Of a DNA stretch of 64,000 nt, positions 1-64,000 are shown in pieces. Both the position numbers and the translations under genes were made by a program. The number at the start of each line of letters is the position of its first letter. Position 1 is the first letter of the stretch. The stretch covers positions 83,752 to 147,751 of the forward strand of contig OZ240617.1 of assembly GCA_965198365.1 (NCBI GenBank), in the 5' to 3' direction. The notes beneath the pieces were generated by a model. That model worked only from the letters and a program-made list of their open reading frames with translations, had not been told where the DNA came from and did not search any database. This DNA comes from Candidatus Aldehydirespiratoraceae bacterium (GTDB taxonomy: Bacteria; Actinomycetota; Acidimicrobiia; Acidimicrobiales; Aldehydirespiratoraceae).

Positions 1-517
1 GGAGCCGACCCGATCGCCGAACTATCGTGAGAGTTCGCGGGAGCATCCGATGTGGCCCGAGTTGCGCGCTATACCTAACGCTGTGCCGTTTTGTCATATC
101 TATCTAGTGCCTTATTGGCAGTTCGGTGTACTACATGCTTGAGTCCAACCCAGGACCAGGCCTTGGTCTGCTGCTCGCCTACTGGTTCGCCGGTAAGGGC
201 TTGGCCAAGCTCTCCGCACCCGGCTCGATCATCATCCACTTCTTCGGTGGTATCCATGAGGTGTACTTCCCGTACGTGTCATCATCAGTTACGCACGCGA
301 CCGCAAGGCGCAACTCGGGATCGCCTGATCTCCTCCGAGTGGCCGTATTTGACACTCTCACGCTACTGAGAGGAAAAAGTCGCTACTCTCAGTAGACGCG
401 CGGGATTCATAGTGCTACGGTCGGCCACACCTGAGCAAGGCTGTTGTGAAGGTGCTGATTCAGGTACCGAAGCCGCGGCCCGCACAGGTCTCATATTCAT
501 TTCCAATTGGGGGAGAC

Positions 518-1918
518 ATGGCCACTGATCTTGAGATGTTCGTAGGGGCCGATGGCCGCGAAGAGCAGGTAAGGGAGGTGGAAGCCCGCATCGAAGCCGA
601 CGACATCCAGTACTTGTACTGCCAGTTCCTTTCCGTCACAGGACGGATCATGGGCAAAGGCATACCGGCCAAGCATTTCGGCATGATCGCCCGCAAAGGC
701 TTCCAACTCGTCTACGGCTCCACCGCGAATTTGTTCACCGACCGTCACGGTGAATACATCGGTTACGGGCCTGAGGCCCGCGAGTTGGTCGGCTTAGCCG
801 AACCTGAGACTTTCATGCCTTTGCCGTGGGACAGTCGCACGGCACGGGTTTGGTGCACGCTGTTTCGTGGGCGTGAGGAAGAAGTCGACGGCGGAGCTTT
901 CCTCACCTCGGACTGCAGAGGCAACCTCAAGCGCATCCACGCCGAGTTCGAAGCCAAGCACGGACTGCATCTTCGTGCGGGCTGCGAGCCGGAGATGATG
1001 TGGCTGCGAGCCGACGAACACGGCAAACCCACCGTTGAGGGTTTGACCAAGCCCAACTGCTACCACATCGATCAGTTCGCGGAGTTGCAACCGCTGATCC
1101 ACAAAGTGATCGAGTACTGCGAGGCGATGGGTCTCGACATGATCCAGGGCGACCACGAAGACGCCCCCGGGCAGTTGGAACTCAACTTCAACTTCGACCG
1201 GGCCGAACTCACCTCCGACCGGCTGAGCACTTACCGTCAGGTGTGTAAGCAGGTTGGCCGGGAGTTGGGTGCGTTTCCGTGCTTCATGCCCAAGCCCTTC
1301 ATGGGCGTGTCGGCCAATGGCTGCCACCACAACATTTCGTTGTGGGACGCAGACGGCAACAACAAGTTCATGCCCGAAGGAGACAACCCACAGTTGCCCG
1401 GTCCCATCGGCATGAAGGCCATCGGGGGGATCCTCGAACATGTCCGTGCACTCACCTGCTTGACATCACCTACCGTCAACTCCTACCGCAGGTTGTGGGA
1501 CACCGGCTTCTGGGCACCTGTGTTCGCCGACTGGGGATTCCAGAACCGCACCACCGCGCTGCGCGTCAGCGCGCCGGGACGCTTCGAGTACCGCTCGGTG
1601 GACAGTGCGGTGAATCCGGCTCTGTCGTTCGCCGGTCTGCTCAAGGCGATGGACGACGGCTTGGACCGCAGCCTCGACCCGGGTCAACCCGAGGAGCGCA
1701 ACATCTACGACGCCCTGAAGGAAGGCAAACAGGTCCAGAAGATCCCGCTCACCTTGGGCGAGGCGCTTGAGGCGTTCGACAGCGACGAGGTAGTCAAGTC
1801 GGCGCTCCCCGGCGAGATGTACAGGGTGTTCATGCACTACAAGACCGACGAATGGGAGCGGTTCCTGCACACCGTCTCAGACTGGGACGTCGAAGAATAT
1901 CTCGACGTCCTGCCCTGA
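518..1918 (+). CDS. gmaS: Gamma-glutamylmethylamide synthetase (glutamine synthetase superfamily)
   Basis: GS-family motifs (GCEPEM, DHEDAPGQLELNF, FMPKPF, NGCHHNISLW, NRT..LRV, EYRSVD). First gene before the mgsABC-type trio. Start moved to ATG 518 behind a GGGGAG RBS. Confidence 0.8.
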   Translation: MATDLEMFVGADGREEQVREVEARIEADDIQYLYCQFLSVTGRIMGKGIPAKHFGMIARKGFQLVYGSTANLFTDRHGEYIGYGPEARELVGLAEPETFMPLPWDSRTARVWCTLFRGREEEVDGGAFLTSDCRGNLKRIHAEFEAKHGLHLRAGCEPEMMWLRADEHGKPTVEGLTKPNCYHIDQFAELQPLIHKVIEYCEAMGLDMIQGDHEDAPGQLELNFNFDRAELTSDRLSTYRQVCKQVGRELGAFPCFMPKPFMGVSANGCHHNISLWDADGNNKFMPEGDNPQLPGPIGMKAIGGILEHVRALTCLTSPTVNSYRRLWDTGFWAPVFADWGFQNRTTALRVSAPGRFEYRSVDSAVNPALSFAGLLKAMDDGLDRSLDPGQPEERNIYDALKEGKQVQKIPLTLGEALEAFDSDEVVKSALPGEMYRVFMHYKTDEWERFLHTVSDWDVEEYLDVLP

Positions 1919-2002
1919 TCGGCGCTGCTTCGCCGGGCTTCGGCGGGCTTCGCCTATCCAACAACAATTCACATACATCAGAACAACTAGGGAGGTAGCA
2001 CC

Positions 2003-2932
2003 ATGTGCGGCATCGCAGGAGTGATCCACCGCGACGGCACGGCCGACATTGGCGCCGAATTGACGGCCATGTTGCAAGCAATGAAGCACCGAGGGCCGGA
2101 TTCCACCGGCTACGCGGTCTATGGACCAGCCGACGATCTTGTGGTTATCCGTTTCGTGCTCGCTGAACCGAACCGCAGTACCGGTTTCGGGATGGAGGAA
2201 CGTCTGGCGCGCAACCGGTTGGAGGTCGAGTCGCGGCTCGCCAAGATCGGTGCTGAAGTGGCCACGGTCACCAGCGACACCGGTTACGCCTTTCGGGCCA
2301 CGGTCCGTTACAGCGGCGAACTCAAACCGCTGGCCGACTACCTCGAGGACGTCCCGGGTTGTGAGGTGCTGTCGCTGGGCAACTCGCTGGAGATCATCAA
2401 GGACATGGGCGATGCGGCCACAGTGAGCGACCAATACGGTTTGGGCTCGTTTCAGGGGACTCACGGCGTTGGACATGTGCGCATGGCCACCGAATCTGAG
2501 GTTGACCTGGCCAGCGCCCACCCTTATTGGGCCTACCCGTTCGCCGATGTGGCTGTGGTCCACAACGGGCAACTCACCAACTATCACCAATGGCGCCGCC
2601 GCCTCGAGCAGGCAGGCCATCGTTTCCAAAGCGAGTGCGACTCTGAGATCATCGCGGTGTACTTGGCTGAGAAAATGTCGGGCGGGTTGTCGCTGGAGAC
2701 ATCCATGAAGGACAGTCTCGACGACCTCGACGGTGTGTTCACCTACGTGTGTGTCACCGGCAACGAGCTGGGGATCGCCAAAGATGAGATGGCGGCCAAA
2801 CCACTGGTGCTGTTCGAGTCTGACGATCTGGTGGCCGTGGCCACCGAGGAAGTGTCGATCCGTACTCTGGTCAAGCGCGAGGTTGAAACCCGCGATCCGT
2901 ACGAGCGGGAGGTGTTGGTGTGGCAAGTGTAG
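2003..2932 (+). CDS. mgsA: N-methylglutamate synthase subunit A (class II glutamine amidotransferase)
   Basis: N-terminal MCGIAG, HRGPDSTG, GHVRMATES, HNGQL and CDSE motifs; GGAGG RBS; operon context. Confidence 0.8.
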   Translation: MCGIAGVIHRDGTADIGAELTAMLQAMKHRGPDSTGYAVYGPADDLVVIRFVLAEPNRSTGFGMEERLARNRLEVESRLAKIGAEVATVTSDTGYAFRATVRYSGELKPLADYLEDVPGCEVLSLGNSLEIIKDMGDAATVSDQYGLGSFQGTHGVGHVRMATESEVDLASAHPYWAYPFADVAVVHNGQLTNYHQWRRRLEQAGHRFQSECDSEIIAVYLAEKMSGGLSLETSMKDSLDDLDGVFTYVCVTGNELGIAKDEMAAKPLVLFESDDLVAVATEEVSIRTLVKREVETRDPYEREVLVWQV

Positions 2933-3711
2933 GTTCGCGCAGCGGGGTCTCTTATGACGCTCGAGGCTTGGTCGAACCCCAGGCCGAGATGCCCGACAAC
3001 ATTGAGGTCGACGGCGGCAGGGCGCGCTTCGACGCCACCGACCTCACCATCCGCCAGATCAACATGGCCTTGCGGAAACTGATCTACAACGACGGCATAG
3101 TCGATGTGACAGTGCTCAACCCGTCCTCCAAGCATTCGCTGGCGGTTGGGATCTTGAAACGCTGTCGGATCCATTTCGAAGGCAGCCCCGGTTGGTTCGC
3201 CTGTGGCCTGATCGACGGGCCCGAGGTGACAATCAACGGACGAGTGGGCTGGTCGCTCTGCGAAAACATGATGTCGGGCGTGGTCGTGGTCGAGCGCGGC
3301 GCAGGCTCGCTCACCGGAGCCGCGATCCGCGGCGGTGACCTGATCGTGAAAGGCGATGTGGGCGCTCGCACTGGCATCGACCAGAAGGGCGGCACGATCA
3401 TCGTGATGGGCGATGTGGGGATCAACACCGGGTTCATGATGCAGCGGGGCCGTCAGATCATTTGCGGCAACGCCGGCCAGAACCTGGGCGACTCGATGTA
3501 TGACGGCGAGATTTACGTGGCAGGCAAGGTGAGTTCCTTGGGAGTCGACTGCGTAGCTGGCGAATGGACCGACGACGACACCGAGTTGATCGAACGCAAG
3601 TTCCGTATCCACGGGCTGGGAGAACCGCCGCCGTTCGAGAAGTTCGTTTGCGGCAAGCAACTACACAACTACGACGCACTTGAGCCCTCCGAGCGCAAGC
3701 TCGTGATGTGA
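2920..3711 (+). CDS. mgsB: N-methylglutamate synthase subunit B (GXGXG beta-helix, GltB C-terminal-like)
   Basis: Repeated GxxG/GxGxG motifs (ENMMSG, GAAIRGG, GIDQKGG, GFMMQRG, GDSMYDG); overlaps mgsA. Confidence 0.8.
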   Translation: MASVGSRSGVSYDARGLVEPQAEMPDNIEVDGGRARFDATDLTIRQINMALRKLIYNDGIVDVTVLNPSSKHSLAVGILKRCRIHFEGSPGWFACGLIDGPEVTINGRVGWSLCENMMSGVVVVERGAGSLTGAAIRGGDLIVKGDVGARTGIDQKGGTIIVMGDVGINTGFMMQRGRQIICGNAGQNLGDSMYDGEIYVAGKVSSLGVDCVAGEWTDDDTELIERKFRIHGLGEPPPFEKFVCGKQLHNYDALEPSERKLVM

Positions 3712-3747
3712 GCCCAGACAGCATCGAGAGAACATAAGGAGACGACG

Positions 3748-5142
3748 ATGAGCGAAGTGAACAAAAGCACAGATGTGTTGGGGCAGAGCCGGATCTTCAC
3801 CCGTGAGGTAATCAACGACATCCATGTGAAGGCCGAACTGGGCCGTTACCGAATGCGAGGCTTTTCGATCTTCAAGAAGATCCCGCATTGGGACGAGTTG
3901 GTGTTTCTGCCGGGAACCCTCACCCGATTCGTGATCGAGGGTTACCGCGAGAAGTGCGAAACAAAGACTGTGCTCGGGGCTCGTTTCGCGGCCAAGCCTC
4001 TGGAGCTCGACATTCCCGTGTACATCACCGGTATGAGCTTCGGTGCTTTGTCGTTGGAGGCCAAAATGGCTTTGGCGAAGGGCGCTTCGATGGCCGGCAC
4101 CGCTACTTGCTCAGGCGAGGGCGGCATGATCCCACCCGAACGGGACCTGTCGACCAAGTGGTATTACCAGATCATTCAGAGCCGCTACGGTTTCAACCCT
4201 CATCACCTGATGTTGGCTGACGCGGTGGAGTTCTTTATCGGCCAGGGCTGCAAGGTCGGCCTCGGCGGCCACTTGATGGGCCAGAAGGTCACCGAACAGG
4301 TGGCTGAGATGCGGTCTCTGCCAGCGGGTATCGATCAACGCTCACCGGCACGGCATCCCGACTGGCTCGGTCCCGATGATCTTTCGTTGAAGATCCAGGA
4401 AGTGCGTGAAGCGACCGACTATCAGATCCCGATCCAGTTGAAGCTGGGGTCGGCCCGTGTCTATGACGATGTACGCATGGCCGCCAAGTGTGGTCCTGAT
4501 GTGATCTATCTCGACGGTGCCGAAGGCGGGACTGGCGCCGGGCCGCATCTGGCTACCGAGGAGACCGGTATTCCGCTGATGGCGGCTATCCCCGAAGCTC
4601 GTCGGGCGCTTGAAGATGTGGGCCTCGCCGACGACATCGACCTGGTCGTCGCGGGTGGTATCCGCAACGGTGGCGATGTGGCGAAATGCCTAGCGCTCGG
4701 TGCCGACGCCATCGCTATCGGCACCGCCGCGCTGATGGCTCTCAACTGCAACAAGGAGATTCCCGGCGTTACCGACTATGAGGGCACGATTGGGGTGCCC
4801 GCCGGCGAGTGCTACCACTGCCACACTGGTCGTTGCCCGGTGGGTGTCGCCACCCAGGATGTGGAACTGCGTAAACGCCTCGATGTCGATGAGGCGGCGC
4901 TGCGGGTCTACAACTTCTTGCTCACGCTCACTATGGAAGTGCAGATGCTTGCTCGAGCGTGCGGCAAGACCGACATTCATTCGTTGGAACCGGAAGACCT
5001 CGCCGCTCTCACCTATGAGGCTGCGGCCATGGCCAAGGTGCCGTTGGCCGGCACCACTTACATTCCCGGTGTCACCGAGGAGAACACTCTGACCGAGATC
5101 CGGGAGCTGTTCGACAAACACGTGATCGATGGAGGCAACTGA
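3748..5142 (+). CDS. mgsC: N-methylglutamate synthase subunit C (FMN-binding glutamate synthase family)
   Basis: GMSFGALS, SGEGGM, GQGCKVGLGG, LDGAEGGTGA, GGIRNG and the Fe-S motif CxHCHTGRCPVGVATQ. Confidence 0.85.
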   Translation: MSEVNKSTDVLGQSRIFTREVINDIHVKAELGRYRMRGFSIFKKIPHWDELVFLPGTLTRFVIEGYREKCETKTVLGARFAAKPLELDIPVYITGMSFGALSLEAKMALAKGASMAGTATCSGEGGMIPPERDLSTKWYYQIIQSRYGFNPHHLMLADAVEFFIGQGCKVGLGGHLMGQKVTEQVAEMRSLPAGIDQRSPARHPDWLGPDDLSLKIQEVREATDYQIPIQLKLGSARVYDDVRMAAKCGPDVIYLDGAEGGTGAGPHLATEETGIPLMAAIPEARRALEDVGLADDIDLVVAGGIRNGGDVAKCLALGADAIAIGTAALMALNCNKEIPGVTDYEGTIGVPAGECYHCHTGRCPVGVATQDVELRKRLDVDEAALRVYNFLLTLTMEVQMLARACGKTDIHSLEPEDLAALTYEAAAMAKVPLAGTTYIPGVTEENTLTEIRELFDKHVIDGGN

Positions 5143-5143
5143 G

Positions 5144-5599
5144 ATGGCCGGATCGGCAAGCACGGGCGAGAGCCCATCGGAAATCCGCACTGTGGCGATC
5201 GACGCTGAAGTGTTGGCCGGTAAGCGTTTCCCTTATCAAGAGGACATTACGCTGGTGGCCGACATTGATTTGCTGGCTGCAACGCCCGGGCCCGATATCA
5301 ACTGGCTTGAGGACATCACTTTGTTGGAGGAAGACGGTATGCCGGCAGTGTTTGACCGCTATTCCAACTCGTTTCTGAAGATCTATTTCGATATTCCTGA
5401 GGGTTCCGAGGATGACATCGCCCGCAAGGTGCTGATCAGGCATCTCGTGGACGGGAATTCCTATGGCATCACCTTGAAGGACATCCACTGCAAGTTCCCG
5501 CAGGTGGAACTGGGGCCGTGGGTGGAAGAGTCGCGCATTGTGGGCGAAAACTGGAAACCGACAGAGCTTGAGGGTTGGAGTGCGCCACAGGCGCATTAG
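5144..5599 (+). CDS. Acidic protein of unknown function (151 aa) in the mgs operon
   Basis: GGAGG RBS inside the mgsC 3' end, ATG 1 nt after the mgsC stop; no recognised domain. Confidence 0.75.
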   Translation: MAGSASTGESPSEIRTVAIDAEVLAGKRFPYQEDITLVADIDLLAATPGPDINWLEDITLLEEDGMPAVFDRYSNSFLKIYFDIPEGSEDDIARKVLIRHLVDGNSYGITLKDIHCKFPQVELGPWVEESRIVGENWKPTELEGWSAPQAH

Positions 5600-5636
5600 G
5601 GCCCTAGGTCAAGCCAAGAACTAACAAGGAGCCGCA

Positions 5637-6968
5637 GTGAGTCTTCCCCGCAGTTCTCGCTATGTGATCATTGGTGCTGGTATTCACGGGTTGTCCACGG
5701 CTTGGAACTTGGCCCGTGATCTGCGTTCGTCGGGGCGCGGTTCAGGTGCCGATGTGGTCGTGATCGACAAGGCCGGTGTTGGCGCCGGTGCTTCCGGGAT
5801 TGCCTGTGGGGTGATCCGCAACAACTATTTTCAGCCGGCCATGCGTGAGCTGATGGCGCATTCGGTGGATGTGTGGGAGAGCGACCCGGAAGCGTTCTCG
5901 TACCATCCGGTGGGGTATTTGCAGATCAGCCATGAGGCGATGCATGAAGATGTTGCCTCGATCCATGCTCAACAGCAGGCCATTGGTTACGCCTCGACTT
6001 TCGTGGAGGGGGCTCTAGATTCTCGCCGTCACATGTTGGGAATATTCGACGATTGGCAGGCGCAGGGCATCACCAGCGTTCTGCACGAACATCGCGGTGG
6101 TTACGCCAACAACATGGCGTCGCTCAAGGGCCTGTTGGGCAAGGCGGAGGCTGAGGGTGTGTCGGTGGTTGGAGGCGTGTCGGTGATGGGTTTTGAGCGT
6201 GACGCTGCTGGGGCTGTGACTGACGTTGTCACCGATCGGGGCAGTGTCAGCTGTGATCATGTGGTGGTGGCGGTGGGGCCCTGGGTACAGAAGATTTGGG
6301 CCATGCTCGACTTGCCAACTGTCACTGATGTGCTCGGCCGCGACGGTCAGGTGCATCGACGTCCGACTTGGACCTACATGTGTTTGCAGGAGGGCACCCT
6401 GGAGGTCGACCCGGGCTATCTCATCGACAATGCCGGCAACATGCCGCCGGTGGTGCATATCGACACCGACGCGCCGCTGTATGACGCCGATGGCCTGGTC
6501 ACTGAGGGGCCTTGGGGGGTGTACTACAAGCCCGATTTCAATTTCGGTGGTGTACAGGGCGGTTATATGCCCTACGTGGTGGACAAGCCTTCAGATCAGG
6601 TGGCGGTCGATCCGTACGGCCCGGATTCACCGGATTTTATTGTCGGTGAGGATTTCTACCGCACTTGGTCTGCGGCGCTGGCTCATTGTCAGAAGCGTTT
6701 CGAGGGCAAGGGTCATCTGATGAGCCGTGAGCCCTCCGGTGGTATCGGCAGTTTCTCTCCCGACAATTTCCCGGTGTTCGACATGTTCTGCGACAATGTG
6801 TACTTCATCGCCGACTCGAACCACGGCTACAAGATGATCGGTGTCGGCGCGCTCGTGGCCAGAGAGCTGCTGGGTGAGTCTCAGGGGTTGCTGGCTCCGT
6901 TCTGTTGGTCGCGGTATGCCACAGGGGATCTGCACCCGGTGAGTAATTCGCCGTATCCGTGGAGCTGA
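5637..6968 (+). CDS. FAD-dependent oxidoreductase, sarcosine oxidase beta / DAO family; candidate N-methylglutamate dehydrogenase
   Basis: GAGIHG dinucleotide-binding motif, GASGIACG, SPDNFPV, SNHGYK; directly downstream of mgsABC. Confidence 0.75.
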   Translation: MSLPRSSRYVIIGAGIHGLSTAWNLARDLRSSGRGSGADVVVIDKAGVGAGASGIACGVIRNNYFQPAMRELMAHSVDVWESDPEAFSYHPVGYLQISHEAMHEDVASIHAQQQAIGYASTFVEGALDSRRHMLGIFDDWQAQGITSVLHEHRGGYANNMASLKGLLGKAEAEGVSVVGGVSVMGFERDAAGAVTDVVTDRGSVSCDHVVVAVGPWVQKIWAMLDLPTVTDVLGRDGQVHRRPTWTYMCLQEGTLEVDPGYLIDNAGNMPPVVHIDTDAPLYDADGLVTEGPWGVYYKPDFNFGGVQGGYMPYVVDKPSDQVAVDPYGPDSPDFIVGEDFYRTWSAALAHCQKRFEGKGHLMSREPSGGIGSFSPDNFPVFDMFCDNVYFIADSNHGYKMIGVGALVARELLGESQGLLAPFCWSRYATGDLHPVSNSPYPWS

Positions 6969-6980
6969 GGTGACTTGCAG

Positions 6981-7412
6981 ATGAACGTGACTGGTGGTTG
7001 TGCGTGTGGCGCGGTGCGGTTCACGTTGAACGGGCCGCTGCGGCCTGTGATCAACTGTCACTGTTCGCGCTGTCGGCGTTGGACGGGCCATTTCATGGCC
7101 GGCACGAACACGCACCGGGATGATCTGTCGTTCAATCGAGGTGTCGACTCGGTGAAGTGGTGGACTCCCGACGAGGAGCCGGCCGTGGCCTATGGGTTCT
7201 GCGCTCATTGCGGGGGCAGTCTGTTCTGGCGCTCGAGTTCCAAGCCTGGGAGATACTCGATCGCAGCCGGGGCTCTCGACCCGCCCACTGGTCTTGACAC
7301 GGTGCATGCCCTGTTCACGGCCGAGGCCAGCGACTACCACCGCCTCGACCCCGATCTCCCCCACCATCCCCACGATTCAGACGGCGGCGTCCAAATCGAA
7401 GGCTGGACATAA
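6981..7412 (+). CDS. GFA/CENP-V family Zn-binding protein
   Basis: GGCACG, CHCSRC and FCAHCG cysteine pattern; GAGGTG RBS. Confidence 0.85.
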   Translation: MNVTGGCACGAVRFTLNGPLRPVINCHCSRCRRWTGHFMAGTNTHRDDLSFNRGVDSVKWWTPDEEPAVAYGFCAHCGGSLFWRSSSKPGRYSIAAGALDPPTGLDTVHALFTAEASDYHRLDPDLPHHPHDSDGGVQIEGWT

Positions 7413-7429
7413 CCGTTCAGCGGCAAAAC

Positions 7430-7473
7430 GACAGAACCCCGGGAACCGCTGAAAGCGACCCCTCGGGGTTGTC
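7430..7473 (+). ncRNA. Structured hairpin upstream of the Abi gene (candidate abiF-type RNA)
   Basis: GAC-AG-AACCCC...CGCT-GAA-AGCG...GGGGTT-GTC nested stems; no U-tract; 60 nt before the Abi/HEPN start. Confidence 0.4.
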
Positions 7474-7533
7474 AACACCAACCTTACCTGACCCATGTGA
7501 CAAAAGTCGACAAATTTCCGCTAGGAACATGTC

Positions 7534-8241
7534 GTGCTAATGCCCGATGAGCTTGAGCAACTGATCTCGCCAGCCCGTTTCCGCACCTTCGTTGAGTTCT
7601 CGTCGGGTGATCGGAAGGTTGCTGCCAAGCTGTACGAATGGACCGGTCATCTCGCCGGAGCGCTCTTTACGGACTTCCGTCACCTTGAGATCGTATTCCG
7701 CAACAAAGTTGACCAAGCGCTGATGGAATATGCCCGAACACACGATCCGGATGTCATGTCGTGGCTCGACGATTCCTGGCTCCCGGACCACACCAACGGC
7801 TGGGACGATGAGGCAAACAAGGCAATCGGAAAGGCCCGCGAGATGGCCCGCGGTCGTAACCCGTCCCATGATGCCGTAATTGCGCAGTTGATGTTCGGCT
7901 TCTGGAGATACGCGACGAAAGGCCGCTACGAGGAAGCTTTCTGGTTGCCAGCCTTAGATGGGGTGTTCACCAATATCCCTGGGGCGAACGCTGTCGAACG
8001 ACGAGTGACGTTAGAAACTGCGATGATCAATTTGAACAAGCTGCGGAATCGAATCGCTCACCATGAACCAATCTGCAAACCGTGGAAGAGGCGTACTCAG
8101 GGAGGTGTAGAACTCGTTCTCTCGGTTGACGATGTCTACAGGGATCTCGAGGATGTCCTTCGCTGGTGCGATCCATCTTCAAGCGTTCACTTCCTCAAAC
8201 AATCTCGTGTACCAGAACTCTTAGCAACACGACCGAGCTAG
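7534..8241 (+). CDS. Abi-like (Abi_2/AbiD-F) HEPN-domain protein
   Basis: LYEW...LEIVFRN, AQLMFGFW and the HEPN motif RNRIAHHEP. Confidence 0.8.
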   Translation: MLMPDELEQLISPARFRTFVEFSSGDRKVAAKLYEWTGHLAGALFTDFRHLEIVFRNKVDQALMEYARTHDPDVMSWLDDSWLPDHTNGWDDEANKAIGKAREMARGRNPSHDAVIAQLMFGFWRYATKGRYEEAFWLPALDGVFTNIPGANAVERRVTLETAMINLNKLRNRIAHHEPICKPWKRRTQGGVELVLSVDDVYRDLEDVLRWCDPSSSVHFLKQSRVPELLATRPS

Positions 8242-8339
8242 CGAGGTCTGGAGCGGGCCTGACCCCAGAATCTATTTTCTAAGACCTGTGGGATGGAACC
8301 ACCGAGGCACCGGCGCTGAATCTCTTGCAGGCGGTGGGG

Positions 8340-9527
8340 TCAGGCGCGGGCGCTGGGGCCGTAGGCGCAGAACATGTGGTCGTTCTCGGCGAAACGGGTG
8401 GGGCGCAACCGGTGAGGGTCGAAGGGCGGTTCGTGGCCGAGGACTATGGCCGCCACGATCTCGCCGATGGCCGGCGACAGTTTCAAGCCGTGACCTGAGA
8501 ATCCCAGGGCCAGACACAGGCCGGCGATCTCGTGGGTCCAGCCGATGAGGGGGTGGTAGTCGGGGGTGACATCGTAGGCGCCGCTGATGTGGCTGAGGGG
8601 GGTGGCGCCTCTCATGGCGGGCATGCGGGCAGCCAACGCTTGGTCGATTCGTTCCAGGTGGGCGCGCTGGTCGGCTTCGTCGCCCATCAACAGCGGGTCA
8701 TCCACGAGCGGCATTTCCGAGGGGTAGGCAGCGGCAAGGAAGCGGCGGCCCATGTCGGGGCGCAAGACGATGTTGGAGTTGCCGTCGGTGACACAGGAGT
8801 GCATCTGGGGTTGGCCGGGCTGGGTTTGCAGCATGGTCATTTCCAGCCGACGTCGTTGCACGGGCACGTGAACACCGATCGGGTCAAGCAGGTCAGTCGC
8901 CCAAGCTCCGGTTGCTGTCACTACGACGGGTGCGTCTATTTCGCCTGCGTTGGTGGACACTCCACTAAGTCGGCCACCGCTGGTTCGCAACGCTGTCACT
9001 TTGACTCCGCTGATGACCTCAGCGCCATGACCCTGAGCCGCGGTGAGCCAGCTCAGCACCATTTTCGTGACGTCGATGTAGCCGCCGTCTGGTTCGTGTG
9101 CTCCCCCTGCGAGGTCGTCGGTGATCAGCAACGGTTCAAGGGCGGCGATCTCCGCGGCGTTTACGAAGCGGGTGTCCACGCCGCAGGCTCGCCCCAGGTC
9201 GATGTTGCGGTGCAGGGCATCGAGTTGGTCTTCGATGACCAACAGCAGGTATCCGAGCTGCACATATCCGGGATCGCCGACTCCTACTTCAACACTCCAG
9301 TTTTGAATCACGTTGAACCCGTGCCGGGCCATCTGGACCAGCAGTTCGTTGGAGTAGTGCTGACGGATCTGTCCGAAGGTTCTTCCGGAGATCCCGCCCA
9401 CCGGTGGGCGTTCGTCAACGACTACTACCCGGGCATCGGATTGGGCAGCGAGTTGATAGGCGATGCTGGCACCCATGATGCCCGCGCCGACGACAACGAT
9501 GTCTGCTGTCGCCGGGGGTAGTTTCAT
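8340..9527 (-). CDS. FAD-dependent oxidoreductase (DAO/sarcosine oxidase-like)
   Basis: GAGIMG, GISGRTFGQIRQHY, YDVTPDYHP, GFSGHGLK. Start trimmed to MKLPP, 19 nt after the tmm stop. Confidence 0.8.
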   Translation of the reverse strand: MKLPPATADIVVVGAGIMGASIAYQLAAQSDARVVVVDERPPVGGISGRTFGQIRQHYSNELLVQMARHGFNVIQNWSVEVGVGDPGYVQLGYLLLVIEDQLDALHRNIDLGRACGVDTRFVNAAEIAALEPLLITDDLAGGAHEPDGGYIDVTKMVLSWLTAAQGHGAEVISGVKVTALRTSGGRLSGVSTNAGEIDAPVVVTATGAWATDLLDPIGVHVPVQRRRLEMTMLQTQPGQPQMHSCVTDGNSNIVLRPDMGRRFLAAAYPSEMPLVDDPLLMGDEADQRAHLERIDQALAARMPAMRGATPLSHISGAYDVTPDYHPLIGWTHEIAGLCLALGFSGHGLKLSPAIGEIVAAIVLGHEPPFDPHRLRPTRFAENDHMFCAYGPSARA

Positions 9528-9546
9528 GGGTCTAGCGGTGAACCCG

Positions 9547-10893
9547 TCAGGAGTCGGTGGCCAGGAACGACTCAAGCGAGTCGTCCAGGGCTTCGACCCA
9601 GTCGGTGTGGTGTGTCGGCGCAACCGTGCCGGTCATCGGTGAGGCGTGACCGTTGTCGCGGTAGCCGATGATCGACTGTTTCTTGTGCCCCTTCCAGTCC
9701 TTGAACATTTTGGAGACCAGCGGGGTGTTGAAGTCCGGGTAGTCGCTCTGGTCAAGCAGGTCTTGGGTGTATGCGCCCTGGTAGTCGATGAGTCCGTAGT
9801 CGTCTTCGATGAGATCCTCGATCGCTTGTTCCTCAGCGATTGAGCGGGCTTGCTCCTCGGCCGAGGGCAACTCGATGCGTCCGAGGATGACATCGCGGGC
9901 GTACCAGGCTTGCACGTCGAACATGTTGAACGTGTACCACTGGTCCTGCATACCTAGATACATCACCCCGTTGTCGGGCTGGAAGACCACGCCGCGGTAC
10001 AGCATTGAAGAGGCCAGGCGGTTGGTGGTGGCGAGGCGCAGGTCGTCGTCCATGTACGGGAAGTGATGCAGGTAGCCGGTGCAGGAGACGATGGCGTCGA
10101 TTTCCGTTGACGTGCCGTCAACGAAATGCACGGTGCGCCCATCGACGTGGCTGAGGATCGGTTTTTCGGTGATGCCGTCGGGCCAGTCGAATCCCATCGG
10201 GCCGCTGCGTGACGAGCAAACCACCGAGCGCGCCCCGTATTTCCAGCATTGAGAAGCGATGTCCTCAGCTGAGTAGCTCGATCCGATAATCATCACGTTC
10301 TGGTCGGTGAACTGGACGGCGTCACGGAAGTCGTGCGCGTGCATCAGGGTGCCGCCGAAGGTGTCGTAGCCGGGGTATTGCGGCATGTTGGGCGTGGAGA
10401 AGTGCCCGCTGGCCACTACCACGTAGTCGAACTCTTCGGTGCTGGCCGTGTCGGTTTCGTGGCTGTGTACCCGTAGGACGAAACGGCCGGTTTCAGGTGA
10501 GCGGCTGACGCTGCGTACTGCCTGGTTGAAGCGGATGTATTTGCGGATGCCGCTGCGGTTGGCGCGGCCCACGATGTAGTCGTAGAGCACTTCTCGCGGC
10601 GGGAAGGAGCCGATGGGCCTGCCGAAGTGTTCTTCGAAGGTGTAGTCGGCGAATTCCAGGCATTCTTTGGGGCCGTTGGACCACAGGTAGCGGTACATGC
10701 TCCCGTGGCACGGCTCACCGTGTTCGTCTAGGCCGGTGCGCCAGGTGTAGTTCCAGAGCCCACCCCAGTCGCTTTGTTTTTCGTAGCAGACCAGTTCCGG
10801 CATTTCCGCGCCGTCGGCTGCTTTGGCGCTTGCAAATGCGTGTAACTGCGCTAGTCCGCATGGTCCAGCACCGATAATAGCTACCCGTGTCAT
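9547..10893 (-). CDS. tmm: Trimethylamine monooxygenase (bacterial FMO)
   Basis: MTRVAIIGAGPCG, EKQSDWGGLWNYTWRTG, HGSMYRYLWSNGPKE, FMO motif with HAHDFR, GSSYSAEDI; closely matches known Tmm sequences as I recall them. Confidence 0.88.
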   Translation of the reverse strand: MTRVAIIGAGPCGLAQLHAFASAKAADGAEMPELVCYEKQSDWGGLWNYTWRTGLDEHGEPCHGSMYRYLWSNGPKECLEFADYTFEEHFGRPIGSFPPREVLYDYIVGRANRSGIRKYIRFNQAVRSVSRSPETGRFVLRVHSHETDTASTEEFDYVVVASGHFSTPNMPQYPGYDTFGGTLMHAHDFRDAVQFTDQNVMIIGSSYSAEDIASQCWKYGARSVVCSSRSGPMGFDWPDGITEKPILSHVDGRTVHFVDGTSTEIDAIVSCTGYLHHFPYMDDDLRLATTNRLASSMLYRGVVFQPDNGVMYLGMQDQWYTFNMFDVQAWYARDVILGRIELPSAEEQARSIAEEQAIEDLIEDDYGLIDYQGAYTQDLLDQSDYPDFNTPLVSKMFKDWKGHKKQSIIGYRDNGHASPMTGTVAPTHHTDWVEALDDSLESFLATDS

Positions 10894-11077
10894 AGTCCAA
10901 ATCTCCCCTGTGGTTGGATCTACCTCTAACGAGAGTAAAAACTTAGCGCACTCGGAGGTCTCCTGCATAGGAAGACCAAAACAGTCTAAAAACAGGCTCT
11001 AAGCAAGCAATGGGGATTCCATCCTATTTACCCAAGTGGTGGGGTGCTCAGGGTAAATGCTGTAAATAGGCGGTTGG

Positions 11078-12103
11078 GTGGGCGGCTGGCCCGCGGGGGT
11101 GATACTTTTTCTTCGCGTCGTCCGTGTCGTGGTTCCAGCAGATTGCGAGTTCACCTTGAGTGTCCAAACGCCACCGCCGCTTCGGGTCCGCGGCGTGAGT
11201 GTGCAGTACGGCGATGTCTATGGCGTCCGCGATGTCGATGTAGATCTTGGAACCGGTGAGATCCTCGGGATCATCGGTCCCAACGGTGCCGGCAAGACGT
11301 CGCTGATCGAGTGCATCGAAGGGCTGCGAAAACGGTCAGCAGGCGAGATCAGTGTGCTTGGGCTCGACCCGGCCAGGTCCCGTACCAAGCTGGCCGCTCG
11401 TATCGGTGTGCAACTCCAGGACACGTCGTACCCGTCGCGAGCCAGGGTGCACGAGTTGTGCATGCTTTTTTCGAGCTTCTACGACTCCCCAACTCCCTTC
11501 GACGAGCTGTTGAGAGAGTTCGGGCTCAGTGACCAACGCAGGGCATACGTAGACAACCTGTCGGGCGGCCAACGCCAGAAGCTGTCCATCGTGTTGGCCT
11601 TGATCGGTAGGCCCGAGGTGCTGTTTCTCGACGAGCTGACCACGGGCCTCGATCCTGCGGCTCGCCGTTCCACATGGGACCTGCTACGAGCGCTGAACGA
11701 GGCCGGTACGTCAATCGTGCTGAGTTCCCACTACATGGACGAGATAGAAGTGCTTTGCGATCGTGTCATGTTGCTGCTCGACGGCACCGTTCGTGAGAGC
11801 GGGACCGTCACGCATTTCATCGATCAGTGCTCCGAATACCACCACTACACCCTGGACGAGGACGTCGCCGAGAGCCTCGATCCTGACATTCTTGTGGCGC
11901 TCGAGGCCATAGTGTCAGGTGAGCGGCAGGGTCGGCGGATCGTGCTGCGGGGATCGTATCCGGCCGGTAGCGAGGCGCTAGCCGACGCCCTGCGGGCCCA
12001 CGGGCGCGACCCTAGCCGTGTCCGCCACCGACCTCCGAATATGGATGACGCTTTCATCCACCTCACCGGCCGGTCGCCTGAGGAGGCCGGAGATGCTCGC
12101 TGA
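11078..12103 (+). CDS. ABC transporter ATP-binding protein (ABC-2 exporter); true start probably downstream
   Basis: Walker A GPNGAGKT, signature LSGGQ, Walker B LFLDE, SSHYM. Confidence 0.9.
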   Translation: MGGWPAGVILFLRVVRVVVPADCEFTLSVQTPPPLRVRGVSVQYGDVYGVRDVDVDLGTGEILGIIGPNGAGKTSLIECIEGLRKRSAGEISVLGLDPARSRTKLAARIGVQLQDTSYPSRARVHELCMLFSSFYDSPTPFDELLREFGLSDQRRAYVDNLSGGQRQKLSIVLALIGRPEVLFLDELTTGLDPAARRSTWDLLRALNEAGTSIVLSSHYMDEIEVLCDRVMLLLDGTVRESGTVTHFIDQCSEYHHYTLDEDVAESLDPDILVALEAIVSGERQGRRIVLRGSYPAGSEALADALRAHGRDPSRVRHRPPNMDDAFIHLTGRSPEEAGDAR

Positions 12104-12830
12104 GGCGGTCCGGTTCGAGTGGAGGAGAGTCTTGCGCTTCTTTCCCACCGTCTTCTTCTCGTTGGCATTCCCGGTGATGCTGCTGGCGCTCTTCGGTTCG
12201 ATCTTCGGCAACGACCCGAGCGACTTCTTCGACGGGTTGGGCACCGTTGATGTCAGCGTGCCCGCCTATATGGCACTGGTCATTGCGGTTACTGGGTTGA
12301 CGAGCTTCCCGTTGACCATGGCCGAGTACCGCGACAAAGGAGTGCTCCGCCGCCTTCTGGTGACCCCGGCCAGCCCGCTGACGCTGCTACTGGCCCAGTT
12401 GGTGGTGAACGTAATGCTCACCCTGATGGGTTTGGCTCTGCTGGTGTTGGAGGGAGCCCTTTTCTTCGATCTTCACATGGCGGACAACTGGGCTGCATTT
12501 GTTCCGGTAGTCCTTCTTGTGCTGGTCTCGACCTTCTCGATCGGATTCTTGATTGCATCGTGGGCACCGAATGAGCGCACCGCCACCATGGTCGCCATGC
12601 TGGTGTACTTCCCTCTGATCTTCCTGTCTGGGGCTACCTTGCCCATGGAACTGATGCCCGAGGTCCTCCAGAATGCAACCAAGGTGCTGCCATTGACATG
12701 GGGCGTCGACCTCCTGCAAGGCGCTTGGATCGAGGGCGCCGCCCCGAACTGGACGCTCGGAATCGCCATCCTGGCGGGAACCACCGTCGTGTGCTCGTCA
12801 CTGTCGGTCCGATTCTTCCGGTGGGACTGA
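12093..12830 (+). CDS. ABC-2 type permease
   Basis: Six hydrophobic segments, EYRDKGVLRRL, FLSGATLP; overlaps the ATPase stop. Confidence 0.88.
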   Translation: MLAEAVRFEWRRVLRFFPTVFFSLAFPVMLLALFGSIFGNDPSDFFDGLGTVDVSVPAYMALVIAVTGLTSFPLTMAEYRDKGVLRRLLVTPASPLTLLLAQLVVNVMLTLMGLALLVLEGALFFDLHMADNWAAFVPVVLLVLVSTFSIGFLIASWAPNERTATMVAMLVYFPLIFLSGATLPMELMPEVLQNATKVLPLTWGVDLLQGAWIEGAAPNWTLGIAILAGTTVVCSSLSVRFFRWD

Positions 12831-12837
12831 ACGCCGC

Positions 12838-12867
12838 CTTGGGAAAATAGGTATGTAATTCCCCAAG
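12838..12867. terminator. Probable hairpin terminator between convergent genes
   Basis: CTTGGGAA...TTCCCCAAG imperfect inverted repeat between the permease and sga stops. Confidence 0.4.
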
Positions 12868-12873
12868 CAATCT

Positions 12874-13968
12874 CTAGGTAAGCAGCTCGTCGAGGGCTGC
12901 GAGTAGCAGCGTGACGTTGCGGGGACGGGCCGTGTGACCCATGCAACCGATGCGCCAGCAGGTTCCGGCGAACGTTCCAAGACCCCCGCCGATTTCGATT
13001 CCGTAGCGGCTGAGGAGTTCTTTGCGGATATCGGCCTCGCTCACCGAATCCGGGAGCCGGGACTCGGGTACCCGCACGGAAGTGAGCTGGGGAAGGCGGT
13101 TGGAGGCTGGCGCTACCAGCTCGAAACCCCGGGCTTCGAGCCCGGCTTGCAGCAGGTCGCCGCATTTTTGGTGCCGGGCGTGCGACGCCTCAAGACCCTC
13201 TTCGAGAACCGCGCCGAGACCGGCATGGAGGGCGTAGATCATTGAGATGGGGGCGGTGTGGTGGTAGGCCCGGGCACCGCTACCTGTGACGTAGTTGGCG
13301 ATCATCTGTAGGTCGAAGTACCACGAGCGGGGCCGTTCGAGCATCCGTTCCAAAGCTCGGGTCGCGACGCTGAGCGGCGACAGGCCGGGCGGTACGCCGA
13401 GACATTTCTGGGTGCCGCTGTAGGCGATGTCTACTCCCCAATCGTCGAGGCGCACATCGATTCCAGCGAGCGATGTGACACAGTCCGCTAGCAGCAGCGC
13501 GTCACCTTTCGCAGCGCCCAACTCGGCGAGGTCATTGCGCACGCCTGTGGAGGTTTCTGCGTGGACGACCGCTATCAGCGTCGGGTTCGGGTGCGCGTCA
13601 AGGAGACGTTGCGGGTCGATGGGCGTGCCCCATTCGGCTTCGACGGGGACCACCGTGGCACCGCAGCGGGCGGCTACGTCACACATGCGTTGACCAAAAA
13701 CTCCGTTTACTCCCACCACCACGGTGTCGCCTTCGGAGACTACGTTCACGAACGCCGCTTCCATGCCTGCCGAACCGGTTCCTGATACGGGAAAGGTGAG
13801 GGCGTTGTCGGTGCGAAAGACTGTACGCAGGCGGTCACAAGTTTCGTCGAGCAGTGCAATGAAATCGCCGTCGAGATGGCCAAGTAGTGGACGCGTGAAG
13901 GCTTCGGTCACTTCGGGGTAGGGGTTGCAGGGACCCGGACCCATGAGAACTCGATCAGAAAAAGGCAT
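12874..13968 (-). CDS. sga: Serine/alanine-glyoxylate aminotransferase (class V PLP)
   Basis: LMGPGP, SGTGSAGMEA, VHAETSTG, DCVTSL, SGTQKCL (PLP lysine), HHT; divergent from mcl-mtkAB. Confidence 0.7.
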   Translation of the reverse strand: MPFSDRVLMGPGPCNPYPEVTEAFTRPLLGHLDGDFIALLDETCDRLRTVFRTDNALTFPVSGTGSAGMEAAFVNVVSEGDTVVVGVNGVFGQRMCDVAARCGATVVPVEAEWGTPIDPQRLLDAHPNPTLIAVVHAETSTGVRNDLAELGAAKGDALLLADCVTSLAGIDVRLDDWGVDIAYSGTQKCLGVPPGLSPLSVATRALERMLERPRSWYFDLQMIANYVTGSGARAYHHTAPISMIYALHAGLGAVLEEGLEASHARHQKCGDLLQAGLEARGFELVAPASNRLPQLTSVRVPESRLPDSVSEADIRKELLSRYGIEIGGGLGTFAGTCWRIGCMGHTARPRNVTLLLAALDELLT

Positions 13969-14101
13969 AAACCACCCTTAATATTAGTGGAACCATCCTT
14001 GAGAGTAGTGATAGTGTCGATAAATCTCGCCGAATTCCGCAGATATTTGCTTTTTGGCTACCAGAAACCGTCGCTCAAACCATCTACCGAATGGACTTAC
14101 G

Positions 14102-15040
14102 ATGAGCCATCATCAAATTGCCGAGGTGACCAGACGGCTGCATCGCAGCGAGTTGGCGGTGCCTGGCTCAAGCCCCGCTTTCTTCGAGAAAGCGGCAGCG
14201 AGCCGAGCCGACTACGTGTTCTTGGACCTTGAGGACGCAGTTGCACCCGATGACAAAGAAATGGCCCGCAGCAACGTGATCCAGGCGCTGGCTGACATCG
14301 ACTGGCGAGGATCCAACAAGACCATCTCGGTTCGGATCAACGGGCTCGACACCCACTACATGTACCGCGACGTGATCGACGTGGTCGAGCAGGCGGGCGC
14401 ACACGTCGACACGATTCTGATCCCCAAGGCGGGGGTGCCGGGCGACATCTACATGGTGGACGCTCTCGTCACCCAGATTGAACAGGGCATGGGCCTTACC
14501 CACCGGATCGGTTTGGAGGCGCTGGTTGAGACCGCTTTGGGCATGGCAAACGTTGAGGCTCTGGCCGCGGCAAGCCCGCGGCTTGAGGCGCTCCATTTTG
14601 GAGTGGCCGACTACGCGGCCTCGTGCCGGGCCCGGACGATCACAATCGGCGGCCTCAACCCTGATTATCCGGGTGACCAGTGGCACTCGGCGCTGTCACG
14701 GATGCTGGTGGCCTGCCGTGCCAATGGGCTGCGTGCCATCGACGGCCCGTTCGGTGATTTCGGCGATCCCGACGGCTTCACCGCCGGGGCCCGTAGGGCC
14801 GCGGCGCTCGGGTATGAAGGCAAATGGGCGATCCATCCTTCGCAGGTTGATCTGGCCAACGAGGTGTTCACGCCGCCGGCATCCGAGGTGGATCAGGCCC
14901 GGCGGGTGCTTGAGGCTCTGGAGGAGGCCGCCGCTGCGGGCCGCGGCGCAGCCCAGATCGACGGGCGAATGATTGATGCTGCGTCAGCGCGGATGGCTAG
15001 CAACGTGGTCGAGACCGCCGACGCCATAGAAGCCGGCTGA
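14102..15040 (+). CDS. mcl: Malyl-CoA lyase
   Basis: RLHRSELAVPGS, FLDLEDAVAPDDK, VRINGLDTHYMYRDV, GYEGKWAIHPSQ; upstream of malate thiokinase genes. Confidence 0.85.
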   Translation: MSHHQIAEVTRRLHRSELAVPGSSPAFFEKAAASRADYVFLDLEDAVAPDDKEMARSNVIQALADIDWRGSNKTISVRINGLDTHYMYRDVIDVVEQAGAHVDTILIPKAGVPGDIYMVDALVTQIEQGMGLTHRIGLEALVETALGMANVEALAAASPRLEALHFGVADYAASCRARTITIGGLNPDYPGDQWHSALSRMLVACRANGLRAIDGPFGDFGDPDGFTAGARRAAALGYEGKWAIHPSQVDLANEVFTPPASEVDQARRVLEALEEAAAAGRGAAQIDGRMIDAASARMASNVVETADAIEAG

Positions 15041-15109
15041 GGGAGCCGACGGGAGCCGAACAAAGATCGAAAGCAAAACCGCATTCGAGGAGTTTGAGGA
15101 GGGGACTTC

Positions 15110-16282
15110 ATGGAGATTCATGAGTATCAGGCCAAGGCCATACTCGCTGACTACGGCGTGGCTATACCCGATGGGGGGTTGGCATACAGCCCGGAGCAGG
15201 CTGCTTATCGTGCTTCGGAAATCGGCGGCGAACAGTGGGTGGTGAAAGCCCAGATCCACGCGGGGGCTCGGGGGAAGGCCGGCGGCATCAAGCTTTGTAG
15301 CCATGAGCGAGAAGTATGGGAGTCGGCCGACGAGTTGTTGGGCAAGCGCCTGGTGACACAACAGACCGGTGAACTTGGCAAGGGCGTTTACCGGCTCTAC
15401 GTGGAGGCAGCGGTGGCCAGCGAGAGCGAGATATACCTCGGTTTCGTACTCGACCGTTCTGCTGAGCGGGTGATGATTGTGGCTTCGGCGGCAGGCGGCA
15501 CCGACATTGAGGAGATCGTCGCCTCCGATCCCGACTCAATTGTGCGGATCAACGTCGAGCCGGCCGTCGGGCTGCAAGCGTTCGAGGCACGCGAGATCGC
15601 TTTCGCGGTTGGCCTCGACGCGAGCCTCGTGCCGCAGGCGGTCCAGTTGATGACAGCGTCCTATCGGGCCATCCTCGACCTCGACGCCACCATGTTGGAG
15701 ATCAACCCTTTGGCGGTTACCGCAGACGGGCGGCTATTGGCGCTCGACGCCAAGATGATCTTCGACGACAATGCCCTGTTCCGTCACCAGGATGTGTCGG
15801 AGTTGCGGGACAAGTCTCAGGAGGATCCGCGAGAGCGAACCGCCGTCGACCGGGGTCTCAGCTATGTGGGACTTGAGGGCGACATCGGCTGCATCATCAA
15901 CGGCGCGGGGCTGGCCATGGCCACGATGGACATGATCAAACATGCCGGCGGTGAGCCCGCCAACTTCCTCGACATCGGTGGGGGCGCCTCGCCCGAACGG
16001 GTGCTCAAAGCGTTTCGACTGGTGCTCTCCGACGACAACGTCAAGGCAGTGCTAGTGAACATCTTCGCTGGTATCAATCGCTGCGACTGGGTTGCTGAGG
16101 GTGTGGTGCAAGCCCTGCGTCAGCTTGAGGTACCGGTACCGGTAGTGGTGCGATTGTCTGGCACCAACGTCGAAGCGGGACGGCAAATCCTCAAAGAGGC
16201 CGATGTGCCGGTTATCACCGCGAAGTCACTGGCCGAGGCAGGTACGAAAGCCGTGGCGTCCGTCGCAGGGAGGGCAGCCTGA
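15110..16282 (+). CDS. mtkA: Malate-CoA ligase (malate thiokinase) beta subunit
   Basis: [31 protein letters not shown], and [16 protein letters not shown] (Mtk-type rather than SucC GGI.RCD); follows mcl. Confidence 0.8.
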
Positions 16283-17166
16283 TGAGCATCCTCCTCGACG
16301 CAACCACGCCCGTGATCGTGCAAGGCATCACCGGGCGCATCGCCACGTTCCATACCGCCGATATGGCCGAGTACGGCACCAATGTCGTGGGTGGCGTCAC
16401 CCCAGGCAAAGGCGGCACCAAACACTGTGGAATGGATGTGTTCGACACCATGAAGCAGGCAGTGTCCGCCACTGAGGCCACAGCCAGCATCGTTTTTGTG
16501 CCTCCTCCGTTCGCGGCCGACGCCATCATGGAAGCGGCCGACGCCGGGATCGAGAACTGTGTGTGTATAACCGAAGGCATCCCAGTGCAGGACATGATCA
16601 AGGTGAAGCGCTATTTGCGCCGCTACCTGCACGCCAAACGGATGTGCTTGATAGGCCCCAATTGTGCGGGCGTGATCAGTCCGGGCAAAGCGATGATGGG
16701 CATCATGCCTTCGCACATTTACGAGCGGGGTCCGGTTGGCATCGTCAGCAGGTCGGGAACGCTCGGCTACGAGGCGGCGTCGCAGCTCAAGGCGGTGGGT
16801 ATCGGGGTGAGCACCAGTGTCGGCATCGGTGGCGATCCCATCAACGGGAGTTCGTTTCTCGACCACTTGAAGCGCTTCGAGAACGACAACGAGACCGAAG
16901 CGGTAGTGATGATCGGCGAGATCGGAGGGCTGCAGGAGGCGCAGGCCGCGGTCTACGCCCGTGAGCACATGCACAAGCCGGTGGTGGGTTACATTGCCGG
17001 TCTCACCGCGCCCAAGGGGCGCACCATGGGCCATGCGGGTGCGATTGTTTCCACCGTTGGGGAATCGGCCGCTGAGAAGGTTGAGATCATGCGCGACTGT
17101 GGTGTAACGATCGTGAAGCTGCCGTCCGATTTCGGCACCGTCGTGCCCAAGGTCCTGCGTCGCTGA
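16282..17166 (+). CDS. mtkB: Malate-CoA ligase alpha subunit
   Basis: VQGITG, GGVTPGKGG, GPNCAG, SRSGTLGYE, MGHAGA (phospho-His); coupled to mtkA. Confidence 0.8.
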   Translation: MSILLDATTPVIVQGITGRIATFHTADMAEYGTNVVGGVTPGKGGTKHCGMDVFDTMKQAVSATEATASIVFVPPPFAADAIMEAADAGIENCVCITEGIPVQDMIKVKRYLRRYLHAKRMCLIGPNCAGVISPGKAMMGIMPSHIYERGPVGIVSRSGTLGYEAASQLKAVGIGVSTSVGIGGDPINGSSFLDHLKRFENDNETEAVVMIGEIGGLQEAQAAVYAREHMHKPVVGYIAGLTAPKGRTMGHAGAIVSTVGESAAEKVEIMRDCGVTIVKLPSDFGTVVPKVLRR

Positions 17167-17167
17167 G

Positions 17168-19528
17168 TTAGGGCGCGGGAACGTCGCGGACTCGGGATTT
17201 GGTGGGGTCGTAGAAGGGGAATTGAACGACGGTTGCGGGGATGCGTTTTTGGTGACCGTCGATCTTGCCGACTTCGACTTGCGTGCCGATCTCTGCAAAT
17301 TCGACGGCCATGCGACACAACGCCACGTTCTTGCGCAGAGTCGGAGAGATAGTGCCGCTGGTTATCGAGCCCACCTGCGCTCGGCCCACGTAGACACCGT
17401 CGTCGAGCGCTGCGGGTTCTCCTCCTTGAAGTTCCAGACCAACTAAACGGCGCTGTGGGTTGTCTCTACGTTTCAGCAGCGCTTCTCGTCCGATGAAGTC
17501 GTCTTCTTTGGTCTTGAGCGGGACGGTGAAGCCGATGCCTGCTTCGTACGGGTCAGTCTGGTCGCAGAACTCATAGCCGGCGAAGATCAGGCCCGCCTCG
17601 ATGCGCAGGATGTCGAGCGCTTCGAGACCCATCGGCACGAGGCCGTGCTCGGCGCCGGCAGCAAAGACCGCGTCCCAGAGGGCTGGGGCGTTTGACGGGT
17701 GACAGAAGATCTCAAAGCCGAGCTCTCCGGTGTAGCCGGTGCGCGAGACGAGCAGGGATATGCCGTTGTGGTCGCCGATGCGGGCGATGGCGAAGCGGAA
17801 CCATCCGAGTTCGCTGACGTTGGGCTGGTCAGGGCGTGTCCAGATGATCTTTTCGAGGATCTTGCGGCTGTTGGGGCCTTGGACTTGCAGGTTGTGGAGC
17901 TGGTCGGTGGAGTCCTTGACCCAGGCCCGCAGGCCGCGTTCTTGTGCTTGTTGGCGTATCCAGAGGCCGCTGATGTCGCTGCCGCCGATCCAACGGAAGT
18001 TCTCACGGCTCAGGCGGAAGACCGTGCCGTCGTCGATCATGCCGCCGGTTTCGTAGCACATGGCTGTGTAGACGACCTGGCCGTCGGAGAGCTTGCGGAT
18101 GTTGCGGGTGACGCAGGTCTGCATCAGCAGTTCGGCGTCGGGGCCTGCGACTTCGTATTTACGCAAGGGCGAGAGGTCGATGGCGGCGGCTGCTTGTCGG
18201 CAGGCCCAGTACTCTTCGGTGGCGCCGTGATCGCGGTAGGAGTTGGCGAGCCAGTAGCCGTTGTATTCGCTGAAGTTGCGGGTGACCGCAGCGGTGCGAG
18301 GGTGAAAGCCTGTGTCTTTGGTGAGTTCGGCTTCTGAGTCGGCGGTCATGCGGAATGCGGTCGCTTTCTTGAACATGTTGTTCGCGGGGTAGACGCGAAC
18401 TTGAATATCGGTTGGGTACCAGCCGTTGGCTGCGTCGATGTCACATGGGCAGGCCGTCGACACGCATACGAGATCTTCCAATGCTCGCAGCAGCACGTAG
18501 TCGCCAGGTCGTGACCAGGGTTCATCGAAGTAGATCTGGTTGTTGTCGTCGACGTGGGTGTTGTAGAAGAAGTTGATGGCTTCCCAGCCTCGCCGGGCCG
18601 CCACACCGTAGGGGGACCAGACGGTGTTGATGTTGTCGGTGCAGTTGATGTGGCCGGGGAATCCCATCTCTTCGTAGTAGCGGGAGTTGCAGGCGGTGTT
18701 GAAGGTGTCGTGTCGCCCGACGGTGTCTTGCAAAACTTCAACGAGGGGTTGCATATCGGCGTTGTAGAACTTGGAATACAGCCCGGGACCGGGGCAGGTG
18801 GAACCCATCAGGGTTCGGGTGATGGTGCCGTCGAGGCAGTTGGCTTTGCCTTGTTCAAGGTCGCTGACAGCGAAACATTGAAAGTCTGAGCATTGGCGGC
18901 CTTCTACGTCGACCACTTGGAAGTAGTCGCCTTTGCGGACTTCGTAGGCTTTCCCGGTTGAGGCTTGGACAGTGAAGTCGTTTGTTGGGTCCGCTAGTGG
19001 GGCGGGCAGATAGATTTCACCGGGTTCGGGCAGCGAGGCGCGGTAGATGTAGACAATGAGGTCGGTTGGCGGGTTCTGGTCTTGGGGGTTCATCGGCCCG
19101 CCGGGGGCGGCTACGACCACCGCTATTGATTGCACCGCCGTGAAACTGGCTTTGCTGTCCGCTGGTGAATCAGCTCCGAACACCAGAGCGGGTCGGGCTT
19201 GGCTGAGATCAATGCCTCGTCGTTCGAGTCCAGCTCGGACCCGTCGAGCGTCGGTGAGTGGGGCGGACAGAATCGTACGGGTTCCGTTGCCTGAGTTGGT
19301 GTCGGCTGCGCTAGCCCCTAGTAGACCCGGGTCGCTCACCCCGTCAGCATCGAAGGCACTCAGCTCGCATTGCTGGCGACCTTCGGGGTCGATGATTTCG
19401 ATTCGGTCTCCGGCGTTGAGCGCTAACGCGGTGGCTCCGCCACCGGTTACTCGATATCGCTCGGTGCCCGGGTCGAGTAGCCACAAGCCGGGCTCAAGCA
19501 CTCGTGGCAATACAGAACTAATGCTCAT
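17168..19528 (-). CDS. tdm: Trimethylamine N-oxide demethylase (DUF1989 domain plus GcvT-like domain)
   Basis: 786 aa with GRQCSDFQ, RHDTFNTACN, GHINCTDN, ACPCDIDAANGW (metal-binding Cys/His pattern of Tdm), then the aminomethyltransferase part DLSPLRK, RTGYTGELG, RIEAG. Confidence 0.85.
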   Translation of the reverse strand: MSISSVLPRVLEPGLWLLDPGTERYRVTGGGATALALNAGDRIEIIDPEGRQQCELSAFDADGVSDPGLLGASAADTNSGNGTRTILSAPLTDARRVRAGLERRGIDLSQARPALVFGADSPADSKASFTAVQSIAVVVAAPGGPMNPQDQNPPTDLIVYIYRASLPEPGEIYLPAPLADPTNDFTVQASTGKAYEVRKGDYFQVVDVEGRQCSDFQCFAVSDLEQGKANCLDGTITRTLMGSTCPGPGLYSKFYNADMQPLVEVLQDTVGRHDTFNTACNSRYYEEMGFPGHINCTDNINTVWSPYGVAARRGWEAINFFYNTHVDDNNQIYFDEPWSRPGDYVLLRALEDLVCVSTACPCDIDAANGWYPTDIQVRVYPANNMFKKATAFRMTADSEAELTKDTGFHPRTAAVTRNFSEYNGYWLANSYRDHGATEEYWACRQAAAAIDLSPLRKYEVAGPDAELLMQTCVTRNIRKLSDGQVVYTAMCYETGGMIDDGTVFRLSRENFRWIGGSDISGLWIRQQAQERGLRAWVKDSTDQLHNLQVQGPNSRKILEKIIWTRPDQPNVSELGWFRFAIARIGDHNGISLLVSRTGYTGELGFEIFCHPSNAPALWDAVFAAGAEHGLVPMGLEALDILRIEAGLIFAGYEFCDQTDPYEAGIGFTVPLKTKEDDFIGREALLKRRDNPQRRLVGLELQGGEPAALDDGVYVGRAQVGSITSGTISPTLRKNVALCRMAVEFAEIGTQVEVGKIDGHQKRIPATVVQFPFYDPTKSRVRDVPAP

Positions 19529-19889
19529 CTGAGGAGGGGGTGGAGGCGGATACGACAGAGAACAGGTCCCATAACATCAGGATTGCCGCAGCGAGCGCAG
19601 CGAGAGCCACAATCACTGGACCGATGCCGACGTCAGGGGGGCCGGTGTCGGAGAGGTTGAGGATGGCTCGCCCGCCGACCGCTGCGGCGAAGCCGGCACC
19701 GGTCCATGCCGGCCGGAACTTGACTTGAATCAAGACCAGGGTGATGAGCAGGGCAAGGAAGACGACTTTGCCGTCGTCAACGGCAAAGCCTGTTGATGTC
19801 TTAGCGCCGCCGGTCTCCCAGGGAAGGAGTAGGGAGACAACGGCGATCACTAAGCAGAGCCGGGCCAAATGTAGACGGGTGAGCCTCAC
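19518..19889 (-). CDS. Small integral membrane protein (about 4 TM), coupled to tdm
   Basis: Hydrophobic ORF (LLLPW, GIGP motifs) overlapping the tdm start; start trimmed to GTG 19889. Confidence 0.65.
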   Translation of the reverse strand: MRLTRLHLARLCLVIAVVSLLLPWETGGAKTSTGFAVDDGKVVFLALLITLVLIQVKFRPAWTGAGFAAAVGGRAILNLSDTGPPDVGIGPVIVALAALAAAILMLWDLFSVVSASTPSSDEH

Positions 19890-19916
19890 GATTGGCTTAG
19901 CTTGGGGTGAGGGGTT

Positions 19917-19951
19917 GTAGGGGGTACATAAACGTGAACTGTACCCCCTAC
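19917..19951. promoter_or_regulatory. Perfect 12-bp inverted repeat (terminator or operator)
   Basis: GTAGGGGGTACA-11 nt-TGTACCCCCTAC between the amt mini-operon and the tdm operon. Confidence 0.5.
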
Positions 19952-19980
19952 CCCTTCTGGTGTCAGGCGCCTTTCTGGTG

Positions 19981-20112
19981 TCAGGCGCCGCCGACCAATT
20001 GGATACAGATGACGACGAAGACGATGCAAGCAATCGAGAAGATGACGACCGCCCTCTCTACGCCTTTGTCATGGCCTTGCATCTCGTCAAATTCAATTTG
20101 TTTTCCGGCCAT
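19981..20112 (-). CDS. 43-aa single-pass membrane microprotein (not in ORF track)
   Basis: Hand translation MAGKQIEFDEMQGHDKGVERAVVIFSIACIVFVVICIQLVGGA; GGAGG RBS in the upstream gene end, ATG 2 nt after its stop. Confidence 0.7.
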   Translation of the reverse strand: MAGKQIEFDEMQGHDKGVERAVVIFSIACIVFVVICIQLVGGA

Positions 20113-20114
20113 GT

Positions 20115-20345
20115 TCAGCCCTCCATATTCGAGTTGTACTTGCCAGCAAGGCGCTCTGCAGATTCGTTGAGCAGTGCGTTTTCACGCCTGGTCACTGTGA
20201 CTGCCGCAGACACCGAGATGACGATGGCGATGAGCGTGATGAGTACCGTGGCGAAATTTCCGCCTGGTCCCCATGTGAAGTAGCCCGTGGTTCCGTCAGC
20301 GGCTTCTAGAGCCGCATCCCAACTGTCGTAGGGAAAAGTATTCAT
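20115..20345 (-). CDS. 76-aa single-pass membrane protein
   Basis: AAGGAG RBS; one TM segment (FATVLITLIAIVISVSAAVTV). Confidence 0.75.
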   Translation of the reverse strand: MNTFPYDSWDAALEAADGTTGYFTWGPGGNFATVLITLIAIVISVSAAVTVTRRENALLNESAERLAGKYNSNMEG

Positions 20346-20375
20346 GTAGTTCTCCTTAGGTAAGTGAACGTTGAT

Positions 20376-20510
20376 TCAGTTCGTGTTGTCGTTGGTTCGG
20401 CCATCTGACTTCTGTTGTCTTCGCTTGCGAATCCCCCAGTACCCGGCGGTGGCAACCACCAGGTACATGAGTGCGATTGCTACGATGAACTGGAGCCATG
20501 TACCGGACAC
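20376..20510 (-). CDS. 44-aa single-pass membrane microprotein (not in ORF track)
   Basis: Hand translation MSGTWLQFIVAIALMYLVVATAGYWGIRKRRQQKSDGRTNDNTN; TM followed by a basic patch; GTG 5 nt after the amt stop. Confidence 0.6.
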   Translation of the reverse strand: MSGTWLQFIVAIALMYLVVATAGYWGIRKRRQQKSDGRTNDNTN

Positions 20511-20515
20511 TCTCG

Positions 20516-21901
20516 TTATTTGAGGTCGGCGTAGGCCGCTCGTAGCACGGCTTCGGCTGACTCTTCGGAACCGTCGGCGTTGATGATCGGTTCAGTGGCA
20601 CGGCCGAACTCCGGATAGAAGTCCGTCTCGAACTCGGCCATGTCGAGGCCCTCGATCTCTACTTCGGGTGGGACCCTCAGCAAGTTCAGCTTCTTGAGGA
20701 TTCCAGAACCGATGTAGCCGGTGAGGAATGCCAACGGGAAGAGGGTTGCGACACCCACGAGCTGACCAAGGAACGAGGTTTCCACCAGCGCTGCACCGGT
20801 CGGATAACCCCCGGCGACAATACCGACAAGTAGTACGCCCCACATGCCCATGACGCCGTGGACTGATATTGCGCCAACAGCGTCGTCGATGCGGGCTTTC
20901 TGCTCGATCCAGTTGCCTGCGGCATACGCAAGCCCGGCGGAGAAGAACGCCAGAATCAGGACCAGCGACGGGTTGTAGATATCGGCGCCGGCCGAAACTG
21001 CCACGACCCCGGCGAGTCCACCAGACAGTGTCCAGAACGGATCACCCTTGGCGAAGATGTACCCGCCGGCGAAGCCGCCTGCGAAGCCCATCGTGATCGT
21101 GAAGGTGATTGCTGACAGTGTCGCTGGGTTGAAGTAGATGTTTGCCCAACCCGGCGTGGTGTCGGCGGTGATCGCTAGACAAGCCGCGTAGAACGCGTAG
21201 AACGCCGTGAAGATGATCATCAGGCCCATCAACGTCAGATGGAGGTTGTGCGGCTTGAACGCTCGCGTGCCTCCGTTCCTGTCGTATCGGCCGAGTCTGG
21301 GACCCAAGTTGAAGATTATGCCTAAGGCGAAGATTCCGGCGATGCCGTGGACCACGCCTGATGCGGCGAAGTCGTGGTAGCCGAAGTGGATGGTCATCCA
21401 ACCTCCGTAGCTCCAGCCCCAGGCTGCCGCGACCACCCAGACCAGACCACCCATAAGAGCGGTCAGCCACAGGTAGGCCGAGATGCGGATGCGTTCGAGC
21501 ACCGCGCCCGACATGATCGAACCTGTCGTCCAAGAGAACAACACGAATGCGGCCCAGAAGACCCCACTAATGTTGTCGCCAAGGTTGGGTCCCATCGAGC
21601 CGTCCCATGGAACGCCGTAGCCGTCACCGCAGAAATACGCTCCTTCTCCCCCGGTGCCGTTCGGCGATGTGGTTGGCAAGAATCCTTCTTCCATACAGAA
21701 GTAGACCCACCACCCGAGGTAGTAGAACGTCGGTGTGACCACCGCGATTGTCATGATGTTCTTCATTGCCGTGGACATGATGTTCTTGCGGCGGCTTACG
21801 CCGGCTTCGTAGGTCATGAAACCCACGTGCAGCAACCACATGATCGCGACGGTGAAGAAGTAATAGGCCTCTGTGAACACTACTGACGTGTCCATAGGCA
21901 C
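20516..21901 (-). CDS. amt: Amt/Mep/Rh family ammonium or methylammonium channel
   Basis: GFMTYEAG..RRKN, GAVLERIR, HDFAASGVVHG, RIDDAVGAISVHG (twin-His). Confidence 0.88.
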   Translation of the reverse strand: MPMDTSVVFTEAYYFFTVAIMWLLHVGFMTYEAGVSRRKNIMSTAMKNIMTIAVVTPTFYYLGWWVYFCMEEGFLPTTSPNGTGGEGAYFCGDGYGVPWDGSMGPNLGDNISGVFWAAFVLFSWTTGSIMSGAVLERIRISAYLWLTALMGGLVWVVAAAWGWSYGGWMTIHFGYHDFAASGVVHGIAGIFALGIIFNLGPRLGRYDRNGGTRAFKPHNLHLTLMGLMIIFTAFYAFYAACLAITADTTPGWANIYFNPATLSAITFTITMGFAGGFAGGYIFAKGDPFWTLSGGLAGVVAVSAGADIYNPSLVLILAFFSAGLAYAAGNWIEQKARIDDAVGAISVHGVMGMWGVLLVGIVAGGYPTGAALVETSFLGQLVGVATLFPLAFLTGYIGSGILKKLNLLRVPPEVEIEGLDMAEFETDFYPEFGRATEPIINADGSEESAEAVLRAAYADLK

Positions 21902-22034
21902 ACCCCCAATTCTTCGTGCTAATTCCGACCTTATGGCCGGATATCGGTGACGTTAGCACAGAGGTAGCAAAGTGTCGAATGTCACCTGTGCTCTTTATGG
22001 CACTTTTAGCTGTTCAGCTAAGGTCTTCAGCTGT

Positions 22035-22412
22035 CTAGCTGCTGTCGGATTCGGTGATCTCCACCTCGATGACGGCACCGGTACCAGCGTCGATCCTCAC
22101 CGTTGCGTGGCCGAGGAAATCGGTGCGGGACCCATCGGGATCGGCAACGGTGAACACCACTATCCACACAGCCCGCGTCGGTATGCCTTGGCGCAACACT
22201 CTCGCTTCGGTTTTCTCGGGCTCGAAATAGTCATCCTCGGCCTCAAAGGCGGCTGTGGCGATCGATAGGGCTTCCTCTCGACTCAGATCGACTCCCGAGC
22301 AGCCACGGGTCACGAACACGACAACCAACAGCCCGGCAACGATGAATATCGCCTTGCGGGGAGTCATCCAGTTTTTGAGTTTGGCAATCCAGTTACTCAT
22401 CGGGCTGGTCAC
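22035..22412 (-). CDS. Membrane-anchored or exported hypothetical protein (PepSY-like)
   Basis: N-terminal hydrophobic helix, SREEALSIA, W.V and VRIDAGTG pattern. Confidence 0.55.
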   Translation of the reverse strand: MTSPMSNWIAKLKNWMTPRKAIFIVAGLLVVVFVTRGCSGVDLSREEALSIATAAFEAEDDYFEPEKTEARVLRQGIPTRAVWIVVFTVADPDGSRTDFLGHATVRIDAGTGAVIEVEITESDSS

Positions 22413-22621
22413 TTCGAGTCACTACGCGGCGCAGACACAAGACGCAAGACTATATACCCGACCACATGCGTGATTGCCACGAAGCTCACCCACCACAGAG
22501 TGATCTTGAGTCGGTAGCCCCGCTCTCGGCATTCCCAAAGTGTCAACAACACCGCCACGCCCAGAAACAACCACAGCACCAAGCTGTCGCGAGCGTCACC
22601 CACCAAGATCATCAGCCCCAT
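22409..22621 (-). CDS. Small two-TM hypothetical protein
   Basis: Two hydrophobic segments; 4-bp overlap with the next gene. Confidence 0.55.
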   Translation of the reverse strand: MGLMILVGDARDSLVLWLFLGVAVLLTLWECRERGYRLKITLWWVSFVAITHVVGYIVLRLVSAPRSDSK

Positions 22622-22712
22622 GGCTTGAGCCTAAACCACATGTGGGCGGGTAACCAGACCAACAAAAGTCTTCGGTGGTTGGTCGGGGGCTAACCGCCTG
22701 TGCGTATGCTGC

Positions 22713-23861
22713 TTGATGCCTGAGATCATGTTGGGGCCACGGGTTCGAAAATCGCCCTACTATGAGGCGACGGTGGCTGCCGGGGTCAGCGCTTTCACGA
22801 TCTACAACCACATGTATATGCCGATGTCGTACGGTGATGTGGCTGAAGAATATCGACGGCTGACTGAGCGGGTGGCGCTTTGGGACGTGGCCGCCGAACG
22901 CCAAATCGAGATTGTCGGCCCTGATGCTGCGCGCATCACCCAGTACCTTTCTGCTCGCAACCTGGCGGGTCTCAAAGGTGGTCGGGCTCGGTACGCGCCG
23001 ATCTGTGATCATGACGGCTACCTCATCAACGATCCGGTGGTGTTGTGTCTGGGCGATGATCGGTTCTGGTTTTCGATCGCGGACAGCGACCTCGGGTTTT
23101 GGGTTAGAGCCATCGCCAGGGAGCGTCGTGCCGATGTGCGGGTCTTTGAGCCGGATGTTTCGCCGCTGGCGATTCAGGGGCCGTCGGCTGAAGATCTTGC
23201 GATTGACCTGTTCGGTGCTGAAGTCGTTGGTCCGCTGGGGTTCTTTCACCATGTTGGCGTGGAACTCGACGGGATTGGTCTGGTGCTTTGTCGTTCTGGT
23301 TGGAGCAAGCAGAACGGTTTTGAACTTTTCTTGATGGACGGGTCTCGGGGTGTGGAGCTGTGGGACCGGGTGCTGGCCGCGGGCGCTCGGTTCGGGATTG
23401 GGCCAGGTGCGCCCAATGCGGCCGAGCGTATCGAAAGCGGTCTTCTGTCTTTTGGGTCCGACAACGATTCGCAGACCGATCCGTTCGAGGCGGGGCTTGG
23501 GGCGTGGGTGAACCTTGACGGTGAATACGACTTCGTCGGCAAGGCGGCTCTGCTGGAGCGGGTTGAGCGTGGCATCGAGCGCTCTTTGGTCAACGTTTCT
23601 TTCACCGACGGTTCGGGCTCGGCTGCGTCGCTGCCCCTGGAACATCCCCGTTCGGTGCGGTTGGACGGGCAGGTCGTGGGCGAGGTTCGCAACGCCATCT
23701 GGTCTCATCGACTGGGTCACGGGATCGGCATTGCTTTGGTACACCACTCAGCGACCACCCCCGGCACGCGCCTCGCTGTCGACATTGACGGCGTTGTGTG
23801 CTCTGTGGTCGTGGCCCCCGAGCCTTTCGGCACCCCCCGTCGGCCTATCTCGGCAACCTGA
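22713..23861 (+). CDS. GcvT-family THF-dependent demethylase, DmdA-like
   Basis: FTIYNHM, WDVAAERQIEI, NDPVVL, SIADSD, AIQGP, RSGWSKQ, GPGAPN..ERIES recall DMSP demethylase DmdA. Confidence 0.7.
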   Translation: MMPEIMLGPRVRKSPYYEATVAAGVSAFTIYNHMYMPMSYGDVAEEYRRLTERVALWDVAAERQIEIVGPDAARITQYLSARNLAGLKGGRARYAPICDHDGYLINDPVVLCLGDDRFWFSIADSDLGFWVRAIARERRADVRVFEPDVSPLAIQGPSAEDLAIDLFGAEVVGPLGFFHHVGVELDGIGLVLCRSGWSKQNGFELFLMDGSRGVELWDRVLAAGARFGIGPGAPNAAERIESGLLSFGSDNDSQTDPFEAGLGAWVNLDGEYDFVGKAALLERVERGIERSLVNVSFTDGSGSAASLPLEHPRSVRLDGQVVGEVRNAIWSHRLGHGIGIALVHHSATTPGTRLAVDIDGVVCSVVVAPEPFGTPRRPISAT

Positions 23862-23892
23862 CCCCCGCGGTGGTGGTAATTGCGGGGGTTTT
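23861..23892 (+). terminator. Rho-independent terminator
   Basis: ACCCCCGC...GCGGGGGT stem followed by TTT right after the stop. Confidence 0.7.
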
Positions 23893-23909
23893 AGGGTAAA
23901 AACAATGGT

Positions 23910-24692
23910 GTGTTGATCGTTGTTTCTCCGGCGAAGTCGCTGGATTACGAGTCGAAGTTGGCCACGAAGAAACGCAGTGAGCCGCGGCTGTTGGACCGTA
24001 GCTGTGAGTTGGTTGAGGTGATGGCGCAGAAGTCGCCGACAGAGCTCAGCAATTTGATGTCGATCTCGGCTTCGCTGGGGGAGCTCAATCACGAGCGCTT
24101 CCAGGATTGGGAGACTCCGTTCACTCCCGAGAATTCTCGTCCTGCGGTGCTGGCGTTCAACGGCGATGTGTACCTGGGGATGGAGCCGCAGACGTTCAGC
24201 GAACGTGATTTCACGCACGCCCAGAAGACGCTGCGGATTCTGTCGGGCCTTTATGGTGTGCTTCGTCCGCTTGATCTGATGCAGCCTTACCGGCTGGAGA
24301 TGGGCAGCAGGGTTGCTACTGCCCGCGGCAACGATCTGTACGGCTTTTGGGGTGACTCGATCACCGATGTGCTCAACGCCGATATCGAGGCGAGTCCTGG
24401 TGCGAGTGCTCTGATCAACTTGGCTTCAAACGAGTATTTTGGCGCTGTCAACACGAAGCAGCTCGAAGCTCGCCTGGTCAGTCCAGTGTTTTTGGACTCC
24501 AAGAATGGTGCCGAGCCGAAGATAGTGAGTTTCTTCGCCAAGCGAGCCCGGGGGTCGATGGCCGGTTGGATTATCCGCAATCGGGTTCGGTCACCGAGAG
24601 CTCTGACGGAGTTCGCCGAGGACGGCTACAGCTACGACCCCGACCGCTCAGACGCTGACCGCCCCGTCTTCGTCCGCTACAACCGCTCCTAG
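23910..24692 (+). CDS. yaaA: Peroxide stress protein YaaA (DUF328)
   Basis: SPAKSLD, FNGDVY, LSGLYGVLRPLDLMQPYRLEMG, NLASNEY, AKRARG. Confidence 0.93.
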   Translation: MLIVVSPAKSLDYESKLATKKRSEPRLLDRSCELVEVMAQKSPTELSNLMSISASLGELNHERFQDWETPFTPENSRPAVLAFNGDVYLGMEPQTFSERDFTHAQKTLRILSGLYGVLRPLDLMQPYRLEMGSRVATARGNDLYGFWGDSITDVLNADIEASPGASALINLASNEYFGAVNTKQLEARLVSPVFLDSKNGAEPKIVSFFAKRARGSMAGWIIRNRVRSPRALTEFAEDGYSYDPDRSDADRPVFVRYNRS

Positions 24693-24702
24693 CCCCCTTC
24701 GT

Positions 24703-24787
24703 TGATCCACTAAGTTATGTACGTTTAATATAATTATTGGAGTTTGTACTATCCATTTCAAATAGTACATAACTAATGTATATAATC
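24703..24787. repeat. 85-bp AT-rich direct repeat, copy 1 (contains the promoter of the AlbA_2 gene)
   Basis: Ungapped match to 26476-26560 (17 mismatches in 85, hand count); internal inverted repeat AGTTATGTAC/GTACATAACT; TATAAT ends 6 nt before the GTG start. Confidence 0.9.
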
Positions 24788-24792
24788 TGTGG

Positions 24793-26454
24793 GTGGATCC
24801 GGACAAAGTATCTGACCTTGCCATCGCCGGCGAAACACTCACCGTTGAGTTCAAGGCTGGTGGAATCGACCAAGACGACCTCGCTGAAGCCGTTGTCTGC
24901 TTGGCCAACGCCGACGGAGGGCGATTGCTGCTCGGGGTGACCGACAACGCTGAGATCCGCGGAATCAACCCCGACAAGAAGGACTACGCCGATCCTCAGC
25001 GGCTCGCCGCAACAATTTCGACCCGCACAGAACCTCCAATCACGGTTGCTGTCGCAACCGTCATGGTCGAGAACAAACTGGTTGCTGTCATTGAGGTGCC
25101 TGCTTCAGATTCGGTTCACGCAACAAGCAAGGGACGCTACGTTCGCCGCGCTCTGGACGTCAGGGGCAAACCACAATGCCTACCGATGCGTCCCCATGAA
25201 GTATTGGCGTCCGCGGCAGGCGAGACAGATTTCTCTCGGCGGGTGCTCGATGGATTCTCTTTCCAGGACCTTGACGGGAACGAATTGACCCGAATGCGCG
25301 AACTCGCCCGTCAAGGTGATGGCGATAGCGCGCTCAGTTCGTTGTCGGACATCGAACTCTTGCGAGCACTCAACTTGGTTGATCTTGATGATCGGTTGAC
25401 CGTCGGTGCCGTTCTGCTGTTCGGGACTGCCGAAGCCATGGGCCGGTATATGCCGACCTACGAGATCGGATTTCAAGAACTTGATGGCACTGAGATTCGA
25501 GCGAATGAAACTAGCCGCATCCCTTTGCTGCGGGCTATGGCTCAGTTGGCCGAGCGAGTGGAGGCTCGAAACACAGAAGAAGATGTCGAGGTCGGGCTGT
25601 TCCGTATTCCGTTGCCTCAATATGCGGCATCCACAATTCGAGAGTTGATCGCCAATTCTCTGGTACACCGCGACTACACGCAGATGGGACTGACACTGGT
25701 GCGGATGAACAGGGATTCGCTGACGATCTCGAACCCGGGAGGGTTCCCACCTGGGGTCAACACGCGCAACTTGATGTCCGTAATGCCTCGCCCTCGCAAT
25801 CCCGCCTTGGCCGACGCCTTCAAGCGAGCTGGTCTTGTTGACCGGATCGGACGCGGGATCAGTCGGGTGTTCGAGCATCAGTTGTCACTCGGCAGACCAC
25901 CACCCGACTACAGTGGCAGTACTACCGACTCCGTGATTGTTCGCGTTCGATCTGGACCCGCTGATTCTGATCTCGCAGGCTATATCGCCCAGTACCGCCG
26001 TTCTGGAGAGGAGTTGGATCTGCAGGATCTGCTTACATTGCACGAGATTCGAGCTGAGCGCAGAATCACCACCGCGCGAGCCGCCGAGTTGTTCCAAATC
26101 GATCCGTCTTCAGCTCGAGCCAAACTCAATGCACTGGTTGAACGCGGGTTGCTCGAGTCCCAGGGTGAGAGCAGAGCACGTACCTATCACATGTCCGCGG
26201 CCTTGTATCGGCAACTCGGCGAGCCGGCACAGTATGTTCGCACCAAGGGGTCCGATCGGATTCAACAACGGGAGATGGTGCTCACTTTTGTTGAGCAGCA
26301 CGGCTCAATCAGCCGAGGCGAAGCCGCGGAGCTGTGTCAGATAGCTCCACTCCAAGCCGGACATCTCTTGCGCCGGTTGCGCGACCGAGGCGAACTCGTG
26401 ATGTTCGGCGAACGTCGTACTGCCAGATACACAGCACCCACAAAATACTCCTGA
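24793..26454 (+). CDS. Schlafen/AlbA_2 domain + RecG-like ATP-binding (HATPase_c_4) domain + C-terminal HTH domains
   Basis: GETLTVEFK, CLANADGG.LLLGV.D, RELIANSLVHRDY, SNPGGF, PRN..LA..F...GLVDRIGRG, two winged-helix-like C-terminal segments. Confidence 0.85.
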   Translation: MDPDKVSDLAIAGETLTVEFKAGGIDQDDLAEAVVCLANADGGRLLLGVTDNAEIRGINPDKKDYADPQRLAATISTRTEPPITVAVATVMVENKLVAVIEVPASDSVHATSKGRYVRRALDVRGKPQCLPMRPHEVLASAAGETDFSRRVLDGFSFQDLDGNELTRMRELARQGDGDSALSSLSDIELLRALNLVDLDDRLTVGAVLLFGTAEAMGRYMPTYEIGFQELDGTEIRANETSRIPLLRAMAQLAERVEARNTEEDVEVGLFRIPLPQYAASTIRELIANSLVHRDYTQMGLTLVRMNRDSLTISNPGGFPPGVNTRNLMSVMPRPRNPALADAFKRAGLVDRIGRGISRVFEHQLSLGRPPPDYSGSTTDSVIVRVRSGPADSDLAGYIAQYRRSGEELDLQDLLTLHEIRAERRITTARAAELFQIDPSSARAKLNALVERGLLESQGESRARTYHMSAALYRQLGEPAQYVRTKGSDRIQQREMVLTFVEQHGSISRGEAAELCQIAPLQAGHLLRRLRDRGELVMFGERRTARYTAPTKYS

Positions 26455-26475
26455 CGCCCTGAACCACGAAGAGTC

Positions 26476-26560
26476 TGATCCACTGAGTTATGTTCGTTAT
26501 GTATAATTATTAAAGTTTGTGCTATTGGTTTCGAATAGTACATAACCGATGTACATAACG
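26476..26560. repeat. 85-bp AT-rich direct repeat, copy 2
   Basis: 21 nt after the AlbA_2 stop; two GTTATGT motifs on the left, two inverted TACATAAC motifs on the right. Confidence 0.9.
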
Positions 26561-26598
26561 GGCTATTGCCATCAGAGGGGGTGTTCTTGGGGTTCTAG

Positions 26599-28188
26599 GT
26601 GGAGCCAGGTGTCGGTGTAGGGGTTGGCGCGGGCGACTTCTTCGTTGAGGTCTGCGCCGGTTGGCGGGATGACGTAGCCGTCGTGCCAGTTGTCAGTGCG
26701 CATGCAGGCGCAGATGAACGTTCGGGTCGGGGGGCGGCGGGTATGTTGGGAGGTGTGTCGTGGGGTGTGTGTTTGGAGAGGGTGAGGAAGCACTGGCCGG
26801 GGGTTGGGGCGGCGGGGGCGACGCTGTTGTTGGGGCTTTGGCGGCTCGATGTGCCGACTCCGCACTATGACGAGCCGCTGTATGTGGCGGTTGGGCGGCG
26901 TTATCTTGACGGCGACCTGAATCACACTTTGGAGCATCCGCCGGTCGCGACTTATGCGTTCGGGGTTGCTCAGTTGTTGTTTGGGGAGGGGATTCCGTCG
27001 GCTCGGCTGGCTTCGTTGGCTGCTGGTGTGGTGACCACTTTTCTGGTCTGGTTGTTGGTGTCGCGTCTGGCGGGTCGAAACGTTGCTGGGTTCGCGGCGT
27101 TGGCGTGGGCTTGTCTGCCGCAGTCGTTGAGTGCCGGCGAGGTTGGCACGATCATTGAGCGGCCCGAGACGGTGGCGTTTCTTGAGTCGATCACAACGAT
27201 GTTCATGGTGGCGGCGGTTTGGGCTGGTGTGAGGGCCTTGTCGGATGAGCGGTGGCGTTGGGTGGTTGCTGTGGGCGTCTTTGTGGGCCTTGCCACGGCT
27301 ACCAAGTTGACGGGTTCTCTGGTCGGGCCGCCTATTGTTTTGGCGCTTTGGTTCACCCGGCGTTCGCGGCTCGGTTTGTATCAGGGGGCTGTGGCTGCGG
27401 GTACGTCGTTGGTCGCTTGGGCTGCTACTTATGCGCCGTATGGGCGTGCGGCGAATGAGGCGTGGGTTGGATTGTGGAATGCGACCACGGCTCATATGGA
27501 GGCGGGTCATAGGCAGTATGTGGCTGGTGCGGTGTATGACAATCCGCCTTGGTGGACTCCATTCTGGCATCATCTTGATGCTGACGGCTTGTTGTTGAGC
27601 GCTGTTCTGGTGGGTCTTGTGTTGTTGTCGGTGCCGCGTTGGCGTCAGCCGGAGGTGGCGTTGGTAGCGGGTACTGTGGCGGTGGTTGTGACGGCTCTTT
27701 GTTTGTCTTCGATTCAGCTTCGGCATTACCGGTTGGTGGTGTTGCCGTTCTTGTTTGTGTTGGCGGCCGTGGGCGCGCAGGTGTTGTGGGCGAGACGGGA
27801 TCGGGTGGCTCGGGTGGCTGCGGTCGTGGCTGTTGGGATTGTGGGTTTGTTCGCAGCCGATGCTGTGGTCGACCGGGTCACTTTGCAGCCGGCGGGATAT
27901 GCGGCGGTTGGGGAGGTTCTCGAGGCTGAGGGTTTCGGTGACAGGGCTGTCTACGTTTTCGGGTCGCCGCATTTGCAACGCTATTACTTGGGAGATCGTG
28001 TGGTTGGGGGTGTGTCGGGTGATCCAATTCCTGTTGGTGCGGTGGTTGTCACTGAACAGAATTGGGAGTTGCGTTTCCCGGTGCAGCGTGACGGCGTTGT
28101 GCTGTGGGGGTCTGACGGTCGACAGTTGTCGTTGTTTGAGGCGCGTGACGGTCGTCAACTTGGACCTGTGACTCTCTGGTTGCCTTAG
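26599..28188 (+). CDS. GT-C fold membrane glycosyltransferase (PMT/ArnT, GT39/83-like); start uncertain
   Basis: YDEPLY, EHPP, SARLAS, GLATATK and many TM segments. Confidence 0.75.
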   Translation: MEPGVGVGVGAGDFFVEVCAGWRDDVAVVPVVSAHAGADERSGRGAAGMLGGVSWGVCLERVRKHWPGVGAAGATLLLGLWRLDVPTPHYDEPLYVAVGRRYLDGDLNHTLEHPPVATYAFGVAQLLFGEGIPSARLASLAAGVVTTFLVWLLVSRLAGRNVAGFAALAWACLPQSLSAGEVGTIIERPETVAFLESITTMFMVAAVWAGVRALSDERWRWVVAVGVFVGLATATKLTGSLVGPPIVLALWFTRRSRLGLYQGAVAAGTSLVAWAATYAPYGRAANEAWVGLWNATTAHMEAGHRQYVAGAVYDNPPWWTPFWHHLDADGLLLSAVLVGLVLLSVPRWRQPEVALVAGTVAVVVTALCLSSIQLRHYRLVVLPFLFVLAAVGAQVLWARRDRVARVAAVVAVGIVGLFAADAVVDRVTLQPAGYAAVGEVLEAEGFGDRAVYVFGSPHLQRYYLGDRVVGGVSGDPIPVGAVVVTEQNWELRFPVQRDGVVLWGSDGRQLSLFEARDGRQLGPVTLWLP

Positions 28189-28327
28189 GTCTTGAGTTTT
28201 TGGCGTCGACCGCGGCGGGGGTGTCGCGTGGTGTCACACCGGCGTTGTAGTTTGGAGATATGAGTGCAGGTGGCTTGCGTTTAGTGGCGCGCGGTGTTGT
28301 GGGCTGTCTGTGGCAGGTCGGTGGCTC

Positions 28328-29863
28328 ATGAGTGGGCCGGATCGGCGCAGGGGTGGTACGTCTACATCGAGCTTTGGGGTGGGACGTCGTGAGGGACATG
28401 ACGCCTCGGCGTTCTATGAGCGCTTCCCGGCGCCGGAGATCAGCGACGACGACAGCATTGCCGAGCATTCGTGTCGTGATCATCTTTGGGTGGGTGATGC
28501 CCGTGATATGGACGCGTGCGGGGATGTGGCCGACAATTCCGTGGCGTTGGTGGTCACCTCACCGCCGTATTTTGCGGGCAAGGAGTACGAGGAGGCGTTG
28601 GGCGAGGGGCATGTTCCTGCCGACTATCTGGCGTATTTAGACATGTTGGAAGACGTGTTTGCGGAGTGCGTGCGCAAGTTGGAGCCGGGTGGACGGATTG
28701 CGGTGAATATCGCCAATCTGGGGCGTCGTCCGTATCGTTCGTTGTCGGCGGATGTGGTGCAGATCCTGCAGGATCGTTTGCGTTTGTTGTTGCGGGGTGA
28801 GGTGATTTGGGTGAAGGCTCGGGGCGCGGCGGGGAACTGTGCTTGGGGGAGTTTTCGGGGGCCGGCGAACCCGGTTCTGCGTGACCTCACTGAGCGGGTT
28901 GTGATTGCTTCCAAGGGGCGTTTGGATCGCGCCCGGCCGGTCGCCCAGCGTGCTGATGAGGGGTTGCCTTTCGAGGCGACCGCGCCGGTTGAGGAGTTCA
29001 TGGAGGCAACGACCGATATTTGGGAGATCCCGCCTGCTTCGGCGACGCGTGTCGGTCATCCTGCGCCGTTCCCGGTGGAGTTGCCGAAGCGTCTGATTGA
29101 GCTCTACACCTACCGGGGTGATCTGGTTCTGGATCCGTTCATGGGTGCGGGGACCACGGCTGTGGCTGCGTTGCGGACGGGGCGCCATTACGTCGGTTTC
29201 GATACCGACGCTGCCTATATCGCCACGGCCGAGGAGCGCATTGCTGCTGAGCTCGAGGATCTTGCCAAGCCGCCCGAGGCTCTTGAGTGGCCGGTGACGG
29301 TTCCTCGTTCGGTTGGCCGGAGTCGTCAGCTGAGCTTCGCTGAGGAGTTGCTCGGCGAGCCGCCACAGAACGGGAGTTCGAACACTGCCCGTGGTGCGGT
29401 TGTGCCCGATGACAACGACTTCCAGGCCCGGGCCGGTACGGAGGGCCGCAAGGCACAGGAGATGGCCTACGCGGTGCTGCTTTCTCATGGTTTCAGCGAT
29501 ATCCGTACCAAGGTTTCGGGGCCTGGTGGCGTGGAGATTAATTTCGAGGCTCTCGACCAGCGGGGGGAGCCGTGGCTCTTCGACGTCTCGGGGGCGTTCA
29601 GCGTGACTCAGCGGCCGGGGCTTCGCCGCACCGACACTCTGTGGAAGGCGCTCGGCAAGGCGTCTGTGCTGCATTCAAGCGACCCGAGCACGCGCCTGGT
29701 CCTTTTGACGACCGACCGTCCAGCCCCCAACAGCGCCGGTGATCGTGCTCTTCGTGAGGTCACCGGCCCGAACAAGCCGGTCCGAGCGGTGATCGGCATG
29801 CTTTCCCAAAAAGACCTCGACCGCCTCAAGGCTCTAGCCACCGGCGATCCCCTCACCGAATAA
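28328..29863 (+). CDS. Beta-class N4/N6 DNA methyltransferase fused to a C-terminal restriction-endonuclease-like domain
   Basis: Motif IV VVTSPPY precedes HPAPFP and motif I VLDPFMGAGTT; extra C-terminal region (EINF..LD...W.FDVSG, GLRRTDTLWKALGK). Confidence 0.8.
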   Translation: MSGPDRRRGGTSTSSFGVGRREGHDASAFYERFPAPEISDDDSIAEHSCRDHLWVGDARDMDACGDVADNSVALVVTSPPYFAGKEYEEALGEGHVPADYLAYLDMLEDVFAECVRKLEPGGRIAVNIANLGRRPYRSLSADVVQILQDRLRLLLRGEVIWVKARGAAGNCAWGSFRGPANPVLRDLTERVVIASKGRLDRARPVAQRADEGLPFEATAPVEEFMEATTDIWEIPPASATRVGHPAPFPVELPKRLIELYTYRGDLVLDPFMGAGTTAVAALRTGRHYVGFDTDAAYIATAEERIAAELEDLAKPPEALEWPVTVPRSVGRSRQLSFAEELLGEPPQNGSSNTARGAVVPDDNDFQARAGTEGRKAQEMAYAVLLSHGFSDIRTKVSGPGGVEINFEALDQRGEPWLFDVSGAFSVTQRPGLRRTDTLWKALGKASVLHSSDPSTRLVLLTTDRPAPNSAGDRALREVTGPNKPVRAVIGMLSQKDLDRLKALATGDPLTE

Positions 29864-29894
29864 GCCTGCTTGTGAGGCTCAAACGGGATGGCTG

Positions 29895-32800
29895 CTAGCT
29901 GATTGGTGCCTCGGTTCCACCACCCTTGTTGGAGCCCCAGCAACGGATGGTGCCATCGGTACGCAACCCGCAGGAATGCGTCGAACCGGCGGAGACCGCT
30001 TGGAACGAACCACGAGGCGCGTCGGTTTGCCCGAAGTCGTTCGTTCCCCAGCAATGGATGGTGCCATCGGTACGCAACCCGCACGAATGGGCCGGACCAG
30101 CGGAGACGGTTTGGAACGAACCCTCGGGCACGTCGATGACCCCTCTGGCTTGCCCGAACTGGTTGGATCCCCAGCAGATGATGGTGCCATCGGTACGCAA
30201 CCCGCACGAATACAAGTCGCCAGCGACAACGGCTTGGAATGAACCTTCAGGCGCCGTGGCTTGCCCGAACCAGTCGGATCCCCAGCAGATGATGGTGCCA
30301 TCGGTACGCAACCCGCACGAGTGTTCCAAACCGGCGGCGACTGCCGAGTACAGATCGCCTGGGGGTTGGGATTCACCGAACTTGTCGCGACCCCAGCAGA
30401 TGATGGTGCCGTCTGGGCGCAACCCACATGAGTGGGCCCCTCCCGTGGTGACGGCTTGGAACGTATCCGCCGGCGCGCTGGCCTGGCCGTAGCGGTCAGA
30501 GCCCCAGCAGGCGATGGTGCCGTCTTCTTGCAACCCGCAGGAATGTCCCATTTCCATGGAAACGTCGCCGCTTGTGGCGATGGCTTGGAACGAGCCTTCA
30601 GGCGGATCGCTCTGCCCCGATTCGTTGTTGCCCCAACAGGTGATCGTGTCGTCGGCGCGTATCGCGCAGGTGTTTCGGTAACCGGCAGCGACGGCTTGGA
30701 ACTCGACTGGCGATGCGTCGATTTCCCGGAAGAAGTTGTTGCCCCAACAGGTGATGGTGTCATCGCTACCGATCGCGCAGGTGTGGTGCCCGCCGGCGGC
30801 TATGGTTTTGAACGAACCGGTGGGAGCGCTGGTCTGTCCGTTCCAGTTGGAGCCCCAGCAGCTGATTATGCCGTTCGGGCGCAAGCCGCACGAATGGTCA
30901 CTACCAGCGGTTACGGCTTTGAAGAACCCTCTGGGGTCGTCGCTCTGCCCGTTGCTATTGGAACCCCAGCAGCTGACTACGCCGTTCGTTCGCAGTCCAC
31001 ACGAATGAGCCGCGCCGGCGTCAACAGCTTGGTACGTTCCCCCTCGAGCGGTAGTTTGCCTGTTCGAGTTGGCGCCCCAGCAGCTGAGCGTTCCATCCGC
31101 CCGTATCCCACAAGTGTGTCTTTGGCCGGCCGAGATGGATTGGAACGAAAAGGTCGGCGCTTCGCTCTGCCCGTCGATGTGTTCGCCCCAACAGATGACG
31201 ATGCCATCGGTACGCAGTCCGCACGTATGGTTCGCTCCGGCGGTGACGTCATGGAACCGGTGCGCAGGGGCATCGGTCTTGCCGTGGCTGTCGTCACCCC
31301 GACAGGTGATGCCGTTGTCGACGCGCACCCCGCACGAGTGTCGGTCGTTGACACTCACGGTTTTGAACGAGCGTGTGGGACCGAATATTTGCCCGTAGAG
31401 GCTGTTGCCCCAGCAGGTGACAGTGTCATCTGTACGTATGGCGCACGTATGGTTTGTACCGGCGGCAAGCGTCTTGAACGTACCTGCCGGTGCATCCGTT
31501 CTTCCGGTGAAATTGGAACCCCAGCAGGTGACAGCGCCGTCGGTCCGCACCCCGCACGTTTGGTTTGAACCGGCGGAGACGGCTTGGAACGTACCCCTGG
31601 GCGCTGTCCCGCGGGCGTTGCGGCCCCAACAGGTGATGGTGTCATCTGTGCGCAACCCGCACGAATGGCCCCAGCCGAAGCTGGCAGTGACGGCTTTGAA
31701 CGAACCCGTCGGCGCGTCGCTTTGGCCGTATCCGTTGTGGCCCCAGCAGGTGACGGTGCCATCGGTGCGCAACCCGCACGTATGCAATCCACCGGCGGAG
31801 ACCGCTTGGAACGATCCAGTCGGCGCGTCGCTTTGGCCGTATCCGTTGTCGCCCCAACAGGTGATTGTGCCATCGGTGCGCAGTCCGCACGTGTGGAATC
31901 CTCGGTCACCGTAGTGACCGCCACCGGCGGAAACGGCTTGGAAGCTACCGCTCGGAGCGGTGGTTTGCCCGCTCGAGTTGGCGCCCCAGCAAGTAATGGT
32001 GCCGTCCGTGCGCAGTCCGCACGTATGGTCCGAGCCACTGTTGACCGCTTGGAATCTGCCGGTTGGAGCGGTGGCTTGCCCGTACCAGTTGCCTCCCCAG
32101 CAAGTGATCGAATCGTCGGTGCGCAGCCCACACATATGACTTCCGCCGGAGGTGATGCTCTGGAACGAACCGGTCGGTGGCTCCGCTTGCCGATAGGAAT
32201 TGTCCCCCCAACAAGTAACGGCGCCGTCCGTGCGCAGTCCACAGCTATGATCGTAGCCACTAGCGACCGCTTTGAACGAGTAGATCTCGGTTGCCGGGGT
32301 ATGGTCGGCGGTGGGGTCACACGTCGGGGTTCGGGGGTCGACCGTTACCGCTGGTTCGCCTTGGTAGCGGTACAGGAAGGTGATCAGGTGTGCACGCGTC
32401 AAGGTGTTGTCGGGCGCGAATGTGGTGGGTGTGGTTCCGGTTGTGATCCCGTTGGCGGCCATCCACGAGACGGGTGCTTGTTGCCAGTCTTCGACAACGT
32501 CGGTGAACGGATGCGGGTCTGCTTCGGGTTTGCCGGCCAGACGGTGGAGCAGCGCAGCCAGTTCTGCGCGTGTGAGCGTCTGCCCCGGCGCGAACTCGAC
32601 GTCCGAGGTGCCGCTCATGATTTCGGTCTCGACCATCCAGGCGACGGCCGGGTTCTGGGATTCGACGGTCACGTCGCTGAACGAGTGCGGCGACGAGGAG
32701 GGCTGGGCTTTCATGTTCCAGATGATCTGCGCGGTCTCGCCCCGTGTGACCGCTGAGTCCGGCGAGAAGCATGCGCCGTCGAGGCCTGTGATGCCTTGGT

Positions 32801-32950
32801 CGACCGACCACTGAAGCGCATCGGTGTAGTAGGTGCCTTCAGCCACATCGCCATACCGGCTACACCGGCCGCCGGCGGCCCCGAGATCATCAGCGAGGCA
32901 GCAGCCAAGCTCAGCACCACCCCACACCAACCAAGCAATCGGGGCCTCAT
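29895..32950 (-). pseudogene. SLH + 21 RCC1-like repeat surface protein with a 1-nt frameshift after the signal peptide
   Basis: Signal-like MRPRLLGWCGVVLSLAAASLMISGPPAAGVAG starts at 32950 behind AAGGAGG but is out of frame with YGDVAEGTYY (SLH) near 32855; 21 HxCGLRxDG..xCWG repeats counted. Confidence 0.75.
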
Positions 32951-33044
32951 CTGACTGACAACCCCTCCTTGAAACCGGCGTGGGCCGACCTTAGCATCCT
33001 GCTGCTCGTCTCATCGGGCGTGTCGGCCAGCGGCGGAAGTGGGG

Positions 33045-36000
33045 TTAGGGGACGGTGGCGGTGTCGCCGGATTGGGTGCTGGTGTCGTAGGCGGATATCA
33101 CCTCGAAGGTGCAGCCGATGGCGTTGCATGCGCTGACTTTGGCGGCGTAGGTGCCCGAGTCCAGGTCGGTGACCGTGTAGCTGTGGGTGCCTATTCCGAC
33201 TGTGGTGCTGCCGCTGCTGCCGGCGGCACCGGCTTGGGAGGGGAACCATCTGATCTTGTAGCTGGTCACGCCGTCGAGCCCTTGTCCGCTGGAGTCCCAG
33301 GTGATGATCTTGGTGCTGTCGGGTTCGTTTGCCGGTGCGTCGTTGATCCGTACCGCGAAGATCGACACGTTGGTCGGCACGCCTGCGGTCTTGACGATGG
33401 GGGCATACCCCGAGGTGCCCACGAATCCGGAGCGAGTCACGGCTCGGGCCCGTACTTGGTAACTAGCTCCTTCTTCCAGGCTCTGGACCTGTGCGGTCAA
33501 CGCACCCAGCGGGAAGTCGGTGCCGGCGGTTTCGGTGTCGCCGTCGACGGTTTTCCAGACGTGTGCTGAATAGCGGGCATCTGGTACTGGTTTGTCGGGG
33601 TCGGCGAGTCGGCGGTATTGCACTTCGTAGCCGGTGATCGGGGGTCCGCCGTTTGTTCGCGTGACGGGGGACCAGGTGATCGTCAGCTCTGTGCCGTTGC
33701 CGGGCGAGCCGTCGCTGTTGACTCTTGGCGCGGTTGCGGTGACAGTGCCGGGTGCGGGCGGTACCGCTGAGGTGTACCCGCTGATTTCGTAGCTGTATTC
33801 GCCCGTTCCGACTGCGTTGACGGCGCGGATCACTACGAAGTAGGTGGTGCCGTCGTCGAGCCCGGTGATGGTGTGGCGGTGGGCCGGTGCGTCGACTCTG
33901 ATATCGGTTTCGAATTGGCCGGTGTCACCTTCTGCGTAGTTGAGCAGGTAGTGGGTGATGGGAGTGCCGCCGTCGTCTGGCGGGTTCCAGGTCACGGTCA
34001 ACAACTTGAATCCGGGTTCGATATCGATGTTGGCTTCGGAGTCGAATTCGTCGGCACCGATGCTGCCGGGTTGGGTTGCTGGGGCTGCCGAGGTCATTGC
34101 CCAGGGGCCACCTTCGGTTGGGGTCGGGTTGTTTGTGGAACCGTCGCCGTCGTGGTCGTTGGTTGCTCGGACTCGCACGTCAAAGGAGACGCCTCGTCCG
34201 GTAGCGGAGCCACTGCGGCGGTCTTTGAGTCCGGTGATGGTGACTGTTCGGCTGTTGATGTGAGCGGCTGTGAGGATGACTTCTGTCCAGTCTCCGGCGC
34301 GTACTTCGTCGTAGGCGTCTGGTGAGCTTCGGGGCACGAAGGATTCGCGGTATTCCACGACATAGCCGAGCACGGCGTTGGTGCCGTTGTTGGCGGGTGG
34401 GTCCCAGGTGACTAGCAGCGATTCGGGGTCGACTACGACTGCGTTGCCGCTGGTGTCAACTGCTGGCGGCGAGCCGGCCGCGACGTTGCGCGGGGCGGCG
34501 GGCACAGCCTTTGGTACTGCGGTTACTGCAGGTGAGGGTTGACTCCTGCCCGAGCCAGATATGGCTTTGACCGACACGGTGTAGCCGAAGCCGTTGGTGA
34601 GTCCGGTGATAGTTGTTGACGTGACTGAGCCGGTTACGTTGATTTGTTGGGGTGTTCCGCCCGACGAGTAGGTGATTTCGTAGCCGGTGACAACGCCGCC
34701 GCCTGTGTCGGCGGGTGGGGTCCAGATGACTTGCAGGGCTTCATGGGCTGACAGCACGCCGGTTGTGTCCAGGCCGGGAGGCCCTGGTACTTGTACCGGT
34801 GTGGCTGTTGCTGAGACCCAGCGCCAGGGACCGGTGGAGCTGGTCTTGGCGTTGACCGCTCGTACTCGTACGTCGCAGGGTTGGCCGTTTTCGAGGCCGG
34901 TGATGGTGATCGAGTATTTCTCGGTTGGGACGTTGGGCACGTCCACTCGGCCCGCTGGATTGCCGGGAATTCCGGTGGTGACCCAGCCGGTGCTGCCGCT
35001 GCTGGTGGCGCAGTTGCGTTCGACTCGGTAACTCTCAACGGGTTCGCCGCCGTCGTCTCGCGGGGCTCGCCATTCGGCGATCAGTTCTGTACCTGATGTT
35101 TCAGAGGGGGTGACAGCGAGTTCTGAGGGGAGGTCGGCGCCTACGGTGCTGGGGCTGATTGGTTTGCCGTTGGGCGCTGGAGTTAGTGAGCCTTGGCCGT
35201 AGGCGTTGATGGCGGTGATCCAGACGTAATACGCCGAGGGGTTGGCTGCGGTGGTGTTTCGCAGGCCGGTGATGGTGTGGCTGCGTTGAGCCGCGTCGTC
35301 GATCAAGAACTCGAGGGGTTTGACTCGGCGGTTGGCGGTCCATTGGACGAGGTAGCCGGTGATGTCGCTGCCGCCGTCGTCGGTAGGTGGTTCCCAGGTC
35401 AGGGTGAGTTCCATGTTGCCGGATTCGACGTTGAAGTTGCTGACTAGTCCTGGTGCGACGGCCGGGGTGCCGGTTGTTTCAACCGACCATGGTCCGTTGC
35501 CTCCGGCGTTTACGGCGGCGACTCTGAGCGTGTATTCGGTTCCTTTGGTGAGGCCGGGGATTTTGGTTGTTGGGACCCTGGAGCTATGTTGACGAGTTGT
35601 TGCGTAGTCTTCGTCGCCGGATTTCCATTGCACGACGTAGCCGGTGACGGTGTTGCCTCCGGTGAAGCTGGGGCCTTCCCAGGTAACGGTCAGTTCGGTG
35701 CCGTCATCGCCGCTGGGTTCGGTCGTGAGACCGCTGGGGGCTTCGGCGGTGGTGTTGGTGAGAGTGCGATACAAGCGGGCAATGAACGATGCCATTTGTT
35801 CGCGTGTCACTCCGGCTCTGGGTGAGAATGTGGTTGGTGTGGTGCCGGTGGTGACTCCGAGGCCGTAGATCTGAGCGATTGCTTTCTGCTGTTCTGGCGA
35901 GCGGCTGCCGATGTCGGTGAATTCGGTGTTGACGACTGGCGCGTCGACGCCGGTTACTGCTTTGTACAGGCGCGCTATGAACAGGGCCATGTGTGATCGA

Positions 36001-36569
36001 AGCACGGCGCTTCTGGGCGCGTACGTGGTGGCGCTGGTGCCTTTGGTGATGTCGAGTCCGTAGATGCGGCCGATGTCGTTGATGGCGAAGGAGTCTTCGG
36101 GTACATCGGTGAACGGTGTCTCGGCGATTTCTGCTGGGTTTCCGGTCACTTGGCGATAGGTGCGCGCCATGAATGCGGCCATTTCTTCGCGGGTTACTTC
36201 GTCACGTGGGCGGTAGCGGTTGTCTGATGTTTGAGTGATGCCGAGTTCTAGTAGGCAGCGGATGTCGTTGAAGGCGAAGCTGTTGGGGTCGACATCGGTG
36301 AATGGCAGCGTGCCTGTGTCGGATGGGCAGGTGACGGTGTCTTCGGTTTCGGTTTCGGTTTCGGTTTCGGTTTCGGTTTCGGTTTCGGTTTCGATTTCGG
36401 TTTCGATTTCGGTTTCGGTTTGGGCGGTGGCTGTGGTTGTAGCTAGTCCGACTGTGCTGGCGAGCATGATGAGGGCGATTGCTGCTCGCATGAGGCGAAG
36501 CAGGTTTGACCGAGTTGATCGGTGTGACTTCAGTGCCCGCGCTTTTTTGTCGGTGACTGCTGATCTCAT
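33045..36569 (-). CDS. Secreted SLH(x3)-FN3(x8) surface protein, paralog 1
   Basis: Signal peptide, FTDV/TRE SLH repeats, FN3 strands (V.W.PP.D.GG..IT.Y.V.W, Y.VRVRA.N); (TE)n linker. Confidence 0.9.
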   Translation of the reverse strand: MRSAVTDKKARALKSHRSTRSNLLRLMRAAIALIMLASTVGLATTTATAQTETEIETEIETETETETETETETETEDTVTCPSDTGTLPFTDVDPNSFAFNDIRCLLELGITQTSDNRYRPRDEVTREEMAAFMARTYRQVTGNPAEIAETPFTDVPEDSFAINDIGRIYGLDITKGTSATTYAPRSAVLRSHMALFIARLYKAVTGVDAPVVNTEFTDIGSRSPEQQKAIAQIYGLGVTTGTTPTTFSPRAGVTREQMASFIARLYRTLTNTTAEAPSGLTTEPSGDDGTELTVTWEGPSFTGGNTVTGYVVQWKSGDEDYATTRQHSSRVPTTKIPGLTKGTEYTLRVAAVNAGGNGPWSVETTGTPAVAPGLVSNFNVESGNMELTLTWEPPTDDGGSDITGYLVQWTANRRVKPLEFLIDDAAQRSHTITGLRNTTAANPSAYYVWITAINAYGQGSLTPAPNGKPISPSTVGADLPSELAVTPSETSGTELIAEWRAPRDDGGEPVESYRVERNCATSSGSTGWVTTGIPGNPAGRVDVPNVPTEKYSITITGLENGQPCDVRVRAVNAKTSSTGPWRWVSATATPVQVPGPPGLDTTGVLSAHEALQVIWTPPADTGGGVVTGYEITYSSGGTPQQINVTGSVTSTTITGLTNGFGYTVSVKAISGSGRSQPSPAVTAVPKAVPAAPRNVAAGSPPAVDTSGNAVVVDPESLLVTWDPPANNGTNAVLGYVVEYRESFVPRSSPDAYDEVRAGDWTEVILTAAHINSRTVTITGLKDRRSGSATGRGVSFDVRVRATNDHDGDGSTNNPTPTEGGPWAMTSAAPATQPGSIGADEFDSEANIDIEPGFKLLTVTWNPPDDGGTPITHYLLNYAEGDTGQFETDIRVDAPAHRHTITGLDDGTTYFVVIRAVNAVGTGEYSYEISGYTSAVPPAPGTVTATAPRVNSDGSPGNGTELTITWSPVTRTNGGPPITGYEVQYRRLADPDKPVPDARYSAHVWKTVDGDTETAGTDFPLGALTAQVQSLEEGASYQVRARAVTRSGFVGTSGYAPIVKTAGVPTNVSIFAVRINDAPANEPDSTKIITWDSSGQGLDGVTSYKIRWFPSQAGAAGSSGSTTVGIGTHSYTVTDLDSGTYAAKVSACNAIGCTFEVISAYDTSTQSGDTATVP
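36342..36419. repeat. 13 x 6-bp microsatellite (TTCGGT/TTCGAT) coding the Thr-Glu linker
   Basis: 13 units counted, matching TETEIETEIETETETETETETETETE. Confidence 0.95.
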
Positions 36570-36701
36570 CGCTGCTCCGTTCTGGCGTTGGCTTCTCGCG
36601 TTTCGCCAACTGCAGTCGAATCTACCGCCTATGCGCTCAACATTCAGAACAAAGGGTGCTTGAAAGCCCCGATTTTGGGTTGGTCCGAGGGATGCGCAGG
36701 T

Positions 36702-37181
36702 TCAGGCTGGTCCGAATTGCCAGGCCGCCAGGAAGACCGAGCCGCAGATGGAGACAGTCACCACAGTGATCGCCACAACGAAGGCCCAAACATCCCTGCT
36801 GCGTTTGTCCGACAACTCCGCGAACCGGGTGTCGACCGCCGCGAAGTGCTCCTTCACCTCGGCAAAACGGGTGTCGACCGCCGCGAACTGCTCCTTCACC
36901 TCGGCGAATCGGGTGTCGACCGCCGCGAAGTGCTTCTTGATCTCCGCGAACTGCTCGGCGAGCTGTTCGCGGAGCTGCGCGAACTGGACGTCCATCTTGG
37001 CGTTGAGTGCAACGAACCCGGCCTGTGTCTTCGTCTCGAGGTCTGCCAGGTCACGTTTCGTGGCGAACTGCTCCCATCCCCCAGGTGGTTGCTGTGCCAT
37101 AAGGAACTCCGCTTCCTGTTGACCTACCGTGTCGGCAAGACTGCTGTAGATCTCGGCTCGCTGCTGCTCTGTCAGGGCCAC
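36702..37181 (-). CDS. Coiled-coil membrane-anchored protein, family A copy 1 (DUF1640/CCDC90-like head-neck-stalk-anchor)
   Basis: Head MALTEQQRAEIY, neck ATKRDL, heptad stalk FAAVDTR repeats, C-terminal TM. Confidence 0.85.
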   Translation of the reverse strand: MALTEQQRAEIYSSLADTVGQQEAEFLMAQQPPGGWEQFATKRDLADLETKTQAGFVALNAKMDVQFAQLREQLAEQFAEIKKHFAAVDTRFAEVKEQFAAVDTRFAEVKEHFAAVDTRFAELSDKRSRDVWAFVVAITVVTVSICGSVFLAAWQFGPA

Positions 37182-37298
37182 TTGGGTCTCCCATCCAATT
37201 CGTGATGATCGAGTCAGGGGGGAAGTGGCTTACGGGCATCACAGTATCATCAAAGCCATTCAGAGACAATCGAATCAGACTCAGGGCAGTCAACGCAC
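37182..37298. repeat. Conserved leader L, copy 1
   Basis: GATCGAGTCAGGGGGGAAGTGGCTTACGGGCATCACAGTATCATCAAAGCCATTCAG core, also near 41287, 44010, 44885 and 48696. Confidence 0.9.
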
Positions 37299-37329
37299 AG
37301 TTGCAGCAGGCCGACTGTCTTGGCCGGGG

Positions 37330-40300
37330 TCAGGGGTTGGGGACGTCGATGGTGGAGGTGTCGGTGTTGGTTGACTGGGCGATGATTTCGACGCTTTGTC
37401 CGATGGGGTTGATCGCGGAGACGACCACTACGTAGGTGCCGGGGGTTAGATCAGTGATGGAGAATCCGCTTGCCGATTTGCCGGGGATGTCGGCGCTGCC
37501 AGTCTTGCCGATCACTCCGACTTGGTCTGGGAACCATCTCACTCGGTAGCCGGTGATTGTGCTTTCGGTGTCGGTTGCTTCGACGCTGGTCCACGTCACT
37601 TTGAGCGTGGAGTTGTCGTTCGGGTCGAGCGCCACTTTTGGTTCGAGGGTGACATCTCGATCATCCTCATCAATCAGGACCCCTTGGCTGTCTTTGTCTA
37701 CGACTGGCACACCTGCAAGGAGGGTTGAGTCGGAGTAACCCGCGCTGCCGTGGACATAACTTGTGAGTGCTCGGATCCGGACCTCATAGCTATAGCCTCT
37801 GACGAGCCCTCCGATCGTGCCGTTTGTGGCGTCGGCGGGGAAGTCTTGGATGCCGGCGTTGTCTGCGTCGGCGTCTGCGACTGTCCAGCCGATGTTGGAG
37901 ATACTGGTTCTAGTAAAGGCGGCTGCGGCTACGGCCGGGGCGATGACACGGTATTCCGCTCGGTATCCGGTGATCGGGCCACCGCCATTGGATGCCGTTG
38001 CTGGGACCGCGGACCATGTGAGATCCAGGGTTGTGCCGTTACCACCAGGCGTCGGGCTTACCGTGACTGATTTGGGGGCCGACGGGATACCGCGGGTGTC
38101 TGCATAATGTTCGGGCGAGTTTGCGCCTTCGCCGATGCTGTTCACAGCCCGGACCCACACGACATAGCCGGTATCTCCACAGAGTCCAAACCCGGAATCT
38201 GAGTTGGGGCACAGGCCGGTGAGTGAGAGGATGGTCTGTGATGCGTCGACTTGGATCTCGGTGTATGGCGACCAGACTGGTACGACGAGTGCATACCGCA
38301 CCAGGTAGTGAGTAATGGGGCTGCCCATGTCGTCGGGCGGGAGCCAAGCGACGTTCAGTGACTTGTAGCCGCTTTCGACATCAATCGAGGCAACTGGGTC
38401 GGGTACGGTGGCCGGTATTGCGGCGTCATAATCGTACGCTCCGAGGCCTCCAGTTGGCGGGGGTCCGGGCACTGCATTTGTGGCCGCGACGCGGATGTCG
38501 TAGGACGTGCCTGTGGTCAACCCTGTGATGGTCACAGTCCTGTTTTCGAAATCGATCTCACCGACGGTGCCCTGATCCCAATCAGCGTCATCTTCTCCCG
38601 ATTCACGAACTTCAACGACGTAACCGTTCACTTCCTCTGTGTCGTTGGGTGCGGGGGCACCCCAAGTCACGATCAGTGTTTCGCTGTGGTCGGGGTGCGG
38701 GTTTCCGCTGGGAAGGGTCAACGGCGGAACGCTTGCGACCACGTTGTGCGGTGCAGCGGGTACCGGTACGGGAGAGCCTTCGGCTACTGCGTCTAGAAGT
38801 GACTCGCTGCCAGCTACGGACTCTGCCGGGAGGTCGCTTTCGCCTTGGGCAGTGACGGCTTGGACCGTCACCTTATAGATGTAGCGATTGGACAAACCGG
38901 TGATCGTGTAGGACCTCTGGCTGCTAGAAACGGTGGCATCACCTAAAAGCGCACCGGACGACCACGACACTTTGTATCCGGTGATGGGGCTGCCGCCGTC
39001 TGCGTCGGCCGGGACTCCTGTCCATGTAACTCTCAAGGTTTCGTGGAGGTTGTTGATGGCAACGTTGGTGGGCGCGCTGGGCTTGCGGGCCGGGGTGCCT
39101 CGTGCGTAGGCCCATTGATTTTCGAGCGTTGGTTCGTCGGTTTGTTGATCGCCACTGCCGTCTGCGTCGTAGTAACTGCTGGCCCGCACCCTAAGTTGAC
39201 AGCTGTCTCCGTTGGTAAAAGGCTCGTTACCTTCGAGAGGCAGGAGTATTGTCTGCTCCAGGGTGGGTGCGGGTGGGTGCGTTACGGTGTCGCCCCAGGA
39301 ACGGTCGGATCCACATCTGCGTTCAATCGTGTAGTGGAGAAGGGTCGTTCCGCCGTCGTCTGTGGGTGCCGACCAGGTAAGGGTCAATCCTCCGTCGGTT
39401 CCGATGGCTCTGAGGTTCCGCGTTGTGCTTTGTGCTTTGGCCCTCGGCGTAAACGTTGCCGGGATGGCGCCTGAACCCGGGTTGGTGATCGTGCCGGCCC
39501 CTGCAGCGTTCACAGCTTGGATTGTCACTGAATATCGTACACCGTTCTGCAAGCCACTAAGGACGTGCGACCTGGCGCGAGGATTGTCGATGTCAAACTG
39601 TTGGCGGGCATCACGGCCTTTTGCCCAGCGGACCGCATAGCCGATGATCGGGCTTCCGCCATTATCGCTTGGGGGTGCCCAGCTGAGCTTCAGCGACTCG
39701 TTGTCGGCCACTACTCTAAACGAGCGAACCAACCCTGGAACGGTGGCTGGGACAGCCGACGCTTCGTCGGACCAGTCGCCGATGCCTGCATCGCTCACCG
39801 CGGCGACACGGAAGGTGTATCGGGTGCCTTTGGTGAGGCTGTCGAAGTTGGCTGAGGTGGCGTCGACAGACATCTGTCTGTCAGCGGAGTAGATGCCGTT
39901 GCCAGACTTCCACTGGACGACATAGTGCGTAACGGCTTCAGTGCCGCTGTCGAAGGGGGGTGCCCAGCTGACCTCGAGTGCATCTCCGTCCTCGCCGCTG
40001 ATCGCGGCTTGCACACGGACCGGAGCTTCAGGGGGGACCACCTCGGGGGGGACTACCTCGGGGGGCAGGGCATCAAGCAGCCGATACATGCGTGCGATGA
40101 ACGAAGCCGTCTGGGCTCGGCTGGCGTTGTCGCTTGGCGAGTATTCCGTGGCGGAAGTGCCGGTTGTGATCCCGAGGGCGAAGATTTGAGCGATTGCGGT
40201 TTGTTCCTCGGCGCTGCGATCGCCGATGTCGGTGAATTCGGTTGTTGGCGCCGGTGCGCTGCTTTTTGCTACGGCCTCGTAGAAGCGTGACAGGAAGACG

Positions 40301-40767
40301 GCGATGTGGGCGCGCGACACAGCGCCGTCGGGCGTATACGTTGTGGCGGCGGTGCCGGTGGTGACGCCAAGTCCGTAGATGCGAGCAATGCTGTCGGCGG
40401 CCCAGTGGTCTGTCGGTACATCGGTGAACGGCGTCTCGACCACGCCTGCGTCTGTGCCCGTGACCGCTTTGTAGGTACCTGCCATGAACGCTGCCATCTG
40501 GGCGCGCGTCACGTTTTCGTCGGGTCGGAACGAGCTACCGGTGGTCTGTGTGATCTCCAGTTCCAGCAAACAGCGGATGTCGTTGAATGCGAAGTGCGTT
40601 TCTGGAACATCGGTGTACGGCAACGTGCCCTCGCCGGAGGGACACGACTCACCGCCGGTCTGCGCGCTCGATGTGACCGTTGCCAACCCGAGACTGGCTA
40701 CGACGATGACGGCCACCGCCATGGGAGCGAGTCGAAGCCCGCTCGACCGAAACGCTCGACTACGCAC
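37330..40767 (-). CDS. Secreted SLH(x3)-FN3(x8) surface protein, paralog 2
   Basis: Same architecture as paralog 1; the paralog-type start (TTG 40807) is out of frame, so GTG 40767 is used. Confidence 0.9.
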   Translation of the reverse strand: MRSRAFRSSGLRLAPMAVAVIVVASLGLATVTSSAQTGGESCPSGEGTLPYTDVPETHFAFNDIRCLLELEITQTTGSSFRPDENVTRAQMAAFMAGTYKAVTGTDAGVVETPFTDVPTDHWAADSIARIYGLGVTTGTAATTYTPDGAVSRAHIAVFLSRFYEAVAKSSAPAPTTEFTDIGDRSAEEQTAIAQIFALGITTGTSATEYSPSDNASRAQTASFIARMYRLLDALPPEVVPPEVVPPEAPVRVQAAISGEDGDALEVSWAPPFDSGTEAVTHYVVQWKSGNGIYSADRQMSVDATSANFDSLTKGTRYTFRVAAVSDAGIGDWSDEASAVPATVPGLVRSFRVVADNESLKLSWAPPSDNGGSPIIGYAVRWAKGRDARQQFDIDNPRARSHVLSGLQNGVRYSVTIQAVNAAGAGTITNPGSGAIPATFTPRAKAQSTTRNLRAIGTDGGLTLTWSAPTDDGGTTLLHYTIERRCGSDRSWGDTVTHPPAPTLEQTILLPLEGNEPFTNGDSCQLRVRASSYYDADGSGDQQTDEPTLENQWAYARGTPARKPSAPTNVAINNLHETLRVTWTGVPADADGGSPITGYKVSWSSGALLGDATVSSSQRSYTITGLSNRYIYKVTVQAVTAQGESDLPAESVAGSESLLDAVAEGSPVPVPAAPHNVVASVPPLTLPSGNPHPDHSETLIVTWGAPAPNDTEEVNGYVVEVRESGEDDADWDQGTVGEIDFENRTVTITGLTTGTSYDIRVAATNAVPGPPPTGGLGAYDYDAAIPATVPDPVASIDVESGYKSLNVAWLPPDDMGSPITHYLVRYALVVPVWSPYTEIQVDASQTILSLTGLCPNSDSGFGLCGDTGYVVWVRAVNSIGEGANSPEHYADTRGIPSAPKSVTVSPTPGGNGTTLDLTWSAVPATASNGGGPITGYRAEYRVIAPAVAAAAFTRTSISNIGWTVADADADNAGIQDFPADATNGTIGGLVRGYSYEVRIRALTSYVHGSAGYSDSTLLAGVPVVDKDSQGVLIDEDDRDVTLEPKVALDPNDNSTLKVTWTSVEATDTESTITGYRVRWFPDQVGVIGKTGSADIPGKSASGFSITDLTPGTYVVVVSAINPIGQSVEIIAQSTNTDTSTIDVPNP

Positions 40768-40977
40768 TCTGCGCGGCGCTCCCTCTCAGTGTTGCTGCTG
40801 AACTCAATACTGCTCCATAGCGGTTCGGCTCCCAGCAACGCGCTAGGACGCAGAAAACACGATTCCAACAGTCTTACACTACAAACACAGCATAATAATC
40901 ACACCTTCCAAGTCGATGTGGTTCCGGGTTCTGCAGATTGTTGATCCGCCGCTCCTCGCTCAGCTTGGGGTGAACTG

Positions 40978-41325
40978 CTAGGCCGCTATGAAGACCGAGC
41001 CGCAGATGGCGACAGTCATCACGACAATTGCCACAACGAACGCCCAAACATCTCTGCTGCGTTTGTCCGACAGTTCCGCGAACCGCGTGTCGACCGCCGC
41101 GAACTGCTTCTTGATCTCCGCGAACTGCTCAGCGAGCTGTTCGCGGAGTTGCGCGAACTGGACGTCCATCTTGGTGTTGAGTGCGACGAAACCGGCCTGT
41201 GTCTTGACCTCGAGGTCTGCCAGGTCACGTTTCGTGGCCAACTGCTCCCATCCTCCAGGTGGTTGCTGTGCCATAAGGAATTCCGCAATGGTCGAGTCAG
41301 GGGGGAAGTGGCTTACGGGCATCAC
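40978..41325 (-). pseudogene. Family A copy 2; head deleted and fused in frame to leader sequence
   Basis: Lacks MALTEQ...GQQE; junction AATTCCGC|AATGGTCGAG at about 41286; W-to-TAG change trims the C-terminus. Confidence 0.75.
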
Positions 41326-41346
41326 AGTATCATCAAAGCCATTCAG
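41287..41346. repeat. Conserved leader L, copy 2 (partial)
   Basis: Near-identical core to the other L copies. Confidence 0.9.
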
Positions 41347-41463
41347 AAATACTAATTCTGCTTGATATTGGTTCTACCGCAGGTCTGGTGATATGGTGCG
41401 TCCACTCGCTCAGCAATGGCGACAACTTCCCGAAACAAGAAACTTGACGAAGGGAGCCTTGCC

Positions 41464-41904
41464 ATGGCGGAAGGCGAGCAGGAGCGTTTTGAGCTCCTCA
41501 ACAGTTTGATCGAAGTACACGGAGAGGATGTGGCCAGGAAACTCATGGACTCCCTACCTCCATTTTCTTGGGACCAAGTCGCAACCAAAGACGATCTCAA
41601 GGCGCTGTCCACAGCGATAACGGCGAAATTCGATCAAGTCGACGCTCAGTTCACTGCTGTGGCTGCGGAGTTTGTGAATCTGCGAGGGGAGATCTCGAAG
41701 GTCGAGGGCAACCTCTCCAAAGAGATCGCAGGACTATCGAGAGAAGTCGGCAAGCTAGACAGCAAATTCTCCACAAAGATCGGACAGCTCGACAGCAGTT
41801 TCTCCAAGAAGATCACGGAACAGACTCGAGTAATGGTGCTGACGATGGCAGGGTTCTCGGTGGCCGTGTGCTTGGCTATGGCAGGCGGCATCCTCTTCGC
41901 CTGA
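41464..41904 (+). CDS. Coiled-coil membrane-anchored protein, family B copy 1
   Basis: LPPFSWDQVATKDDL neck, heptad/hendecad stalk, C-terminal TM; GAAGGGAG RBS before ATG 41464. Confidence 0.85.
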   Translation: MAEGEQERFELLNSLIEVHGEDVARKLMDSLPPFSWDQVATKDDLKALSTAITAKFDQVDAQFTAVAAEFVNLRGEISKVEGNLSKEIAGLSREVGKLDSKFSTKIGQLDSSFSKKITEQTRVMVLTMAGFSVAVCLAMAGGILFA

Positions 41905-41993
41905 CCGCACAGCTCAGAGTTCCAGTGTCTTGGACCCGTCTAGTGTCGCTTCGGGTCGGGTGGCGGCTTTGGTCATGAACGAGCTGGGGACGG

Positions 41994-42209
41994 TTACGTT
42001 GGCGGCTCGTGGTCGGCTGTTACCGGCCAGCCATGCGGTCTCAGTATGGCTACCTGCATCACTCCTGGTTCATCTCTGTTCAAGAACTCACCGCTATCCC
42101 ACCGACGCGCGAACTCGATCCCGTCGATATCCAGGGGACGACGAGCTGCGTCATCGAAGATCTCCCACTGCTCTTCGGCGGAGATGAGTTCGAAACTCAC
42201 ACCTGCCAT
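41994..42209 (-). CDS. Small hypothetical protein (antitoxin-like, no adjacent partner)
   Basis: FDDAARR.L.IDG.EFARRWDSGE motif; AGGAG RBS. Confidence 0.55.
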   Translation of the reverse strand: MAGVSFELISAEEQWEIFDDAARRPLDIDGIEFARRWDSGEFLNRDEPGVMQVAILRPHGWPVTADHEPPT

Positions 42210-42274
42210 CGCTCAGCTCCTCCCGTTCACAGCACAACATACCAGTGCCATAGGCAAGGGGCAGATCAAAAACC

Positions 42275-42353
42275 GAATCCGACGAATGGCAGCACATTGG
42301 TGAATCTGTCGTTACGAAGGCGCGTACCAGCGTGAGCCTCTTAGAGGTGGGCC
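42275..42353. repeat. Intergenic repeat B, copy 1
   Basis: Matches 44084-44160; contains the CCTCT-T-AGAGG palindrome. Confidence 0.85.
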
Positions 42354-42454
42354 GCTACTAACTGGAGGACAAAACTTCGCTGTGCTCTATCGTGCTGGTT
42401 CCGGGTCATCAAGAGACTTGGTTGCTCTGTCGTGGAAAAAGTCGCCGAGCCGGC
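42354..42454. repeat. Intergenic repeat C, copy 1
   Basis: Matches 48033-48133 (AACTGGAGGA...GCTCTATCG...ATCAAGAGACTYGGTTGCTCT). Confidence 0.8.
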
Positions 42455-42541
42455 CCCACCGAAGCAAACGCGTCAAACGCGCCCGCTTGCGGGTTCCGCA
42501 TCACGTTGCGCATACTAGAGCCCCCCCTAGAGGTACACCAC

Positions 42542-42793
42542 ATGTCTAACGATGCGGCTTCACAAGTCGAATCGAACTACGCCATCTACCTCGATAAGTA
42601 CAAGGACGAGGCAGAGCGATACCACAAGGGCGAGGTCGCGCTGATGGTTGACTGCGAGATCATAGAGTACTTCCCGACAGCCGGCGACGCGTACGACGCA
42701 GGCTGCGAACGGTATGGTTTGGGGAACTTCTCAATCCAAGAGATCGGAGCCGCTCCGATCGGCCTCGGTGCTCAGTCTCTCGAATTGCTATAG
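42542..42793 (+). CDS. Small DUF5678-like protein, copy 1
   Basis: NY..Y......HKGEVALM.D.EII..F.....AY..G...YG.G.FSI..IG pattern shared with 45281-45529; GAGG RBS. Confidence 0.65.
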   Translation: MSNDAASQVESNYAIYLDKYKDEAERYHKGEVALMVDCEIIEYFPTAGDAYDAGCERYGLGNFSIQEIGAAPIGLGAQSLELL

Positions 42794-42825
42794 CTGCAGC
42801 GCCAGTTCTTCGCCTAAGCAGTGCC

Positions 42826-43332
42826 ATGGGGTCCGTGAGTGTAATCAGGGGAGATCTATTCGAGTCGAACGCGCAAACCTTGGTGAATACGGTCAACTGC
42901 GTTGGCGTGATGGGCAAAGGTGTCGCGCTGCAGTTCAAGAAGCGGTTCCCGGATATGTTTGCGGAGTATGCCCGTCGTTGTCGCGACGGCGAGGTCCAGC
43001 CTGGTGAGCCGTACCTTTGGGCGCCTTTGGTTCCCCCCTGGGTGTTGAACTTCCCAACAAAGGACCACTGGCGTTCAGTCGCGAAACTTCAAGACATCGT
43101 CGACGGGCTCGACTACCTCAGAGAGCATTACGAAGGTTGGGGTATCGAGTCGATGGCCGTGCCTTCGCTTGGCTGCGGGGAAGGTCAGCTTGACTGGCAT
43201 GTCGTTGGTCCTGTCCTGGTTCGCAAGCTCAGCGAATTCAACATTGATGTCGAGCTGTACGCGCCTCTCGATGCAACCGACCGAGGTATTTCCGCCTCAG
43301 GACATCGTGTGGAGAGGGTCCCTCACCTTTGA
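42826..43332 (+). CDS. Macrodomain (DarG-like ADP-ribose glycohydrolase), N-terminal domain only
   Basis: GDLF, NTVNCVGVMGKGVALQFK, NFPTKDHWR, PSLGCGEGQLDW; ends just after ELYAP; no darT neighbour. Confidence 0.85.
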   Translation: MGSVSVIRGDLFESNAQTLVNTVNCVGVMGKGVALQFKKRFPDMFAEYARRCRDGEVQPGEPYLWAPLVPPWVLNFPTKDHWRSVAKLQDIVDGLDYLREHYEGWGIESMAVPSLGCGEGQLDWHVVGPVLVRKLSEFNIDVELYAPLDATDRGISASGHRVERVPHL

Positions 43333-43372
43333 GATGCGCGAGTTCCTGGAGCAGTTCACCCCTAGTCGGAAC

Positions 43373-43609
43373 CTAGAATCCCTGTGTGGAGTTCGACGCG
43401 ACCATACGCCCGAGGTTGGGAGCCGAGGCGCGGGCTGCAGGGAAGTAACTCTGTTCGGCCAACTCATAGGCGGCAATAAGATCGGAGACACCGGCCTCGT
43501 ACTGCGCCAACCCTTCTATCGCTTGGTCAGCTGTCAGTCCAATCGAGTCGTCAGTGATTGGGGCTGTGCCCCCAACAGTAATCTCTACTCGAGTTTGACC
43601 ATCTGACAT
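43373..43609 (-). CDS. Hypothetical protein (78 aa)
   Basis: ATG start 9 nt after the family A copy 3 stop; plausible composition. Confidence 0.45.
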   Translation of the reverse strand: MSDGQTRVEITVGGTAPITDDSIGLTADQAIEGLAQYEAGVSDLIAAYELAEQSYFPAARASAPNLGRMVASNSTQGF

Positions 43610-43618
43610 GACGGTTAT

Positions 43619-43993
43619 TCAGGCTGGTACGAATTGCCAGGCCGCCAAGAAGACTGAGCCGCAGATGGAGACAGTAATCACGGCGATTGCCACAACGAAC
43701 GCCCAAACGTCTCTGCTGCGTTTGTCCGACAGATCAGCGAACCGCGTGTCGACTGCTGCGAATCGCTCAGCGAGCTGTTCGCGGAGCTGCGCGAACTGGA
43801 CGTCCATCTTGGCGTTGAGTTCGACGAATCCGGTCTGTGTCTTGAGCTCAAGGTCTGCCAGGTCACGTTTGGTGGCCAACTGTTCCCATCCTCCAGGTGG
43901 TTGCTGTGCCATAAGGAACTCCGCTTCCTGTTGACCTATCGTGTCGGCAAGACTGCTGTAGATTTCGGCTCGCTGCTGCTCTGTCAGGACCAC
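43619..43993 (-). CDS. Family A copy 3 (shortest stalk, 124 aa)
   Basis: Paralog of 36702-37181; GTG start at 43993; the upstream leader happens to be in frame. Confidence 0.85.
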   Translation of the reverse strand: MVLTEQQRAEIYSSLADTIGQQEAEFLMAQQPPGGWEQLATKRDLADLELKTQTGFVELNAKMDVQFAQLREQLAERFAAVDTRFADLSDKRSRDVWAFVVAIAVITVSICGSVFLAAWQFVPA

Positions 43994-44160
43994 TATGGTC
44001 TCCCTCCAATTCGTGATGATCGAGTCAGGGGGGAAGTGGCTTACGAGCATCACAGTATCATCAAAGCCATTCAGAGACAATCTAATCCGACGAACGGCAG
44101 CACATTGGTGAATCTGTCGTTACGATGACGCGTACCAGCTTGAGCCTCTTAGAGGTGGCC
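43994..44160. repeat. Leader L copy 3 joined to repeat B copy 2
   Basis: L core runs into AATCCGACGAACGGCAGCACATTGGTG...CCTCTTAGAGGTGG. Confidence 0.9.
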
Positions 44161-44169
44161 AAGCCGAGC

Positions 44170-44191
44170 AAAGCCCGCTCCGGCGGGCTTT
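44170..44191. terminator. Bidirectional Rho-independent terminator
   Basis: AAAGCCCGC-TCCG-GCGGGCTTT. Confidence 0.8.
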
Positions 44192-44204
44192 TGCGCGTCA
44201 TCTG

Positions 44205-44390
44205 TTAGAAGCAACCTGTCCCAGCCAAAATGTGCCATGCAAGTCGGAGTTGTTCGGTCTCGAAGCGACCCAACTCTCCCTGCTCGCGAAGTTCCGGTAT
44301 CGTCGTATCCGCCTCGTCAAGGACTTTCTGAATGAGGATGTCAAGTTCTTCTTGGCTGCCGATTTCTTCGACAACCGGTGTTAGGCCCAT
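44205..44390 (-). CDS. 61-aa hypothetical protein G, copy 1 (orphan)
   Basis: Same length and near-identical to 51347-51532; AGAAAGG RBS. Confidence 0.7.
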   Translation of the reverse strand: MGLTPVVEEIGSQEELDILIQKVLDEADTTIPELREQGELGRFETEQLRLAWHILAGTGCF

Positions 44391-44467
44391 GCTGGGTTTT
44401 GCCTTTCTGGCTTTTGCGCAAGCGCTGTCTGCGTGAACAAGGTCAACCACCCGACTCGCTGTCTTCG

Positions 44468-44869
44468 CTAGTTGAGGCTGACCACGACACTGACGATCGC
44501 GACACAAAGAACCAACAACGTCAAGAAGTTTGCATAGAAGACACTTGCACGTCTCTCAGAAGTCTTGCCCGACTGCGCAACCATCCCAGCGAGAACAACT
44601 TGGACAGCGGCAAAGCCTTCCCTCATCTCGACGCGGACTGTGCTGAGACCGACTTCCAAGTCCTGCTTGGTGGCAAACTCCTGCTTGATGGCGTCCTCAA
44701 GAGCCTTGAGGTCCTGCTTGGTGGCAAACTCCTTGAGGTCTTGTTTGGTGGCCAACTGTTCCCAGCCGCCTGGTGGATGGTTTGCCATAAGGAACTCCGC
44801 TCCCGGTTGACCTATCGTGTCGGCAAGGCTGCTGTAGATTTCGGCTCGCTGCTGCTCTGTCAGGGCCAC
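44468..44869 (-). CDS. Family A copy 4: A-type head with an unrelated triple-neck stalk and anchor
   Basis: MALTEQQRAEIY...PPGGWEQLATK, then ATKQDL x3 and a different TM. Confidence 0.85.
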   Translation of the reverse strand: MALTEQQRAEIYSSLADTIGQPGAEFLMANHPPGGWEQLATKQDLKEFATKQDLKALEDAIKQEFATKQDLEVGLSTVRVEMREGFAAVQVVLAGMVAQSGKTSERRASVFYANFLTLLVLCVAIVSVVVSLN

Positions 44870-45063
44870 TATGGTCTCCCATCCAATTCGTAATGATCGA
44901 GTCAGGGGGGAAGTGGCTTACGGGCATCACAGTATCACCAAAGCCATTCAGAGACAATCGAATCAGACTAACGGCAACCAACGCACACTTCGAGTGATAC
45001 GGTACGGGTACTCGTTCAGCAATGGCGCCAACTTCCCATCACAAGCAACTTGACACCATGGCA
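44870..45063. repeat. Leader L copy 4 plus segment M (family B upstream region), B gene absent
   Basis: Near-identical to 48681-48879 except the GAAGGGAACTTG RBS segment is missing. Confidence 0.9.
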
Positions 45064-45280
45064 GTGTCTACGACAAGGAGGAGGCCTAGCAACGACGACC
45101 GCCGCCACCCGCTGAACGCTCCGAGCGGAGTAAAAAATCGTACCCAATGCCCAGGTGCGACACCACACAGATGTAGTATTAGTGGACACACGCCAGAGGA
45201 GAGAGGGCATCAACCATGGCGGATGCGCTTACCGCTTCTTCAGCAGCGGTCGCTTCGGAGATCGATGTCGCCGCCCGAGC

Positions 45281-45529
45281 ATGAGAACCATCGACGAGCA
45301 GGTCCAAAAGAACTACGAGGCTTACATCAACGAACACCAAGCTGAAATGGAACAGACCCATCTCGGCAAAACCCTCCTCATGCACGACGAAGAGATCATT
45401 GACATGTTCGAGGACCCAGGAATGGCTTACCTCCGCGGCTACGAGGAATACGGACTTGGGCAGTTCACGCTCATCACAGTCGGCGAAAAACCTGTCCAAC
45501 TCGGCGTGATGTCGATAGCACTGGCATAA
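45281..45529 (+). CDS. Small DUF5678-like protein, copy 2
   Basis: MRTIDEQVQKNYEAY...HLGKTLLMHDEEII; preceded by a 22-codon ORF (45216-45284) overlapping by ATGA. Confidence 0.65.
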   Translation: MRTIDEQVQKNYEAYINEHQAEMEQTHLGKTLLMHDEEIIDMFEDPGMAYLRGYEEYGLGQFTLITVGEKPVQLGVMSIALA

Positions 45530-45539
45530 CCCGCCCGTC

Positions 45540-45938
45540 GTGCCCACGTTCAACGTCGAGATCGTCGACGACCGAATCATGGTTGAAGCGACGCTCTCTG
45601 TACCGCCCGACGGCCCGAAGAGCGATCCGTTCACGGCTCTGGTTGATACAGGTGCTCAGGCCACGATGATCTCGGAAAAGGTTGCCAACGCACTCGGTGC
45701 GGCCTCCGTGGGTAGGAGAAATATCGTTTCGCTCGGCGGGGAGCCCGTCGAGTCACCCGTGTACAGACTCAGGATCAGCGTTGGGAGCAGCACATCAGGG
45801 ACCTTTTCCGCGTGGAAGGAACTCTACGTACAGCTACTCCCGGCTGATCCACCGAATTTTGATGTGCTGTTAGGTATGGACATCCTCGCTTCGTTTCACA
45901 TCACCATGCACGACGGGTACTTCACCCTTAGGGACTAG
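45540..45938 (+). CDS. Retropepsin-like (clan AA) aspartyl protease
   Basis: ALVDTGA catalytic motif and VLLGMDIL. Confidence 0.85.
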   Translation: MPTFNVEIVDDRIMVEATLSVPPDGPKSDPFTALVDTGAQATMISEKVANALGAASVGRRNIVSLGGEPVESPVYRLRISVGSSTSGTFSAWKELYVQLLPADPPNFDVLLGMDILASFHITMHDGYFTLRD

Positions 45939-46132
45939 CAACCCACGAGAACCACCAACAACCGACCGCCACCAGACTTCACACCATGACTACCCAACGC
46001 ATACGGAGGACCCGGTGACCGGGCCCATCATGAACCTGAGGTCGACGCCGAACGTCCCCCAGCGGAGTATGCCAACTCCGCTCGCCGCGGCGCTGACCGG
46101 AGCGTTTGGCAGCACTAATCGGCTGACAGTGG

Positions 46133-46495
46133 TCAGTCGTCCAGCGTCCAGCGGGTCGGGTCGAGGCCCTCTTGGGTGGCGTAGGTGTGCCAGCTGAGGA
46201 AGTGGGTCTCGGGGGGTGCGGGGATGCCGGCTGCGTGGGTTACTTCGGGTAGGTATGACCAGTAGCCGGTGGTGGTTCGGTGCCGACGGGTCGAGATGAC
46301 GCCTTCTGTGGCGAGTCGACCTAGGCAACCACCGAGGAAGCTGGACGCTGAGTACCTTGTCTTCTTTCTGCTTGAGTGGCCCCAGCGTCGAACCATCTGG
46401 GCATAGGTGGTGGGATACGCGATCTTGTAGCGGTGTTCGATGATGCCGTATTCGAGCCATTGGTCGGAGTTGTCGATGCATTGGATCAACGCGTC
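46133..46495 (-). pseudogene. 5'-truncated copy of the 50338-50883 gene
   Basis: IQCI..SDQWLEYGIIEHRY onward matches; the Zn-ribbon N-terminus is missing. Confidence 0.8.
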
Positions 46496-47343
46496 GTGAA
46501 GCGGCGCATGACATCACATGGGTAAAGGAGGACTTCGCAACTCGCAGACGCGACGTTGTGCTCACTGAGGCTTGGGATCGGTTCTGCGAGGCAGTGAAGC
46601 ACAAGACACGATTCGTTATCTGGTTTCAAAATCTCGAAGACGAGGACCCGTACACCGGAGAGATTTCTCCGGCCAAAATTCTTGAGCACATCACATGGCT
46701 CTTTGAGCCACTGGATCTCGTGCGAGTCCTTCCTGCTGCCCACCGAGTCTGGCGTGCGCGCCCGCATTCGGCGCCGATCGAGCACACAGCGTCCCAGTTG
46801 GGAACAGTCCCCGAAGAACTGGCGATTCGAGCCAACCGGATGAGCCCGGCGGGTATTCCTCTGTTCTATGGGGCAGCTGATTCGGATACGGCAGTTGAGG
46901 AAGTCGCTTCCTCATCCGAGGGCACACACGTCACCTGGTGCGAGTTCGAACTCACCGAAGACCTGAGGGTGGTTGATCTCACACGGCTGCCAGCCGTTCC
47001 GAGCATGTTCGACCCAGAGCTAGGACAGTTGCGTCGCTATATTAGGTTTCTCCACATGTTCGTTAAGCAACTCATTGCTCCTGTCGGGACAGATCGCGAA
47101 GACATTGAGTACGTCCCAACCCAGATCGTCTCCGAATATCTGCTCCACGTCCTTGATGGCGGCGAGCAAGTTAGAGGTCTGATCTATCAGTCCTCTATTG
47201 CCCAAGGAGCGTGTGTGGCTTTGGATATCCGCAACGACCATTGCATAGGTCCCGAGACTCCCGCAGAGAGCAATCCCCCACATCTAAGGCTTGTGGCTGA
47301 CAGCATCAGGTCTGCTGCAAGGCCGGACCTATCGACATTGTAG
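46496..47343 (+). CDS. RES-domain protein (HEPN/RES-associated type), probably 5'-truncated
   Basis: WDRFCEAVKHKTRF, RANRMSPAGIPLFYGA, EYVPTQIVSEYL, LIYQSS; frame open upstream of GTG 46558 to the junction with the truncated neighbour. Confidence 0.75.
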
Positions 47344-47733
47344 GAGCCGGGGGAAGGTCGCCTGGCGCGTTGGTTCCGGTGGTGTTGCTGGTGATTAGTA
47401 CGGTGCCTCGGGCGGCGAGCACGGGATCTGTGGTGGAGAACCCAGCTGACGGCTTCTGTGGCGAGTCGACCGAGGGAACCACCGAGGTGGAACTGCGAAC
47501 CTGACCTCGTCCCCAGGATCCAATAATGCGGGGAAGCGTCTCAGGGTTGAGATGTGCAAGGTGGTTCGGCGAGGGTGAGTACGCGGTCACTGAGTCCGTC
47601 AAGGGCAGCAACCATAACCCTGAGAGGAAGGTCACCCCCTACTTCTCCCTCGTAGCCACCGATGTCCAATCCGAGTTCATAGAGAAATCGCGCGTAGCTC
47701 TCCACTTCTTCGGTTTTGTAAGGAAGGAAATAG

Positions 47734-47997
47734 TCAAGCTTCGATCGTGCTGGGAATTCGACTTTGCCCCGCCGCAAACCCCAGATGTTCAGCACCGACA
47801 ACGTCCCGCTGTTGGATCGTAGGCAGTTGACTCGCAACGAGAATCCGTTCTGTCGTACCGAATCGGGACTGTCCCGCGAAGTCGAATATCCCAGAAGCTC
47901 CGAACAGATAATCCCGCAAGGGTCGACGTCGTTGTGCAATCGGATGGGGCGGTTGGGAGCGCCCCTCAGCGATTTCAGTTTCGTTCGCAGTAGTCAT
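47734..47997 (-). CDS. Hypothetical protein, possibly degraded
   Basis: ATG-started 87-aa ORF; downstream frames look broken. Confidence 0.3.
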   Translation of the reverse strand: MTTANETEIAEGRSQPPHPIAQRRRPLRDYLFGASGIFDFAGQSRFGTTERILVASQLPTIQQRDVVGAEHLGFAAGQSRIPSTIEA

Positions 47998-48032
47998 TCG
48001 ACATCCATTTGCGGGTCCCGAGCGCCTAGGTT

Positions 48033-48133
48033 GCTACCCAACTGGAGGAAAGACACGGCTCTGCTCTATCGGCCTGGTTTGGGGTAATCAAGAGACTCGG
48101 TTGCTCTCTCGTAGAGAAAGTCGGCAAGCCGGC
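48033..48133. repeat. Intergenic repeat C, copy 2
   Basis: Matches 42354-42454. Confidence 0.8.
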
Positions 48134-48260
48134 GGCCGTATGCCTCGGGCGTTTCGTCTGGTCGGCTGCGGAGAATTTCCTTTGGTGGGTCGTCTTTAGG
48201 CATCCCATCTTGACTAGCGGCCATCAGTCTTGCCTCTCTTGTAGTCGCTGGTCCGAATTG

Positions 48261-48680
48261 CTAGGCGGCTATGAAGACCGAGCCGCAGATGGCGACAGTC
48301 ATCACGACAATTGCCACAACGAACGCCCAAACATCTCTGCTGCGTCTGTCCGACAGCTCCGCGAACCGCGTGTCGACCGCCGCAAACCGGGTATCTATCG
48401 CCGCAAACCGGGCGTCGACCGCCGCGAACTGCTTCTTGATCTCCGCGAACTGCTCGGCGAGCTGTTCGCGGAGTTGCGCGAACTGGACGTCCATCTTGGC
48501 GTCGAGTTCGACGAATCCGGCCTGTGTCTTGAGCTCAAGGTCTGCCAGGTCACGTTTCGTGGCGAACTGCTCCCATCCTCCAGGTGGTTGCTGTGCCATA
48601 AGGAACTCCGCTTCCTGTTGACCTATCGTGTCGGCGAGGCTGTTGTAGATCTCGGTTCGCTGCTGTTCTGTCAGAGCCAC
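48261..48680 (-). CDS. Family A copy 5 (139 aa)
   Basis: Paralog with FAAVDAR-FAAIDTR-FAAVDTR heptads; TGG-to-TAG change removes WQFGPA. Confidence 0.85.
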   Translation of the reverse strand: MALTEQQRTEIYNSLADTIGQQEAEFLMAQQPPGGWEQFATKRDLADLELKTQAGFVELDAKMDVQFAQLREQLAEQFAEIKKQFAAVDARFAAIDTRFAAVDTRFAELSDRRSRDVWAFVVAIVVMTVAICGSVFIAA

Positions 48681-48879
48681 TTTGGTCTCCCGTCCAATTC
48701 GTAATGATCGAGTCAGGGGGGAAGTGGCTTACGGGCATCACAGTATCATCAAAGCCATTCAGAGACAATCGAATCAGACTAACGGCAACCGACGCACACT
48801 TCGAGTGATACGGTACGGGTACTCGTTCAGCAATGGCGACAACTTCCCATCACAAGCAACTTGACGAAGGGAACTTGCC
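48681..48879. repeat. Leader L copy 5 plus segment M (complete divergent intergenic region)
   Basis: Lies between head-to-head family A and family B genes. Confidence 0.9.
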
Positions 48880-49266
48880 ATGGCGGCAGGCGAGGGGGAG
48901 CGTATTGAGCTCCTCAACAGTTTGATCGAAGCGCTCGGAGAGGATGTGGCCCACAAACTCATGGACTCCTTACCTCCATTTTCTTGGGACCAACTCGCAA
49001 CCAAAGACGACCTCAACGCGTTGTCGACGTCGATCACCGCGAAGTTCGACCAAGTCGACGCACAGTTCACTGCGGTGGCAGCAGAGTTCGTGAGTCTGCG
49101 CGGGGAGATATCCAAAGAGATCGCAGGACTATCGATAAAGATCGGCGAACTCAATAGCAGTTTCTCCAAGAAGATCACGGAACAGACCCGAACCATGGTG
49201 CTGATGATGGCGGGTTTCTCGTTGACCGTCTGCGCAGCAATGGCCGGCGGCATCCTGTTCGCCTGA
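48880..49266 (+). CDS. Family B copy 2 (128 aa)
   Basis: Paralog of 41464-41904, 18 aa shorter in the stalk. Confidence 0.85.
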   Translation: MAAGEGERIELLNSLIEALGEDVAHKLMDSLPPFSWDQLATKDDLNALSTSITAKFDQVDAQFTAVAAEFVSLRGEISKEIAGLSIKIGELNSSFSKKITEQTRTMVLMMAGFSLTVCAAMAGGILFA

Positions 49267-49289
49267 CCGCACAGCCCGGGTCGGGAGAG

Positions 49290-49417
49290 CGGGACGAGTC
49301 TCTCGCCCATTCGGCGGGATTGAAGTTTATGCCGCCCAGGACGGGGATGTCGTCGCCCCCGTGTTCCAGTTGGACGTGAACCCAGTCGGCCAAAGCGGAG
49401 CGAATGTTGCGGATCTC
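49290..49417 (-). pseudogene. Possible HicB-like antitoxin C-terminal fragment
   Basis: Hand translation EIRNIRSALADWVHVQLEHGGDDIPVLGGINFN resembles HicB C-termini; no start. Confidence 0.35.
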
Positions 49418-49477
49418 GCAACAGTCGTGACTTATCTCGACCGGCTAAGCGGTTCGTTCTGGTGGCCTCGTAATCCT

Positions 49478-49672
49478 ATGAGCGACTAGCCTTTCAAAGT
49501 CGGGGACGCCGTGAGAGTCAAAGGCGCCGATGCGTATGCGCCGACGATGACCATCACCGCAGTAACGGAGAACAGGCAAGGTGGCTTCACGGTCCGGGTT
49601 ACTTGGTACGTAGAGGAGGAATGGAAAGAGCACGACTTTCCCACCGAGGCGCTCGGGCAAGTCCTAAGTTAG
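49478..49672 (+). pseudogene. YodC/DUF2158-like gene with an in-frame TAG at codon 4
   Basis: Hand translation MSD*PFKVGDAVRVKG...PTMTIT...VTWY...HDFPTEAL; the track only shows the antisense shadow. Confidence 0.65.
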
Positions 49673-49682
49673 TCGCGGATGA

Positions 49683-49810
49683 GTGCAACGAACTTGGTGG
49701 ACAACCGTCTGGAGCGGTGACCGCATCGAAGTGACGCGCGGCATCAACACCGCGTCAGTTGACCTGATCTATCTTGACCCGCCGTTCAACTCCAACGCCG
49801 ACTACGCCAA
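49683..49810 (+). pseudogene. N-terminal remnant of an N6-adenine DNA methyltransferase
   Basis: WSGDRIEVTRGINTASVDLIYLDPPFNSN (motif IV DPPF), then homology stops. Confidence 0.75.
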
Positions 49811-49863
49811 CCCTGCCCGATGCTGCTTGAAAAAACTCAGAACCCGTCGCGCGAAGTCAGACG

Positions 49864-50091
49864 CAACCCAAGATCGTCTCCGAATATCTGCTATACGTCC
49901 CTGATGGGGGCGAACGAGTTAGAGGTCTGATCTATCAGTCCTCTATTGCACAGGGAGCGTGTGTGGCTTTGGATATCCGCAACGACCATTGCATAGGCCC
50001 CGAGACTCCCGCAGAGAGCGATTCCCCACATCTAAGGCTTGTGGCTGACAGCATTGGGTCTGCTGCAAGGCCGGACCTATCGACATCGTAG
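49864..50091 (+). pseudogene. Duplicated 3' fragment of the RES gene
   Basis: High nucleotide match to 47117-47343, including the stop and downstream flank. Confidence 0.9.
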
Positions 50092-50337
50092 GAGCCGGCG
50101 GGAAGGCAGCGGATGGAGTCGGTGCCGGTCGTGTTGCTGGTGATGAGTGCGGTGCCTCGGTCGAGGACGCGGTTTTGGAGCGGGGAGGAGACACCGGACG
50201 CGGGAGTGACAGGCCGTTGACCTTGACTCCCTGGCCGGTGTCCATGAGTAGTCGTGGTCCTCGCAACCGACCGAGTGGACACCTTAGGCCGACTGTAATG
50301 GTCGCTCCGCTTGGCAGCATAGATCGGCTGACAGTGG

Positions 50338-50883
50338 TCAGGTGGGCAGTTCCCAGACGTTGGGGTTGAGGGCGTTTTGGGTGGCGTAGGTGTGCCAGCT
50401 GAGGAAACATTCTTCGGGGGGTGCGGGGACGCCGGCGGCGTGGGTGACTTCGGGGAGGTATGACCAGTAGCCGGTGGTGGTTGCGTGCCGGCGGGTCGAG
50501 ATGACGCCTTCTCTGGCGAGTCGACCTAGGCAACCACCGAGGAAGCTGGACGTAGAGTATTTTGTCTTCGCTCTACTTGTGTGGCCCCAGCGCCGAACCA
50601 TTTGGGCATAGGTGCTGGGATGCGCCAACTTGTAGCGGTGTTCAATTATGCCGTATTCGAGCCATTGGTCGGAGTTGCCGATGCATTGGATCAAACCGTC
50701 GTACACACCCCAGTCTTCACCGATCCCGCTACGTGCATCTAGATTGCTTCGGCCGTTGGCCCTCACGGTCGGCATCCACGAGTATCTACAGTCTTCGCAG
50801 TGAAGTACTTGCTTGCCGTCGTCATCGAGGAACTCGATGATGGAGTCGTCGTAGGAACACGTCGGGCATGCTTGTCGGGGCAC
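50338..50883 (-). CDS. Hypothetical protein with an N-terminal Zn ribbon
   Basis: CPTC...CEDC; full-length version of 46133-46495; a third fragment lies at 47448-47487. Confidence 0.75.
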   Translation of the reverse strand: MPRQACPTCSYDDSIIEFLDDDGKQVLHCEDCRYSWMPTVRANGRSNLDARSGIGEDWGVYDGLIQCIGNSDQWLEYGIIEHRYKLAHPSTYAQMVRRWGHTSRAKTKYSTSSFLGGCLGRLAREGVISTRRHATTTGYWSYLPEVTHAAGVPAPPEECFLSWHTYATQNALNPNVWELPT

Positions 50884-50923
50884 TTAGTGCTTTCTGGCTG
50901 GGGCGAACGGGGAATAATAGTTG

Positions 50924-50949
50924 GAGCCCTAGGCTAAGACCTCGGGCTC
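50924..50949 (-). terminator. Hairpin terminator of the same family as those after FN3 paralogs 3 and 4
   Basis: GAGCCCTAGG...CCTCGGGCTC with the AATAG flank; compare 52655-52682 and 56360-56387. Confidence 0.65.
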
Positions 50950-51331
50950 AGGCGGGGGCGGTAACTTCCCAACCTGATGCTCTCAGCTCTTCGGCTGCTT
51001 CTGTCGGATTGCTACGCACGGCGGCTCTCAGTTGGAGGTTCTCCCAGCGGAGGTTCATCGTGCTGATGAGTGTTGCCAAATGTGTATCGTCGTCGTCAAG
51101 AACACACCAATGCGTATACATCAAGTAGACGTTGGCTTTGTTCCGATTTCGGGAGAGGGGTATCGGCTTAGGTTCCAGGCTGTTGCGCCCGACCTCGCGA
51201 CCCAATAGGACTTGTTCCCGGTGAAGTGTCGTTGCAGAGATAGAGATTCCGTCGGTGACTGTACTATTCAGCAGTTCCGATAGGTCTTGGGCGAACAGGC
51301 GCGCGTGATCCTGCAGGCTGGTTTTTTTCAT
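50948..51331 (-). CDS. Hypothetical protein downstream of G copy 2 (toxin-like partner, possibly chimeric or truncated)
   Basis: Starts 15 nt after the G stop; FAQDLSELLNSTV N-terminus; composition changes after STMNL. Confidence 0.5.
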   Translation of the reverse strand: MKKTSLQDHARLFAQDLSELLNSTVTDGISISATTLHREQVLLGREVGRNSLEPKPIPLSRNRNKANVYLMYTHWCVLDDDDTHLATLISTMNLRWENLQLRAAVRSNPTEAAEELRASGWEVTAPA

Positions 51332-51346
51332 CAGCTGAGTTATCTG

Positions 51347-51532
51347 TTAGAAACAACCTGTCCCAGCTAAAATGTGCCATGCGTGTCGGAGCTGTTCGGT
51401 TTCAAAGTAACCCATCTCTCCTTGCTCGCGAAGTTCCGGTATCGTCGTATTCGCCTCGTCAAGAACTTTCTGAATGAGGATGTCCAGTTCCTCTTGGCTG
51501 TTGATTTCTTCGACAACCGGTGTCATGCCCAT
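51347..51532 (-). CDS. 61-aa hypothetical protein G, copy 2
   Basis: Paralog of 44205-44390. Confidence 0.7.
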   Translation of the reverse strand: MGMTPVVEEINSQEELDILIQKVLDEANTTIPELREQGEMGYFETEQLRHAWHILAGTGCF

Positions 51533-51602
51533 GCTGGGTTTTGCCTTTCTCGCGTAACTCTACATCCGTGTAGTTTCGTGCAACTCTACCTCTGCTGCTT
51601 CT

Positions 51603-51708
51603 GATCTCGCAACAGTCGTCAACTTATCTCGACCGGCTAAGCGATTCGGTCTGGCGTCAGTTGATCGGATCTATCTTGACCCGCCGTGCAACTCCAACGC
51701 CGACTACT
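51603..51708 (+). repeat. Repeat D joined directly to a second methyltransferase remnant
   Basis: GATCTCGCAACAGTCGT...CCGGCTAAGCG matches 49412-49456; SVDRIYLDPPCNSNADY matches 49753-49806. Confidence 0.85.
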
Positions 51709-51775
51709 CCCCCATCTGAGCGGTAGCCGCTGGCCGGATAGGCGACTGTCACACCCCGATAGTACCCTGACCGGC

Positions 51776-51994
51776 ATGGCTCAATACATCCTCAACCGCA
51801 ACTCTCAGAGCAACGGCGACCACGAAGTTCACAACAAAACCGCTGGGTGCAGATTTTTGCCCCAACTTGCTAACCAGATCGACCTGGGCTTCCACTCCAA
51901 TTGTCAGGGAGCCGTAGCCACAGCCAAGCAAAAATACCCGCGGTATCGGATAAACGGGTGCTACTACTGCGCCCACGCTTGCCACACATCCTGA
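51776..51994 (+). CDS. 72-aa Cys/His-rich conserved-type hypothetical protein
   Basis: MAQYILNRNSQSNGDHEVH...C..LP...N...LG....C..AV..A......NGCYYC...CHT. Confidence 0.7.
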   Translation: MAQYILNRNSQSNGDHEVHNKTAGCRFLPQLANQIDLGFHSNCQGAVATAKQKYPRYRINGCYYCAHACHTS

Positions 51995-52146
51995 ACGGCC
52001 TGGAGCACGGTCCCTCGAGCGCCGAGCAAGGGGGCTGTGGGAGAGAACCAGCTCAGGGTGTGGCTGGGGAGACGGCGGTCCAGATCACGTTAACTGTCGT
52101 GCCGTCGCGGTCGAGTGCTGGTGTGGATGGGACAGCCGCGGCCGCG

Positions 52147-52470
52147 TCAGCGAATTAGGTAGGCGACTACTCCGTTGGCGTCTGTACTCCACAGTTCAGC
52201 GGGGACGTAGCGATCTGGGATTCCGATGGCGTCATCTTTGCTGGACAACACCATTCGGTCGAAAGTGTCGCCGTGATCATCGATCATCTGTTCGATTCTG
52301 TCGTCTGTGTTGGCGTCGCTGTCGTGATTGACAAGCCACACTCTTCCGCCTTGCCGATGGCCAGTGTGGTTGCAGGCTTTCCAAGTACCTCCATGTTCGA
52401 CACGTAGGCGACGAGCTACCAGTTCCTTGCCGTAAGGCCGGGCATCTACCCCGTTGCGGTTTCTGAGCAT
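52147..52470 (-). CDS. Hypothetical protein (107 aa)
   Basis: AAGGAG RBS upstream; no recognised motif. Confidence 0.55.
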   Translation of the reverse strand: MLRNRNGVDARPYGKELVARRLRVEHGGTWKACNHTGHRQGGRVWLVNHDSDANTDDRIEQMIDDHGDTFDRMVLSSKDDAIGIPDRYVPAELWSTDANGVVAYLIR

Positions 52471-52647
52471 TTGAATTACTCCTTCTTTCTTGTTTTTTGA
52501 ATGGTCACGCTAGAACGAACAGTGTGTTGGGGGCGAGGCCGCCCTTGCGATCGGGTCGACGATCGAACGGTGGAACCAGCTAGACCTCTGTTGCTGGATC
52601 AGGGACGCGTCGTCGGGGTCTTTCGGGGTTGGGGTCGAGGGTGGGGG

Positions 52648-52768
52648 AATAGTTAGAGCCCGAGGGTGGGGCTTCGGGCTCTGAACTAGTGCTGGGGTGC
52701 GGGTGCAGCTAGGTAGCGGGCGGCTCGCTGTGCCCGGCGGAGAGCGCAGGAGCCGGGTGGCTACATTT
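52648..52768 (-). repeat. Conserved structured 3' element plus terminator after FN3 paralog 3
   Basis: Matches 56353-56474; long hairpin GGCTC-CTG...CAG-GAGCC and an AGCCCGA stem. Confidence 0.8.
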
Positions 52769-52776
52769 TGGGGTGG

Positions 52777-55700
52777 TTATGACGGTCGGGCCACCTCGAT
52801 GGTGGTTCTGCCGGCATCGGACACAGCCAGGATCTCTTCGCTGTTTCCGATGTGGTTCACCGCAGAGACGACCACTGTGTAGAAACCGAGTGTCAGGCCA
52901 GTTATGGCATAGCTGCTGGTTGACTTGCCGGAGACGTTAACGCTGCCAGTTCGACCGGCCGCTCCTGGTGTGGTTGGGTACCACCTCACCTTGTAGCCGG
53001 TCACGTTGCTTCGAACGTCGGTTGCGGCGATGCTGTTCCATTCCACATTGATTGTCGTCCTGCTCACAGCGGTATTGATCGACATCCTTGGGTCAAGATT
53101 GTGTTCTTCGAAACCGGTTCCAACTACCGGGACGCCTTCTGATTTGACTACAGAGGAGTAGGCCGAGCTGCCGGGGTTGTTGGCCGTTGCCCGTACCCGC
53201 ACCAGATAGTGCTGACCCTCGATAAGGCCTGTGATGATAGCCACTCGCTGTCTTAGATCAGGTGTGACGACATTGGTTGTTGACCAAGGTTCCGTTGTCC
53301 AAACGCCAGTCTCACTAACGGGCCGGTATTGAACCAGGTACCCGGCGATTGCACCGCCGCCATTTGATTGGGTAACCGCCGCCCACGAAACGCGCAGGCT
53401 ATTGCCAGTGGCGTTCTCGATCGTAGTGGGGACTGAAACTGCCCTGACGGAGGTCGGGGCTGAAGGTACGCCAGCGGTAAACCCGGGAGTTTCGTCGCTT
53501 GACGGACCCTTGCCGCTTGCGTTGACGGCTTGGACCTGCACCACATAGTTGGTGTCGGGTCGCAGGCCGCTGATCCGGACACGGGTTGTTGGTGCGTTGA
53601 CTCGGATATCGGAACTGAACGGCGAGCCTAGTGTATCGATTGCATACCTCACCAAATAGTGGGTTACGGGACTACCCCCGGTTTCGTTGTCATTAGGCGG
53701 GGCCCATCTCACATTAAGTGAGGTGAAGCCGGTTTCGACATCCTCTGTAGCCACCACAACCTTGTAGGGCACTGTGGATGGGGTTCCTGAACTAGTTGCC
53801 CAGGGACCATTAGCCGTCGCAGCCGGCGCAGTCCTCGGGTTCGGAATGTTGACTGCCTGGACCCGCACTTCATAACGAGTGCCTGGGTTCAAAAGGGTAA
53901 TGTCGACTTTCCGGTTCACAGGGTCTACCGTTGCAACGCCTGAGGTGTTCCATGCACCGGCAGGGGTTGTGCCTCTGACACCTCGTATTGCAGGGACGAA
54001 GGCAGTCCGATACTGAACCACATAGTCGTGCGGAGGGGTTGTGCCGTTGGATGCTGGTGCATCCCAGGAGACCTTCAAGGTGTCGCTGGAATGTGTGACG
54101 CCCGTAAACACCGGAGGCGGAACAGCAACCACGTTTCTGGGAGCAGAATTCACGGCTTCTGGTTTCACTGTTAGTGATCGACCCGCGATCACGGATCCCG
54201 CAGCACTCTTGCCAGTAGCGTTGACTGTTCTGACTGCCACGGTGTAGTTGTAGCGATTGTCTAGACCAGTGACGGTGTATGACCTCGCGGCAACTCCAAC
54301 GGTGGCCCTACCGCCGTCATCCCAAGTAATTTCGTAGCCGGTGATGGGGCTACCCCCGTTGTTCGGTGCATCTCCGGGGAGAGGGTTGGCACCGCCGGGT
54401 GTGACCGGTGCTGCCCATGTGACGTGCAAAGCCTGATGAGCGTTGGTGACCTCTATATCTGTGGGCGCACCTGGAGCCGTCGCCGGGGTGGCCGACACGG
54501 TTGCCCATGGGCCGGTCAGCTCTTCGTCAGTACCTTGGTCGAACCGGTTGTTGGCGGGTTTCGAAAGTTCAGAATAACTGTTCGCACGGACCCGAACTTC
54601 ACACCGAACACCCGGCGTGAGGCCTGTGACGGTGTGATAGTAAACCCGAGTGGTTGATACGTGAAGCACGGGAGAATTGAACGGTGTGGTCCAAGCAACG
54701 TTCGTTCCGCATCTATATGCAACGTCGAAGTCGATAAAGTTTGCGCCACCGCTATTCACGGGCTCTGACCAACTCAGGTCAAGTTCTGTCGCGATGAACA
54801 GCTCTCGATTGAAATCGTCGCGGCCAGTTGCTGCCGTGAGGTTTGCGGGAGCACCCGCGGCGACCGGCGACGGCGAAATGGGACCCAGAGCGCCATCTTG
54901 ACCAGCCGGGGCGGTGATCGTGCCGGCACCGACAGCGTTCACTGCCTGGATCCACACCGAATAGCTCTGATTGTTGTCCAAACCCCGGATGGTGTACGAC
55001 GTAGCAGCAGCATCAACCTCAGTTTTTTGGCGCGACCCGCGACCCGCGACCCACTGGACGACATAACCAGTCACGGGACTACCACCATCTTCATCTGGTG
55101 CTTCCCAAGCCAGTTCCAACAACTCGTTACCAGCAGTCGCCGTGAAATCACTCACAGAACCTGGCACCGTCGCGGGAGTACCCGACGCCTCATCAGACCA
55201 GTCGCCTTGGCCGTCTTCGCTCACCGCGGCAACACGGAAGGTATAAGAGGTGCCCTTAGTCAGATCATCAAGAGTCGTCGAAGTGCCATCCACAGATTCC
55301 TCGTTGTCATCGGTGAAATCGTCATCGCCGGACTTCCACTGCACGACATAACCGGTGACATCGTCCCGATCAGGGGCTGTCCAAGAGATTTCCAACGCAT
55401 CGCCGTTACTGCCACTAGCTTCGGCCGCTACACCGGTTGGAGCTCCCGGAGCGGTTTCTAGAGCATCAAGCACGCGATATATACGTGCGACGAACGAAGC
55501 CATCTGGTCGCGAGTCACGTTGTTGAGCGGCGAGTATGTCGTCCGGGTTGTACCCGTCGTGACTTTCAGAGCAAAGATCTGACCGATAGCGGTCCGCTGC
55601 TCGGCACTGCGCCTACCTATGTCGGTGAAGGCAGTGGTTCCAGTCGGAGCGGCTCTACCCGCCACCACCTTATAAAGACGTGTCAAGAACAGAGCCATGT

Positions 55701-56190
55701 GCCCACGAATCACAGGCGCGTCAGGAGCATACGTCGTAGGTGTAGTGCCTGTCGTGATTTTGAGCCCAGCGATACGAGCAATGTCATCCTCGTTGGCATC
55801 CCCAGCCACATCGGTGAAGTCGTGCTCAACAACCGGTGCCGGGCTTCCCGTGAGAACTCGGTATGCCCCGGCCATGAACCGGGCCATCTCCGAACGAGTC
55901 ATATCAGCGCCGGGCCTGTAAGTGTTACCCGGAGCGGGGATGCCCAGTTCTTTAAGACATGCGATGTCGTCGGCGTGGGTGCCGCCTGCGACGACATCGG
56001 AATAGTTATCGGTGCCAGATGGGCACGAACTACCGCCGTCCTGCGCTGTCGCTGTGACCGTAGCCAAACCGAGACTGCCAGCGACGACGACAAAGGCCAC
56101 CGCCATGCGCACTAGGCGAAGGACACTCGACCGAATCTGCTGGCTTGGCACCTTCACCGGCACTCCCTTCCCCGTTACTGCTGAACTCAT
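52777..56190 (-). CDS. Secreted SLH(x3)-FN3(x8) surface protein, paralog 3
   Basis: Same architecture; N-terminus nearly identical to paralog 4. Confidence 0.9.
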   Translation of the reverse strand: MSSAVTGKGVPVKVPSQQIRSSVLRLVRMAVAFVVVAGSLGLATVTATAQDGGSSCPSGTDNYSDVVAGGTHADDIACLKELGIPAPGNTYRPGADMTRSEMARFMAGAYRVLTGSPAPVVEHDFTDVAGDANEDDIARIAGLKITTGTTPTTYAPDAPVIRGHMALFLTRLYKVVAGRAAPTGTTAFTDIGRRSAEQRTAIGQIFALKVTTGTTRTTYSPLNNVTRDQMASFVARIYRVLDALETAPGAPTGVAAEASGSNGDALEISWTAPDRDDVTGYVVQWKSGDDDFTDDNEESVDGTSTTLDDLTKGTSYTFRVAAVSEDGQGDWSDEASGTPATVPGSVSDFTATAGNELLELAWEAPDEDGGSPVTGYVVQWVAGRGSRQKTEVDAAATSYTIRGLDNNQSYSVWIQAVNAVGAGTITAPAGQDGALGPISPSPVAAGAPANLTAATGRDDFNRELFIATELDLSWSEPVNSGGANFIDFDVAYRCGTNVAWTTPFNSPVLHVSTTRVYYHTVTGLTPGVRCEVRVRANSYSELSKPANNRFDQGTDEELTGPWATVSATPATAPGAPTDIEVTNAHQALHVTWAAPVTPGGANPLPGDAPNNGGSPITGYEITWDDGGRATVGVAARSYTVTGLDNRYNYTVAVRTVNATGKSAAGSVIAGRSLTVKPEAVNSAPRNVVAVPPPVFTGVTHSSDTLKVSWDAPASNGTTPPHDYVVQYRTAFVPAIRGVRGTTPAGAWNTSGVATVDPVNRKVDITLLNPGTRYEVRVQAVNIPNPRTAPAATANGPWATSSGTPSTVPYKVVVATEDVETGFTSLNVRWAPPNDNETGGSPVTHYLVRYAIDTLGSPFSSDIRVNAPTTRVRISGLRPDTNYVVQVQAVNASGKGPSSDETPGFTAGVPSAPTSVRAVSVPTTIENATGNSLRVSWAAVTQSNGGGAIAGYLVQYRPVSETGVWTTEPWSTTNVVTPDLRQRVAIITGLIEGQHYLVRVRATANNPGSSAYSSVVKSEGVPVVGTGFEEHNLDPRMSINTAVSRTTINVEWNSIAATDVRSNVTGYKVRWYPTTPGAAGRTGSVNVSGKSTSSYAITGLTLGFYTVVVSAVNHIGNSEEILAVSDAGRTTIEVARPS

Positions 56191-56352
56191 TGCTGCTCCA
56201 TTCTCGGTTGGTTTGTCTGGCTCGTAGCAGACACCAGTTGAAATCTAGCGGTTATCCGCCGCCGGCACCGCCAGTGAGCCACAGAAAACACCAAATACGT
56301 GAAAGGGGAACTGCCCCAAGCAAGGTGCGCCAGAGCAATAATCGGGGTGAAA

Positions 56353-56474
56353 AATAGCCAAAGCCCGAGGCCAAGACCTCGGGCTTTGAACTAATGCTTA
56401 GTTGCAATTGCAGCTAAAGTAGCCGGCGGCTCACTGTGCCCGGCGGAGAGCACAGGAGCCAGCCGAACTACATC
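56353..56474 (-). repeat. Conserved structured 3' element plus terminator after FN3 paralog 4
   Basis: AAAGCCCGAGG-CCAAGA-CCTCGGGCTTT perfect stem plus the hairpin at 56419-56471. Confidence 0.8.
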
Positions 56475-56479
56475 TTGTA

Positions 56480-59400
56480 TTACCTCGGCACGGTAATGGT
56501 CGCTGAGTCAACGGTACCATCGCCATCAGAATCCGACATAGCTGGCAGTTCAGCGCTGCCTCCGACATGGTTGACCACGGAGACAACCACTGTGTAGGTA
56601 CCGGGTGTTAGGCCAGTGATGGCGTACTTACCCGTTTCCTTACCGGAGACGTTCGCACTGCCGATGCTACCGCCCGCTCCTGCTGCCGATGGATACCATC
56701 TGACCTTGTAGCCGGTGATGGTGCTTCGGACATCGGCTGGCGAGATGCTGTTCCATGCCACGTTGAGCGTGGTCTTGCTGACCGCGGTGTTGATCGAAAC
56801 CGTTGGGCTGAGGTCGTGTTGACCAGGCTGGTCTCCAACAAGTGGGACACCTTCGGATTTGACCACAGCGGCGTAGCCCGAACTACCAGCGTTATTGGCG
56901 TTTGCCCTGACCCGTACCAGATAGTGCTTTCCTTCCGCATCAGCACGGGTGAGCACGATCACAGCTTCCGTCTTCTTGTCATCTGGTATGACGACATTCA
57001 CCGCATCGGCAGCCGACCAATCTTGGCCGGCAATGTAGGCGCCGGTCGGCGTGACTTGCCGGTACTGGATCGTGTAGCCGGTGATTGCGCCGCCACCGTT
57101 GGTTTGGGTAACCGGTGACCATCTGACAAACAGAGTATTACTAGTGGTGGGATCGGCAGGAGCACGCGTCGCGATTGAAACTGCTACGACTGAGGCAGGT
57201 GCTGAAGCCACACCGCTCGTCGAGAATCCAGTCTCAGCGCTCGATGTGCCCTTGCCGATTGCGTTGACGGCTTGGACCTGCACCACATAACCGCTGTCGG
57301 TTCGCAGACCCCTGATCGTCGTACGGGTTGCTGGTGCGTTTACCCGGATATCGGAACTGAACTGCGAGCCCGCTGTAGATAGTGCATACCTCACCAAATA
57401 GTGCGTGATATCACTACCACCGTCGGCGGGCGCGTCCCATCTCAAGGTTACTGAGCTGAAGCCAGGTTCAAGATCATCCCCTTTATTGAGCACAACCGGG
57501 TCGGGCTGTGTGGCTGGGGTTCCCGAACCAGTTGCCCATGGGCCATTAGCTGTCGTAGTCGGCGCAGTCCTCGGGTTTGGAATGTTGACTGCCTGGACTC
57601 GCACGTCATATGCGGTACCCGCATCCAAACCGGTGATGTCGACCTTCCTGTTTACGACATCGATCGTATCAACATTCGTGTCTCCCCAATCACCGGCAGG
57701 GCCTGTGCCTCTGACACCTGGTACTGCGGGGACCATGGAAGTCCGATACTCAACCACGTAGCCGTTCCCAGGGTTTGTACCGTTGGATCCTGGTGCGTTC
57801 CATGAGACTTTCAAAGTGGTGCCCACATGTGGAACGCCAGTCAACACCGGAGGCGGAACAGCAACGATATTGCTGGGAGCAGAATTCACGGATTCTGGTT
57901 TCACTGTTAGTAAAGCACTGGTCGCGGCAGGTGTATCGGCGGTATCTGAGCCGGCACCACTCTTGCCAGCAGCGTTGACTGCTTTGACTGCAACTGTGTA
58001 GTTGTAGCGATTGTCTAGACCAGTGATGGTGTATGACCTCACATCAGCCCCAACGGTGGCCGAACCGCCGCCGTCCCAAGTAATTTCGTAACCCGTGATG
58101 GGGCTGCCCCCGTTGTCGGGTTCATTTCCGCCTCCGGTGGGAGCGGGGTCAATAGCTTGCACGGGTGCTGCCCATGTGACCTGCAAGGACTGGTGAGCCT
58201 TGGTGACCTCTACATCTGTTGGTTGACCAGGAGGTCCTGCTGTAGTAGCAGACACCGTTGCCCATGGACCAGACAGCTCTTTGTCGTCACCGTCGTTGAA
58301 CGCTCCGAAACGGGGATTAGGCGTTCCATCAGTGAGTAGTGGACGCTCGGCAACACGAGGAGTGTCGTCATCATTGTCGTCTGCGACAAGGTCAACCCAA
58401 CTGTTCACACGGACCCGAACTTCACACGCCTGGCCCGCCGTGCGGCCGTCGATGGTCATCTCGTAAACCCGAGTAGTTGGCGCATATGCCACGGGAGAAC
58501 CTGTCACGGAGGTTGCGGTCCAAGAAACGGTTGTTCCGCATCTGATCTGAACGTCGAAGTTGCGTAGGTTTGCGCCACCGCTGTTAGCGGGCTCCGACCA
58601 ACTCAGAGCCAACACCGCTGGATTGAGGCTCCTATCCGCGTTAACCATGGTGCCTGCCTTGAAGTTTGCAGGAGCGCCCGCTGCGACGGGTTCTGGCGAA
58701 ACCAGCCCAGCACCACCGCCGCTACCTGGGGCGGTACCGTCACCTGGTGTGGTGATCGTGCCGACACCGGCAGCGTTCACTGCCTGGATCCACACGGAAT
58801 AGCTCAGATCGTTGCGCAATTCTCTAATGGTGTACGACGTCGCATCACCATCATCAATCTCAACTTGCTGGCGTGCACCGCGACCCGCAGCCCACTGGAC
58901 CACATAACCAGTCACGGCACTACCACCATCATCAGCTGGTGCTGCCCAAGCCAATTCCAACGACTCGTTACCAGCAGTCGCCGTGAAATCACTCACAGCA
59001 CCTGGCACCGTCGCTGGACTACCCGACGCCTCATCGGACCAGTCACTCTGGCCGTCACCGCTCACCGCAGCGACACGGAATGTGTACGCAGTGCCCTGGG
59101 TGAGACCATCGGCCGTGGACGAAGTGCCGTCCACCGAACTCTGGTTGTCAGCGGAGTAGTCGTCGTCGCCCGACTTCCACTGCACGACATAGCCGGTGAC
59201 ATCGCTTGTGCCGCTTTCTTCAGGGGCTGTCCAGGAGACATCCAACGCATCTCCATCGTCACCACTGACCGCAACTTCAACACCGGTCGGAGCTCCCGGA
59301 GCTTCAGTTGGATCAGGTAGAGCATCAAGCACTCGATGCATACGTGCGACAAACGACGCCATCTGCTCGCGTGTCACATTGTTGGACGGCGAGTACGTCG

Positions 59401-60055
59401 TATCTGTAGTACCCGTCGTAACGCCCAGAGCAAAGATCTGACCAATAGCGGCCTGCTGCTCGTCACTGCGCTCACCGATGTCGGTGAACTCAGTCGTTCC
59501 AGCCGCAGCGTCCTCGCCCGTGACCGCCGTATAGAGGCGTGTCAAGAACAAGGCCATGTGGCCGCGAATCACAACGTCATCAGGCGCATACAAAGTGCCT
59601 TCCGGATTGACGCCGTTGGTGATGCCGAGTCCAGCGATACGAGCAATATCGTCCTCGTTCGGGTCGCCGGCCACATCGGTGAAAGCGTGATCAGCAACAT
59701 CTGCTGCGCTTCCCGTGGCCGCTGCGTATGCCCCAGCCATGAACCGGGCCATCTCCGAACGAGTTATATCGTCGCCAGGCCTGTAGGTGTCACCCTCTGC
59801 GGGGATGCCCAATTCTAGAAGACATGCGATGTCGTTGGCGTGTGTTGTGCCTGCGACGACATCCGAATAGTTATCGGTGCCAGATGGGCACGAACTACCG
59901 CCGTCCTGCGCGGTCGCTGTGACCGTGGCCAAACCGAGACTGCCCGCGACGACGACAAAGGCCACCGCCATACGTACTAGGCGAAGCACACTCAACCGAA
60001 TCGATCGGTTCGGCACCTTCACCGGCACTCCCTTTCCCGTTACTGCTGAACTCAT
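56480..60055 (-). CDS. Secreted SLH(x3)-FN3(x8) surface protein, paralog 4
   Basis: Same architecture; longest acidic loop in FN3 domain 3; C-terminal DSDGDG motif. Confidence 0.9.
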   Translation of the reverse strand: MSSAVTGKGVPVKVPNRSIRLSVLRLVRMAVAFVVVAGSLGLATVTATAQDGGSSCPSGTDNYSDVVAGTTHANDIACLLELGIPAEGDTYRPGDDITRSEMARFMAGAYAAATGSAADVADHAFTDVAGDPNEDDIARIAGLGITNGVNPEGTLYAPDDVVIRGHMALFLTRLYTAVTGEDAAAGTTEFTDIGERSDEQQAAIGQIFALGVTTGTTDTTYSPSNNVTREQMASFVARMHRVLDALPDPTEAPGAPTGVEVAVSGDDGDALDVSWTAPEESGTSDVTGYVVQWKSGDDDYSADNQSSVDGTSSTADGLTQGTAYTFRVAAVSGDGQSDWSDEASGSPATVPGAVSDFTATAGNESLELAWAAPADDGGSAVTGYVVQWAAGRGARQQVEIDDGDATSYTIRELRNDLSYSVWIQAVNAAGVGTITTPGDGTAPGSGGGAGLVSPEPVAAGAPANFKAGTMVNADRSLNPAVLALSWSEPANSGGANLRNFDVQIRCGTTVSWTATSVTGSPVAYAPTTRVYEMTIDGRTAGQACEVRVRVNSWVDLVADDNDDDTPRVAERPLLTDGTPNPRFGAFNDGDDKELSGPWATVSATTAGPPGQPTDVEVTKAHQSLQVTWAAPVQAIDPAPTGGGNEPDNGGSPITGYEITWDGGGSATVGADVRSYTITGLDNRYNYTVAVKAVNAAGKSGAGSDTADTPAATSALLTVKPESVNSAPSNIVAVPPPVLTGVPHVGTTLKVSWNAPGSNGTNPGNGYVVEYRTSMVPAVPGVRGTGPAGDWGDTNVDTIDVVNRKVDITGLDAGTAYDVRVQAVNIPNPRTAPTTTANGPWATGSGTPATQPDPVVLNKGDDLEPGFSSVTLRWDAPADGGSDITHYLVRYALSTAGSQFSSDIRVNAPATRTTIRGLRTDSGYVVQVQAVNAIGKGTSSAETGFSTSGVASAPASVVAVSIATRAPADPTTSNTLFVRWSPVTQTNGGGAITGYTIQYRQVTPTGAYIAGQDWSAADAVNVVIPDDKKTEAVIVLTRADAEGKHYLVRVRANANNAGSSGYAAVVKSEGVPLVGDQPGQHDLSPTVSINTAVSKTTLNVAWNSISPADVRSTITGYKVRWYPSAAGAGGSIGSANVSGKETGKYAITGLTPGTYTVVVSVVNHVGGSAELPAMSDSDGDGTVDSATITVPR

Positions 60056-60478
60056 TGCTGCTCCATTCTTGGTTGGATTGTCTGGCTCTTCGCAGACACC
60101 AGTCGAAATCTAGCGGTTAACTGCACCCGGCACCTTGCTGGGACACAGAAAACACCTATCACGATCGGCATGCAAAGGTTAGCGCAGGCCGATTTCTAAC
60201 ACAACCCAACCCCCAAGTCAACGACATAGGGGCCGGAAGAGGCGTCAGAATCGCTAGGTGTCGGTAAGAAACCGCACATGTATTCAAGGCCTTCAGCATA
60301 ACGCCACAATTGGTTACGCGCCATGCTTTCACGGGCTAACTGATCCACCTTTCTTCTTGTTGAGGATTCTGGAGTCGGGGCGGGGGCTCGGCAAGGGGCC
60401 GTTACGCTGTCCGGAAGCGGCCCCCTGGTCGCCGCGGGACACTGATTCTCAGCCCGTCGACAACACGTCCAGCAACCC

Positions 60479-61318
60479 ATGGAAAGCCTTGTGATCCGAC
60501 TCCCAGCACTCCCCTATCCCCAAGACGCCCTCGCCCCGCATATCAGCGAACGAACCATGGGATTCCACTACGGCAAACACCACGCCGGCTACGTGGCCAA
60601 CCTCAACAAACTCCTTAGCGGTGGGGCCGGCAAGGTCGGGAACACTGTGGGAGCCTCAGGTGGTGTGGCTGGTGGGGTTGGTGGTGGGGCTGTTGGTGGG
60701 GCTGTTGGTGGGGCTGTTGGTGGTGGGGCCGGGGGTGCGGGTGGCCGTGGGGCCGGCGGCGGGGCTGGCCGTGGGGCTGGCGGCGGGGGGGTGAGCCTTG
60801 AGACGCTTATTACTACCCCCGGGCCGGTTGCGGTGTTCAACAACGCCGCCCAGATCTGGAACCACACCTTCTACTGGCAATCCATGAGCCCCGACGGCGG
60901 AGGCGACCCGAGTGGAGAACTCGCCTCGGCCATCACCTCCAGCTTCGGGTCTGTCGACACGTTGCGGGACGAGCTGACCGCCGCGGCGACCCGCAACTTC
61001 GCGTCCGGCTGGACCTGGCTCGTGCGCCTTGGTTCTGGTGCTGGGGATGGTTTTGGCGGCGCTGGGGGTGCTGGGGGTGCTGGGGATGGTGGTGGCGGTG
61101 CTGGGGGTGCTGGGGGTGCTGGGGGCGGGGAGTTGGCCGTCATCAACACCAACGATGCCGACAACCCACTGGTGAGCGGGCACCAACCACTGATCACGAT
61201 CGACATCTGGGAACACGCCTACTACCTCGACTACCAGAACGCTCGGCCCGCCTACATCGCCACGTTCCTCGAGCACCTTATTAATTGGGACTTCGCAGCA
61301 GCCAACTACGCCGCCTGA
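60479..61318 (+). CDS. sodB: Fe/Mn superoxide dismutase (Fe-type signature) with two Gly/Ala-rich insertions
   Basis: HYGKHH, FNNAAQIWNHTFYW, SGWTWL, DIWEHAYYLDYQN: all metal ligands present; AAQ and DAD pattern of FeSOD. Confidence 0.85.
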   Translation: MESLVIRLPALPYPQDALAPHISERTMGFHYGKHHAGYVANLNKLLSGGAGKVGNTVGASGGVAGGVGGGAVGGAVGGAVGGGAGGAGGRGAGGGAGRGAGGGGVSLETLITTPGPVAVFNNAAQIWNHTFYWQSMSPDGGGDPSGELASAITSSFGSVDTLRDELTAAATRNFASGWTWLVRLGSGAGDGFGGAGGAGGAGDGGGGAGGAGGAGGGELAVINTNDADNPLVSGHQPLITIDIWEHAYYLDYQNARPAYIATFLEHLINWDFAAANYAA

Positions 61319-61535
61319 GCTTGCATGGGCCTGGGCCTGCGTGGGCCGACGCCTGAGCCGTCGCCGCCTGAGCCTGAGCCGGCCGAGCCTTCCTAGTCAT
61401 CCCGACGCTGCGTGAGCCGCCTGAATCGCTTGAGAACCACGCCGCCTGAGAACTACGCCGCTGCGTGGGCGAGGCGTGTGGTGTGTGGGGCGAGGCACCG
61501 GGGTGTGCGGGCGAGGCACGGCGTGGGCGAGGCGT
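61319..61535. repeat. Low-complexity intergenic repeats echoing the SOD 3' end
   Basis: Several GCCTGAG and CGCCGCCTGAG units, AACTACGCCGC and four GGGCGAGGC units. Confidence 0.7.
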
Positions 61536-61652
61536 ATCACGGAACGTGCTGTTGTAGTGTCACAGGGTATGTGATAGCTTGACGAGCATCGACAACCGGT
61601 CCTAATCGTGCCGCCTTGGCGGAGGGCGTGTTAGGTGCACGAAAGGACAATA

Positions 61653-62042
61653 ATGGAGCCATCCGTGATCGAAACGATCAGCATTTTCGGAGGAGCAGCA
61701 CTCCTACTGTTCGGCTGGTTCATCAGGAGCGTGGGCACGAAGATCGACAAACTCGACGAGAAGGTCGACAAGCTCGACAAGAAAGTCGACACGAAGATCG
61801 ACAAACTCGACAAGAAAGTCGACACGAAGATCGACAAACTCGACGCGAAAGTCGACACGAAGATCGACAAGCTCGACAAGAAGGTCGACAAGCTCGACGA
61901 GAAAGTCAACACGTTGACAGCGAGCGTCGCGGCGATAGCGGCGACCCAAGCCGAGCACGGCATCATGCTCCAGCACATGATGGGGCATGGGGAGCGCATC
62001 AGCGCACTCGAAGGTGCCGTCTTCGGAACCGCCGCTACCTAG
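61653..62042 (+). CDS. N-terminal TM + KID-repeat coiled-coil protein (Bdr-like repeats)
   Basis: TKIDKLDKKVD hendecads and KLDxKVD heptads in the order 11-7-11-11-11-7; C-terminal ERISALEG. Confidence 0.8.
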   Translation: MEPSVIETISIFGGAALLLFGWFIRSVGTKIDKLDEKVDKLDKKVDTKIDKLDKKVDTKIDKLDAKVDTKIDKLDKKVDKLDEKVNTLTASVAAIAATQAEHGIMLQHMMGHGERISALEGAVFGTAAT

Positions 62043-62227
62043 TTCATCAGGTCTTCGCGCGGCTTTAGCAATCGCCCGCTGGGTGGGCCAGACCTGGTTG
62101 GGCGAGGAATATCACAGAACATATTGTGATTGTGTCACAAGGGCTGTGTTAGTGTGATACACATCAACAATAGATCTCAGTCATCTCACCATACCGGGGA
62201 TCCGTCTGAGGTCAGGAGAGGACAACA

Positions 62228-62500
62228 ATGGAACTAGCACAAGTTGTATTGGTCAGTATCTGGACCGGATCGATTGTCTTTTTTTTCATCATGATGGTTG
62301 GCATGGTCAGGGACGATCGAAAACGGGAACGAGACCAACGGAAGAGAGACCTGAAACGCGAACACGACCAACGAGAGAAGAGGCTCACACAGGAGATCAA
62401 GACGCTTGAACGAAGCCTCGGCTCGAAGATCGACACAATCGACAGGAGTGTCGGAAGGCTTGATGAGAAGGTGCTGGAGCTCAGCTCGTCCAGGACTTGA
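62228..62500 (+). CDS. N-terminal TM + short coiled-coil protein
   Basis: GGAGAGG RBS, TM, charged coil, SKIDTIDRSV. Confidence 0.7.
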   Translation: MELAQVVLVSIWTGSIVFFFIMMVGMVRDDRKRERDQRKRDLKREHDQREKRLTQEIKTLERSLGSKIDTIDRSVGRLDEKVLELSSSRT

Positions 62501-63518
62501 CCTTCTCGATAAGGGCCAGCGGATCGCCACCAACCGGGGTGACCTGTAGACGAGTAACGCCAGCCGCGGCATACGCCTCCACACGCTCCCGGACCCGGCC
62601 CTCGTCGCCGACCATCGCCGTGGCATCAAGGAAATCCTGAGGGACCGCAGCCATCGCCTCATCCTTACGGCCTGAAAGGTACAGATCCTGAATCTCGTGT
62701 GCTTCTTGTTCATAGCCGTACTGACAGAAGAGGTTGTTGTAGAAGTTCTGATCCCTCGAACCCATACCCCCCACATACAACGCCACCATGAAACGAGCGC
62801 CGTCACGAATCTTCTGCGCCTGCGGCTCATCACAGATCGCAAGCAAGCCGCCGGCCACGACCTCCAACGGTCCCAGAGCCGGATCACGCTTGGCCGTGCC
62901 CTTCGCCAACACGTCGCTCCAAACCGAGCGCGCCTTGTCGGGGTGGAAGAACACCGGAATCCAACCGTCGGCAACCTCGGCGGTCGTCGCAACATTGCTC
63001 GGACCAAGCGACGCAATATATATAGGTATGTTCGAACGCTTCGGATGGTTGATCAACTTGAGCGGCTTACCCAGACCCGTGCCCTGGTCGGGCGGGAGCG
63101 GCAGCTGGTAGCTCGGGCCGTCGTGCACCACGACCTCACGGCGCCACACCTTGCGACAAATCTCGATCAACTCACGCTGGCGACCAACCGGGCGGTCATA
63201 GGGCACGCCATGCCAACCCTCGATCACCTGAGGACCCGACGCGCCGATACCGAGAATGAAGCGTCCATCGGAGACCGCATCGAGACCGGCCGCAGTCATC
63301 GCCGTGAGGGTCGGCGTGCGCGAATAGATAGGCAGGATGCTCGAGCCGAGCTCCATGGTCTCGGTCTTAGCCGCTAGATAACCGAGAATGCTGACCGCGT
63401 CGAAGCTGTACAGCTCCGCCACCCAGCCAACATCGATCCCGGCGGATTCCAGATCTCGGGCTTGCTCGGCCGCAGCCTTCGGATCGCCGGAGTAATTGAG
63501 TGTCATCGACAGCTTCAT
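62481..63518 (-). CDS. LLM-class F420-dependent oxidoreductase
   Basis: WVAELYSFDA, GRFILGIGASGPQVIEGWHG, IPIYIASLGP..V.TTAEVADGW; start trimmed to MKLSMTL. Confidence 0.9.
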   Translation of the reverse strand: MKLSMTLNYSGDPKAAAEQARDLESAGIDVGWVAELYSFDAVSILGYLAAKTETMELGSSILPIYSRTPTLTAMTAAGLDAVSDGRFILGIGASGPQVIEGWHGVPYDRPVGRQRELIEICRKVWRREVVVHDGPSYQLPLPPDQGTGLGKPLKLINHPKRSNIPIYIASLGPSNVATTAEVADGWIPVFFHPDKARSVWSDVLAKGTAKRDPALGPLEVVAGGLLAICDEPQAQKIRDGARFMVALYVGGMGSRDQNFYNNLFCQYGYEQEAHEIQDLYLSGRKDEAMAAVPQDFLDATAMVGDEGRVRERVEAYAAAGVTRLQVTPVGGDPLALIEKVKSWTS

Positions 63519-63534
63519 CGTCTTTGTGCTTTCA

Positions 63535-63621
63535 GTTCGGTTGTGTGGTTGGGGGGTTCGGGGGTTCGGTTGTGTGGTTGGCGGGTTCGGGGGTTCGGTT
63601 GTGTGGTTGGCGGGTTCGGGG
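63535..63621. repeat. 3 x 29-bp tandem repeat in the divergent LLM/sulfatase intergenic region
   Basis: GTTCGGTTGTGTGGTTGG(C/G)GGGTTCGGGG at 63535, 63564 and 63593. Confidence 0.9.
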
Positions 63622-63790
63622 GTTCGGGGGTTGATTTCCGGGAGGATAACTATTGTCAGTGTTGGCGACAATAGTTGACCCGCCGTAGTGTCACACCGTT
63701 AACCAATACTGGCAACCACCCCTGCCAACCAACCCTGTCCATAAACCCTGCCCACAAACACGGCCGACCGACAAGCTAGGAGAACAACTC

Positions 63791-64000
63791 GTGCAGCAAT
63801 ACGGCGAATGGCAAGGAACCATCGGCAAGACCCTCGCCGAATCCCAACCGTGGTTCCCCGAACCGCCCCACCCCGGCGAAGACGCCCCCAACGTCGTCAT
63901 CGTGTTGCTCGACGACCTCGGCTTCGCACAACTCGGCTGCTACGGATCCGACATCGACACCCCCAACATCGACGCACTCGCCGCCAACGGCCTCCGCTAC
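63791..64000 (+). CDS. Arylsulfatase, N-terminal part (runs off the window)
   Basis: Hand translation MQQYGEWQGTIG...PNVVIVLLDDLGFAQLGCYGSDIDTPNIDALAANGLRY; AGGAG RBS. Confidence 0.88.
   Translation, partial: MQQYGEWQGTIGKTLAESQPWFPEPPHPGEDAPNVVIVLLDDLGFAQLGCYGSDIDTPNIDALAANGLRY

Follow-up and report, generated by a model that had tools for sequence, protein, structure and literature searches.

Can an actinobacterium draw both nitrogen and carbon from methylated amines? The question is raised by positions 518 to 23861 of the window (the whole 64,000-nucleotide stretch of DNA that was analyzed), where an earlier note had placed tmm, tdm, gmaS, mgsABC, amt, sga, mcl, mtkAB and a DmdA-like gene in a host that looked acidimicrobial. 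Pfam and NCBIfam profile scans, with NCBIfam equivalog cut-offs as the identity threshold, found every one of these genes in its place, and the neighborhood was compared across 80 related loci. Judged by gene content, the region is an island for the catabolism of methylated amines, with serine-cycle genes inserted between the amine genes. We consider it probable that the inserted block closes an icl+ serine cycle and that the amine route has a gap at dimethylamine.

Tmm, Tdm and their neighbors

The aerobic trimethylamine oxidation and N-methylglutamate pathway of Proteobacteria comprises Tmm, Tdm, DmmDABC, GmaS, MgsABC and MgdABCD, as in Methylocella silvestris, Ruegeria pomeroyi and Aminobacter sp. 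NyZ550 (PMC13199381). Tmm and Tdm are encoded in the island together with a putative channel and several accessory genes.

9547-10893, minus strand: tmm, trimethylamine monooxygenase, 448 aa (NF058570)
11078-12830, plus strand: ABC-2 type transporter (exporter) pair, ATPase and permease (ABC_tran, ABC2_membrane)
17168-19528, minus strand: tdm, trimethylamine N-oxide demethylase, DUF1989 plus GcvT (NF053776)
19518-20033, minus strand: small membrane ORF upstream of tdm, with a hydrophobic translation
20516-21901, minus strand: Amt-family channel, divergent subtype (PF00909, 208 bits; under NCBIfam cut-offs)
22035-22412, minus strand: PepSY-domain protein (PF03413, 24 bits)
22713-23861, plus strand: DmdA-like THF-dependent aminomethyltransferase (GCV_T, GCV_T_C)

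Tmm scored 750 bits against NF058570 (cut-off 675), matched the solved bacterial FMO/Tmm structures 8b2d, 2vq7, 5ipy and 6kbw over its full length (551 to 667 bits) and carries the motifs GAGPCG, FGGTLMHAHDF and GSSYSA; its ATG at 10893 has GGGGAG upstream. Tdm reached 1194 bits against NF053776 (cut-off 1100), and its residues 20 to 781 matched 9q59, "trimethylamine N-oxide demethylase," at 915 bits. Scores past curated equivalog cut-offs and matches to solved structures confirm, at the level of sequence, that both are genuine. Family membership assigns these two proteins, as well as GmaS/MgsABC, their reactions: Tmm would convert trimethylamine to TMAO, and Tdm would convert TMAO to dimethylamine, passing a C1 unit to tetrahydrofolate via its GcvT domain.

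As in the proteobacterial route, an Amt-family gene lies beside tdm; it does so in most acidimicrobial loci and, at 41 to 47% identity, in many proteobacterial ones. The channel retains both pore histidines and lacks the GWFGFNAGS motif of the Amt paralog at C1:3658776. Its position makes it a candidate transporter of methylated amines or ammonium, which it would import. The PepSY gene beside amt is kept in relatives, and the DmdA-like gene, whose product scored 358 bits against NF009133 (under the 410 cut-off), is kept in the nearest relatives only. The same is true of the small membrane ORF (50 to 97% identity), which had no family match in the profile scans and probably starts further in than annotated. 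The ABC-2 pair, shared with the closest relatives, L026 and L057, alone (97 to 98% identity), is an insertion.

The gmaS-mgsABC-X operon and N-methylglutamate oxidation

Monomethylamine would be converted to N-methylglutamate by a GmaS-type ligase, MgsABC and a conserved fifth protein, X.

518-1918, plus strand: gmaS, gamma-glutamylmethylamide synthetase-type ligase, 466 aa (Gln-synt_C)
2003-2932, plus strand: mgsA, N-methylglutamate synthase subunit A-like, class-II amidotransferase (GATase_6/7)
2920-3711, plus strand: mgsB, GXGXG subunit (PF01493)
3748-5142, plus strand: mgsC, FMN glutamate-synthase-domain subunit (PF01645 Glu_synthase, 314 bits)
5129-5599, plus strand: X, conserved small acidic ORF, 156 aa, fifth gene of the operon

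The gmaS frame starts with an ATG at 518, preceded by a GGGGAG ribosome-binding site. The ligase carries the GmaS active-site signature (reference, PMC7948447): Trp at the GS Glu-flap position, Tyr replacing Asp50' and retained equivalents of Asp177 and Glu186. It is 61 to 63% identical to the ligases of tdm-adjoining gmaS-mgsABC operons in Proteobacteria, and mgsA, mgsB and mgsC share 55 to 59%, 56 to 63% and 76 to 81% identity, respectively, with most of their proteobacterial partners. Thus far the island resembles the proteobacterial route, with Tmm and Tdm over their cut-offs, a GmaS-type ligase and a three-part MgsABC. It departs from that route in a ligase score of 315 bits against TIGR03105, under the 469 cut-off, and in the extra ORF X 3' of mgsC. 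Loci of Acidimicrobiia have homologs of X in this position at 70 to 95% identity; those in the checked loci of Alpha- and Gammaproteobacteria reach about 30%, and a motif, NWLED...AVFDR, is invariant. Profile scans gave no Pfam or NCBIfam match for X, and a fold search with its AlphaFold model (pLDDT 56.8) returned no match. The earlier note had not listed X.

Unlike in the proteobacterial route, canonical mgdABCD is missing from the cluster, and DAO443, X and a GFA-domain protein occupy its place.

5637-6968, plus strand: DAO443, FAD-dependent oxidoreductase (PF01266, 119 bits)
6975-7412, plus strand: GFA-domain protein, glutathione-dependent formaldehyde-activating enzyme family (PF04828, 73 bits)
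7534-8241, plus strand: Abi-like ORF (weak Abi_2 match, E 5.6e-4)

DAO443 scored only 68 bits against the soxB model and found no relative in a PDB search at 1e-8. Wherever it is present among acidimicrobial loci it adjoins X and mgsC, a position that makes it a candidate N-methylglutamate-oxidizing enzyme. This step may instead fall to a SoxB/SoxA-like enzyme, a pair for which is encoded about 0.6 Mb beyond the window; by either enzyme, oxidation would leave the nitrogen as glutamate and release a second C1 unit. C1 units held as methylene-THF could then be oxidized via FolD and Fhs, a THF-linked handling shared with the proteobacterial route, or joined to glycine by GlyA. The GFA gene was found in 8 related loci, and position suggests candidate roles for its product and for X. 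The Abi-like ORF, with a homolog in 0 of 80 related loci, is probably an insertion outside the pathway. DAO443, the GFA gene, the Abi-like insert, the ABC-2 pair, the small membrane ORF, the PepSY gene and DAO395 (below) had also gone unlisted before.

The serine block and the fate of carbon

Between tdm and tmm lies a block of four genes.

12874-13968, minus strand: "sga," AGXT-family glyoxylate aminotransferase (Aminotran_5, class V)
14054-15040, plus strand: mcl, malyl-CoA lyase (HpcH_HpaI)
15110-16282, plus strand: mtkA, malate-CoA ligase beta subunit (NF010647)
16282-17166, plus strand: mtkB, malate-CoA ligase alpha subunit (CoA_binding, Ligase_CoA)

The label sga held only in part. Every NCBIfam match of the product was under cut-off, and its top PDB match was the alanine-glyoxylate aminotransferase 1vjo (299 bits), against only 145 bits for the serine-glyoxylate aminotransferase 6pk1. 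These matches place it among glyoxylate aminotransferases of the AGXT type, closer to alanine-glyoxylate enzymes than to plant-type serine-glyoxylate ones; its amino donor is not readable from sequence. Mcl matched 5ugr, "malyl-CoA lyase/beta-methylmalyl-CoA lyase," at 436 bits and 4l9y, "malyl-CoA lyase," at 318 bits; since a search of the genome found no Ccr, Mcl would stand outside any ethylmalonyl-CoA pathway. MtkA, like Tmm and Tdm, exceeded its equivalog cut-off (668 bits against NF010647; cut-off 604). The genome has a separate sucCD pair, to which MtkA is only 39% (sucC, C1:3398965-3400155) and MtkB 50% (sucD) identical, so mtkAB is an extra copy. The mtkB start overlaps the mtkA stop.

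MtkAB and Mcl would cleave malate to acetyl-CoA and glyoxylate; amination of the latter by the aminotransferase would give glycine for GlyA. The genes that the earlier note had named for a search of the genome were largely found there: ppc (1010 bits; about 30 kb from the block and 16 kb upstream of the window), glyA (572 bits; cut-off 335), fhs (809 bits), folD and a class I (PF02595) glycerate kinase (248 bits; cut-off 168). Isocitrate lyase (icl, 348 bits) and, by motif match only, enolase were present as well. A MOFRL-type glycerate kinase was absent from the genome, and hydroxypyruvate reductase (hpr) was not nameable, as its six D-2-hydroxyacid dehydrogenases all fell under equivalog cut-offs. 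With ppc, glyA, glycerate kinase, icl, folD and fhs elsewhere in the genome, the icl+ serine cycle appears nearly complete, hydroxypyruvate reductase excepted; ppc, glycerate kinase, enolase and isocitrate lyase would close it.

Methylobacterium has a serine cycle gene set of sga, hpr, mtkAB, ppc, mcl, gck and glyA. The same alphaproteobacterial set is described for Aminobacter operons II and IV (PMC13199381). Here, too, mcl-mtkA-mtkB form one unit with an adjoining glyoxylate aminotransferase, the genome supplies ppc, glyA and glycerate kinase, and isocitrate lyase could regenerate glyoxylate, as in the icl+ variant. Unlike that set, the block lacks hpr and gck, shows no SecR-like regulator, stands apart from ppc and is paired with an AGXT-type aminotransferase and a class I glycerate kinase; in contrast to the proteobacterial trimethylamine route, the serine-cycle genes are embedded in the amine cluster and do not form a separate operon.

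From these genes we infer that methylamine carbon may be assimilated. In marine heterotrophs that have tmm, tdm and gmaS, methylated amines typically serve as sources of nitrogen and energy, and the island might be limited to the same ends. Methyl groups would then go to formate via FolD and Fhs, both present, with the nitrogen kept, and the block would be an independent C2/glyoxylate-glycine module (making, e.g., glycine from malate) that landed between tdm and tmm with no working serine cycle. The AGXT-type aminotransferase and the lack of a nameable hydroxypyruvate reductase are consistent with this account, as is the patchiness of the block: the Tdm tree requires it to have been gained or lost at least four times, and 4 of 17 members of the same genus (G271 and three more) lack it. 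Because the block is variable, its co-location with the amine genes may reflect an insertion hot spot. However, it occupies the tdm-tmm position in 10 independent loci from two separate subclades, with "sga" divergent from mcl-mtkAB in 10/10, and ppc, glyA, glycerate kinase, enolase and icl are all at hand. We regard the nitrogen-and-energy account as possible but doubtful.

Linkage of ppc/mcl-mtkAB to methyl-group demethylases in Arenicellales (pelagic Gammaproteobacteria) also argues for assimilation through the serine cycle. The closest outside relatives of the block are gammaproteobacterial, and the MtkA of the Arenicellales loci L119/L120 (76% identity) is the closest outside Acidimicrobiia. 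These loci share the mcl-mtkA-mtkB order and have methyl-group-releasing neighbors (MttB, DMGDH-like), a precedent for the arrangement seen here; unlike here, ppc is adjacent, a PALP enzyme adjoins in place of the AGXT-type aminotransferase and no tmm or tdm occurs within 10 kb. At the tdm-tmm position, the block was found only in sponge-associated Acidimicrobiia, and it occurred in 0 of 44 loci outside the acidimicrobial Tdm clade.

The gap at dimethylamine

The route had been called near-complete, a label that passes over two gaps: besides mgdABCD, missing from the cluster, dimethylamine monooxygenase is absent genome-wide. PF11927, the family of its heme subunit, was missing from all 10 acidimicrobial Tdm genomes tested (the host and 9 others) and was found in an alphaproteobacterial genome used as a positive control. 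Without the known enzyme, dimethylamine would be either released or processed by another one. A candidate lies next to tmm.

8340-9527, minus strand: DAO395, FAD amine-oxidase-family flavoprotein (PF01266, 219 bits)

The DAO395 ATG lies 19 nt past the tmm stop, and the two genes are counted as co-transcribed on this spacing. Its top NCBIfam match was N-methyl-L-tryptophan oxidase (133 bits, under cut-off) and its top PDB match 1y56_B, "sarcosine oxidase" (128 bits); these nearest families oxidize secondary N-methyl amines. Position makes it a candidate secondary-amine oxidase, and copies 3' of tmm are kept in most sponge-clade loci (57 to 97% identity). Together with the consistent absence of the Dmm heme subunit, these features would fit a complete route in which a non-orthologous flavoprotein, DAO395 or else DAO443 with X, replaces DmmDABC and oxidizes dimethylamine to methylamine. 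We think this improbable. DAO395 was not found in Proteobacteria or pelagic Acidimicrobiales loci, nor in Ca. Aldehydirespirator loci that have tmm, tdm and the serine block, and is therefore not an obligatory partner, and we know of no DAO-family dimethylamine oxidase.

A route with a gap also has a reported counterpart. SAR11 is said to have a truncated methylated-amine route without dimethylamine monooxygenase (reportedly described by Lidbury et al. in ISME J in 2017), and release of dimethylamine has reportedly been proposed for it. The island likewise has tmm, tdm and gmaS and no dmmDABC, a combination that predicts a block at dimethylamine. It differs from SAR11 in phylum, in a symbiotic lifestyle, in the adjoining extra flavoproteins and in the embedded serine-cycle block.

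Host and distribution of the island

The host genome is a single 3.75-Mb contig with a GC of about 0.60, uniform across the island region. It has two WhiB genes confirmed by Pfam and a third by motif match only. RpoB scored 1500 bits against a set of entries for the RNA polymerase beta subunit, which we take to be mycobacterial and Streptomyces structures, versus 1085 bits against a chain labeled E. coli. The closest named loci belong to sponge-associated Acidimicrobiales/Ca. Aldehydirespiratoraceae. On the WhiB genes, the mycobacterial-type RpoB and these relatives, the host is actinobacterial, a sponge-associated member of the order Acidimicrobiales; the acidimicrobial look held up, and the objection of a proteobacterial contig, raised in the earlier note, falls.

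The core order amt-tdm-tmm-DAO-DAO443-X-mgsCBA-gmaS is repeated across sponge Acidimicrobiia. The island's gene order was found again in 10 or more MAG records, independent of one another and drawn from different studies; together with the single contig, this rules out an assembly artifact. Misplacement of proteobacterial DNA in an actinobacterial bin, which the better-known proteobacterial pathway and the position of L061 (labeled Acidimicrobiia) within a gammaproteobacterial Tdm clade might suggest, is effectively refuted by the contig with its uniform GC, by the same order in several Ca. Aldehydirespiratoraceae and Poriferisodalis MAGs that are complete chromosomes and by an acidimicrobial Tdm clade of its own (SH-aLRT 94). 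The conflict between the label and the Tdm position of L061 indicates that mislabeled bins do exist.

The earlier note had also called such a pathway unusual outside Proteobacteria. Two of its enzymes are indeed rare in the class sample, with Tmm in 5 and Tdm in 6 of 401 genomes. However, acidimicrobial Tdm forms one old clade sister to the proteobacterial ones and so was not transferred recently; many marine MAGs contain relatives of Tmm and Tdm, and MtkA is present in 32 of 106 genomes of Ca. Aldehydirespiratoraceae.

Gene content of the island

An earlier note had read the region from 518 to 23861 as a near-complete TMA-TMAO-DMA-MMA degradation route, joined to serine-cycle genes, in a probable actinobacterium. 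Gene calls made from an ORF listing and from Pfam and NCBIfam scans of the window recovered every gene that it had named, at the positions it gave. Its overall interpretation stood with regard to the host and the enzymes, and carbon assimilation from methyl groups is plausible, but the term "near-complete" conceals two gaps, one at the dimethylamine monooxygenase and one at mgdABCD. The tRNA and Rfam scans of the window returned no matches.

Features of the island (window positions)
518-1918, + strand: ligase of the glutamine synthetase (GS) family (gmaS), with an ATG at 518 behind GGGGAG
2003-2932, + strand: class-II amidotransferase (mgsA), PF13522/PF13537
2920-3711, + strand: GXGXG protein (mgsB), PF01493
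3748-5142, + strand: FMN glutamate-synthase-domain protein (mgsC), PF01645
5129-5599, + strand: X, an unannotated 156-aa ORF
5637-6968, + strand: DAO443, a DAO-family flavoprotein
6975-7412, + strand: GFA-domain protein
7534-8241: Abi-like ORF
8340-9527: DAO395, a second DAO flavoprotein, starting 19 nt past tmm
9547-10893, - strand: tmm
11078-12830: ABC-2 exporter pair
12874-13968, - strand: class-V aminotransferase ("sga"), divergent from mcl-mtkA-mtkB
14054-17166: mcl-mtkA-mtkB
17168-19528, - strand: tdm
between tdm and the Amt-family gene, - strand: small membrane ORF
20516-21901, - strand: Amt-family gene
after the Amt-family gene, - strand: PepSY gene
22713-23861: DmdA-like GcvT protein

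A homologue of the Abi-like ORF was found in none of 80 related loci, and the ABC-2 pair was present only in the two closest, 99%-identical relatives (L026 and L057). Both are later insertions into the island. The DmdA-like protein scored below the cut-off of NF009133 for DMSP demethylase (358 bits versus 410); it is a member of the GcvT family.

The host is acidimicrobial

The genome consists of one 3.75-Mb contig with a GC content of about 0.60 throughout. Pfam detected two WhiB genes, and a third was recognised from its motif alone. RpoB matched a group of RNA polymerase beta-subunit entries, presumably mycobacterial and Streptomyces structures, at about 1500 bits in one stretch, versus 1085 bits in two stretches for an E. 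coli-labelled chain. Loci whose Tdm is 89-99% identical to that of the window are titled Acidimicrobiales bacterium (Langseth MAG), Acidimicrobiaceae bacterium RHO3_bin_4, and Ca. Aldehydirespiratoraceae bacterium. The WhiB genes, the affinity of RpoB, and these nearest relatives bear out the suspected actinobacterial host and place it in the Acidimicrobiales, in which the lineage record lists Ca. Aldehydirespiratoraceae as a family. A comparative study includes a sponge-symbiotic lineage in this family (PMC11706023). Misassembly or a proteobacterial origin of the contig is ruled out by the single 3.75-Mb contig, the uniform GC content, the conservation of gene order in many MAGs, and the actinobacterial markers.

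Tmm, Tdm, and a divergent Amt-like channel

Both enzymes of the first two steps scored above their equivalog cut-offs (Tmm, NF058570, 750 bits versus 675; Tdm, NF053776, 1194 bits versus 1100). Tmm aligned over its full length with the solved bacterial FMO/Tmm structures 8b2d, 2vq7, 5ipy, and 6kbw (551-667 bits). It carries all three signatures sought, namely, the FAD motif GXGXXG (GAGPCG at residue 8), the FMO motif FXGXXXHXXX(Y/F) (FGGTLMHAHDF at 179), and the NADPH-binding motif (GSSYSA at 204). In Tdm, an N-terminal PF09347 (DUF1989) domain is fused to the THF-binding GcvT domains PF01571 and PF08669, and the protein, of about 780 aa, matched 9q59, "trimethylamine N-oxide demethylase," at 915 bits. 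On the basis of family membership, Tmm would convert TMA to TMAO, and Tdm would convert TMAO to DMA and methylene-THF. The Tmm model also had an above-cut-off match in the Corynebacterium glutamicum control genome, so Tmm-like FMOs are not confined to Proteobacteria and Acidimicrobiia.

The Amt-family protein keeps both pore histidines (DFAASGVVH and SVHG) and has TAFYAFYAA where the canonical Amt paralogue of the genome (C1:3658776-3660260; C1 denotes coordinates on the single host contig) has GWFGFNAGS. This divergent subtype adjoins tdm in acidimicrobial as well as proteobacterial loci. The channel would transport amines or ammonium, and the subtype may carry methylated amines.

A GmaS-type ligase, MgsABC, and a candidate fifth gene

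The ligase scored 315 bits against TIGR03105, below the cut-off of 469.6, and its matches to glutamine synthetases were about as strong as that to a "glutamate--methylamine ligase" structure. GmaS has the GS fold but lacks the ammonium-handling Asp50′ and the Glu of the Glu-flap, which are Ala48′ and Trp300 in RhGmaS, and it keeps the catalytic residues Asp177 and Glu186 (PMC7948447). When the window ligase was aligned with B. subtilis GS, D53′ was replaced by Tyr and the Glu-flap E304 by Trp, as at Trp300 of RhGmaS, and the equivalents of Asp177 and Glu186 were retained in the stretch QGDHEDAPGQLELN. Because both ammonium-handling residues are replaced and both catalytic ones kept, we assign the ligase to the GmaS type. 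Its homologues encoded next to tdm in marine Alpha- and Gammaproteobacteria, with 61-63% identity, were also under the TIGR03105 cut-off (295-307 bits). The window ligase therefore belongs with them to a distinct sub-family.

The genes gmaS-mgsA-mgsB-mgsC follow one another at short spacing on the same strand, in an arrangement kept across phyla, and the three-protein architecture of MgsABC is complete by Pfam domains. As members of their families, GmaS and MgsABC would convert MMA to N-methylglutamate. The ORF X that follows mgsC encodes a small, acidic protein with the invariant motif NWLED...AVFDR in its alignment. Homologues after mgsC are 70-95% identical in Acidimicrobiia and about 30% identical in Alpha- and Gammaproteobacteria, where adjacency to mgsC was checked in two loci (L092, 18072-18488; L055, 3590-4000). 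No Pfam or NCBIfam family covers X, its predicted structure is weak (pLDDT, 56.8), and a Foldseek search gave no match with an E value below 0.7. X appears to be a fifth member of the gmaS-mgsABC operon that has gone unrecognised. A second, paralogous cluster of a GS-like gene and mgsABC-like genes lies at C1:705701-710130, with 28%, 36%, 37%, and 52% identity to the window genes.

Two steps lack their canonical enzymes in the island

PF11927, which we take to be the heme PAS subunit family of HODM/Dmm-type dimethylamine monooxygenase, was matched nowhere in the host genome, nor in any of 9 further acidimicrobial genomes with Tdm. A Thalassobaculaceae genome, searched in the same way as a positive control, yielded a match of 243 bits. 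This is the first of the two gaps in the route that had been called near-complete, and it resembles one that has reportedly been found in SAR11. DMA may be released or handled by another enzyme. We propose DAO395 as a candidate for the latter, since the families closest to it act as oxidases of secondary N-methyl amines. The proposal is weakened by the fact that pelagic acidimicrobial loci and several Aldehydirespirator loci lack DAO395.

The second gap concerns the oxidation of N-methylglutamate, which the same claim had covered. The canonical mgdABCD genes are not in the cluster, and no Sox-like mgdABCD was found there or in related loci, except for a SoxA-like gene in one of them (L043). 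The place after mgsC is held by DAO443 with X. About 0.6 Mb past the window, at C1:781808-786302, there is a SoxB-like/SoxA-like pair, and both proteins were below their cut-offs (SoxB-like, 471 versus 529; SoxA-like, 827 versus 1164).

A serine-cycle block between tdm and tmm

The block set between tdm and tmm comprises "sga" and mcl-mtkA-mtkB. MtkA exceeded the equivalog cut-off of NF010647 (668 bits versus 604), and the start of mtkB overlaps the stop of mtkA. The mtkAB pair is additional to the housekeeping sucCD genes at 3.40 Mb, which are 39% and 50% identical to it. Mcl matched 5ugr, "malyl-CoA lyase/beta-methylmalyl-CoA lyase," at 436 bits and 4l9y at 318 bits, versus only 129 bits for a citrate lyase beta chain; it fell below the cut-off of the sole NCBIfam malyl-CoA lyase model, which is haloarchaeal. 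A role of Mcl in the ethylmalonyl-CoA pathway is ruled out by the best Ccr match in the genome, at 74 bits versus a cut-off of 378. The "sga" product was most similar to the alanine-glyoxylate aminotransferase 1vjo (299 bits), matched the serine-glyoxylate aminotransferase 6pk1 at 145 bits, and was below the cut-offs for BhcA and other NCBIfam models. It is predicted to be an AGXT-family glyoxylate aminotransferase whose amino donor is not readable from the sequence.

The earlier note had proposed a search of the genome for the remaining serine-cycle genes. Such a search found glyA (572 bits versus a cut-off of 335), a glycerate kinase, folD, and, about 16 kb upstream of the window, ppc (1010 bits). 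The glycerate kinase is of class I (248 bits versus 168), and no MOFRL-type kinase was found in the genome. An icl gene was present (348 bits), and enolase was seen by motif only. No hpr could be named; none of the six D-2-hydroxyacid dehydrogenases of the genome reached a cut-off for glyoxylate/hydroxypyruvate reductase, and the one at C1:911093-912106 is the leading candidate.

By family membership, MtkAB and Mcl would convert malate to acetyl-CoA and glyoxylate. The aminotransferase would then turn glyoxylate into glycine, GlyA would condense glycine with methylene-THF to give serine, and the remaining enzymes would carry the carbon to malate via glycerate, PEP, and oxaloacetate. Since Ccr is absent, the regeneration of glyoxylate would fall to Icl. 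FolD and Fhs would oxidise surplus C1 units; folD (C1:1140611-1141501) was found by Pfam next to fhs (C1:1143757-1145439), and the two sit a few kilobases upstream of a DMGDH-like fusion protein at C1:1149567.

Enzymes that harvest methyl groups are numerous in the genome (C1:1140611-1152122, 1170434-1174312, and 1395324-1400253), and folD, a DUF1015 gene, an MTHFR-like gene, and fhs are clustered a few kilobases from one of them. It encodes four DMGDH-like DAO-GcvT fusion proteins of 824-857 aa. No CntA equivalog, which would release TMA from carnitine within the cell, was found in the genome, only three sub-cutoff GbcA-like Rieske oxygenases, one of them directly upstream of a DAO-GcvT fusion protein.

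Distribution and history of the pathway

In an evenly sampled set of 401 genomes of the class, above-cut-off Tdm, Tmm, and MtkA were found in 6, 5, and 4 genomes, respectively. MtkA above the cut-off was present in 32 of 106 genomes of the window's family and in 13 of the 17 of its genus. Protein searches returned numerous Tmm and Tdm relatives at 63-80% identity, some from pelagic Tara data; the named matches in this range were all Ca. Poriferisodalis, Acidimicrobiales, Acidimicrobiaceae, or Actinobacteria MAGs, plus one copepod assembly record. The Tdm relatives are deposited as "DUF1989 domain-containing protein," and surveys by gene name would therefore miss acidimicrobial Tdm.

A quick maximum-likelihood tree was built from 70 Tdm sequences from named genomes. 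The 28 acidimicrobial rows, pelagic ones included, formed one clade (SH-aLRT, 94), which was sister to an alpha/gammaproteobacterial clade. This single clade, with its pelagic MAGs, rules out a recent transfer of tdm from Proteobacteria and indicates that the pathway is old in this order. One locus titled "uncultured Acidimicrobiia bacterium" (L061) has a Tdm that nests inside a gammaproteobacterial clade and gmaS-mgs genes of the proteobacterial type; it probably reflects faulty binning or an independent transfer.

Synteny was assessed by tblastn of the window proteins against 80 named Tdm loci. The core order in sponge-associated Acidimicrobiia is amt-(small ORF)-tdm-tmm-DAO395-(GFA)-DAO443-X-mgsC-mgsB-mgsA-gmaS. 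Loci of the window's own clade (L026, L027, L028, and L057) have the serine block between tdm and tmm, and it stands at the same place in six loci that group with Ca. Aldehydirespirator sp. (L035, L036, L037, L039, L040, and L069), three of which are titled only Acidimicrobiaceae or Acidimicrobiales. All 44 loci outside the acidimicrobial Tdm clade lack the block. Its presence requires at least four changes on the Tdm tree, and in a genome of the same genus (G271), tmm and tdm are 121 bp apart and MtkA is lacking. The nearest MtkA outside Acidimicrobiia is gammaproteobacterial (Arenicellales and others; 76% identity). Because the block on an Arenicellales contig (ppc/mcl-mtkA-mtkB) likewise adjoins MttB-family and DMGDH-like genes, the serine block resembles a mobile unit with a tendency to occur beside methyl-group-releasing enzymes.

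Physiological implications

Methylated amines (TMA, TMAO, DMA, and MMA) are plentiful in seawater and in marine animals, where they serve as currencies of nitrogen and carbon. To our knowledge, nearly all that is understood of their use by bacteria comes from Proteobacteria. Known actinobacterial methylotrophs use the RuMP pathway, and we know of no actinobacterium in which a serine-cycle route into biomass has been described. What is new here is a variant of the known methylated-amine pathway in an under-studied lineage. The marine and sponge-associated Acidimicrobiales would be a second major lineage with an old, self-contained version of this pathway, and the serine block set between tdm and tmm suggests a route by which methyl groups from the host reach the biomass of the symbiont. 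The DAO flavoproteins and X offer concrete candidates for the fate of dimethylamine in bacteria that have no Dmm. Our literature search found no paper linking Acidimicrobiia, sponges, and methylated amines. One study of sponges saw FMO transcripts from Actinobacteria and assigned tdm and dmm to Alphaproteobacteria (PMC9999580).

These elements can be joined into one larger reading, which we regard as rather unlikely as a whole. It holds that the Ca. Aldehydirespiratoraceae sponge symbionts are the first actinobacteria with serine-cycle C1 assimilation and build their biomass from methyl groups that the host supplies as TMA, TMAO, and methylamine, that their malyl-CoA block came from Gammaproteobacteria and was placed directly between tdm and tmm, and that DAO395, and DAO443 with X, replace dimethylamine monooxygenase and N-methylglutamate dehydrogenase. 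If true, it would offer one possible explanation of how marine bacteria without Dmm handle dimethylamine.

Surroundings of the island

An ATPase gene of the AAA_14 plus DUF4143 type occurs in three copies, at C1:80137-83751 (17386-20000 in locus L014), immediately before the window, and at C1:1145727-1147016. Two of these lie head to head directly upstream of gmaS, and the third adjoins fhs. Just downstream of the island, the segment 24793-36569 encodes a Schlafen/AlbA_2 plus HATPase_c_4 protein, a PMT_2/GT87 glycosyltransferase, and an N6_N4 DNA methylase, followed by two giant SLH-anchored surface proteins of 1011 aa (about 20 RCC1 repeats) and 1174 aa (8 FN3 domains). A strong strand skew marks 26-38 kb, with the GC skew reaching 0.25 and the AT skew falling to -0.31.

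Follow-up and report, generated by a model that had tools for sequence, protein, structure and literature searches.

In the window, by which we mean the whole 64,000-nucleotide stretch of DNA analysed here, four consecutive forward-strand genes encode PF00120, GATase_6/7, PF01493 and PF01645 proteins. The first (446..1918; PF00120, 277 bits) codes for a GS-like gamma-glutamyl-amine ligase, a GmaS-like paralogue, whose true start is likely the ATG at 518 (MATDLEMFVG...). It is followed by the genes for an MgsA-like class-II (Ntn) glutamine-amidotransferase subunit (2003..2932; GATase_6/7), an MgsB-like GXGXG beta-helix subunit (2920..3711; PF01493), which overlaps the mgsA-like gene by 13 nt, and an MgsC-like FMN subunit (3748..5142; PF01645, 314 bits) of a group that we call clade 1. 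One nucleotide after the TGA stop of the latter (5140-5142) begins a small ORF on the same strand (5144..5599; ATG 5144, TAG 5597-5599), preceded by a GGAGG located 8 nt upstream of its start, inside the mgsC-like gene. It encodes an acidic orphan protein of 151 aa (pI 4.34; 28 D+E versus 12 K+R). A 37-nt spacer containing an AAGGAG RBS separates this ORF from the GTG start (5637) of a forward-strand gene (5637..6968; PF01266) for a single-chain, 443-aa FAD flavoprotein of the DAO family, distantly SoxB/DMGO-like. A GFA-family protein of the glutathione-dependent formaldehyde-activating type comes next on the same strand (6975..7412; PF04828, 73.3 bits for a gathering score of 24.3). An earlier note on this DNA had reported a 151-aa ORF followed by a lone DAO flavoprotein, and both ORFs are present as it described. 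No SoxA, SoxD or SoxG gene was found in the operon by ORF and domain search, and a promoter and terminator scan gave sites no commoner than expected by chance.

The module lies among tmm, tdm, amt, sga, mcl and mtk genes. On the reverse strand, a second DAO flavoprotein (8340..9623; PF01266, 219 bits) is encoded just downstream of the gene for a Tmm-like flavin monooxygenase of the trimethylamine monooxygenase type (9547..10968; PF00743, FMO-like), and a Tdm-like TMAO demethylase (DUF1989 + GcvT; PF09347 + PF01571 + PF08669) is encoded further on (17168..19528, reverse strand). Among 80 related flanks, the second DAO recurs in 37, tmm in 32, tdm in 18, one Solirubrobacterales locus among them, and the GFA gene in 15; an 'aldehyde-activating protein' is likewise encoded 3' of glnT on a Methylobacterium plasmid. 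This context of tmm, tdm and serine-cycle genes supports a methylated amine as the putative substrate of the module.

Relationship to the canonical N-methylglutamate synthase

The mgsC label given to the fourth gene in the earlier note needs some qualification: the gene is a divergent paralogue, and a canonical gmaS-mgsABC cluster lies at 705-710 kb of the same genome. With TIGR03105, under which proteobacterial GmaS is named 'type III GS', the GS-like protein of the window scores 315.6 bits, under the cut-off of 469.6, against 560 bits for the genome's other GS-like copy and 643-697 for Paracoccus and Methylobacterium GmaS. Identity to the Paracoccus subunits is 34% for the window MgsA-like protein and 49% for the canonical one, 35% and 59% for MgsB, and 54% and 75% for MgsC. 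As called, the window MgsB-like protein (263 aa) is also about 30-40 aa longer than canonical MgsB, which has 236 aa in the genome's own copy, glxC being 690 nt long in Methylobacterium and 675 nt in Paracoccus.

In our tree, clade-1 MgsC forms a monophyletic group with very short branches (SH-aLRT 97-100), separate from canonical MgsC, while the second MgsC of the genome nests with those of Paracoccus, Methylobacterium and Acinetobacter (SH-aLRT 99-100). Clade-1 proteins end with a clade-specific helix (VTEExxLxEIRxLFxKH) present in no canonical MgsC. When aligned to 1ea0_A and 2vdc_A with phmmer, they show the GltS 3Fe-4S cysteine ligands (alnC-mgC, yhC-rqC and grC-ntC), corresponding to C1102, C1108 and C1113 of A. 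brasilense GltS. These three cysteines are kept in 15 of 15 clade-1 sequences, and a fourth lies in an 18-residue insert between the first and second ligands. Clade-1 MgsC thus appears to be an Fe-S-type FMN subunit and is a candidate for carrying a 3Fe-4S cluster. Considering the cysteine ligands, the clade-specific helix and a GS-like partner scoring below the GmaS cut-off, the window clade does not appear to be the canonical NMG synthase; judged by sequence, the cluster is a divergent paralogue separate from it. Moreover, since the canonical gmaS-mgsABC accompanies the divergent module in about 10 of 14 genomes, the two modules would have different substrates or roles.

A strongly conserved protein of no recognisable family

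The small ORF is a real gene and is very strongly conserved, as indicated by 6387 homologues in a database search, by its presence in at least 468 species genomes and by a dN/dS of 0.07-0.10, dS being saturated. Its alignment across classes contains 65 invariant columns. Between-class identity amounts to about 75%, higher than that of the GS-like protein (about 53%) or of MgsA (59-65%). That no domain is found in the product could suggest a functionally irrelevant passenger or a mis-called ORF. The number of homologues, the invariant columns, the fixed position and the coupling described below all speak against such a reading, whose probability we consider negligible, the selection signal effectively refuting it. 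The small protein thus fares as proposed in the earlier note, as an undescribed, conserved component of an amine-catabolic module. The same note had drawn attention to its one cysteine, in the motif DIHCKFP. This cysteine is indeed the only one, and it is invariant across an alignment of 22 members, but it is replaced (HTK or HAK) in some representatives of clusters built at 50% identity.

The lack of a recognisable domain was confirmed by profile searches. The protein has no match in Pfam and NCBIfam at E<=0.01, and 22 family members compared to Pfam at E<=10 returned only noise (LED_rpt, LcnG-beta and Lsr2). A profile search of the PDB gave a single chance match (E=0.12). AF2 modelling of the protein alone, from 22 sequences, produced an extended model with a disordered C-terminal third (pLDDT 66.9), for which the best Foldseek match in the PDB had an E-value of 1.3 and none reached E<=0.001. 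With a model of moderate quality and no recognisable fold, the role of the protein is not readable from structure. The product names of divergent members are all 'hypothetical protein' or absent, and our literature search found neither a description of a fourth Mgs subunit nor a report on gmaS in Acidimicrobiia.

Genomic partners of the small gene

In all 80 related loci, which range from Acidimicrobiia to Thermoleophilia, the small gene lies directly 3' of the mgsC-like gene; in 69 of them, the distance from stop to start is between -4 and +2 nt. The two genes are also adjacent in 12 of the 12 determinable genomes of a phylum sample of 401 evenly drawn Actinomycetota genomes. Such spacing suggests that the small gene is usually translationally coupled to the mgsC-like gene. 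The DAO gene adjoins the small gene in 73 of the 80 loci, with gaps clustering around 40 nt. It is located 15-22 kb away in Solirubrobacterales, and distances of this order or a position on another contig are found in Solirubrobacterales and Gaiellales genomes and in genome G130. In one Solirubrobacterales locus (L092), a PF01593 amine oxidase takes the place of DAO after the small gene. The small gene and DAO had been presented in the earlier note as a pair, but the invariant neighbour is the mgsC-like gene, and DAO can be unlinked.

The small gene was found in 14 of the 401 sampled genomes. Clade-1 MgsC (86-91% identity) was confined to 13 of these 14, the small gene of the remaining one being at a contig edge. 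Canonical or intermediate MgsC types, at 52-58% identity, occur in 19 sampled genomes, many of which have no small gene. Across the 401 genomes, co-occurrence is with clade-1 MgsC only. Clade-1 MgsC is missing as well from six relatives, of the same genus or family, in which the small gene is absent. These relatives have also lost DAO together with the module, and within the family DAO is thus gained and lost with it; a DAO orthologue is present in 22 of the 22 small-gene genomes checked. Because of this joint presence and joint loss, co-occurrence alone leaves room for a contact between the small protein and DAO. Mirror-tree partial correlations for the small protein were +0.31 with MgsB, +0.29 with MgsC, -0.02 with DAO and -0.16 with the GS-like protein. 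The values favour MgsB/MgsC over DAO, but this is a weak test that gives weak support at most, since pairwise distances are not independent. Apparent fusions among the 50%-cluster representatives (617, 596, 575 and 409 aa) proved to be frameshifted read-throughs of metagenome assemblies and were discarded as evidence for either partner.

Since the small protein always travels with the FMN subunit, and not with DAO, we favour its being a subunit of the synthase rather than one half of a dehydrogenase. We therefore propose, as the probable reading of these data, that the Mgs-like synthase contains the 151-aa protein as a stoichiometric fourth subunit, or depends on it as an obligate partner in assembly, and that DAO is a separate single-chain enzyme. 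Gene adjacency and coupling would also fit an assembly factor, a cofactor-insertion chaperone, or a regulator or inhibitor, acting on either the Mgs-like synthase or the GS-like ligase. Cyanobacterial glutamine synthetase is controlled by small inactivating factors, which offers an analogy for a regulator. The linkage evidence is the same for such a role, the protein is acidic with an extended, partly disordered model, and canonical MgsABC works without it, no such ORF following mgsC in four proteobacterial loci. We nevertheless consider it unlikely: coupling across a 1-nt gap implies roughly 1:1 synthesis with MgsC, which is commoner for subunits than for catalytic chaperones, the high between-class identity and the constraint along the whole length suggest a large permanent interface, and the partial correlation with the GS-like protein is below zero.

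The DAO flavoprotein and the four-subunit enzyme

DAO matches PF01266 over residues 9-408 with 119.4 bits (gathering score 27.9). With the soxB model TIGR01373, it scores 68.5 bits for a cut-off of 529.45, compared to 675 bits for Paracoccus MgdA and 471 bits for the SoxB of this genome. It is thus no SoxB/MgdA orthologue, in agreement with the earlier note, and its nearest solved structures, dimethylglycine oxidase and SoxB, are matched with merely 35-37 bits. Within the module, DAO is a candidate for the oxidase or dehydrogenase that acts on N-methyl amino acids. Relatives with 62-71% identity occur in 10 sampled genomes that have neither the small gene nor clade-1 MgsC. Three of the four examined have GcvT, BCCT transporter or soxB-soxA genes as neighbours; in genome G230, the DAO relative lies between GcvT-type and GTP cyclohydrolase I genes, by a BCCT transporter, an arrangement suggestive of a split DMGO within a locus of betaine type. 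The DAO proteins of genomes lacking the small gene fall outside the module-linked DAO clade of Acidimicrobiia, and may represent a functionally different sister group.

The statement in the earlier note that only one sarcosine-oxidase-beta-like gene is present is correct for the operon, but the second DAO lies nearby and a soxB gene is found about 696 kb away. This soxB belongs to a soxB-soxD-soxA-soxG set (genome positions 781270-786254), whose SoxB scores 369 bits with Corynebacterium SoxB and 322 bits with Paracoccus MgdA; the enzyme may be a sarcosine oxidase or an Mgd. A canonical four-subunit enzyme encoded elsewhere had been named in advance as a finding against a two-component dehydrogenase, and in form this is what the genome holds. 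Of 34 genomes carrying the module, 33 have SoxD.

These results bear on the proposal that the small protein and DAO together form a two-component N-methylglutamate dehydrogenase replacing MgdABCD, with the small protein as a structural, electron-carrying or C1-carrying subunit. The frequent adjacency of the two genes, the universal presence of DAO in small-gene genomes and the joint loss in relatives are all compatible with it, as is the GFA gene 3' of DAO, expected if free formaldehyde is released. However, the small gene stays with mgsC when DAO is unlinked or replaced by another flavoprotein, DAO relatives at 62-71% identity exist where the small gene does not, and the residual co-variation between the two proteins is nil or slightly negative. 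The small protein has no cofactor motif, its sole cysteine is replaceable, and it does not resemble SoxD, SoxG or GcvH-type carriers. Together with the SoxBDAG-type enzyme in this genome and the near-universal SoxD, this makes such a dehydrogenase very unlikely.

One could also imagine that the small protein is an adaptor docking DAO to the Fe-S side of MgsC, so that 2-oxoglutarate is reductively N-alkylated with the electrons gained in oxidative demethylation. Overall, methylamine and 2-oxoglutarate would yield glutamate and formaldehyde with no net redox change. The retained ligands, through which glutamate synthase passes on electrons received from an external partner, the gene order MgsC, small protein, DAO, and the fact that no electron acceptor was identified for DAO are in line with this idea. 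It is purely inferential, though, and we regard it as highly improbable. DAO is often unlinked, the small protein has no redox motif, and MgsC-like genes with conserved Fe-S ligands occur without the small gene (loci L108, L109, L113 and L122). The latter loci also indicate that the small protein is not simply the partner of the Fe-S cluster.

A proposed scheme for the module

In the fourth-subunit scheme that we favour, the module would comprise six to seven genes, encoding the GS-like ligase, the MgsA-, MgsB- and MgsC-like proteins, the 151-aa protein, DAO and GFA. Translational coupling would tie synthesis of the small protein to that of the MgsC-like FMN/Fe-S subunit. The small protein would probably bind this subunit, or the interface between MgsB and MgsC, and the helix that ends clade-1 MgsC is a candidate docking element. 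The GS-like enzyme would first gamma-glutamylate a methylated amine at the expense of ATP. The amidotransferase subunit would then free the amine into the synthase, where the FMN subunit would fix it on C2 of glutamate/2-oxoglutarate, giving an N-methylated glutamate. Finally, DAO would oxidatively demethylate an N-methyl amino acid of the pathway, releasing formaldehyde to be trapped by the adjacent GFA protein. The data establish the gene linkage and coupling, the co-occurrence, the clade structure, the cysteine ligands and the purifying selection, while in this scheme we infer the physical binding, the substrate and every catalytic step. A co-fold of an in-frame MgsC-TGA-linker-small read-through (locus L056; paired and unpaired rows) had a mean pLDDT of 39.8 and left the TIM barrel unmodelled, the alignment being too shallow for the MgsC barrel to be predicted.

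None of the 34 module-bearing genomes has DmmC (PF11927), in a search whose positive control worked; DmmABC is thus lacking in all of them. We speculate that the clade-1 module could be the missing dimethylamine step in Actinomycetota, and not a second methylamine pathway. In that case, dimethylamine would be gamma-glutamylated by the GS-like enzyme and converted to N,N-dimethylglutamate by a four-subunit Fe-S Mgs-like synthase, in which the 151-aa protein would adapt the amine channel or the active site. The DMGO-like DAO would take the first methyl group as free formaldehyde, trapped by GFA, and the SoxBDAG/Mgd-type four-subunit enzyme would take the second. Such a pathway would explain the absence of DmmC, the tmm and tdm neighbours, the coexistence with canonical gmaS-mgsABC and the co-occurrence of DAO and SoxD. 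We hold it to be improbable all the same, and the second DAO beside tmm is a simpler candidate for the dimethylamine step.

Significance and comparison with known systems

GmaS, MgsABC and MgdABCD are regarded as the invariable components of the N-methylglutamate pathway, and marine and soil surveys of methylamine-cycling genes rely on these markers. The module described here is a distinct, strongly conserved version found in hundreds of Actinomycetota species, including sponge-symbiont Acidimicrobiia. Three features are unusual: the FMN subunit retains Fe-S ligands, a fourth, unannotated protein is present, and the operon encodes a single-chain flavoprotein. Should the small protein prove to be a genuine subunit, it would define a protein family not described before and give amine-fixing enzymes of the glutamate-synthase type a new architecture, besides providing a clean genomic marker for this variant. 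The dimethylamine step of actinobacterial TMA/TMAO degradation also becomes directly testable.

In Proteobacteria such as Methyloversatilis, Methylocella, Methylobacterium and Paracoccus, the N-methylglutamate module consists of GmaS, MgsABC (also annotated glnT-glxBCD) and MgdABCD. Like the window operon, the canonical GmaS and MgsABC genes combine a GS-like ligase, an Ntn amidotransferase, a GXGXG protein and an FMN Glu_synthase protein in one operon, with tmm, tdm, C1 assimilation and GFA genes as neighbours. In a methylotrophic Mycobacterium, gmaS-mgsABC is present and the mgdABCD-like genes are located at another site (PMC5023230). The logic would be common to the window module and the canonical pathway, the amine being activated on glutamate before oxidative demethylation. 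In the window, MgsC keeps the Fe-S ligands that crown-group canonical MgsC has lost, bears an extra C-terminal helix and belongs to a separate clade. A fourth gene is invariably attached to it in window-type loci, while the loci of Paracoccus, Methylobacterium, Acinetobacter and Burkholderia (n=4) show no further ORF after mgsC, and a single-chain DAO stands in the operon instead of mgdABCD.

A second comparison is with the large subunit of glutamate synthase (GltB/GltS alpha; 1ea0, 2vdc, 7mfm and 1llw), whose amidotransferase, beta-helix and FMN domains match the MgsA-, MgsB- and MgsC-like proteins. In the window, this polypeptide is split in three and lacks the central domain (no PF04898 match), the operon contains no GltD-like partner, and no counterpart of the small protein was detected in GltS. 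As for the flavoprotein, DAO shares with SoxB the FAD fold and the GxGxxG...G(I/T)A(C/I)(G/V)(V/I)(I/V)R(N/S)NY region, and an oxidative N-demethylation, as in SoxB and MgdABCD, would be expected. By contrast, the small protein shows no relationship to SoxD or SoxG of the SoxBDAG/MgdABCD complexes (22 members against Pfam, E<=10). The best solved match of DAO is DMGO (1pj5), at about 37 bits and over the N-terminal half alone; where DMGO carries a fused GcvT/THF domain, the window DAO has none, and a GFA protein is encoded next to it instead.

Gene order and surroundings of the module

Seven genes are tightly packed on the + strand of the window between 446 and 7412. They encode a glutamine-synthetase-like ligase (start at 446 or 518, end at 1918), a class-II amidotransferase (MgsA-like, 2003-2932), a 263-aa GXGXG protein (MgsB-like, 2920-3711), an FMN Glu_synthase-domain protein (MgsC-like, 3748-5142), a 151-aa product (the small protein, 5144-5599), a DAO-family flavoprotein (DAO, 5637-6968) and a GFA-family protein (6975-7412). 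A single nucleotide separates the mgsC-like stop from the small gene, a GGAGG lying inside the upstream gene; a 37-nt spacer precedes the DAO gene, which has its own AAGGAG. The earlier note had correctly described an acidic 151-aa ORF with one Cys and no recognizable domain, followed by a single flavoprotein gene, after mgsC. It went on to suggest that the two products may form a two-component N-methylglutamate (NMG) dehydrogenase.

From its Pfam-based context, the module lies in a methylated-amine and C1 island. On the - strand are an FMO/Tmm-like gene (9547-10968) with a second DAO flavoprotein gene directly behind it (8340-9623), a Tdm-like gene (17168-19528) and a 461-aa ORF with relatives in three related flanks (20516-21901); the island also holds GcvT-like, serine-glyoxylate aminotransferase, malyl-CoA lyase and malate thiokinase genes. 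The second DAO, a candidate for another demethylation step, is found near the module in 37 of 80 related flanks, and tmm in 32. The GFA gene is separated from the tmm-DAO pair by an Abi_2-like gene (7534-8241, +; weak Pfam match, E=5.6e-4), which looks like a local insertion because no homologue turned up in the 33 related loci whose flanks were examined (L069-L101). The host genome is a single contig of 3.75 Mb with 60% GC, and its relatives are by title sponge-type Acidimicrobiia (Ca. Aldehydirespiratoraceae and Ca. Poriferisodalis).

A tight and constrained protein family

With a pI of 4.34 the small protein is acidic; it contains a single Cys and has no match in Pfam or NCBIfam. A collection of 5.8 billion proteins yielded 6387 homologues. 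When all 1.84 billion representatives at 50% identity were scanned with HMMER, only 179 clusters emerged; the 17 inspected were either full-length proteins, about 70% identical, or frameshifted read-throughs. The family is a single tight block without detectable distant relatives. It is encoded in at least 468 species genomes, the best 80 of which all belong to Actinomycetota (Acidimicrobiia, Solirubrobacterales, Gaiellales and Thermoleophilaceae). Members from different classes share about 75% identity; 65 alignment columns, down to the terminal His, are invariant, and dN/dS is 0.07-0.10 with dS saturated. Judged by this conservation, the small protein is a real gene product under unusual constraint, and the idea of a meaningless ORF can practically be dismissed. 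A redox or catalytic thiol is unlikely, since the Cys of the HCK motif is replaced in some members (HTK and HAK among the 50%-cluster representatives).

Apparent MgsC-small and small-flavoprotein fusions in databases were rejected as frameshift artefacts. In particular, the long representatives P0132, P0199, P0272 and P0204 result from read-through of frameshifts in metagenome assemblies and contain out-of-frame stretches rich in Arg, Pro and Ala; they do not count as evidence that domains are fused.

The AF2 model of the small protein alone (pLDDT 66.9) comprises a short beta-meander, one long helix and a disordered last third, and Foldseek finds nothing with it. A protein that folds upon binding would fit this pattern, but the pattern is not evidence for it. 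Co-folding with MgsC, for which locus L056 offered a natural read-through in frame across the stop, failed technically at a pLDDT of 39.8.

The synthase as the probable partner of the small protein

We asked which neighbor is the partner of the small protein. The mgsC-like gene lies directly 5' of the small gene in all 80 fetched loci, with its stop -4 to +2 nt from the small-gene start in 69 of them, whereas the DAO gene is adjacent in only 73 and elsewhere in the flank in three; four loci have none within the 8-kb flank. The gaps between the small and DAO genes cluster around 40 nt and extend to kilobases. In lineages without an adjacent DAO gene, the orthologue is 15-22 kb off or on another contig; in a Solirubrobacterales MAG, for example, a PF01593 flavin amine oxidase gene (L092:8829-10055) comes next after the small gene, and the same contig carries the DAO orthologue at a distance of about 18 kb.

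The DAO is separable from the small gene, and the co-occurrence of the small gene with the window-type MgsC clade (clade 1) is strict. The small gene is present in 14 of 401 evenly drawn Actinomycetota genomes, and MgsC of 86-91% identity occurs in exactly these 14, bar one in which the small gene is at a contig edge. MgsC-like genes of 52-58% identity are present in 19 of the 401 genomes regardless of the small gene. DAO relatives (50-71% identity) are found in all 14 small-gene genomes but also in 10 that lack both the small gene and clade-1 MgsC. This, together with the imperfect adjacency, makes the proposed dehydrogenase of small protein and DAO very improbable. In the DAO tree these small-less proteins fall within the same family, outside the Acidimicrobiia module-linked clade, so that independence from the small protein holds at the family level and not necessarily for the same substrate. 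Three of four such loci examined have a recognizable context: one contains GcvT, GTP cyclohydrolase I, BCCT transporter and ABC-transporter genes, and in two soxB-soxA adjoin the DAO relative. In the first of these, L104:7987-13150 in a genome without the module (G230), a DAO relative of 67% identity is flanked by GcvT-type aminomethyltransferase and GTP cyclohydrolase I genes, with BCCT and ABC-transporter genes adjoining; this looks like a split dimethylglycine oxidase in a betaine-type locus.

Six genomes of the window's own genus and family have no small gene, and all six are also devoid of clade-1 MgsC and of a DAO orthologue; within this lineage the entire module is gained or lost as one unit. 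Moreover, mirror-tree residual correlations with the small protein weakly support MgsB/MgsC as partner (MgsB +0.31, MgsC +0.29, MgsA +0.16, DAO -0.02, GS-like -0.16).

Altogether, the module is a conserved set of six or seven genes in a methylated-amine context, in which the mgsC-small order is invariant and translationally coupled. We propose that the small protein is a fourth subunit, or an obligate partner, of the Mgs-like synthase, probably seated on MgsC or at the MgsB/MgsC interface, with a clade-specific C-terminal helix of MgsC as candidate contact. That it pairs with the synthase rather than with the DAO we hold with reasonable confidence; a role as assembly factor or regulator is unlikely, though it deserves some weight. 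The module would activate a methylated amine on glutamate and fix it as an N-methylated glutamate; the DAO would then oxidatively demethylate an N-methyl amino acid of this route, free formaldehyde passing to the GFA protein. Taken as a whole, with synthase partner, amine fixation and demethylation by the DAO, this scheme is somewhat more probable than its alternatives together.

A four-subunit enzyme in the same genome and the dimethylamine step

The earlier note had regarded a canonical four-subunit enzyme (MgdABCD, SoxBDAG-like) elsewhere in the genome as refuting its proposal, and formally there is one: a complete soxB-soxD-soxA-soxG locus lies outside the window (C1:781270-786254, -). Its SoxB scores 471 bits on TIGR01373, the soxB model, and is slightly nearer to the solved sarcosine oxidases than to Paracoccus MgdA (369 bits to Corynebacterium sarcosine oxidase beta vs 322), so that the enzyme may act on sarcosine or on NMG. 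Beside this locus is a divergently oriented 305-aa gene whose product has, by eye, a LysR-type regulator-like N-terminus. As SoxD is moreover encoded in 33 of 34 module-bearing genomes, often 6-38 kb from the module, gene content does not force the view that the DAO replaces a missing MgdABCD. A soxD-type gene was also seen near an intermediate or canonical MgsC-like gene in two sampled genomes, within about 100 nt (G303:C83:15321-16923) and about 900 nt (G436:C1:2167339-2169773), which suggests that mgs-mgd-type linkage exists in Actinomycetota for non-clade-1 systems.

DmmC (PF11927) is absent from all 34 module-bearing genomes, the window's own included, while the same search found it on the Paracoccus plasmid; in the window's genome tblastn found no DmmA, DmmB or DmmC. 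Since Tmm- and Tdm-like genes are present but Dmm is absent, the step from DMA to MMA is unaccounted for. In most module carriers a canonical or intermediate Mgs cluster and a SoxBDAG-type enzyme are found as well. One could speculate that the clade-1 module handles dimethylamine via N,N-dimethylglutamate, which would use every part; however, the second DAO beside tmm is an obvious competing candidate, and we consider this idea quite unlikely.

Comparison with canonical synthases

By sequence, the window's mgsABC set is a paralogue and not the canonical enzyme, that is, the proteobacterial gmaS-mgsABC type. The genome keeps two paralogous GS/MgsABC systems, as a canonical cluster lies outside the window (C1:705018-710930), with an XRE regulator and a GmaS gene on the - strand and mgsA'B'C' on the +, followed by a 266-aa ORF. 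On the GmaS model TIGR03105 (cut-off 469.6), the GS of this cluster scores 560 bits and the Paracoccus and Methylobacterium GmaS 643-697, whereas the window protein remains under the cut-off with 315.6. Identities to the Paracoccus alcaliphilus plasmid genes, which form a textbook dmm - mgsABC - gmaS - mgdABCD - folD - purU locus, are 75% for the second cluster vs 54% for the window in MgsC, 59% vs 35% in MgsB and 49% vs 34% in MgsA. A maximum-likelihood tree places the window MgsC in a monophyletic clade with very short branches (SH-aLRT 97-100) and the second MgsC among proteobacterial and mycobacterial-type MgsC.

Clade-1 MgsC retains three Cys aligned with the 3Fe-4S ligands of Azospirillum GltS, which we take to be C1102, C1108 and C1113, and has a fourth Cys inside an 18-residue insert (window 4735-4800, residues about 330-352, LNCNKEIPGVTDYEGTIGVPAGECYHCHTGRCPVG). 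In contrast, the crown group of canonical MgsC has Asp/Trp/Asp at the ligand positions and has lost all of these Cys. The retained Cys imply an Fe-S cluster in clade-1 MgsC and possibly an external redox partner; that the small protein is an adaptor between this cluster and the DAO is nevertheless highly improbable. Fe-S-type MgsC genes without the small gene exist (L108, L109, L113 and a Burkholderia plasmid), so the small protein marks clade 1 and not the Fe-S feature itself; nothing comparable to it follows mgsC in four proteobacterial loci. The window MgsB-like protein is longer than its counterpart in the second cluster (263 vs 236 aa), and its gene exceeds the canonical glxC genes of the Methylobacterium and Paracoccus plasmids (690 and 675 nt). 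Finally, clade-1 MgsC ends in a conserved amphipathic helix, VTEExxLxEIRxLFxKH, that is absent from every canonical MgsC.

Follow-up and report, generated by a model that had tools for sequence, protein, structure and literature searches.

The stretch of DNA analysed here (the window, 64,000 nucleotides) carries seven of the ten copies of a gene family that its genome holds in total. Five of these, the A genes, lie on the minus strand, each with its start codon abutted on the 5' side by a leader of ~99-118 nt (L), and two, the B genes, are transcribed divergently from A genes. An earlier note on this DNA had described five copies of L upstream of A genes, two divergent B genes and one B leader without its gene, and all of these are in the sequence, although the second leader lacks its 3' part and the gene behind it lacks codons 1-23. 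A BLAST search with the 99-nt core of L matched the window copies at 94.7-100% identity over 61-99 nt (E 1e-26 to 1e-51), and a sixth L with a sixth A gene (A6) is found at genome position 2.255 Mb.

The minus-strand gene order A2 > FN3-2 > L1-A1 > FN3-1 bears out the described alternation of A-L units with FN3 genes. A1 (36702-37181, minus strand, 159 aa) encodes a head, an ATKRDL neck, the longest stalk in the window (91 residues from neck to anchor) and a C-terminal transmembrane helix. Its leader L1 (37182-37299, minus strand) has a putative extended -10 element (TGATACTGT) and a 5'UTR with an anti-start GCCAC and an anti-Shine-Dalgarno (anti-SD) UUCCCC. FN3-1 (33045-36569, minus strand), a giant surface-protein gene of the SLH plus FN3-repeat kind, lies 132 nt downstream of A1, and FN3-2 (37330-40767, minus strand), a giant SLH and FN3 gene with 46% amino acid identity to FN3-1, separates A2 from L1-A1. 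A2 (40978-41286, minus strand) is a 'headless' variant in which the deletion took codons 1-23 together with the 3' part of L; its open frame continues into L, up to 41325. What is left of the leader, L2 (41287-41372, minus strand), is the distal two thirds, a weak covariance-model match (E 1.7e-6). Divergently from A2, the first B leader (41388-41463, plus strand, folding z -2.0) contains TGATATGGT followed by CAACUUCCC, the latter pairing with the SD sequence GGGAG, and in the predicted fold AUGGCGA pairs with UUGCCAU across the start codon of B1 (41464-41904, plus strand), which encodes 146 aa from the homologous ATG or 162 aa if the upstream ATG at 41416 is used.

From 41.9 to 52.5 kb the DNA is a mosaic of duplicated pieces (families D5, D9, D10 and D14-D19). 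A seventh, partial L (42271-42350, plus strand, family D16) consists of the distal end and upstream flank without an A gene, and is 93% identical to 44079-44158. A3 (43619-43993, minus strand, 124 aa from the homologous GTG; leader L3, 43994-44110, minus strand) has the shortest stalk, 56 residues from neck to anchor. A4 (44468-44869, minus strand, 133 aa) is a chimera of an A-type front and a 'C-type' remainder, and its leader L4 (44870-44987, minus strand) is 99% identical to L5. Next to it, at 44994-45061 (plus strand), is the B leader that lacks a B gene; this 68-nt segment occurs three times in the window (duplicate family D13), and downstream of this copy are a small ORF (45155-45529) and an aspartyl protease gene (45540-45938). 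A5 (48261-48680, minus strand, 139 aa) is preceded by the reference leader L5 (48681-48800, minus strand), and its tail, like that of A2, has been cut by 6 codons through a TGG>TAG change. The third B leader (48805-48879, plus strand, D13) precedes B2 (48880-49266, plus strand, 128 aa).

A and B had been described as two families, but their similarity by tblastn (E about 1e-10) and an alignment with ten invariant columns (M28, P32, P33, W36, Q38, A40, T41, K42, D44 and L45), which contain the shared PPxxW(E/D)Q-ATKxDL motif that had been noticed, indicate that they are paralogues within one family. These tail-anchored coiled-coil proteins have in common an N-terminal helical head of ~35 aa, followed by a PPxxW(E/D)Q-ATKxD(L/V) neck, a stalk of 7-residue repeats (9-residue in some subfamilies) and a single C-terminal membrane helix; an uncharged C-terminal stretch of at least 18 residues is present in most family ORFs and in all seven in the window. 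The AF2 model of A1 (mean pLDDT 82) has helices at residues 5-19, 21-30, 36-40, 42-124 and 128-155, with a helix break at T41 of the ATK motif. Among 38 sequences A40, T41, K42 and D44 vary little or not at all, and the ATKxDL segment aligns with the solved beta-layer proteins 6H9L (E 0.009), 5APZ and 5APW. Beta layers follow the consensus [aliphatic]-A-T-K-[polar]-[DE], are prominent in DUF1640 proteins and all form homotrimers (PMC4786415). The neck is therefore likely to fold as a beta-layer like those of the solved trimeric coiled coils, and because all known beta-layer proteins are stated to be trimers, we infer that the A and B proteins are trimeric as well. The head and stalk are predicted to face the cytoplasm, since KRSR charges precede the membrane helix and a signal peptide is absent. 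The head (residues 1-38, with PPxxW) had no detectable relative in Pfam or PDB. Among A and B pairs dN/dS is 0.12-0.43; for the headless A2 type, which also occurs in relatives at loci L014 (three copies) and L041, it is 0.11-0.24. By these ratios the A and B genes, the truncated A2 type included, are under purifying selection.

The host genome belongs to the sponge-type Acidimicrobiia. With a head-neck profile the family was recognised in 3216 unannotated clusters (50% identity; E<=1e-3), of which 1061 remain at E<=1e-10, and of 401 genomes examined in the phylum 44 have it. In a comparison of copy number across the genus, all 16 other genomes contained the family, with 1-27 copies per genome. 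The family is real and under selection.

Copies of leader L also occur well beyond the window. It lies directly 5' of A-type starts at no fewer than 25 loci in at least 8 genomes, and a covariance-model search detected 1-10 copies in each of 11 of the 17 genus genomes sampled, the host genome among them, and virtually none beyond the genus. Its copies across the loci of relatives carry 1-nt indels, and L is therefore taken to be non-coding. The window copies are 93-99% identical while dS between the A genes is 0.27-0.40, so that by this comparison L evolves more slowly than synonymous sites; together with its conservation before A-type starts across the genus, this supports L as a conserved functional leader and not debris. 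In the consensus helices of L 94.8% of cells were paired and three pairs showed compensatory changes, and the observed structure score was reached by 0 of 500 shuffles. Covariation is sparse because L barely varies, and folding z values of single sequences were weak (-0.8 to -2.5). Conservation spans all 118 nt, the promoter spacer included, which is not explained by the hairpin alone. We read L as a putative promoter plus a 5'UTR predicted to pair with the ribosome-binding site and GUG start. The putative promoter, read as the extended -10 type of actinobacteria, received no call in a generic sigma-70 scan.

In most of the other subfamilies tested the leader is predicted to fold like L: those of types B, B3, C, D, E and F and of the distant member L066 differ in sequence, yet the predicted fold of each places a C-rich tract on the SD. 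D- and F-type leaders fold with z -3.1 to -4.5, and the z value is about 0 for the B3, L037, L045 and L066 leaders. Predicted SD pairing was 0.80 in the family versus 0.64 in 400 control genes, i.e. moderately above a high genomic background and in leaders that are non-independent samples; the B4, L034 and L059 leaders fell under the control median. No Rfam 15 covariance model matched the window at gathering score, and the sole Rfam match to the region of L5 and the B leader (E 8.3) is one expected by chance.

The evidence points to ordinary homologous recombination as the source of the copies, because of tandem arrays, the chimeric A4, the conserved headless A2, stalk changes in 7-residue steps and A genes younger than their FN3 neighbours. 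Recombination between paralogues, as previously proposed, is visible in A4: L and codons 1 to ~44 belong to the A type and show 92% identity to the A5 region, the C-type remainder, with 89% identity to L037, has three nonad-like FATKQDL units, and the crossover lies within 44736-44790. The head-to-head A/B unit is likewise recurrent, since the ~1-kb A2-B1 module occurs in at least three tandem copies of 89-90% identity in another genome (L014). In A-type proteins the neck-to-anchor spacing is an exact multiple of 7 in 25 of 37 cases, and 8 more share one other register.

It could be argued instead that L marks the end of a cassette that mobilises itself or inserts site-specifically, in the manner of a MITE, an integron or an IS, as the description of the module as self-amplifying implied. 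The units do look cassette-sized because the homology between copies runs from the 5' edge of L (or that of the B gene) to the A stop codon; moreover they stand in many different contexts across genomes, and the A copies are far younger than the genes beside them (dS 0.26 for A1 vs A2 and 1.25 for the neighbouring FN3 genes). However, 40.9-52.7 kb contains no transposase- or integrase-sized ORF (none exceeds 261 aa), a search for inverted repeats, tRNA genes and target-site duplications at the module found none, and the homology ends at the A and B stop codons with unrelated flanks beyond them, leaving no shared flank. The distance and orientation of L relative to the A start are constant, as for a leader, and the chimera, tandem arrays and heptad steps are signatures of homologous recombination. 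We therefore regard a cassette as very unlikely and see no support for self-amplification. Even more improbable, to the point of being nearly negligible, is that L, A and B are decaying local segmental duplications without selection or function. The mosaic surroundings, the truncated A2, the B leader without a gene and the TGG>TAG changes in A2 and A5 would fit such decay, and the earlier note had foreseen that L might occur only here. However, dN/dS is 0.1-0.4 for every pair, the truncated A2 type included, L is found at 2.255 Mb and in 10 other genus genomes, before A-type genes wherever cross-checked, L is better conserved than synonymous sites, and the family exceeds 3000 clusters.

The neighbours of the A genes raise the possibility that the proteins cooperate with the giant surface proteins (SLH-FN3) or help to exclude phages, with the leader switching on under envelope or phage stress. 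FN3/SLH giant genes are strongly enriched near A genes: of ~29 A-type loci in relatives, 10 have one no more than 3 kb away, against about 0.7% of the host genome taken up by such genes, and in four cases (L008, L011 and two in the window) an A gene lies 58-210 nt upstream of such a gene on the same strand. The island in the window also holds a DarG-like macro domain (E 7e-65, PADLOC; a separate gene), a RES toxin and methylase fragments, distant family members stand beside genes that we read by eye as PIN, MazF and RHH, and phage families of unknown function, phrog_17872 among them (E 1e-6), are weakly matched. The association with surface-protein genes thus stands, but their description as cargo does not, as relatives' loci show A genes on the same strand as, divergent from or convergent to FN3 genes and no other neighbour recurs. 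Against the wider proposal, the head and stalk are predicted to be cytoplasmic, A and B gave only coiled-coil noise against PADLOC-DB 2.0 (E 3e-4 or worse), genomes of this kind may be rich in toxin-antitoxin genes anyway, and single-copy subfamilies have housekeeping contexts: B3 lies in 3 genomes between methyltransferase and prenyltransferase genes, presumably UbiE-like and MenA-like, and a D-type gene adjoins what we take to be a cysteine desulfurase gene. A surface or phage role is accordingly rather doubtful.

The divergent A and B genes might alternatively encode two subunits of one hetero-oligomer, co-regulated from a shared back-to-back promoter region. The head-to-head arrangement recurs at five or more loci in 3 other genomes and has been amplified as a unit, both leaders have a TGATAC(T/G)GT box (about 60-70 nt apart), and in yeast two DUF1640 paralogues, Put6 and Put7, form a hetero-oligomer (PMC7519068). 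However, the neck-to-anchor lengths of paired A and B proteins (63/83, 77/65, 56/90, 56/72, 77/79 and 84/68) neither match nor correlate, which makes it unlikely that the two mix in one in-register coiled coil; a B partner is lacking for most A genes (A1, A3, A4 and A6), and an A partner for B3 and B4. We consider the hetero-oligomer possible but unlikely.

The probable explanation, in our view, is that a single gene family has expanded in this lineage, each copy with a control region of its own. To speak of an undescribed system overstates this, and no result marks the family as a mobile element or a defence system. The control region would consist of an extended -10 promoter of the actinobacterial type and, after it, a 5'UTR of ~50 nt, where a C-rich CUUCCCC would pair with the Shine-Dalgarno GGGAG and GCCAC with the GUG start. 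With both SD and start codon paired, translation would be blocked for as long as the hairpin stays closed, i.e. expression would be gated after transcription. As the sequences show, the copies multiply and diversify through homologous recombination between their conserved ends, L with the head-coding DNA on one side and the anchor-coding DNA on the other, and this produces tandem arrays, gene conversion, subfamily chimeras, head deletions and gain or loss of whole stalk heptads. By analogy with MCUR1/CCDC90B/Put6-Put7, the products may be trimeric scaffolds, anchored in the membrane, that keep a small head at a fixed distance from the membrane's inner face, with stalk length as the variable property.

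Parts of this arrangement have counterparts in known systems. SD-sequestering 5'UTRs (ROSE and fourU thermometers, translational riboswitch platforms) are like the leaders in having a pyrimidine-rich tract on the SD and a second helix over the start, as predicted here, and the leaders keep this SD-occluding design although their sequences differ among subfamilies; unlike those elements, they match no Rfam family and have no evident conserved core of a ligand-binding kind. DUF16/MPN010 of Mycoplasma pneumoniae is also a small coiled-coil protein with an N-terminal beta-layer, many paralogues and repeat-mediated recombination, but the match is marginal (E 0.06-0.18), with no significant sequence relation, and DUF16 proteins are not known to have the C-terminal anchor or the conserved leader. 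The ATK-nonad alpha/beta coiled coils (Thermosinus Tcar0761, DUF3782 stalks; 5APZ, 5APW, 6H9L) share the ATK(D/E)D(I/L) motif, and the 9-residue spacing of C-type members (A4 in the window; P0122, with six FATKQDLKE units) resembles the MATKDDIAN repeats of Tcar0761 (PMC4786415). The present family differs from them in its membrane anchor and distinct head and in having no endonuclease domain, and in most A and B members the ATK layer occurs just once, with heptads after it.

The family resembles mitochondrial MCUR1/DUF1640 proteins. For the DUF1640 likeness that had been proposed, the ATKxD(L/V) beta-layer neck holds up (PMC4786415), but by the Pfam model none of the proteins encoded in this genome is a member: PF07798 (gathering score 33.5 bits) gave no match to the A and B proteins at E<=1 and none in a six-frame search of the whole genome at E<=10. 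The only two PF07798 matches in 401 genomes of the phylum are the family members L059 and L060, which come close to the threshold (31.9 and 31.8 bits; 47.7 summed), and P0144 and P0185 score 21.9 bits. The head-neck profile unites these four with the window proteins, and their PF07798 matches cover only the repetitive stalk and anchor, a region in which coiled-coil bias raises scores. DUF1640/CCDC90-like proteins (MCUR1, CCDC90B, Put6/Put7 and prokaryotic members) nevertheless share with A and B the order of head, ATK neck, stalk and C-terminal anchor, the occurrence as paralogue pairs and a protein bulk toward the matrix or cytoplasm, as predicted for A and B. The present family differs from them in a head that has no detectable Pfam or PDB relative, in stalks of recent 7- or 9-residue repeats that vary in length among copies, in its high and variable copy number (1-27), and in a conserved leader predicted to occlude both the SD and the start codon.

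The source genome is a single contig of 3.75 Mb, in which the window corresponds to C1:83752-147751; the public genomes nearest to it are Acidimicrobiales MAGs under the label 'Candidatus Aldehydirespiratoraceae' (isolates SB0670_bin_1, COS4_bin_1 and RHO3_bin_4), whose names look like those of sponge-metagenome bins. The window carries five A genes on the minus strand (A1 to A5: 36702-37181, 40978-41286, 43619-43993, 44468-44869 and 48261-48680) and two B genes (41464-41904 and 48880-49266) divergent from them, while a third copy of the 68-nt B-leader segment (repeat family D13) lies at 44994-45061 without a B gene. The leader L is directly upstream of all five A genes (94.7-100% identity over 61-99 nt, E 1e-26 to 1e-51, BLAST with a 99-nt core). 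The elements that the earlier note had described, i.e. L/A units, divergent B genes and a B leader without its gene, were all found in the sequence, and the genome-wide count of L that it had proposed gave six copies, five in the window and one in a further L-A unit at 2.255 Mb. Two further B-like genes were located genome-wide, at 2.390 Mb and 3.741 Mb.

On sequence comparison, A and B belong to a single family as paralogues (tblastn E about 1e-10), and ten columns are invariant across both (M28, P32, P33, W36, Q38, A40, T41, K42, D44 and L45). Each protein has a head of ~35 aa, modelled by AF2 as two short helices, and the neck PPxxW(E/D)Q-ATKxD(L/V); the stalk that comes next consists of repeated units, and the C-terminus is a hydrophobic helix. 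The AF2 monomer (mean pLDDT 82) has helices at 5-19, 21-30, 36-40, 42-124 and 128-155, with a helix break at T41. Because a basic cluster precedes the last helix and there is no signal peptide, the data suggest tail-anchored proteins with head and stalk in the cytoplasm. As judged from dN/dS, the genes are under purifying selection: pairs of A and B genes, compared within or across genomes, gave ratios of 0.12-0.43, and the N-terminally truncated A2 type gave 0.11-0.24. The reading of L, A and B as no more than decaying segmental duplications is contradicted by the selection data (dN/dS 0.11-0.43), and by these measures A and B form one selected gene family.

A2 and A5 end at a TAG (40978-40995 and 48261-48278) where A1, A3 and A6, the A gene outside the window, have TGG (AAW-QFGPA), and homology in A2 and A5 goes on for about 15-20 nt beyond it. 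A single in-frame TAG, not necessarily at the same codon, was also seen by genome search in several A-type matches of two other genomes (G014 and G016). The fourth B-like paralogue (3.741 Mb) has an in-frame TGA (L003:5459-5461, C1 about 3741459, minus strand) in place of a Gly codon conserved in orthologues (TEAIG > TETL*), with the frame open and conserved on both sides; possible explanations are a sequencing error, a recent nonsense mutation and a protein that starts at the next ATG (MESLPP...).

Of the 401 genomes of the phylum that were searched, 44 contain the family. Among the matches listed, all 16 other genomes of the genus have between 1 and 27 copies, and the distribution elsewhere in the order is patchy. 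Arrays are common; OZ242187, for example, carries the A2-B1 module (window 40967-41934) in no fewer than three tandem copies of ~1 kb with 89-90% identity. Sequence comparisons show that the family spreads and diversifies by homologous recombination. A4 is a chimera, in which L and codons 1 to ~44 match the A5 region (92% identity) and the remainder matches a C-type gene (another subfamily) of a different genome (89% identity), with the crossover in the segment coding for PPGGWEQLATK (44736-44790). A2 is 'headless': codons 1-23 are missing together with the 3' part of L, and this form recurs in another genome. A1 and A2 differ by a dS of 0.26 whereas the adjoining FN3 genes differ by 1.25, so homogenisation or replacement has acted on the A units separately from their flanks, and simple tandem duplication of an [A-FN3] unit is ruled out by the same values. 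A-type alleles differ by FAAVDTR units, and the spacing from neck to anchor is an exact multiple of 7 in 25 of 37 cases (56 to 98), with 8 more in one other register. Stalks change length by whole heptads, and in sponge-associated Acidimicrobiia the family reaches up to 27 copies among the matches listed. The further proposal of the earlier note, a self-amplifying A/B module, was not supported; as a self-mobilising cassette, the unit lacks every hallmark tested: there is no ORF of more than 261 aa within 40.9-52.7 kb, no tRNA or inverted repeat was found at the A/B region in the window searched, and the flanks are unrelated immediately past the A and B stop codons.

In relatives, 10 of ~29 A-type loci have a giant FN3/SLH surface-protein gene at a distance of 3 kb or less, and in the window such genes flank A1 and A2, while FN3 sequence like that of FN3-1 makes up only about 0.7% of the source genome; the association of A with FN3/SLH genes is real. 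An A-FN3 operon as a general rule is ruled out by the varying orientation (same-strand downstream, same-strand upstream, divergent and convergent arrangements were all seen), and no other recurring neighbour of A-type loci was found. The single-copy subfamilies lie in housekeeping contexts, e.g. B3, flanked in three genomes by a methyltransferase on one side and a prenyltransferase on the other, which we read as UbiE-like and MenA-like. In the island at 41.9-52.5 kb there are genes for a macro protein resembling DarG (PADLOC E 7e-65), for an aspartyl protease and for a protein with a RES domain, together with apparent methylase fragments. A speculative role of A and B in defence or in the envelope would be compatible with the location of the genes.

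Some further features of the region were recorded. The DarG-like macro protein (168 aa, 42826-43332 (+), Pfam Macro E 2e-16) stands alone, and no DarT-like toxin gene was recognised beside it; a paralogue of the 133-aa ORF upstream (42392-42793) lies at 45155-45529, where the gene that follows is the aspartyl protease. The RES-domain protein (46558-47343 (+), E 5e-15) has a fragment of a HEPN/RES N-terminal domain, and second copies of parts of its gene and of its neighbours are found at 49.9-50.7 kb (repeat families D5, D9, D14, D15 and D18). A DNA-methyltransferase motif region (DLIYLDPPFNSNADY) is present as two 57-nt copies, 93% identical (49752-49808 and 51654-51710), both in short, apparently fragmentary ORFs. 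The giant genes occupy 29895-40767 and 52777-60055, an array split by the A/B-bearing island (41-52.5 kb); FN3-1 and FN3-2 contain SLH and FN3 repeats, FN3-1 has a (TE)n/TEIE low-complexity run encoded by a 12-nt repeat (36318-36442), and two genes at 52.8-60.1 kb gave SLH-like matches. In distant Actinomycetota, short head-neck family members (104-152 aa; L062, L063 and L066) lie beside toxin-antitoxin-like ORFs, read by eye as PIN/VapC-like, MazF/PemK-like, DUF2283-like and RHH/CopG-like.

L abuts A-type start codons in at least 25 loci of at least eight genomes (70-97% identity). A covariance model of L found the six copies in the source genome. Among the 16 other genus members it detected L in 10, with 1-10 copies each, and beyond the genus there were essentially no matches; all cross-checked matches were at A-type starts, and three had no counterpart among the family matches listed. 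Single-base indels between copies break any reading frame, and a role of L as coding sequence or upstream ORF is therefore excluded. The L copies in the window are 93-99% identical at a dS of 0.27-0.40 for their genes, and at the locus L013 the leader is 76% identical at a dS of 0.73. By this comparison L evolves more slowly than synonymous sites, which shows it to be a leader under constraint. In our reading of its anatomy, TTGTCT, 17 nt and TG-n-TAC(T/G)GT form a putative extended -10 promoter, the last element being what we take to be an extended -10 of the actinobacterial TANNNT type; a generic sigma-70 scan did not call it. The upstream half is rejected as structured RNA, as its predicted helix GCCGUU:AAUGGC is not preserved in other copies on inspection, and we read it as a probable promoter or operator acting at the DNA level.

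In the ~50-nt 5'UTR, GCCACU is predicted to pair with AGUGGC (over the GUG start) and UCCC with GGGA (the SD). Across 27 L sequences 94.8% of cells were paired, compared with 36-57% in slid controls, three pairs had compensatory changes (e.g. GUCAC/GUGAC in L017), and the covariation score was reached by none of 500 shuffles; single-sequence z-scores were only -0.8 to -2.5. The leaders of B, B3, the C, D, E and F types and the distant member L066 differ in sequence, yet in each a C-rich tract precedes the SD by 30-45 nt and pairs with it in the predicted fold; most also have an outer helix over the start region. This likeness of predicted folds across subfamilies is the strongest argument for an SD-occluding leader. 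Their z-scores were -3.1 to -4.5 in the D and F types and about 0 in several others. Mean predicted SD pairing was 0.80 in the family versus 0.64 in 400 control genes (Mann-Whitney p 4e-6, the samples not being independent), with the B4, L034 and L059 leaders below the control median. We infer that L represses translation by covering the SD and start. No Rfam family matches this conserved candidate translational-control leader, which would represent a new RNA motif should it prove to be a genuine switch.

A hetero-oligomer of A and B would have a precedent in Put6/Put7 of yeast (PMC7519068), a possibility that is weakened by the mismatched stalk lengths of paired genes (63/83, 77/65, 56/90, 56/72, 77/79 and 84/68); an in-register heterotrimer is unlikely with these unequal stalks. 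By analogy with MCUR1/CCDC90B/Put6-Put7 (PMC7519068), A and B may serve as a scaffold or ruler. It is conceivable, though we think it improbable, that the leader represents a new class of translational switch silencing a large, unannotated family of tail-anchored alpha/beta-coiled-coil proteins until a membrane, envelope or phage cue, and that the stalk 'accordion' of single heptads and paralogue recombination provide a selected set of rulers, unequal in length and functionally tied to the adjacent giant SLH-FN3 surface proteins. If the leader is not a switch, what would be left is well-documented concerted evolution in a plastic genomic island.

To our knowledge, no function has been assigned to prokaryotic DUF1640-like proteins. 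In scans of A and B against Pfam, NCBIfam, PHROGs and PADLOC nothing rose above sub-threshold coiled-coil noise, a full-length profile against the PDB found only generic coiled coils, and PF07798 (CCDC90-like) matched neither A nor B, nor anything genome-wide at E<=10. Foldseek with the AF2 monomer found no match in the PDB (best E 4), as expected because the model is a long single helix. A 62-residue head-neck profile matched PDB entries in the ATK motif only (6H9L, E 0.009, then 5APZ and 5APW). This motif agrees with the published beta-layer consensus, [aliphatic]-A-T-K-[polar]-[D/E], which is prominent at the stalk start of DUF1640 membrane proteins and forms nonad arrays in Tcar0761, the known cases all being trimers (PMC4786415), and A and B would accordingly have a trimeric beta-layer neck. 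C-type proteins have runs of FATKQDLKE nonads (six consecutive in the metagenome protein P0122; three nonad-like units in A4, 44468-44869), so an alpha/beta coiled-coil fibre like that of Tcar0761 is predicted for this subfamily.

The same head-neck profile retrieved 3216 clusters at 50% identity with E<=1e-3 (1061 with E<=1e-10), whose members typically read ...LMEHLPPVGWADVATKRDL... and have the architecture of A and B. Two of ten cluster representatives scanned scored 21.9 bits with PF07798, and this model has just two matches in the 401 genomes of the phylum, both of them members of the A/B family (31.9 and 31.8 bits; 47.7 summed). By Pfam's own criterion the A/B family is not a member of DUF1640, and the A/B head is unmatched; its build is nevertheless DUF1640-like, which probably places it on the DUF1640 periphery. 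The head-neck signature defines a large unannotated branch, probably of DUF1640-like proteins, with more than 3000 clusters at 50% identity in Actinomycetota-type metagenomes, and the leader, stalk length and trimer state offer handles on the role of this architecture.
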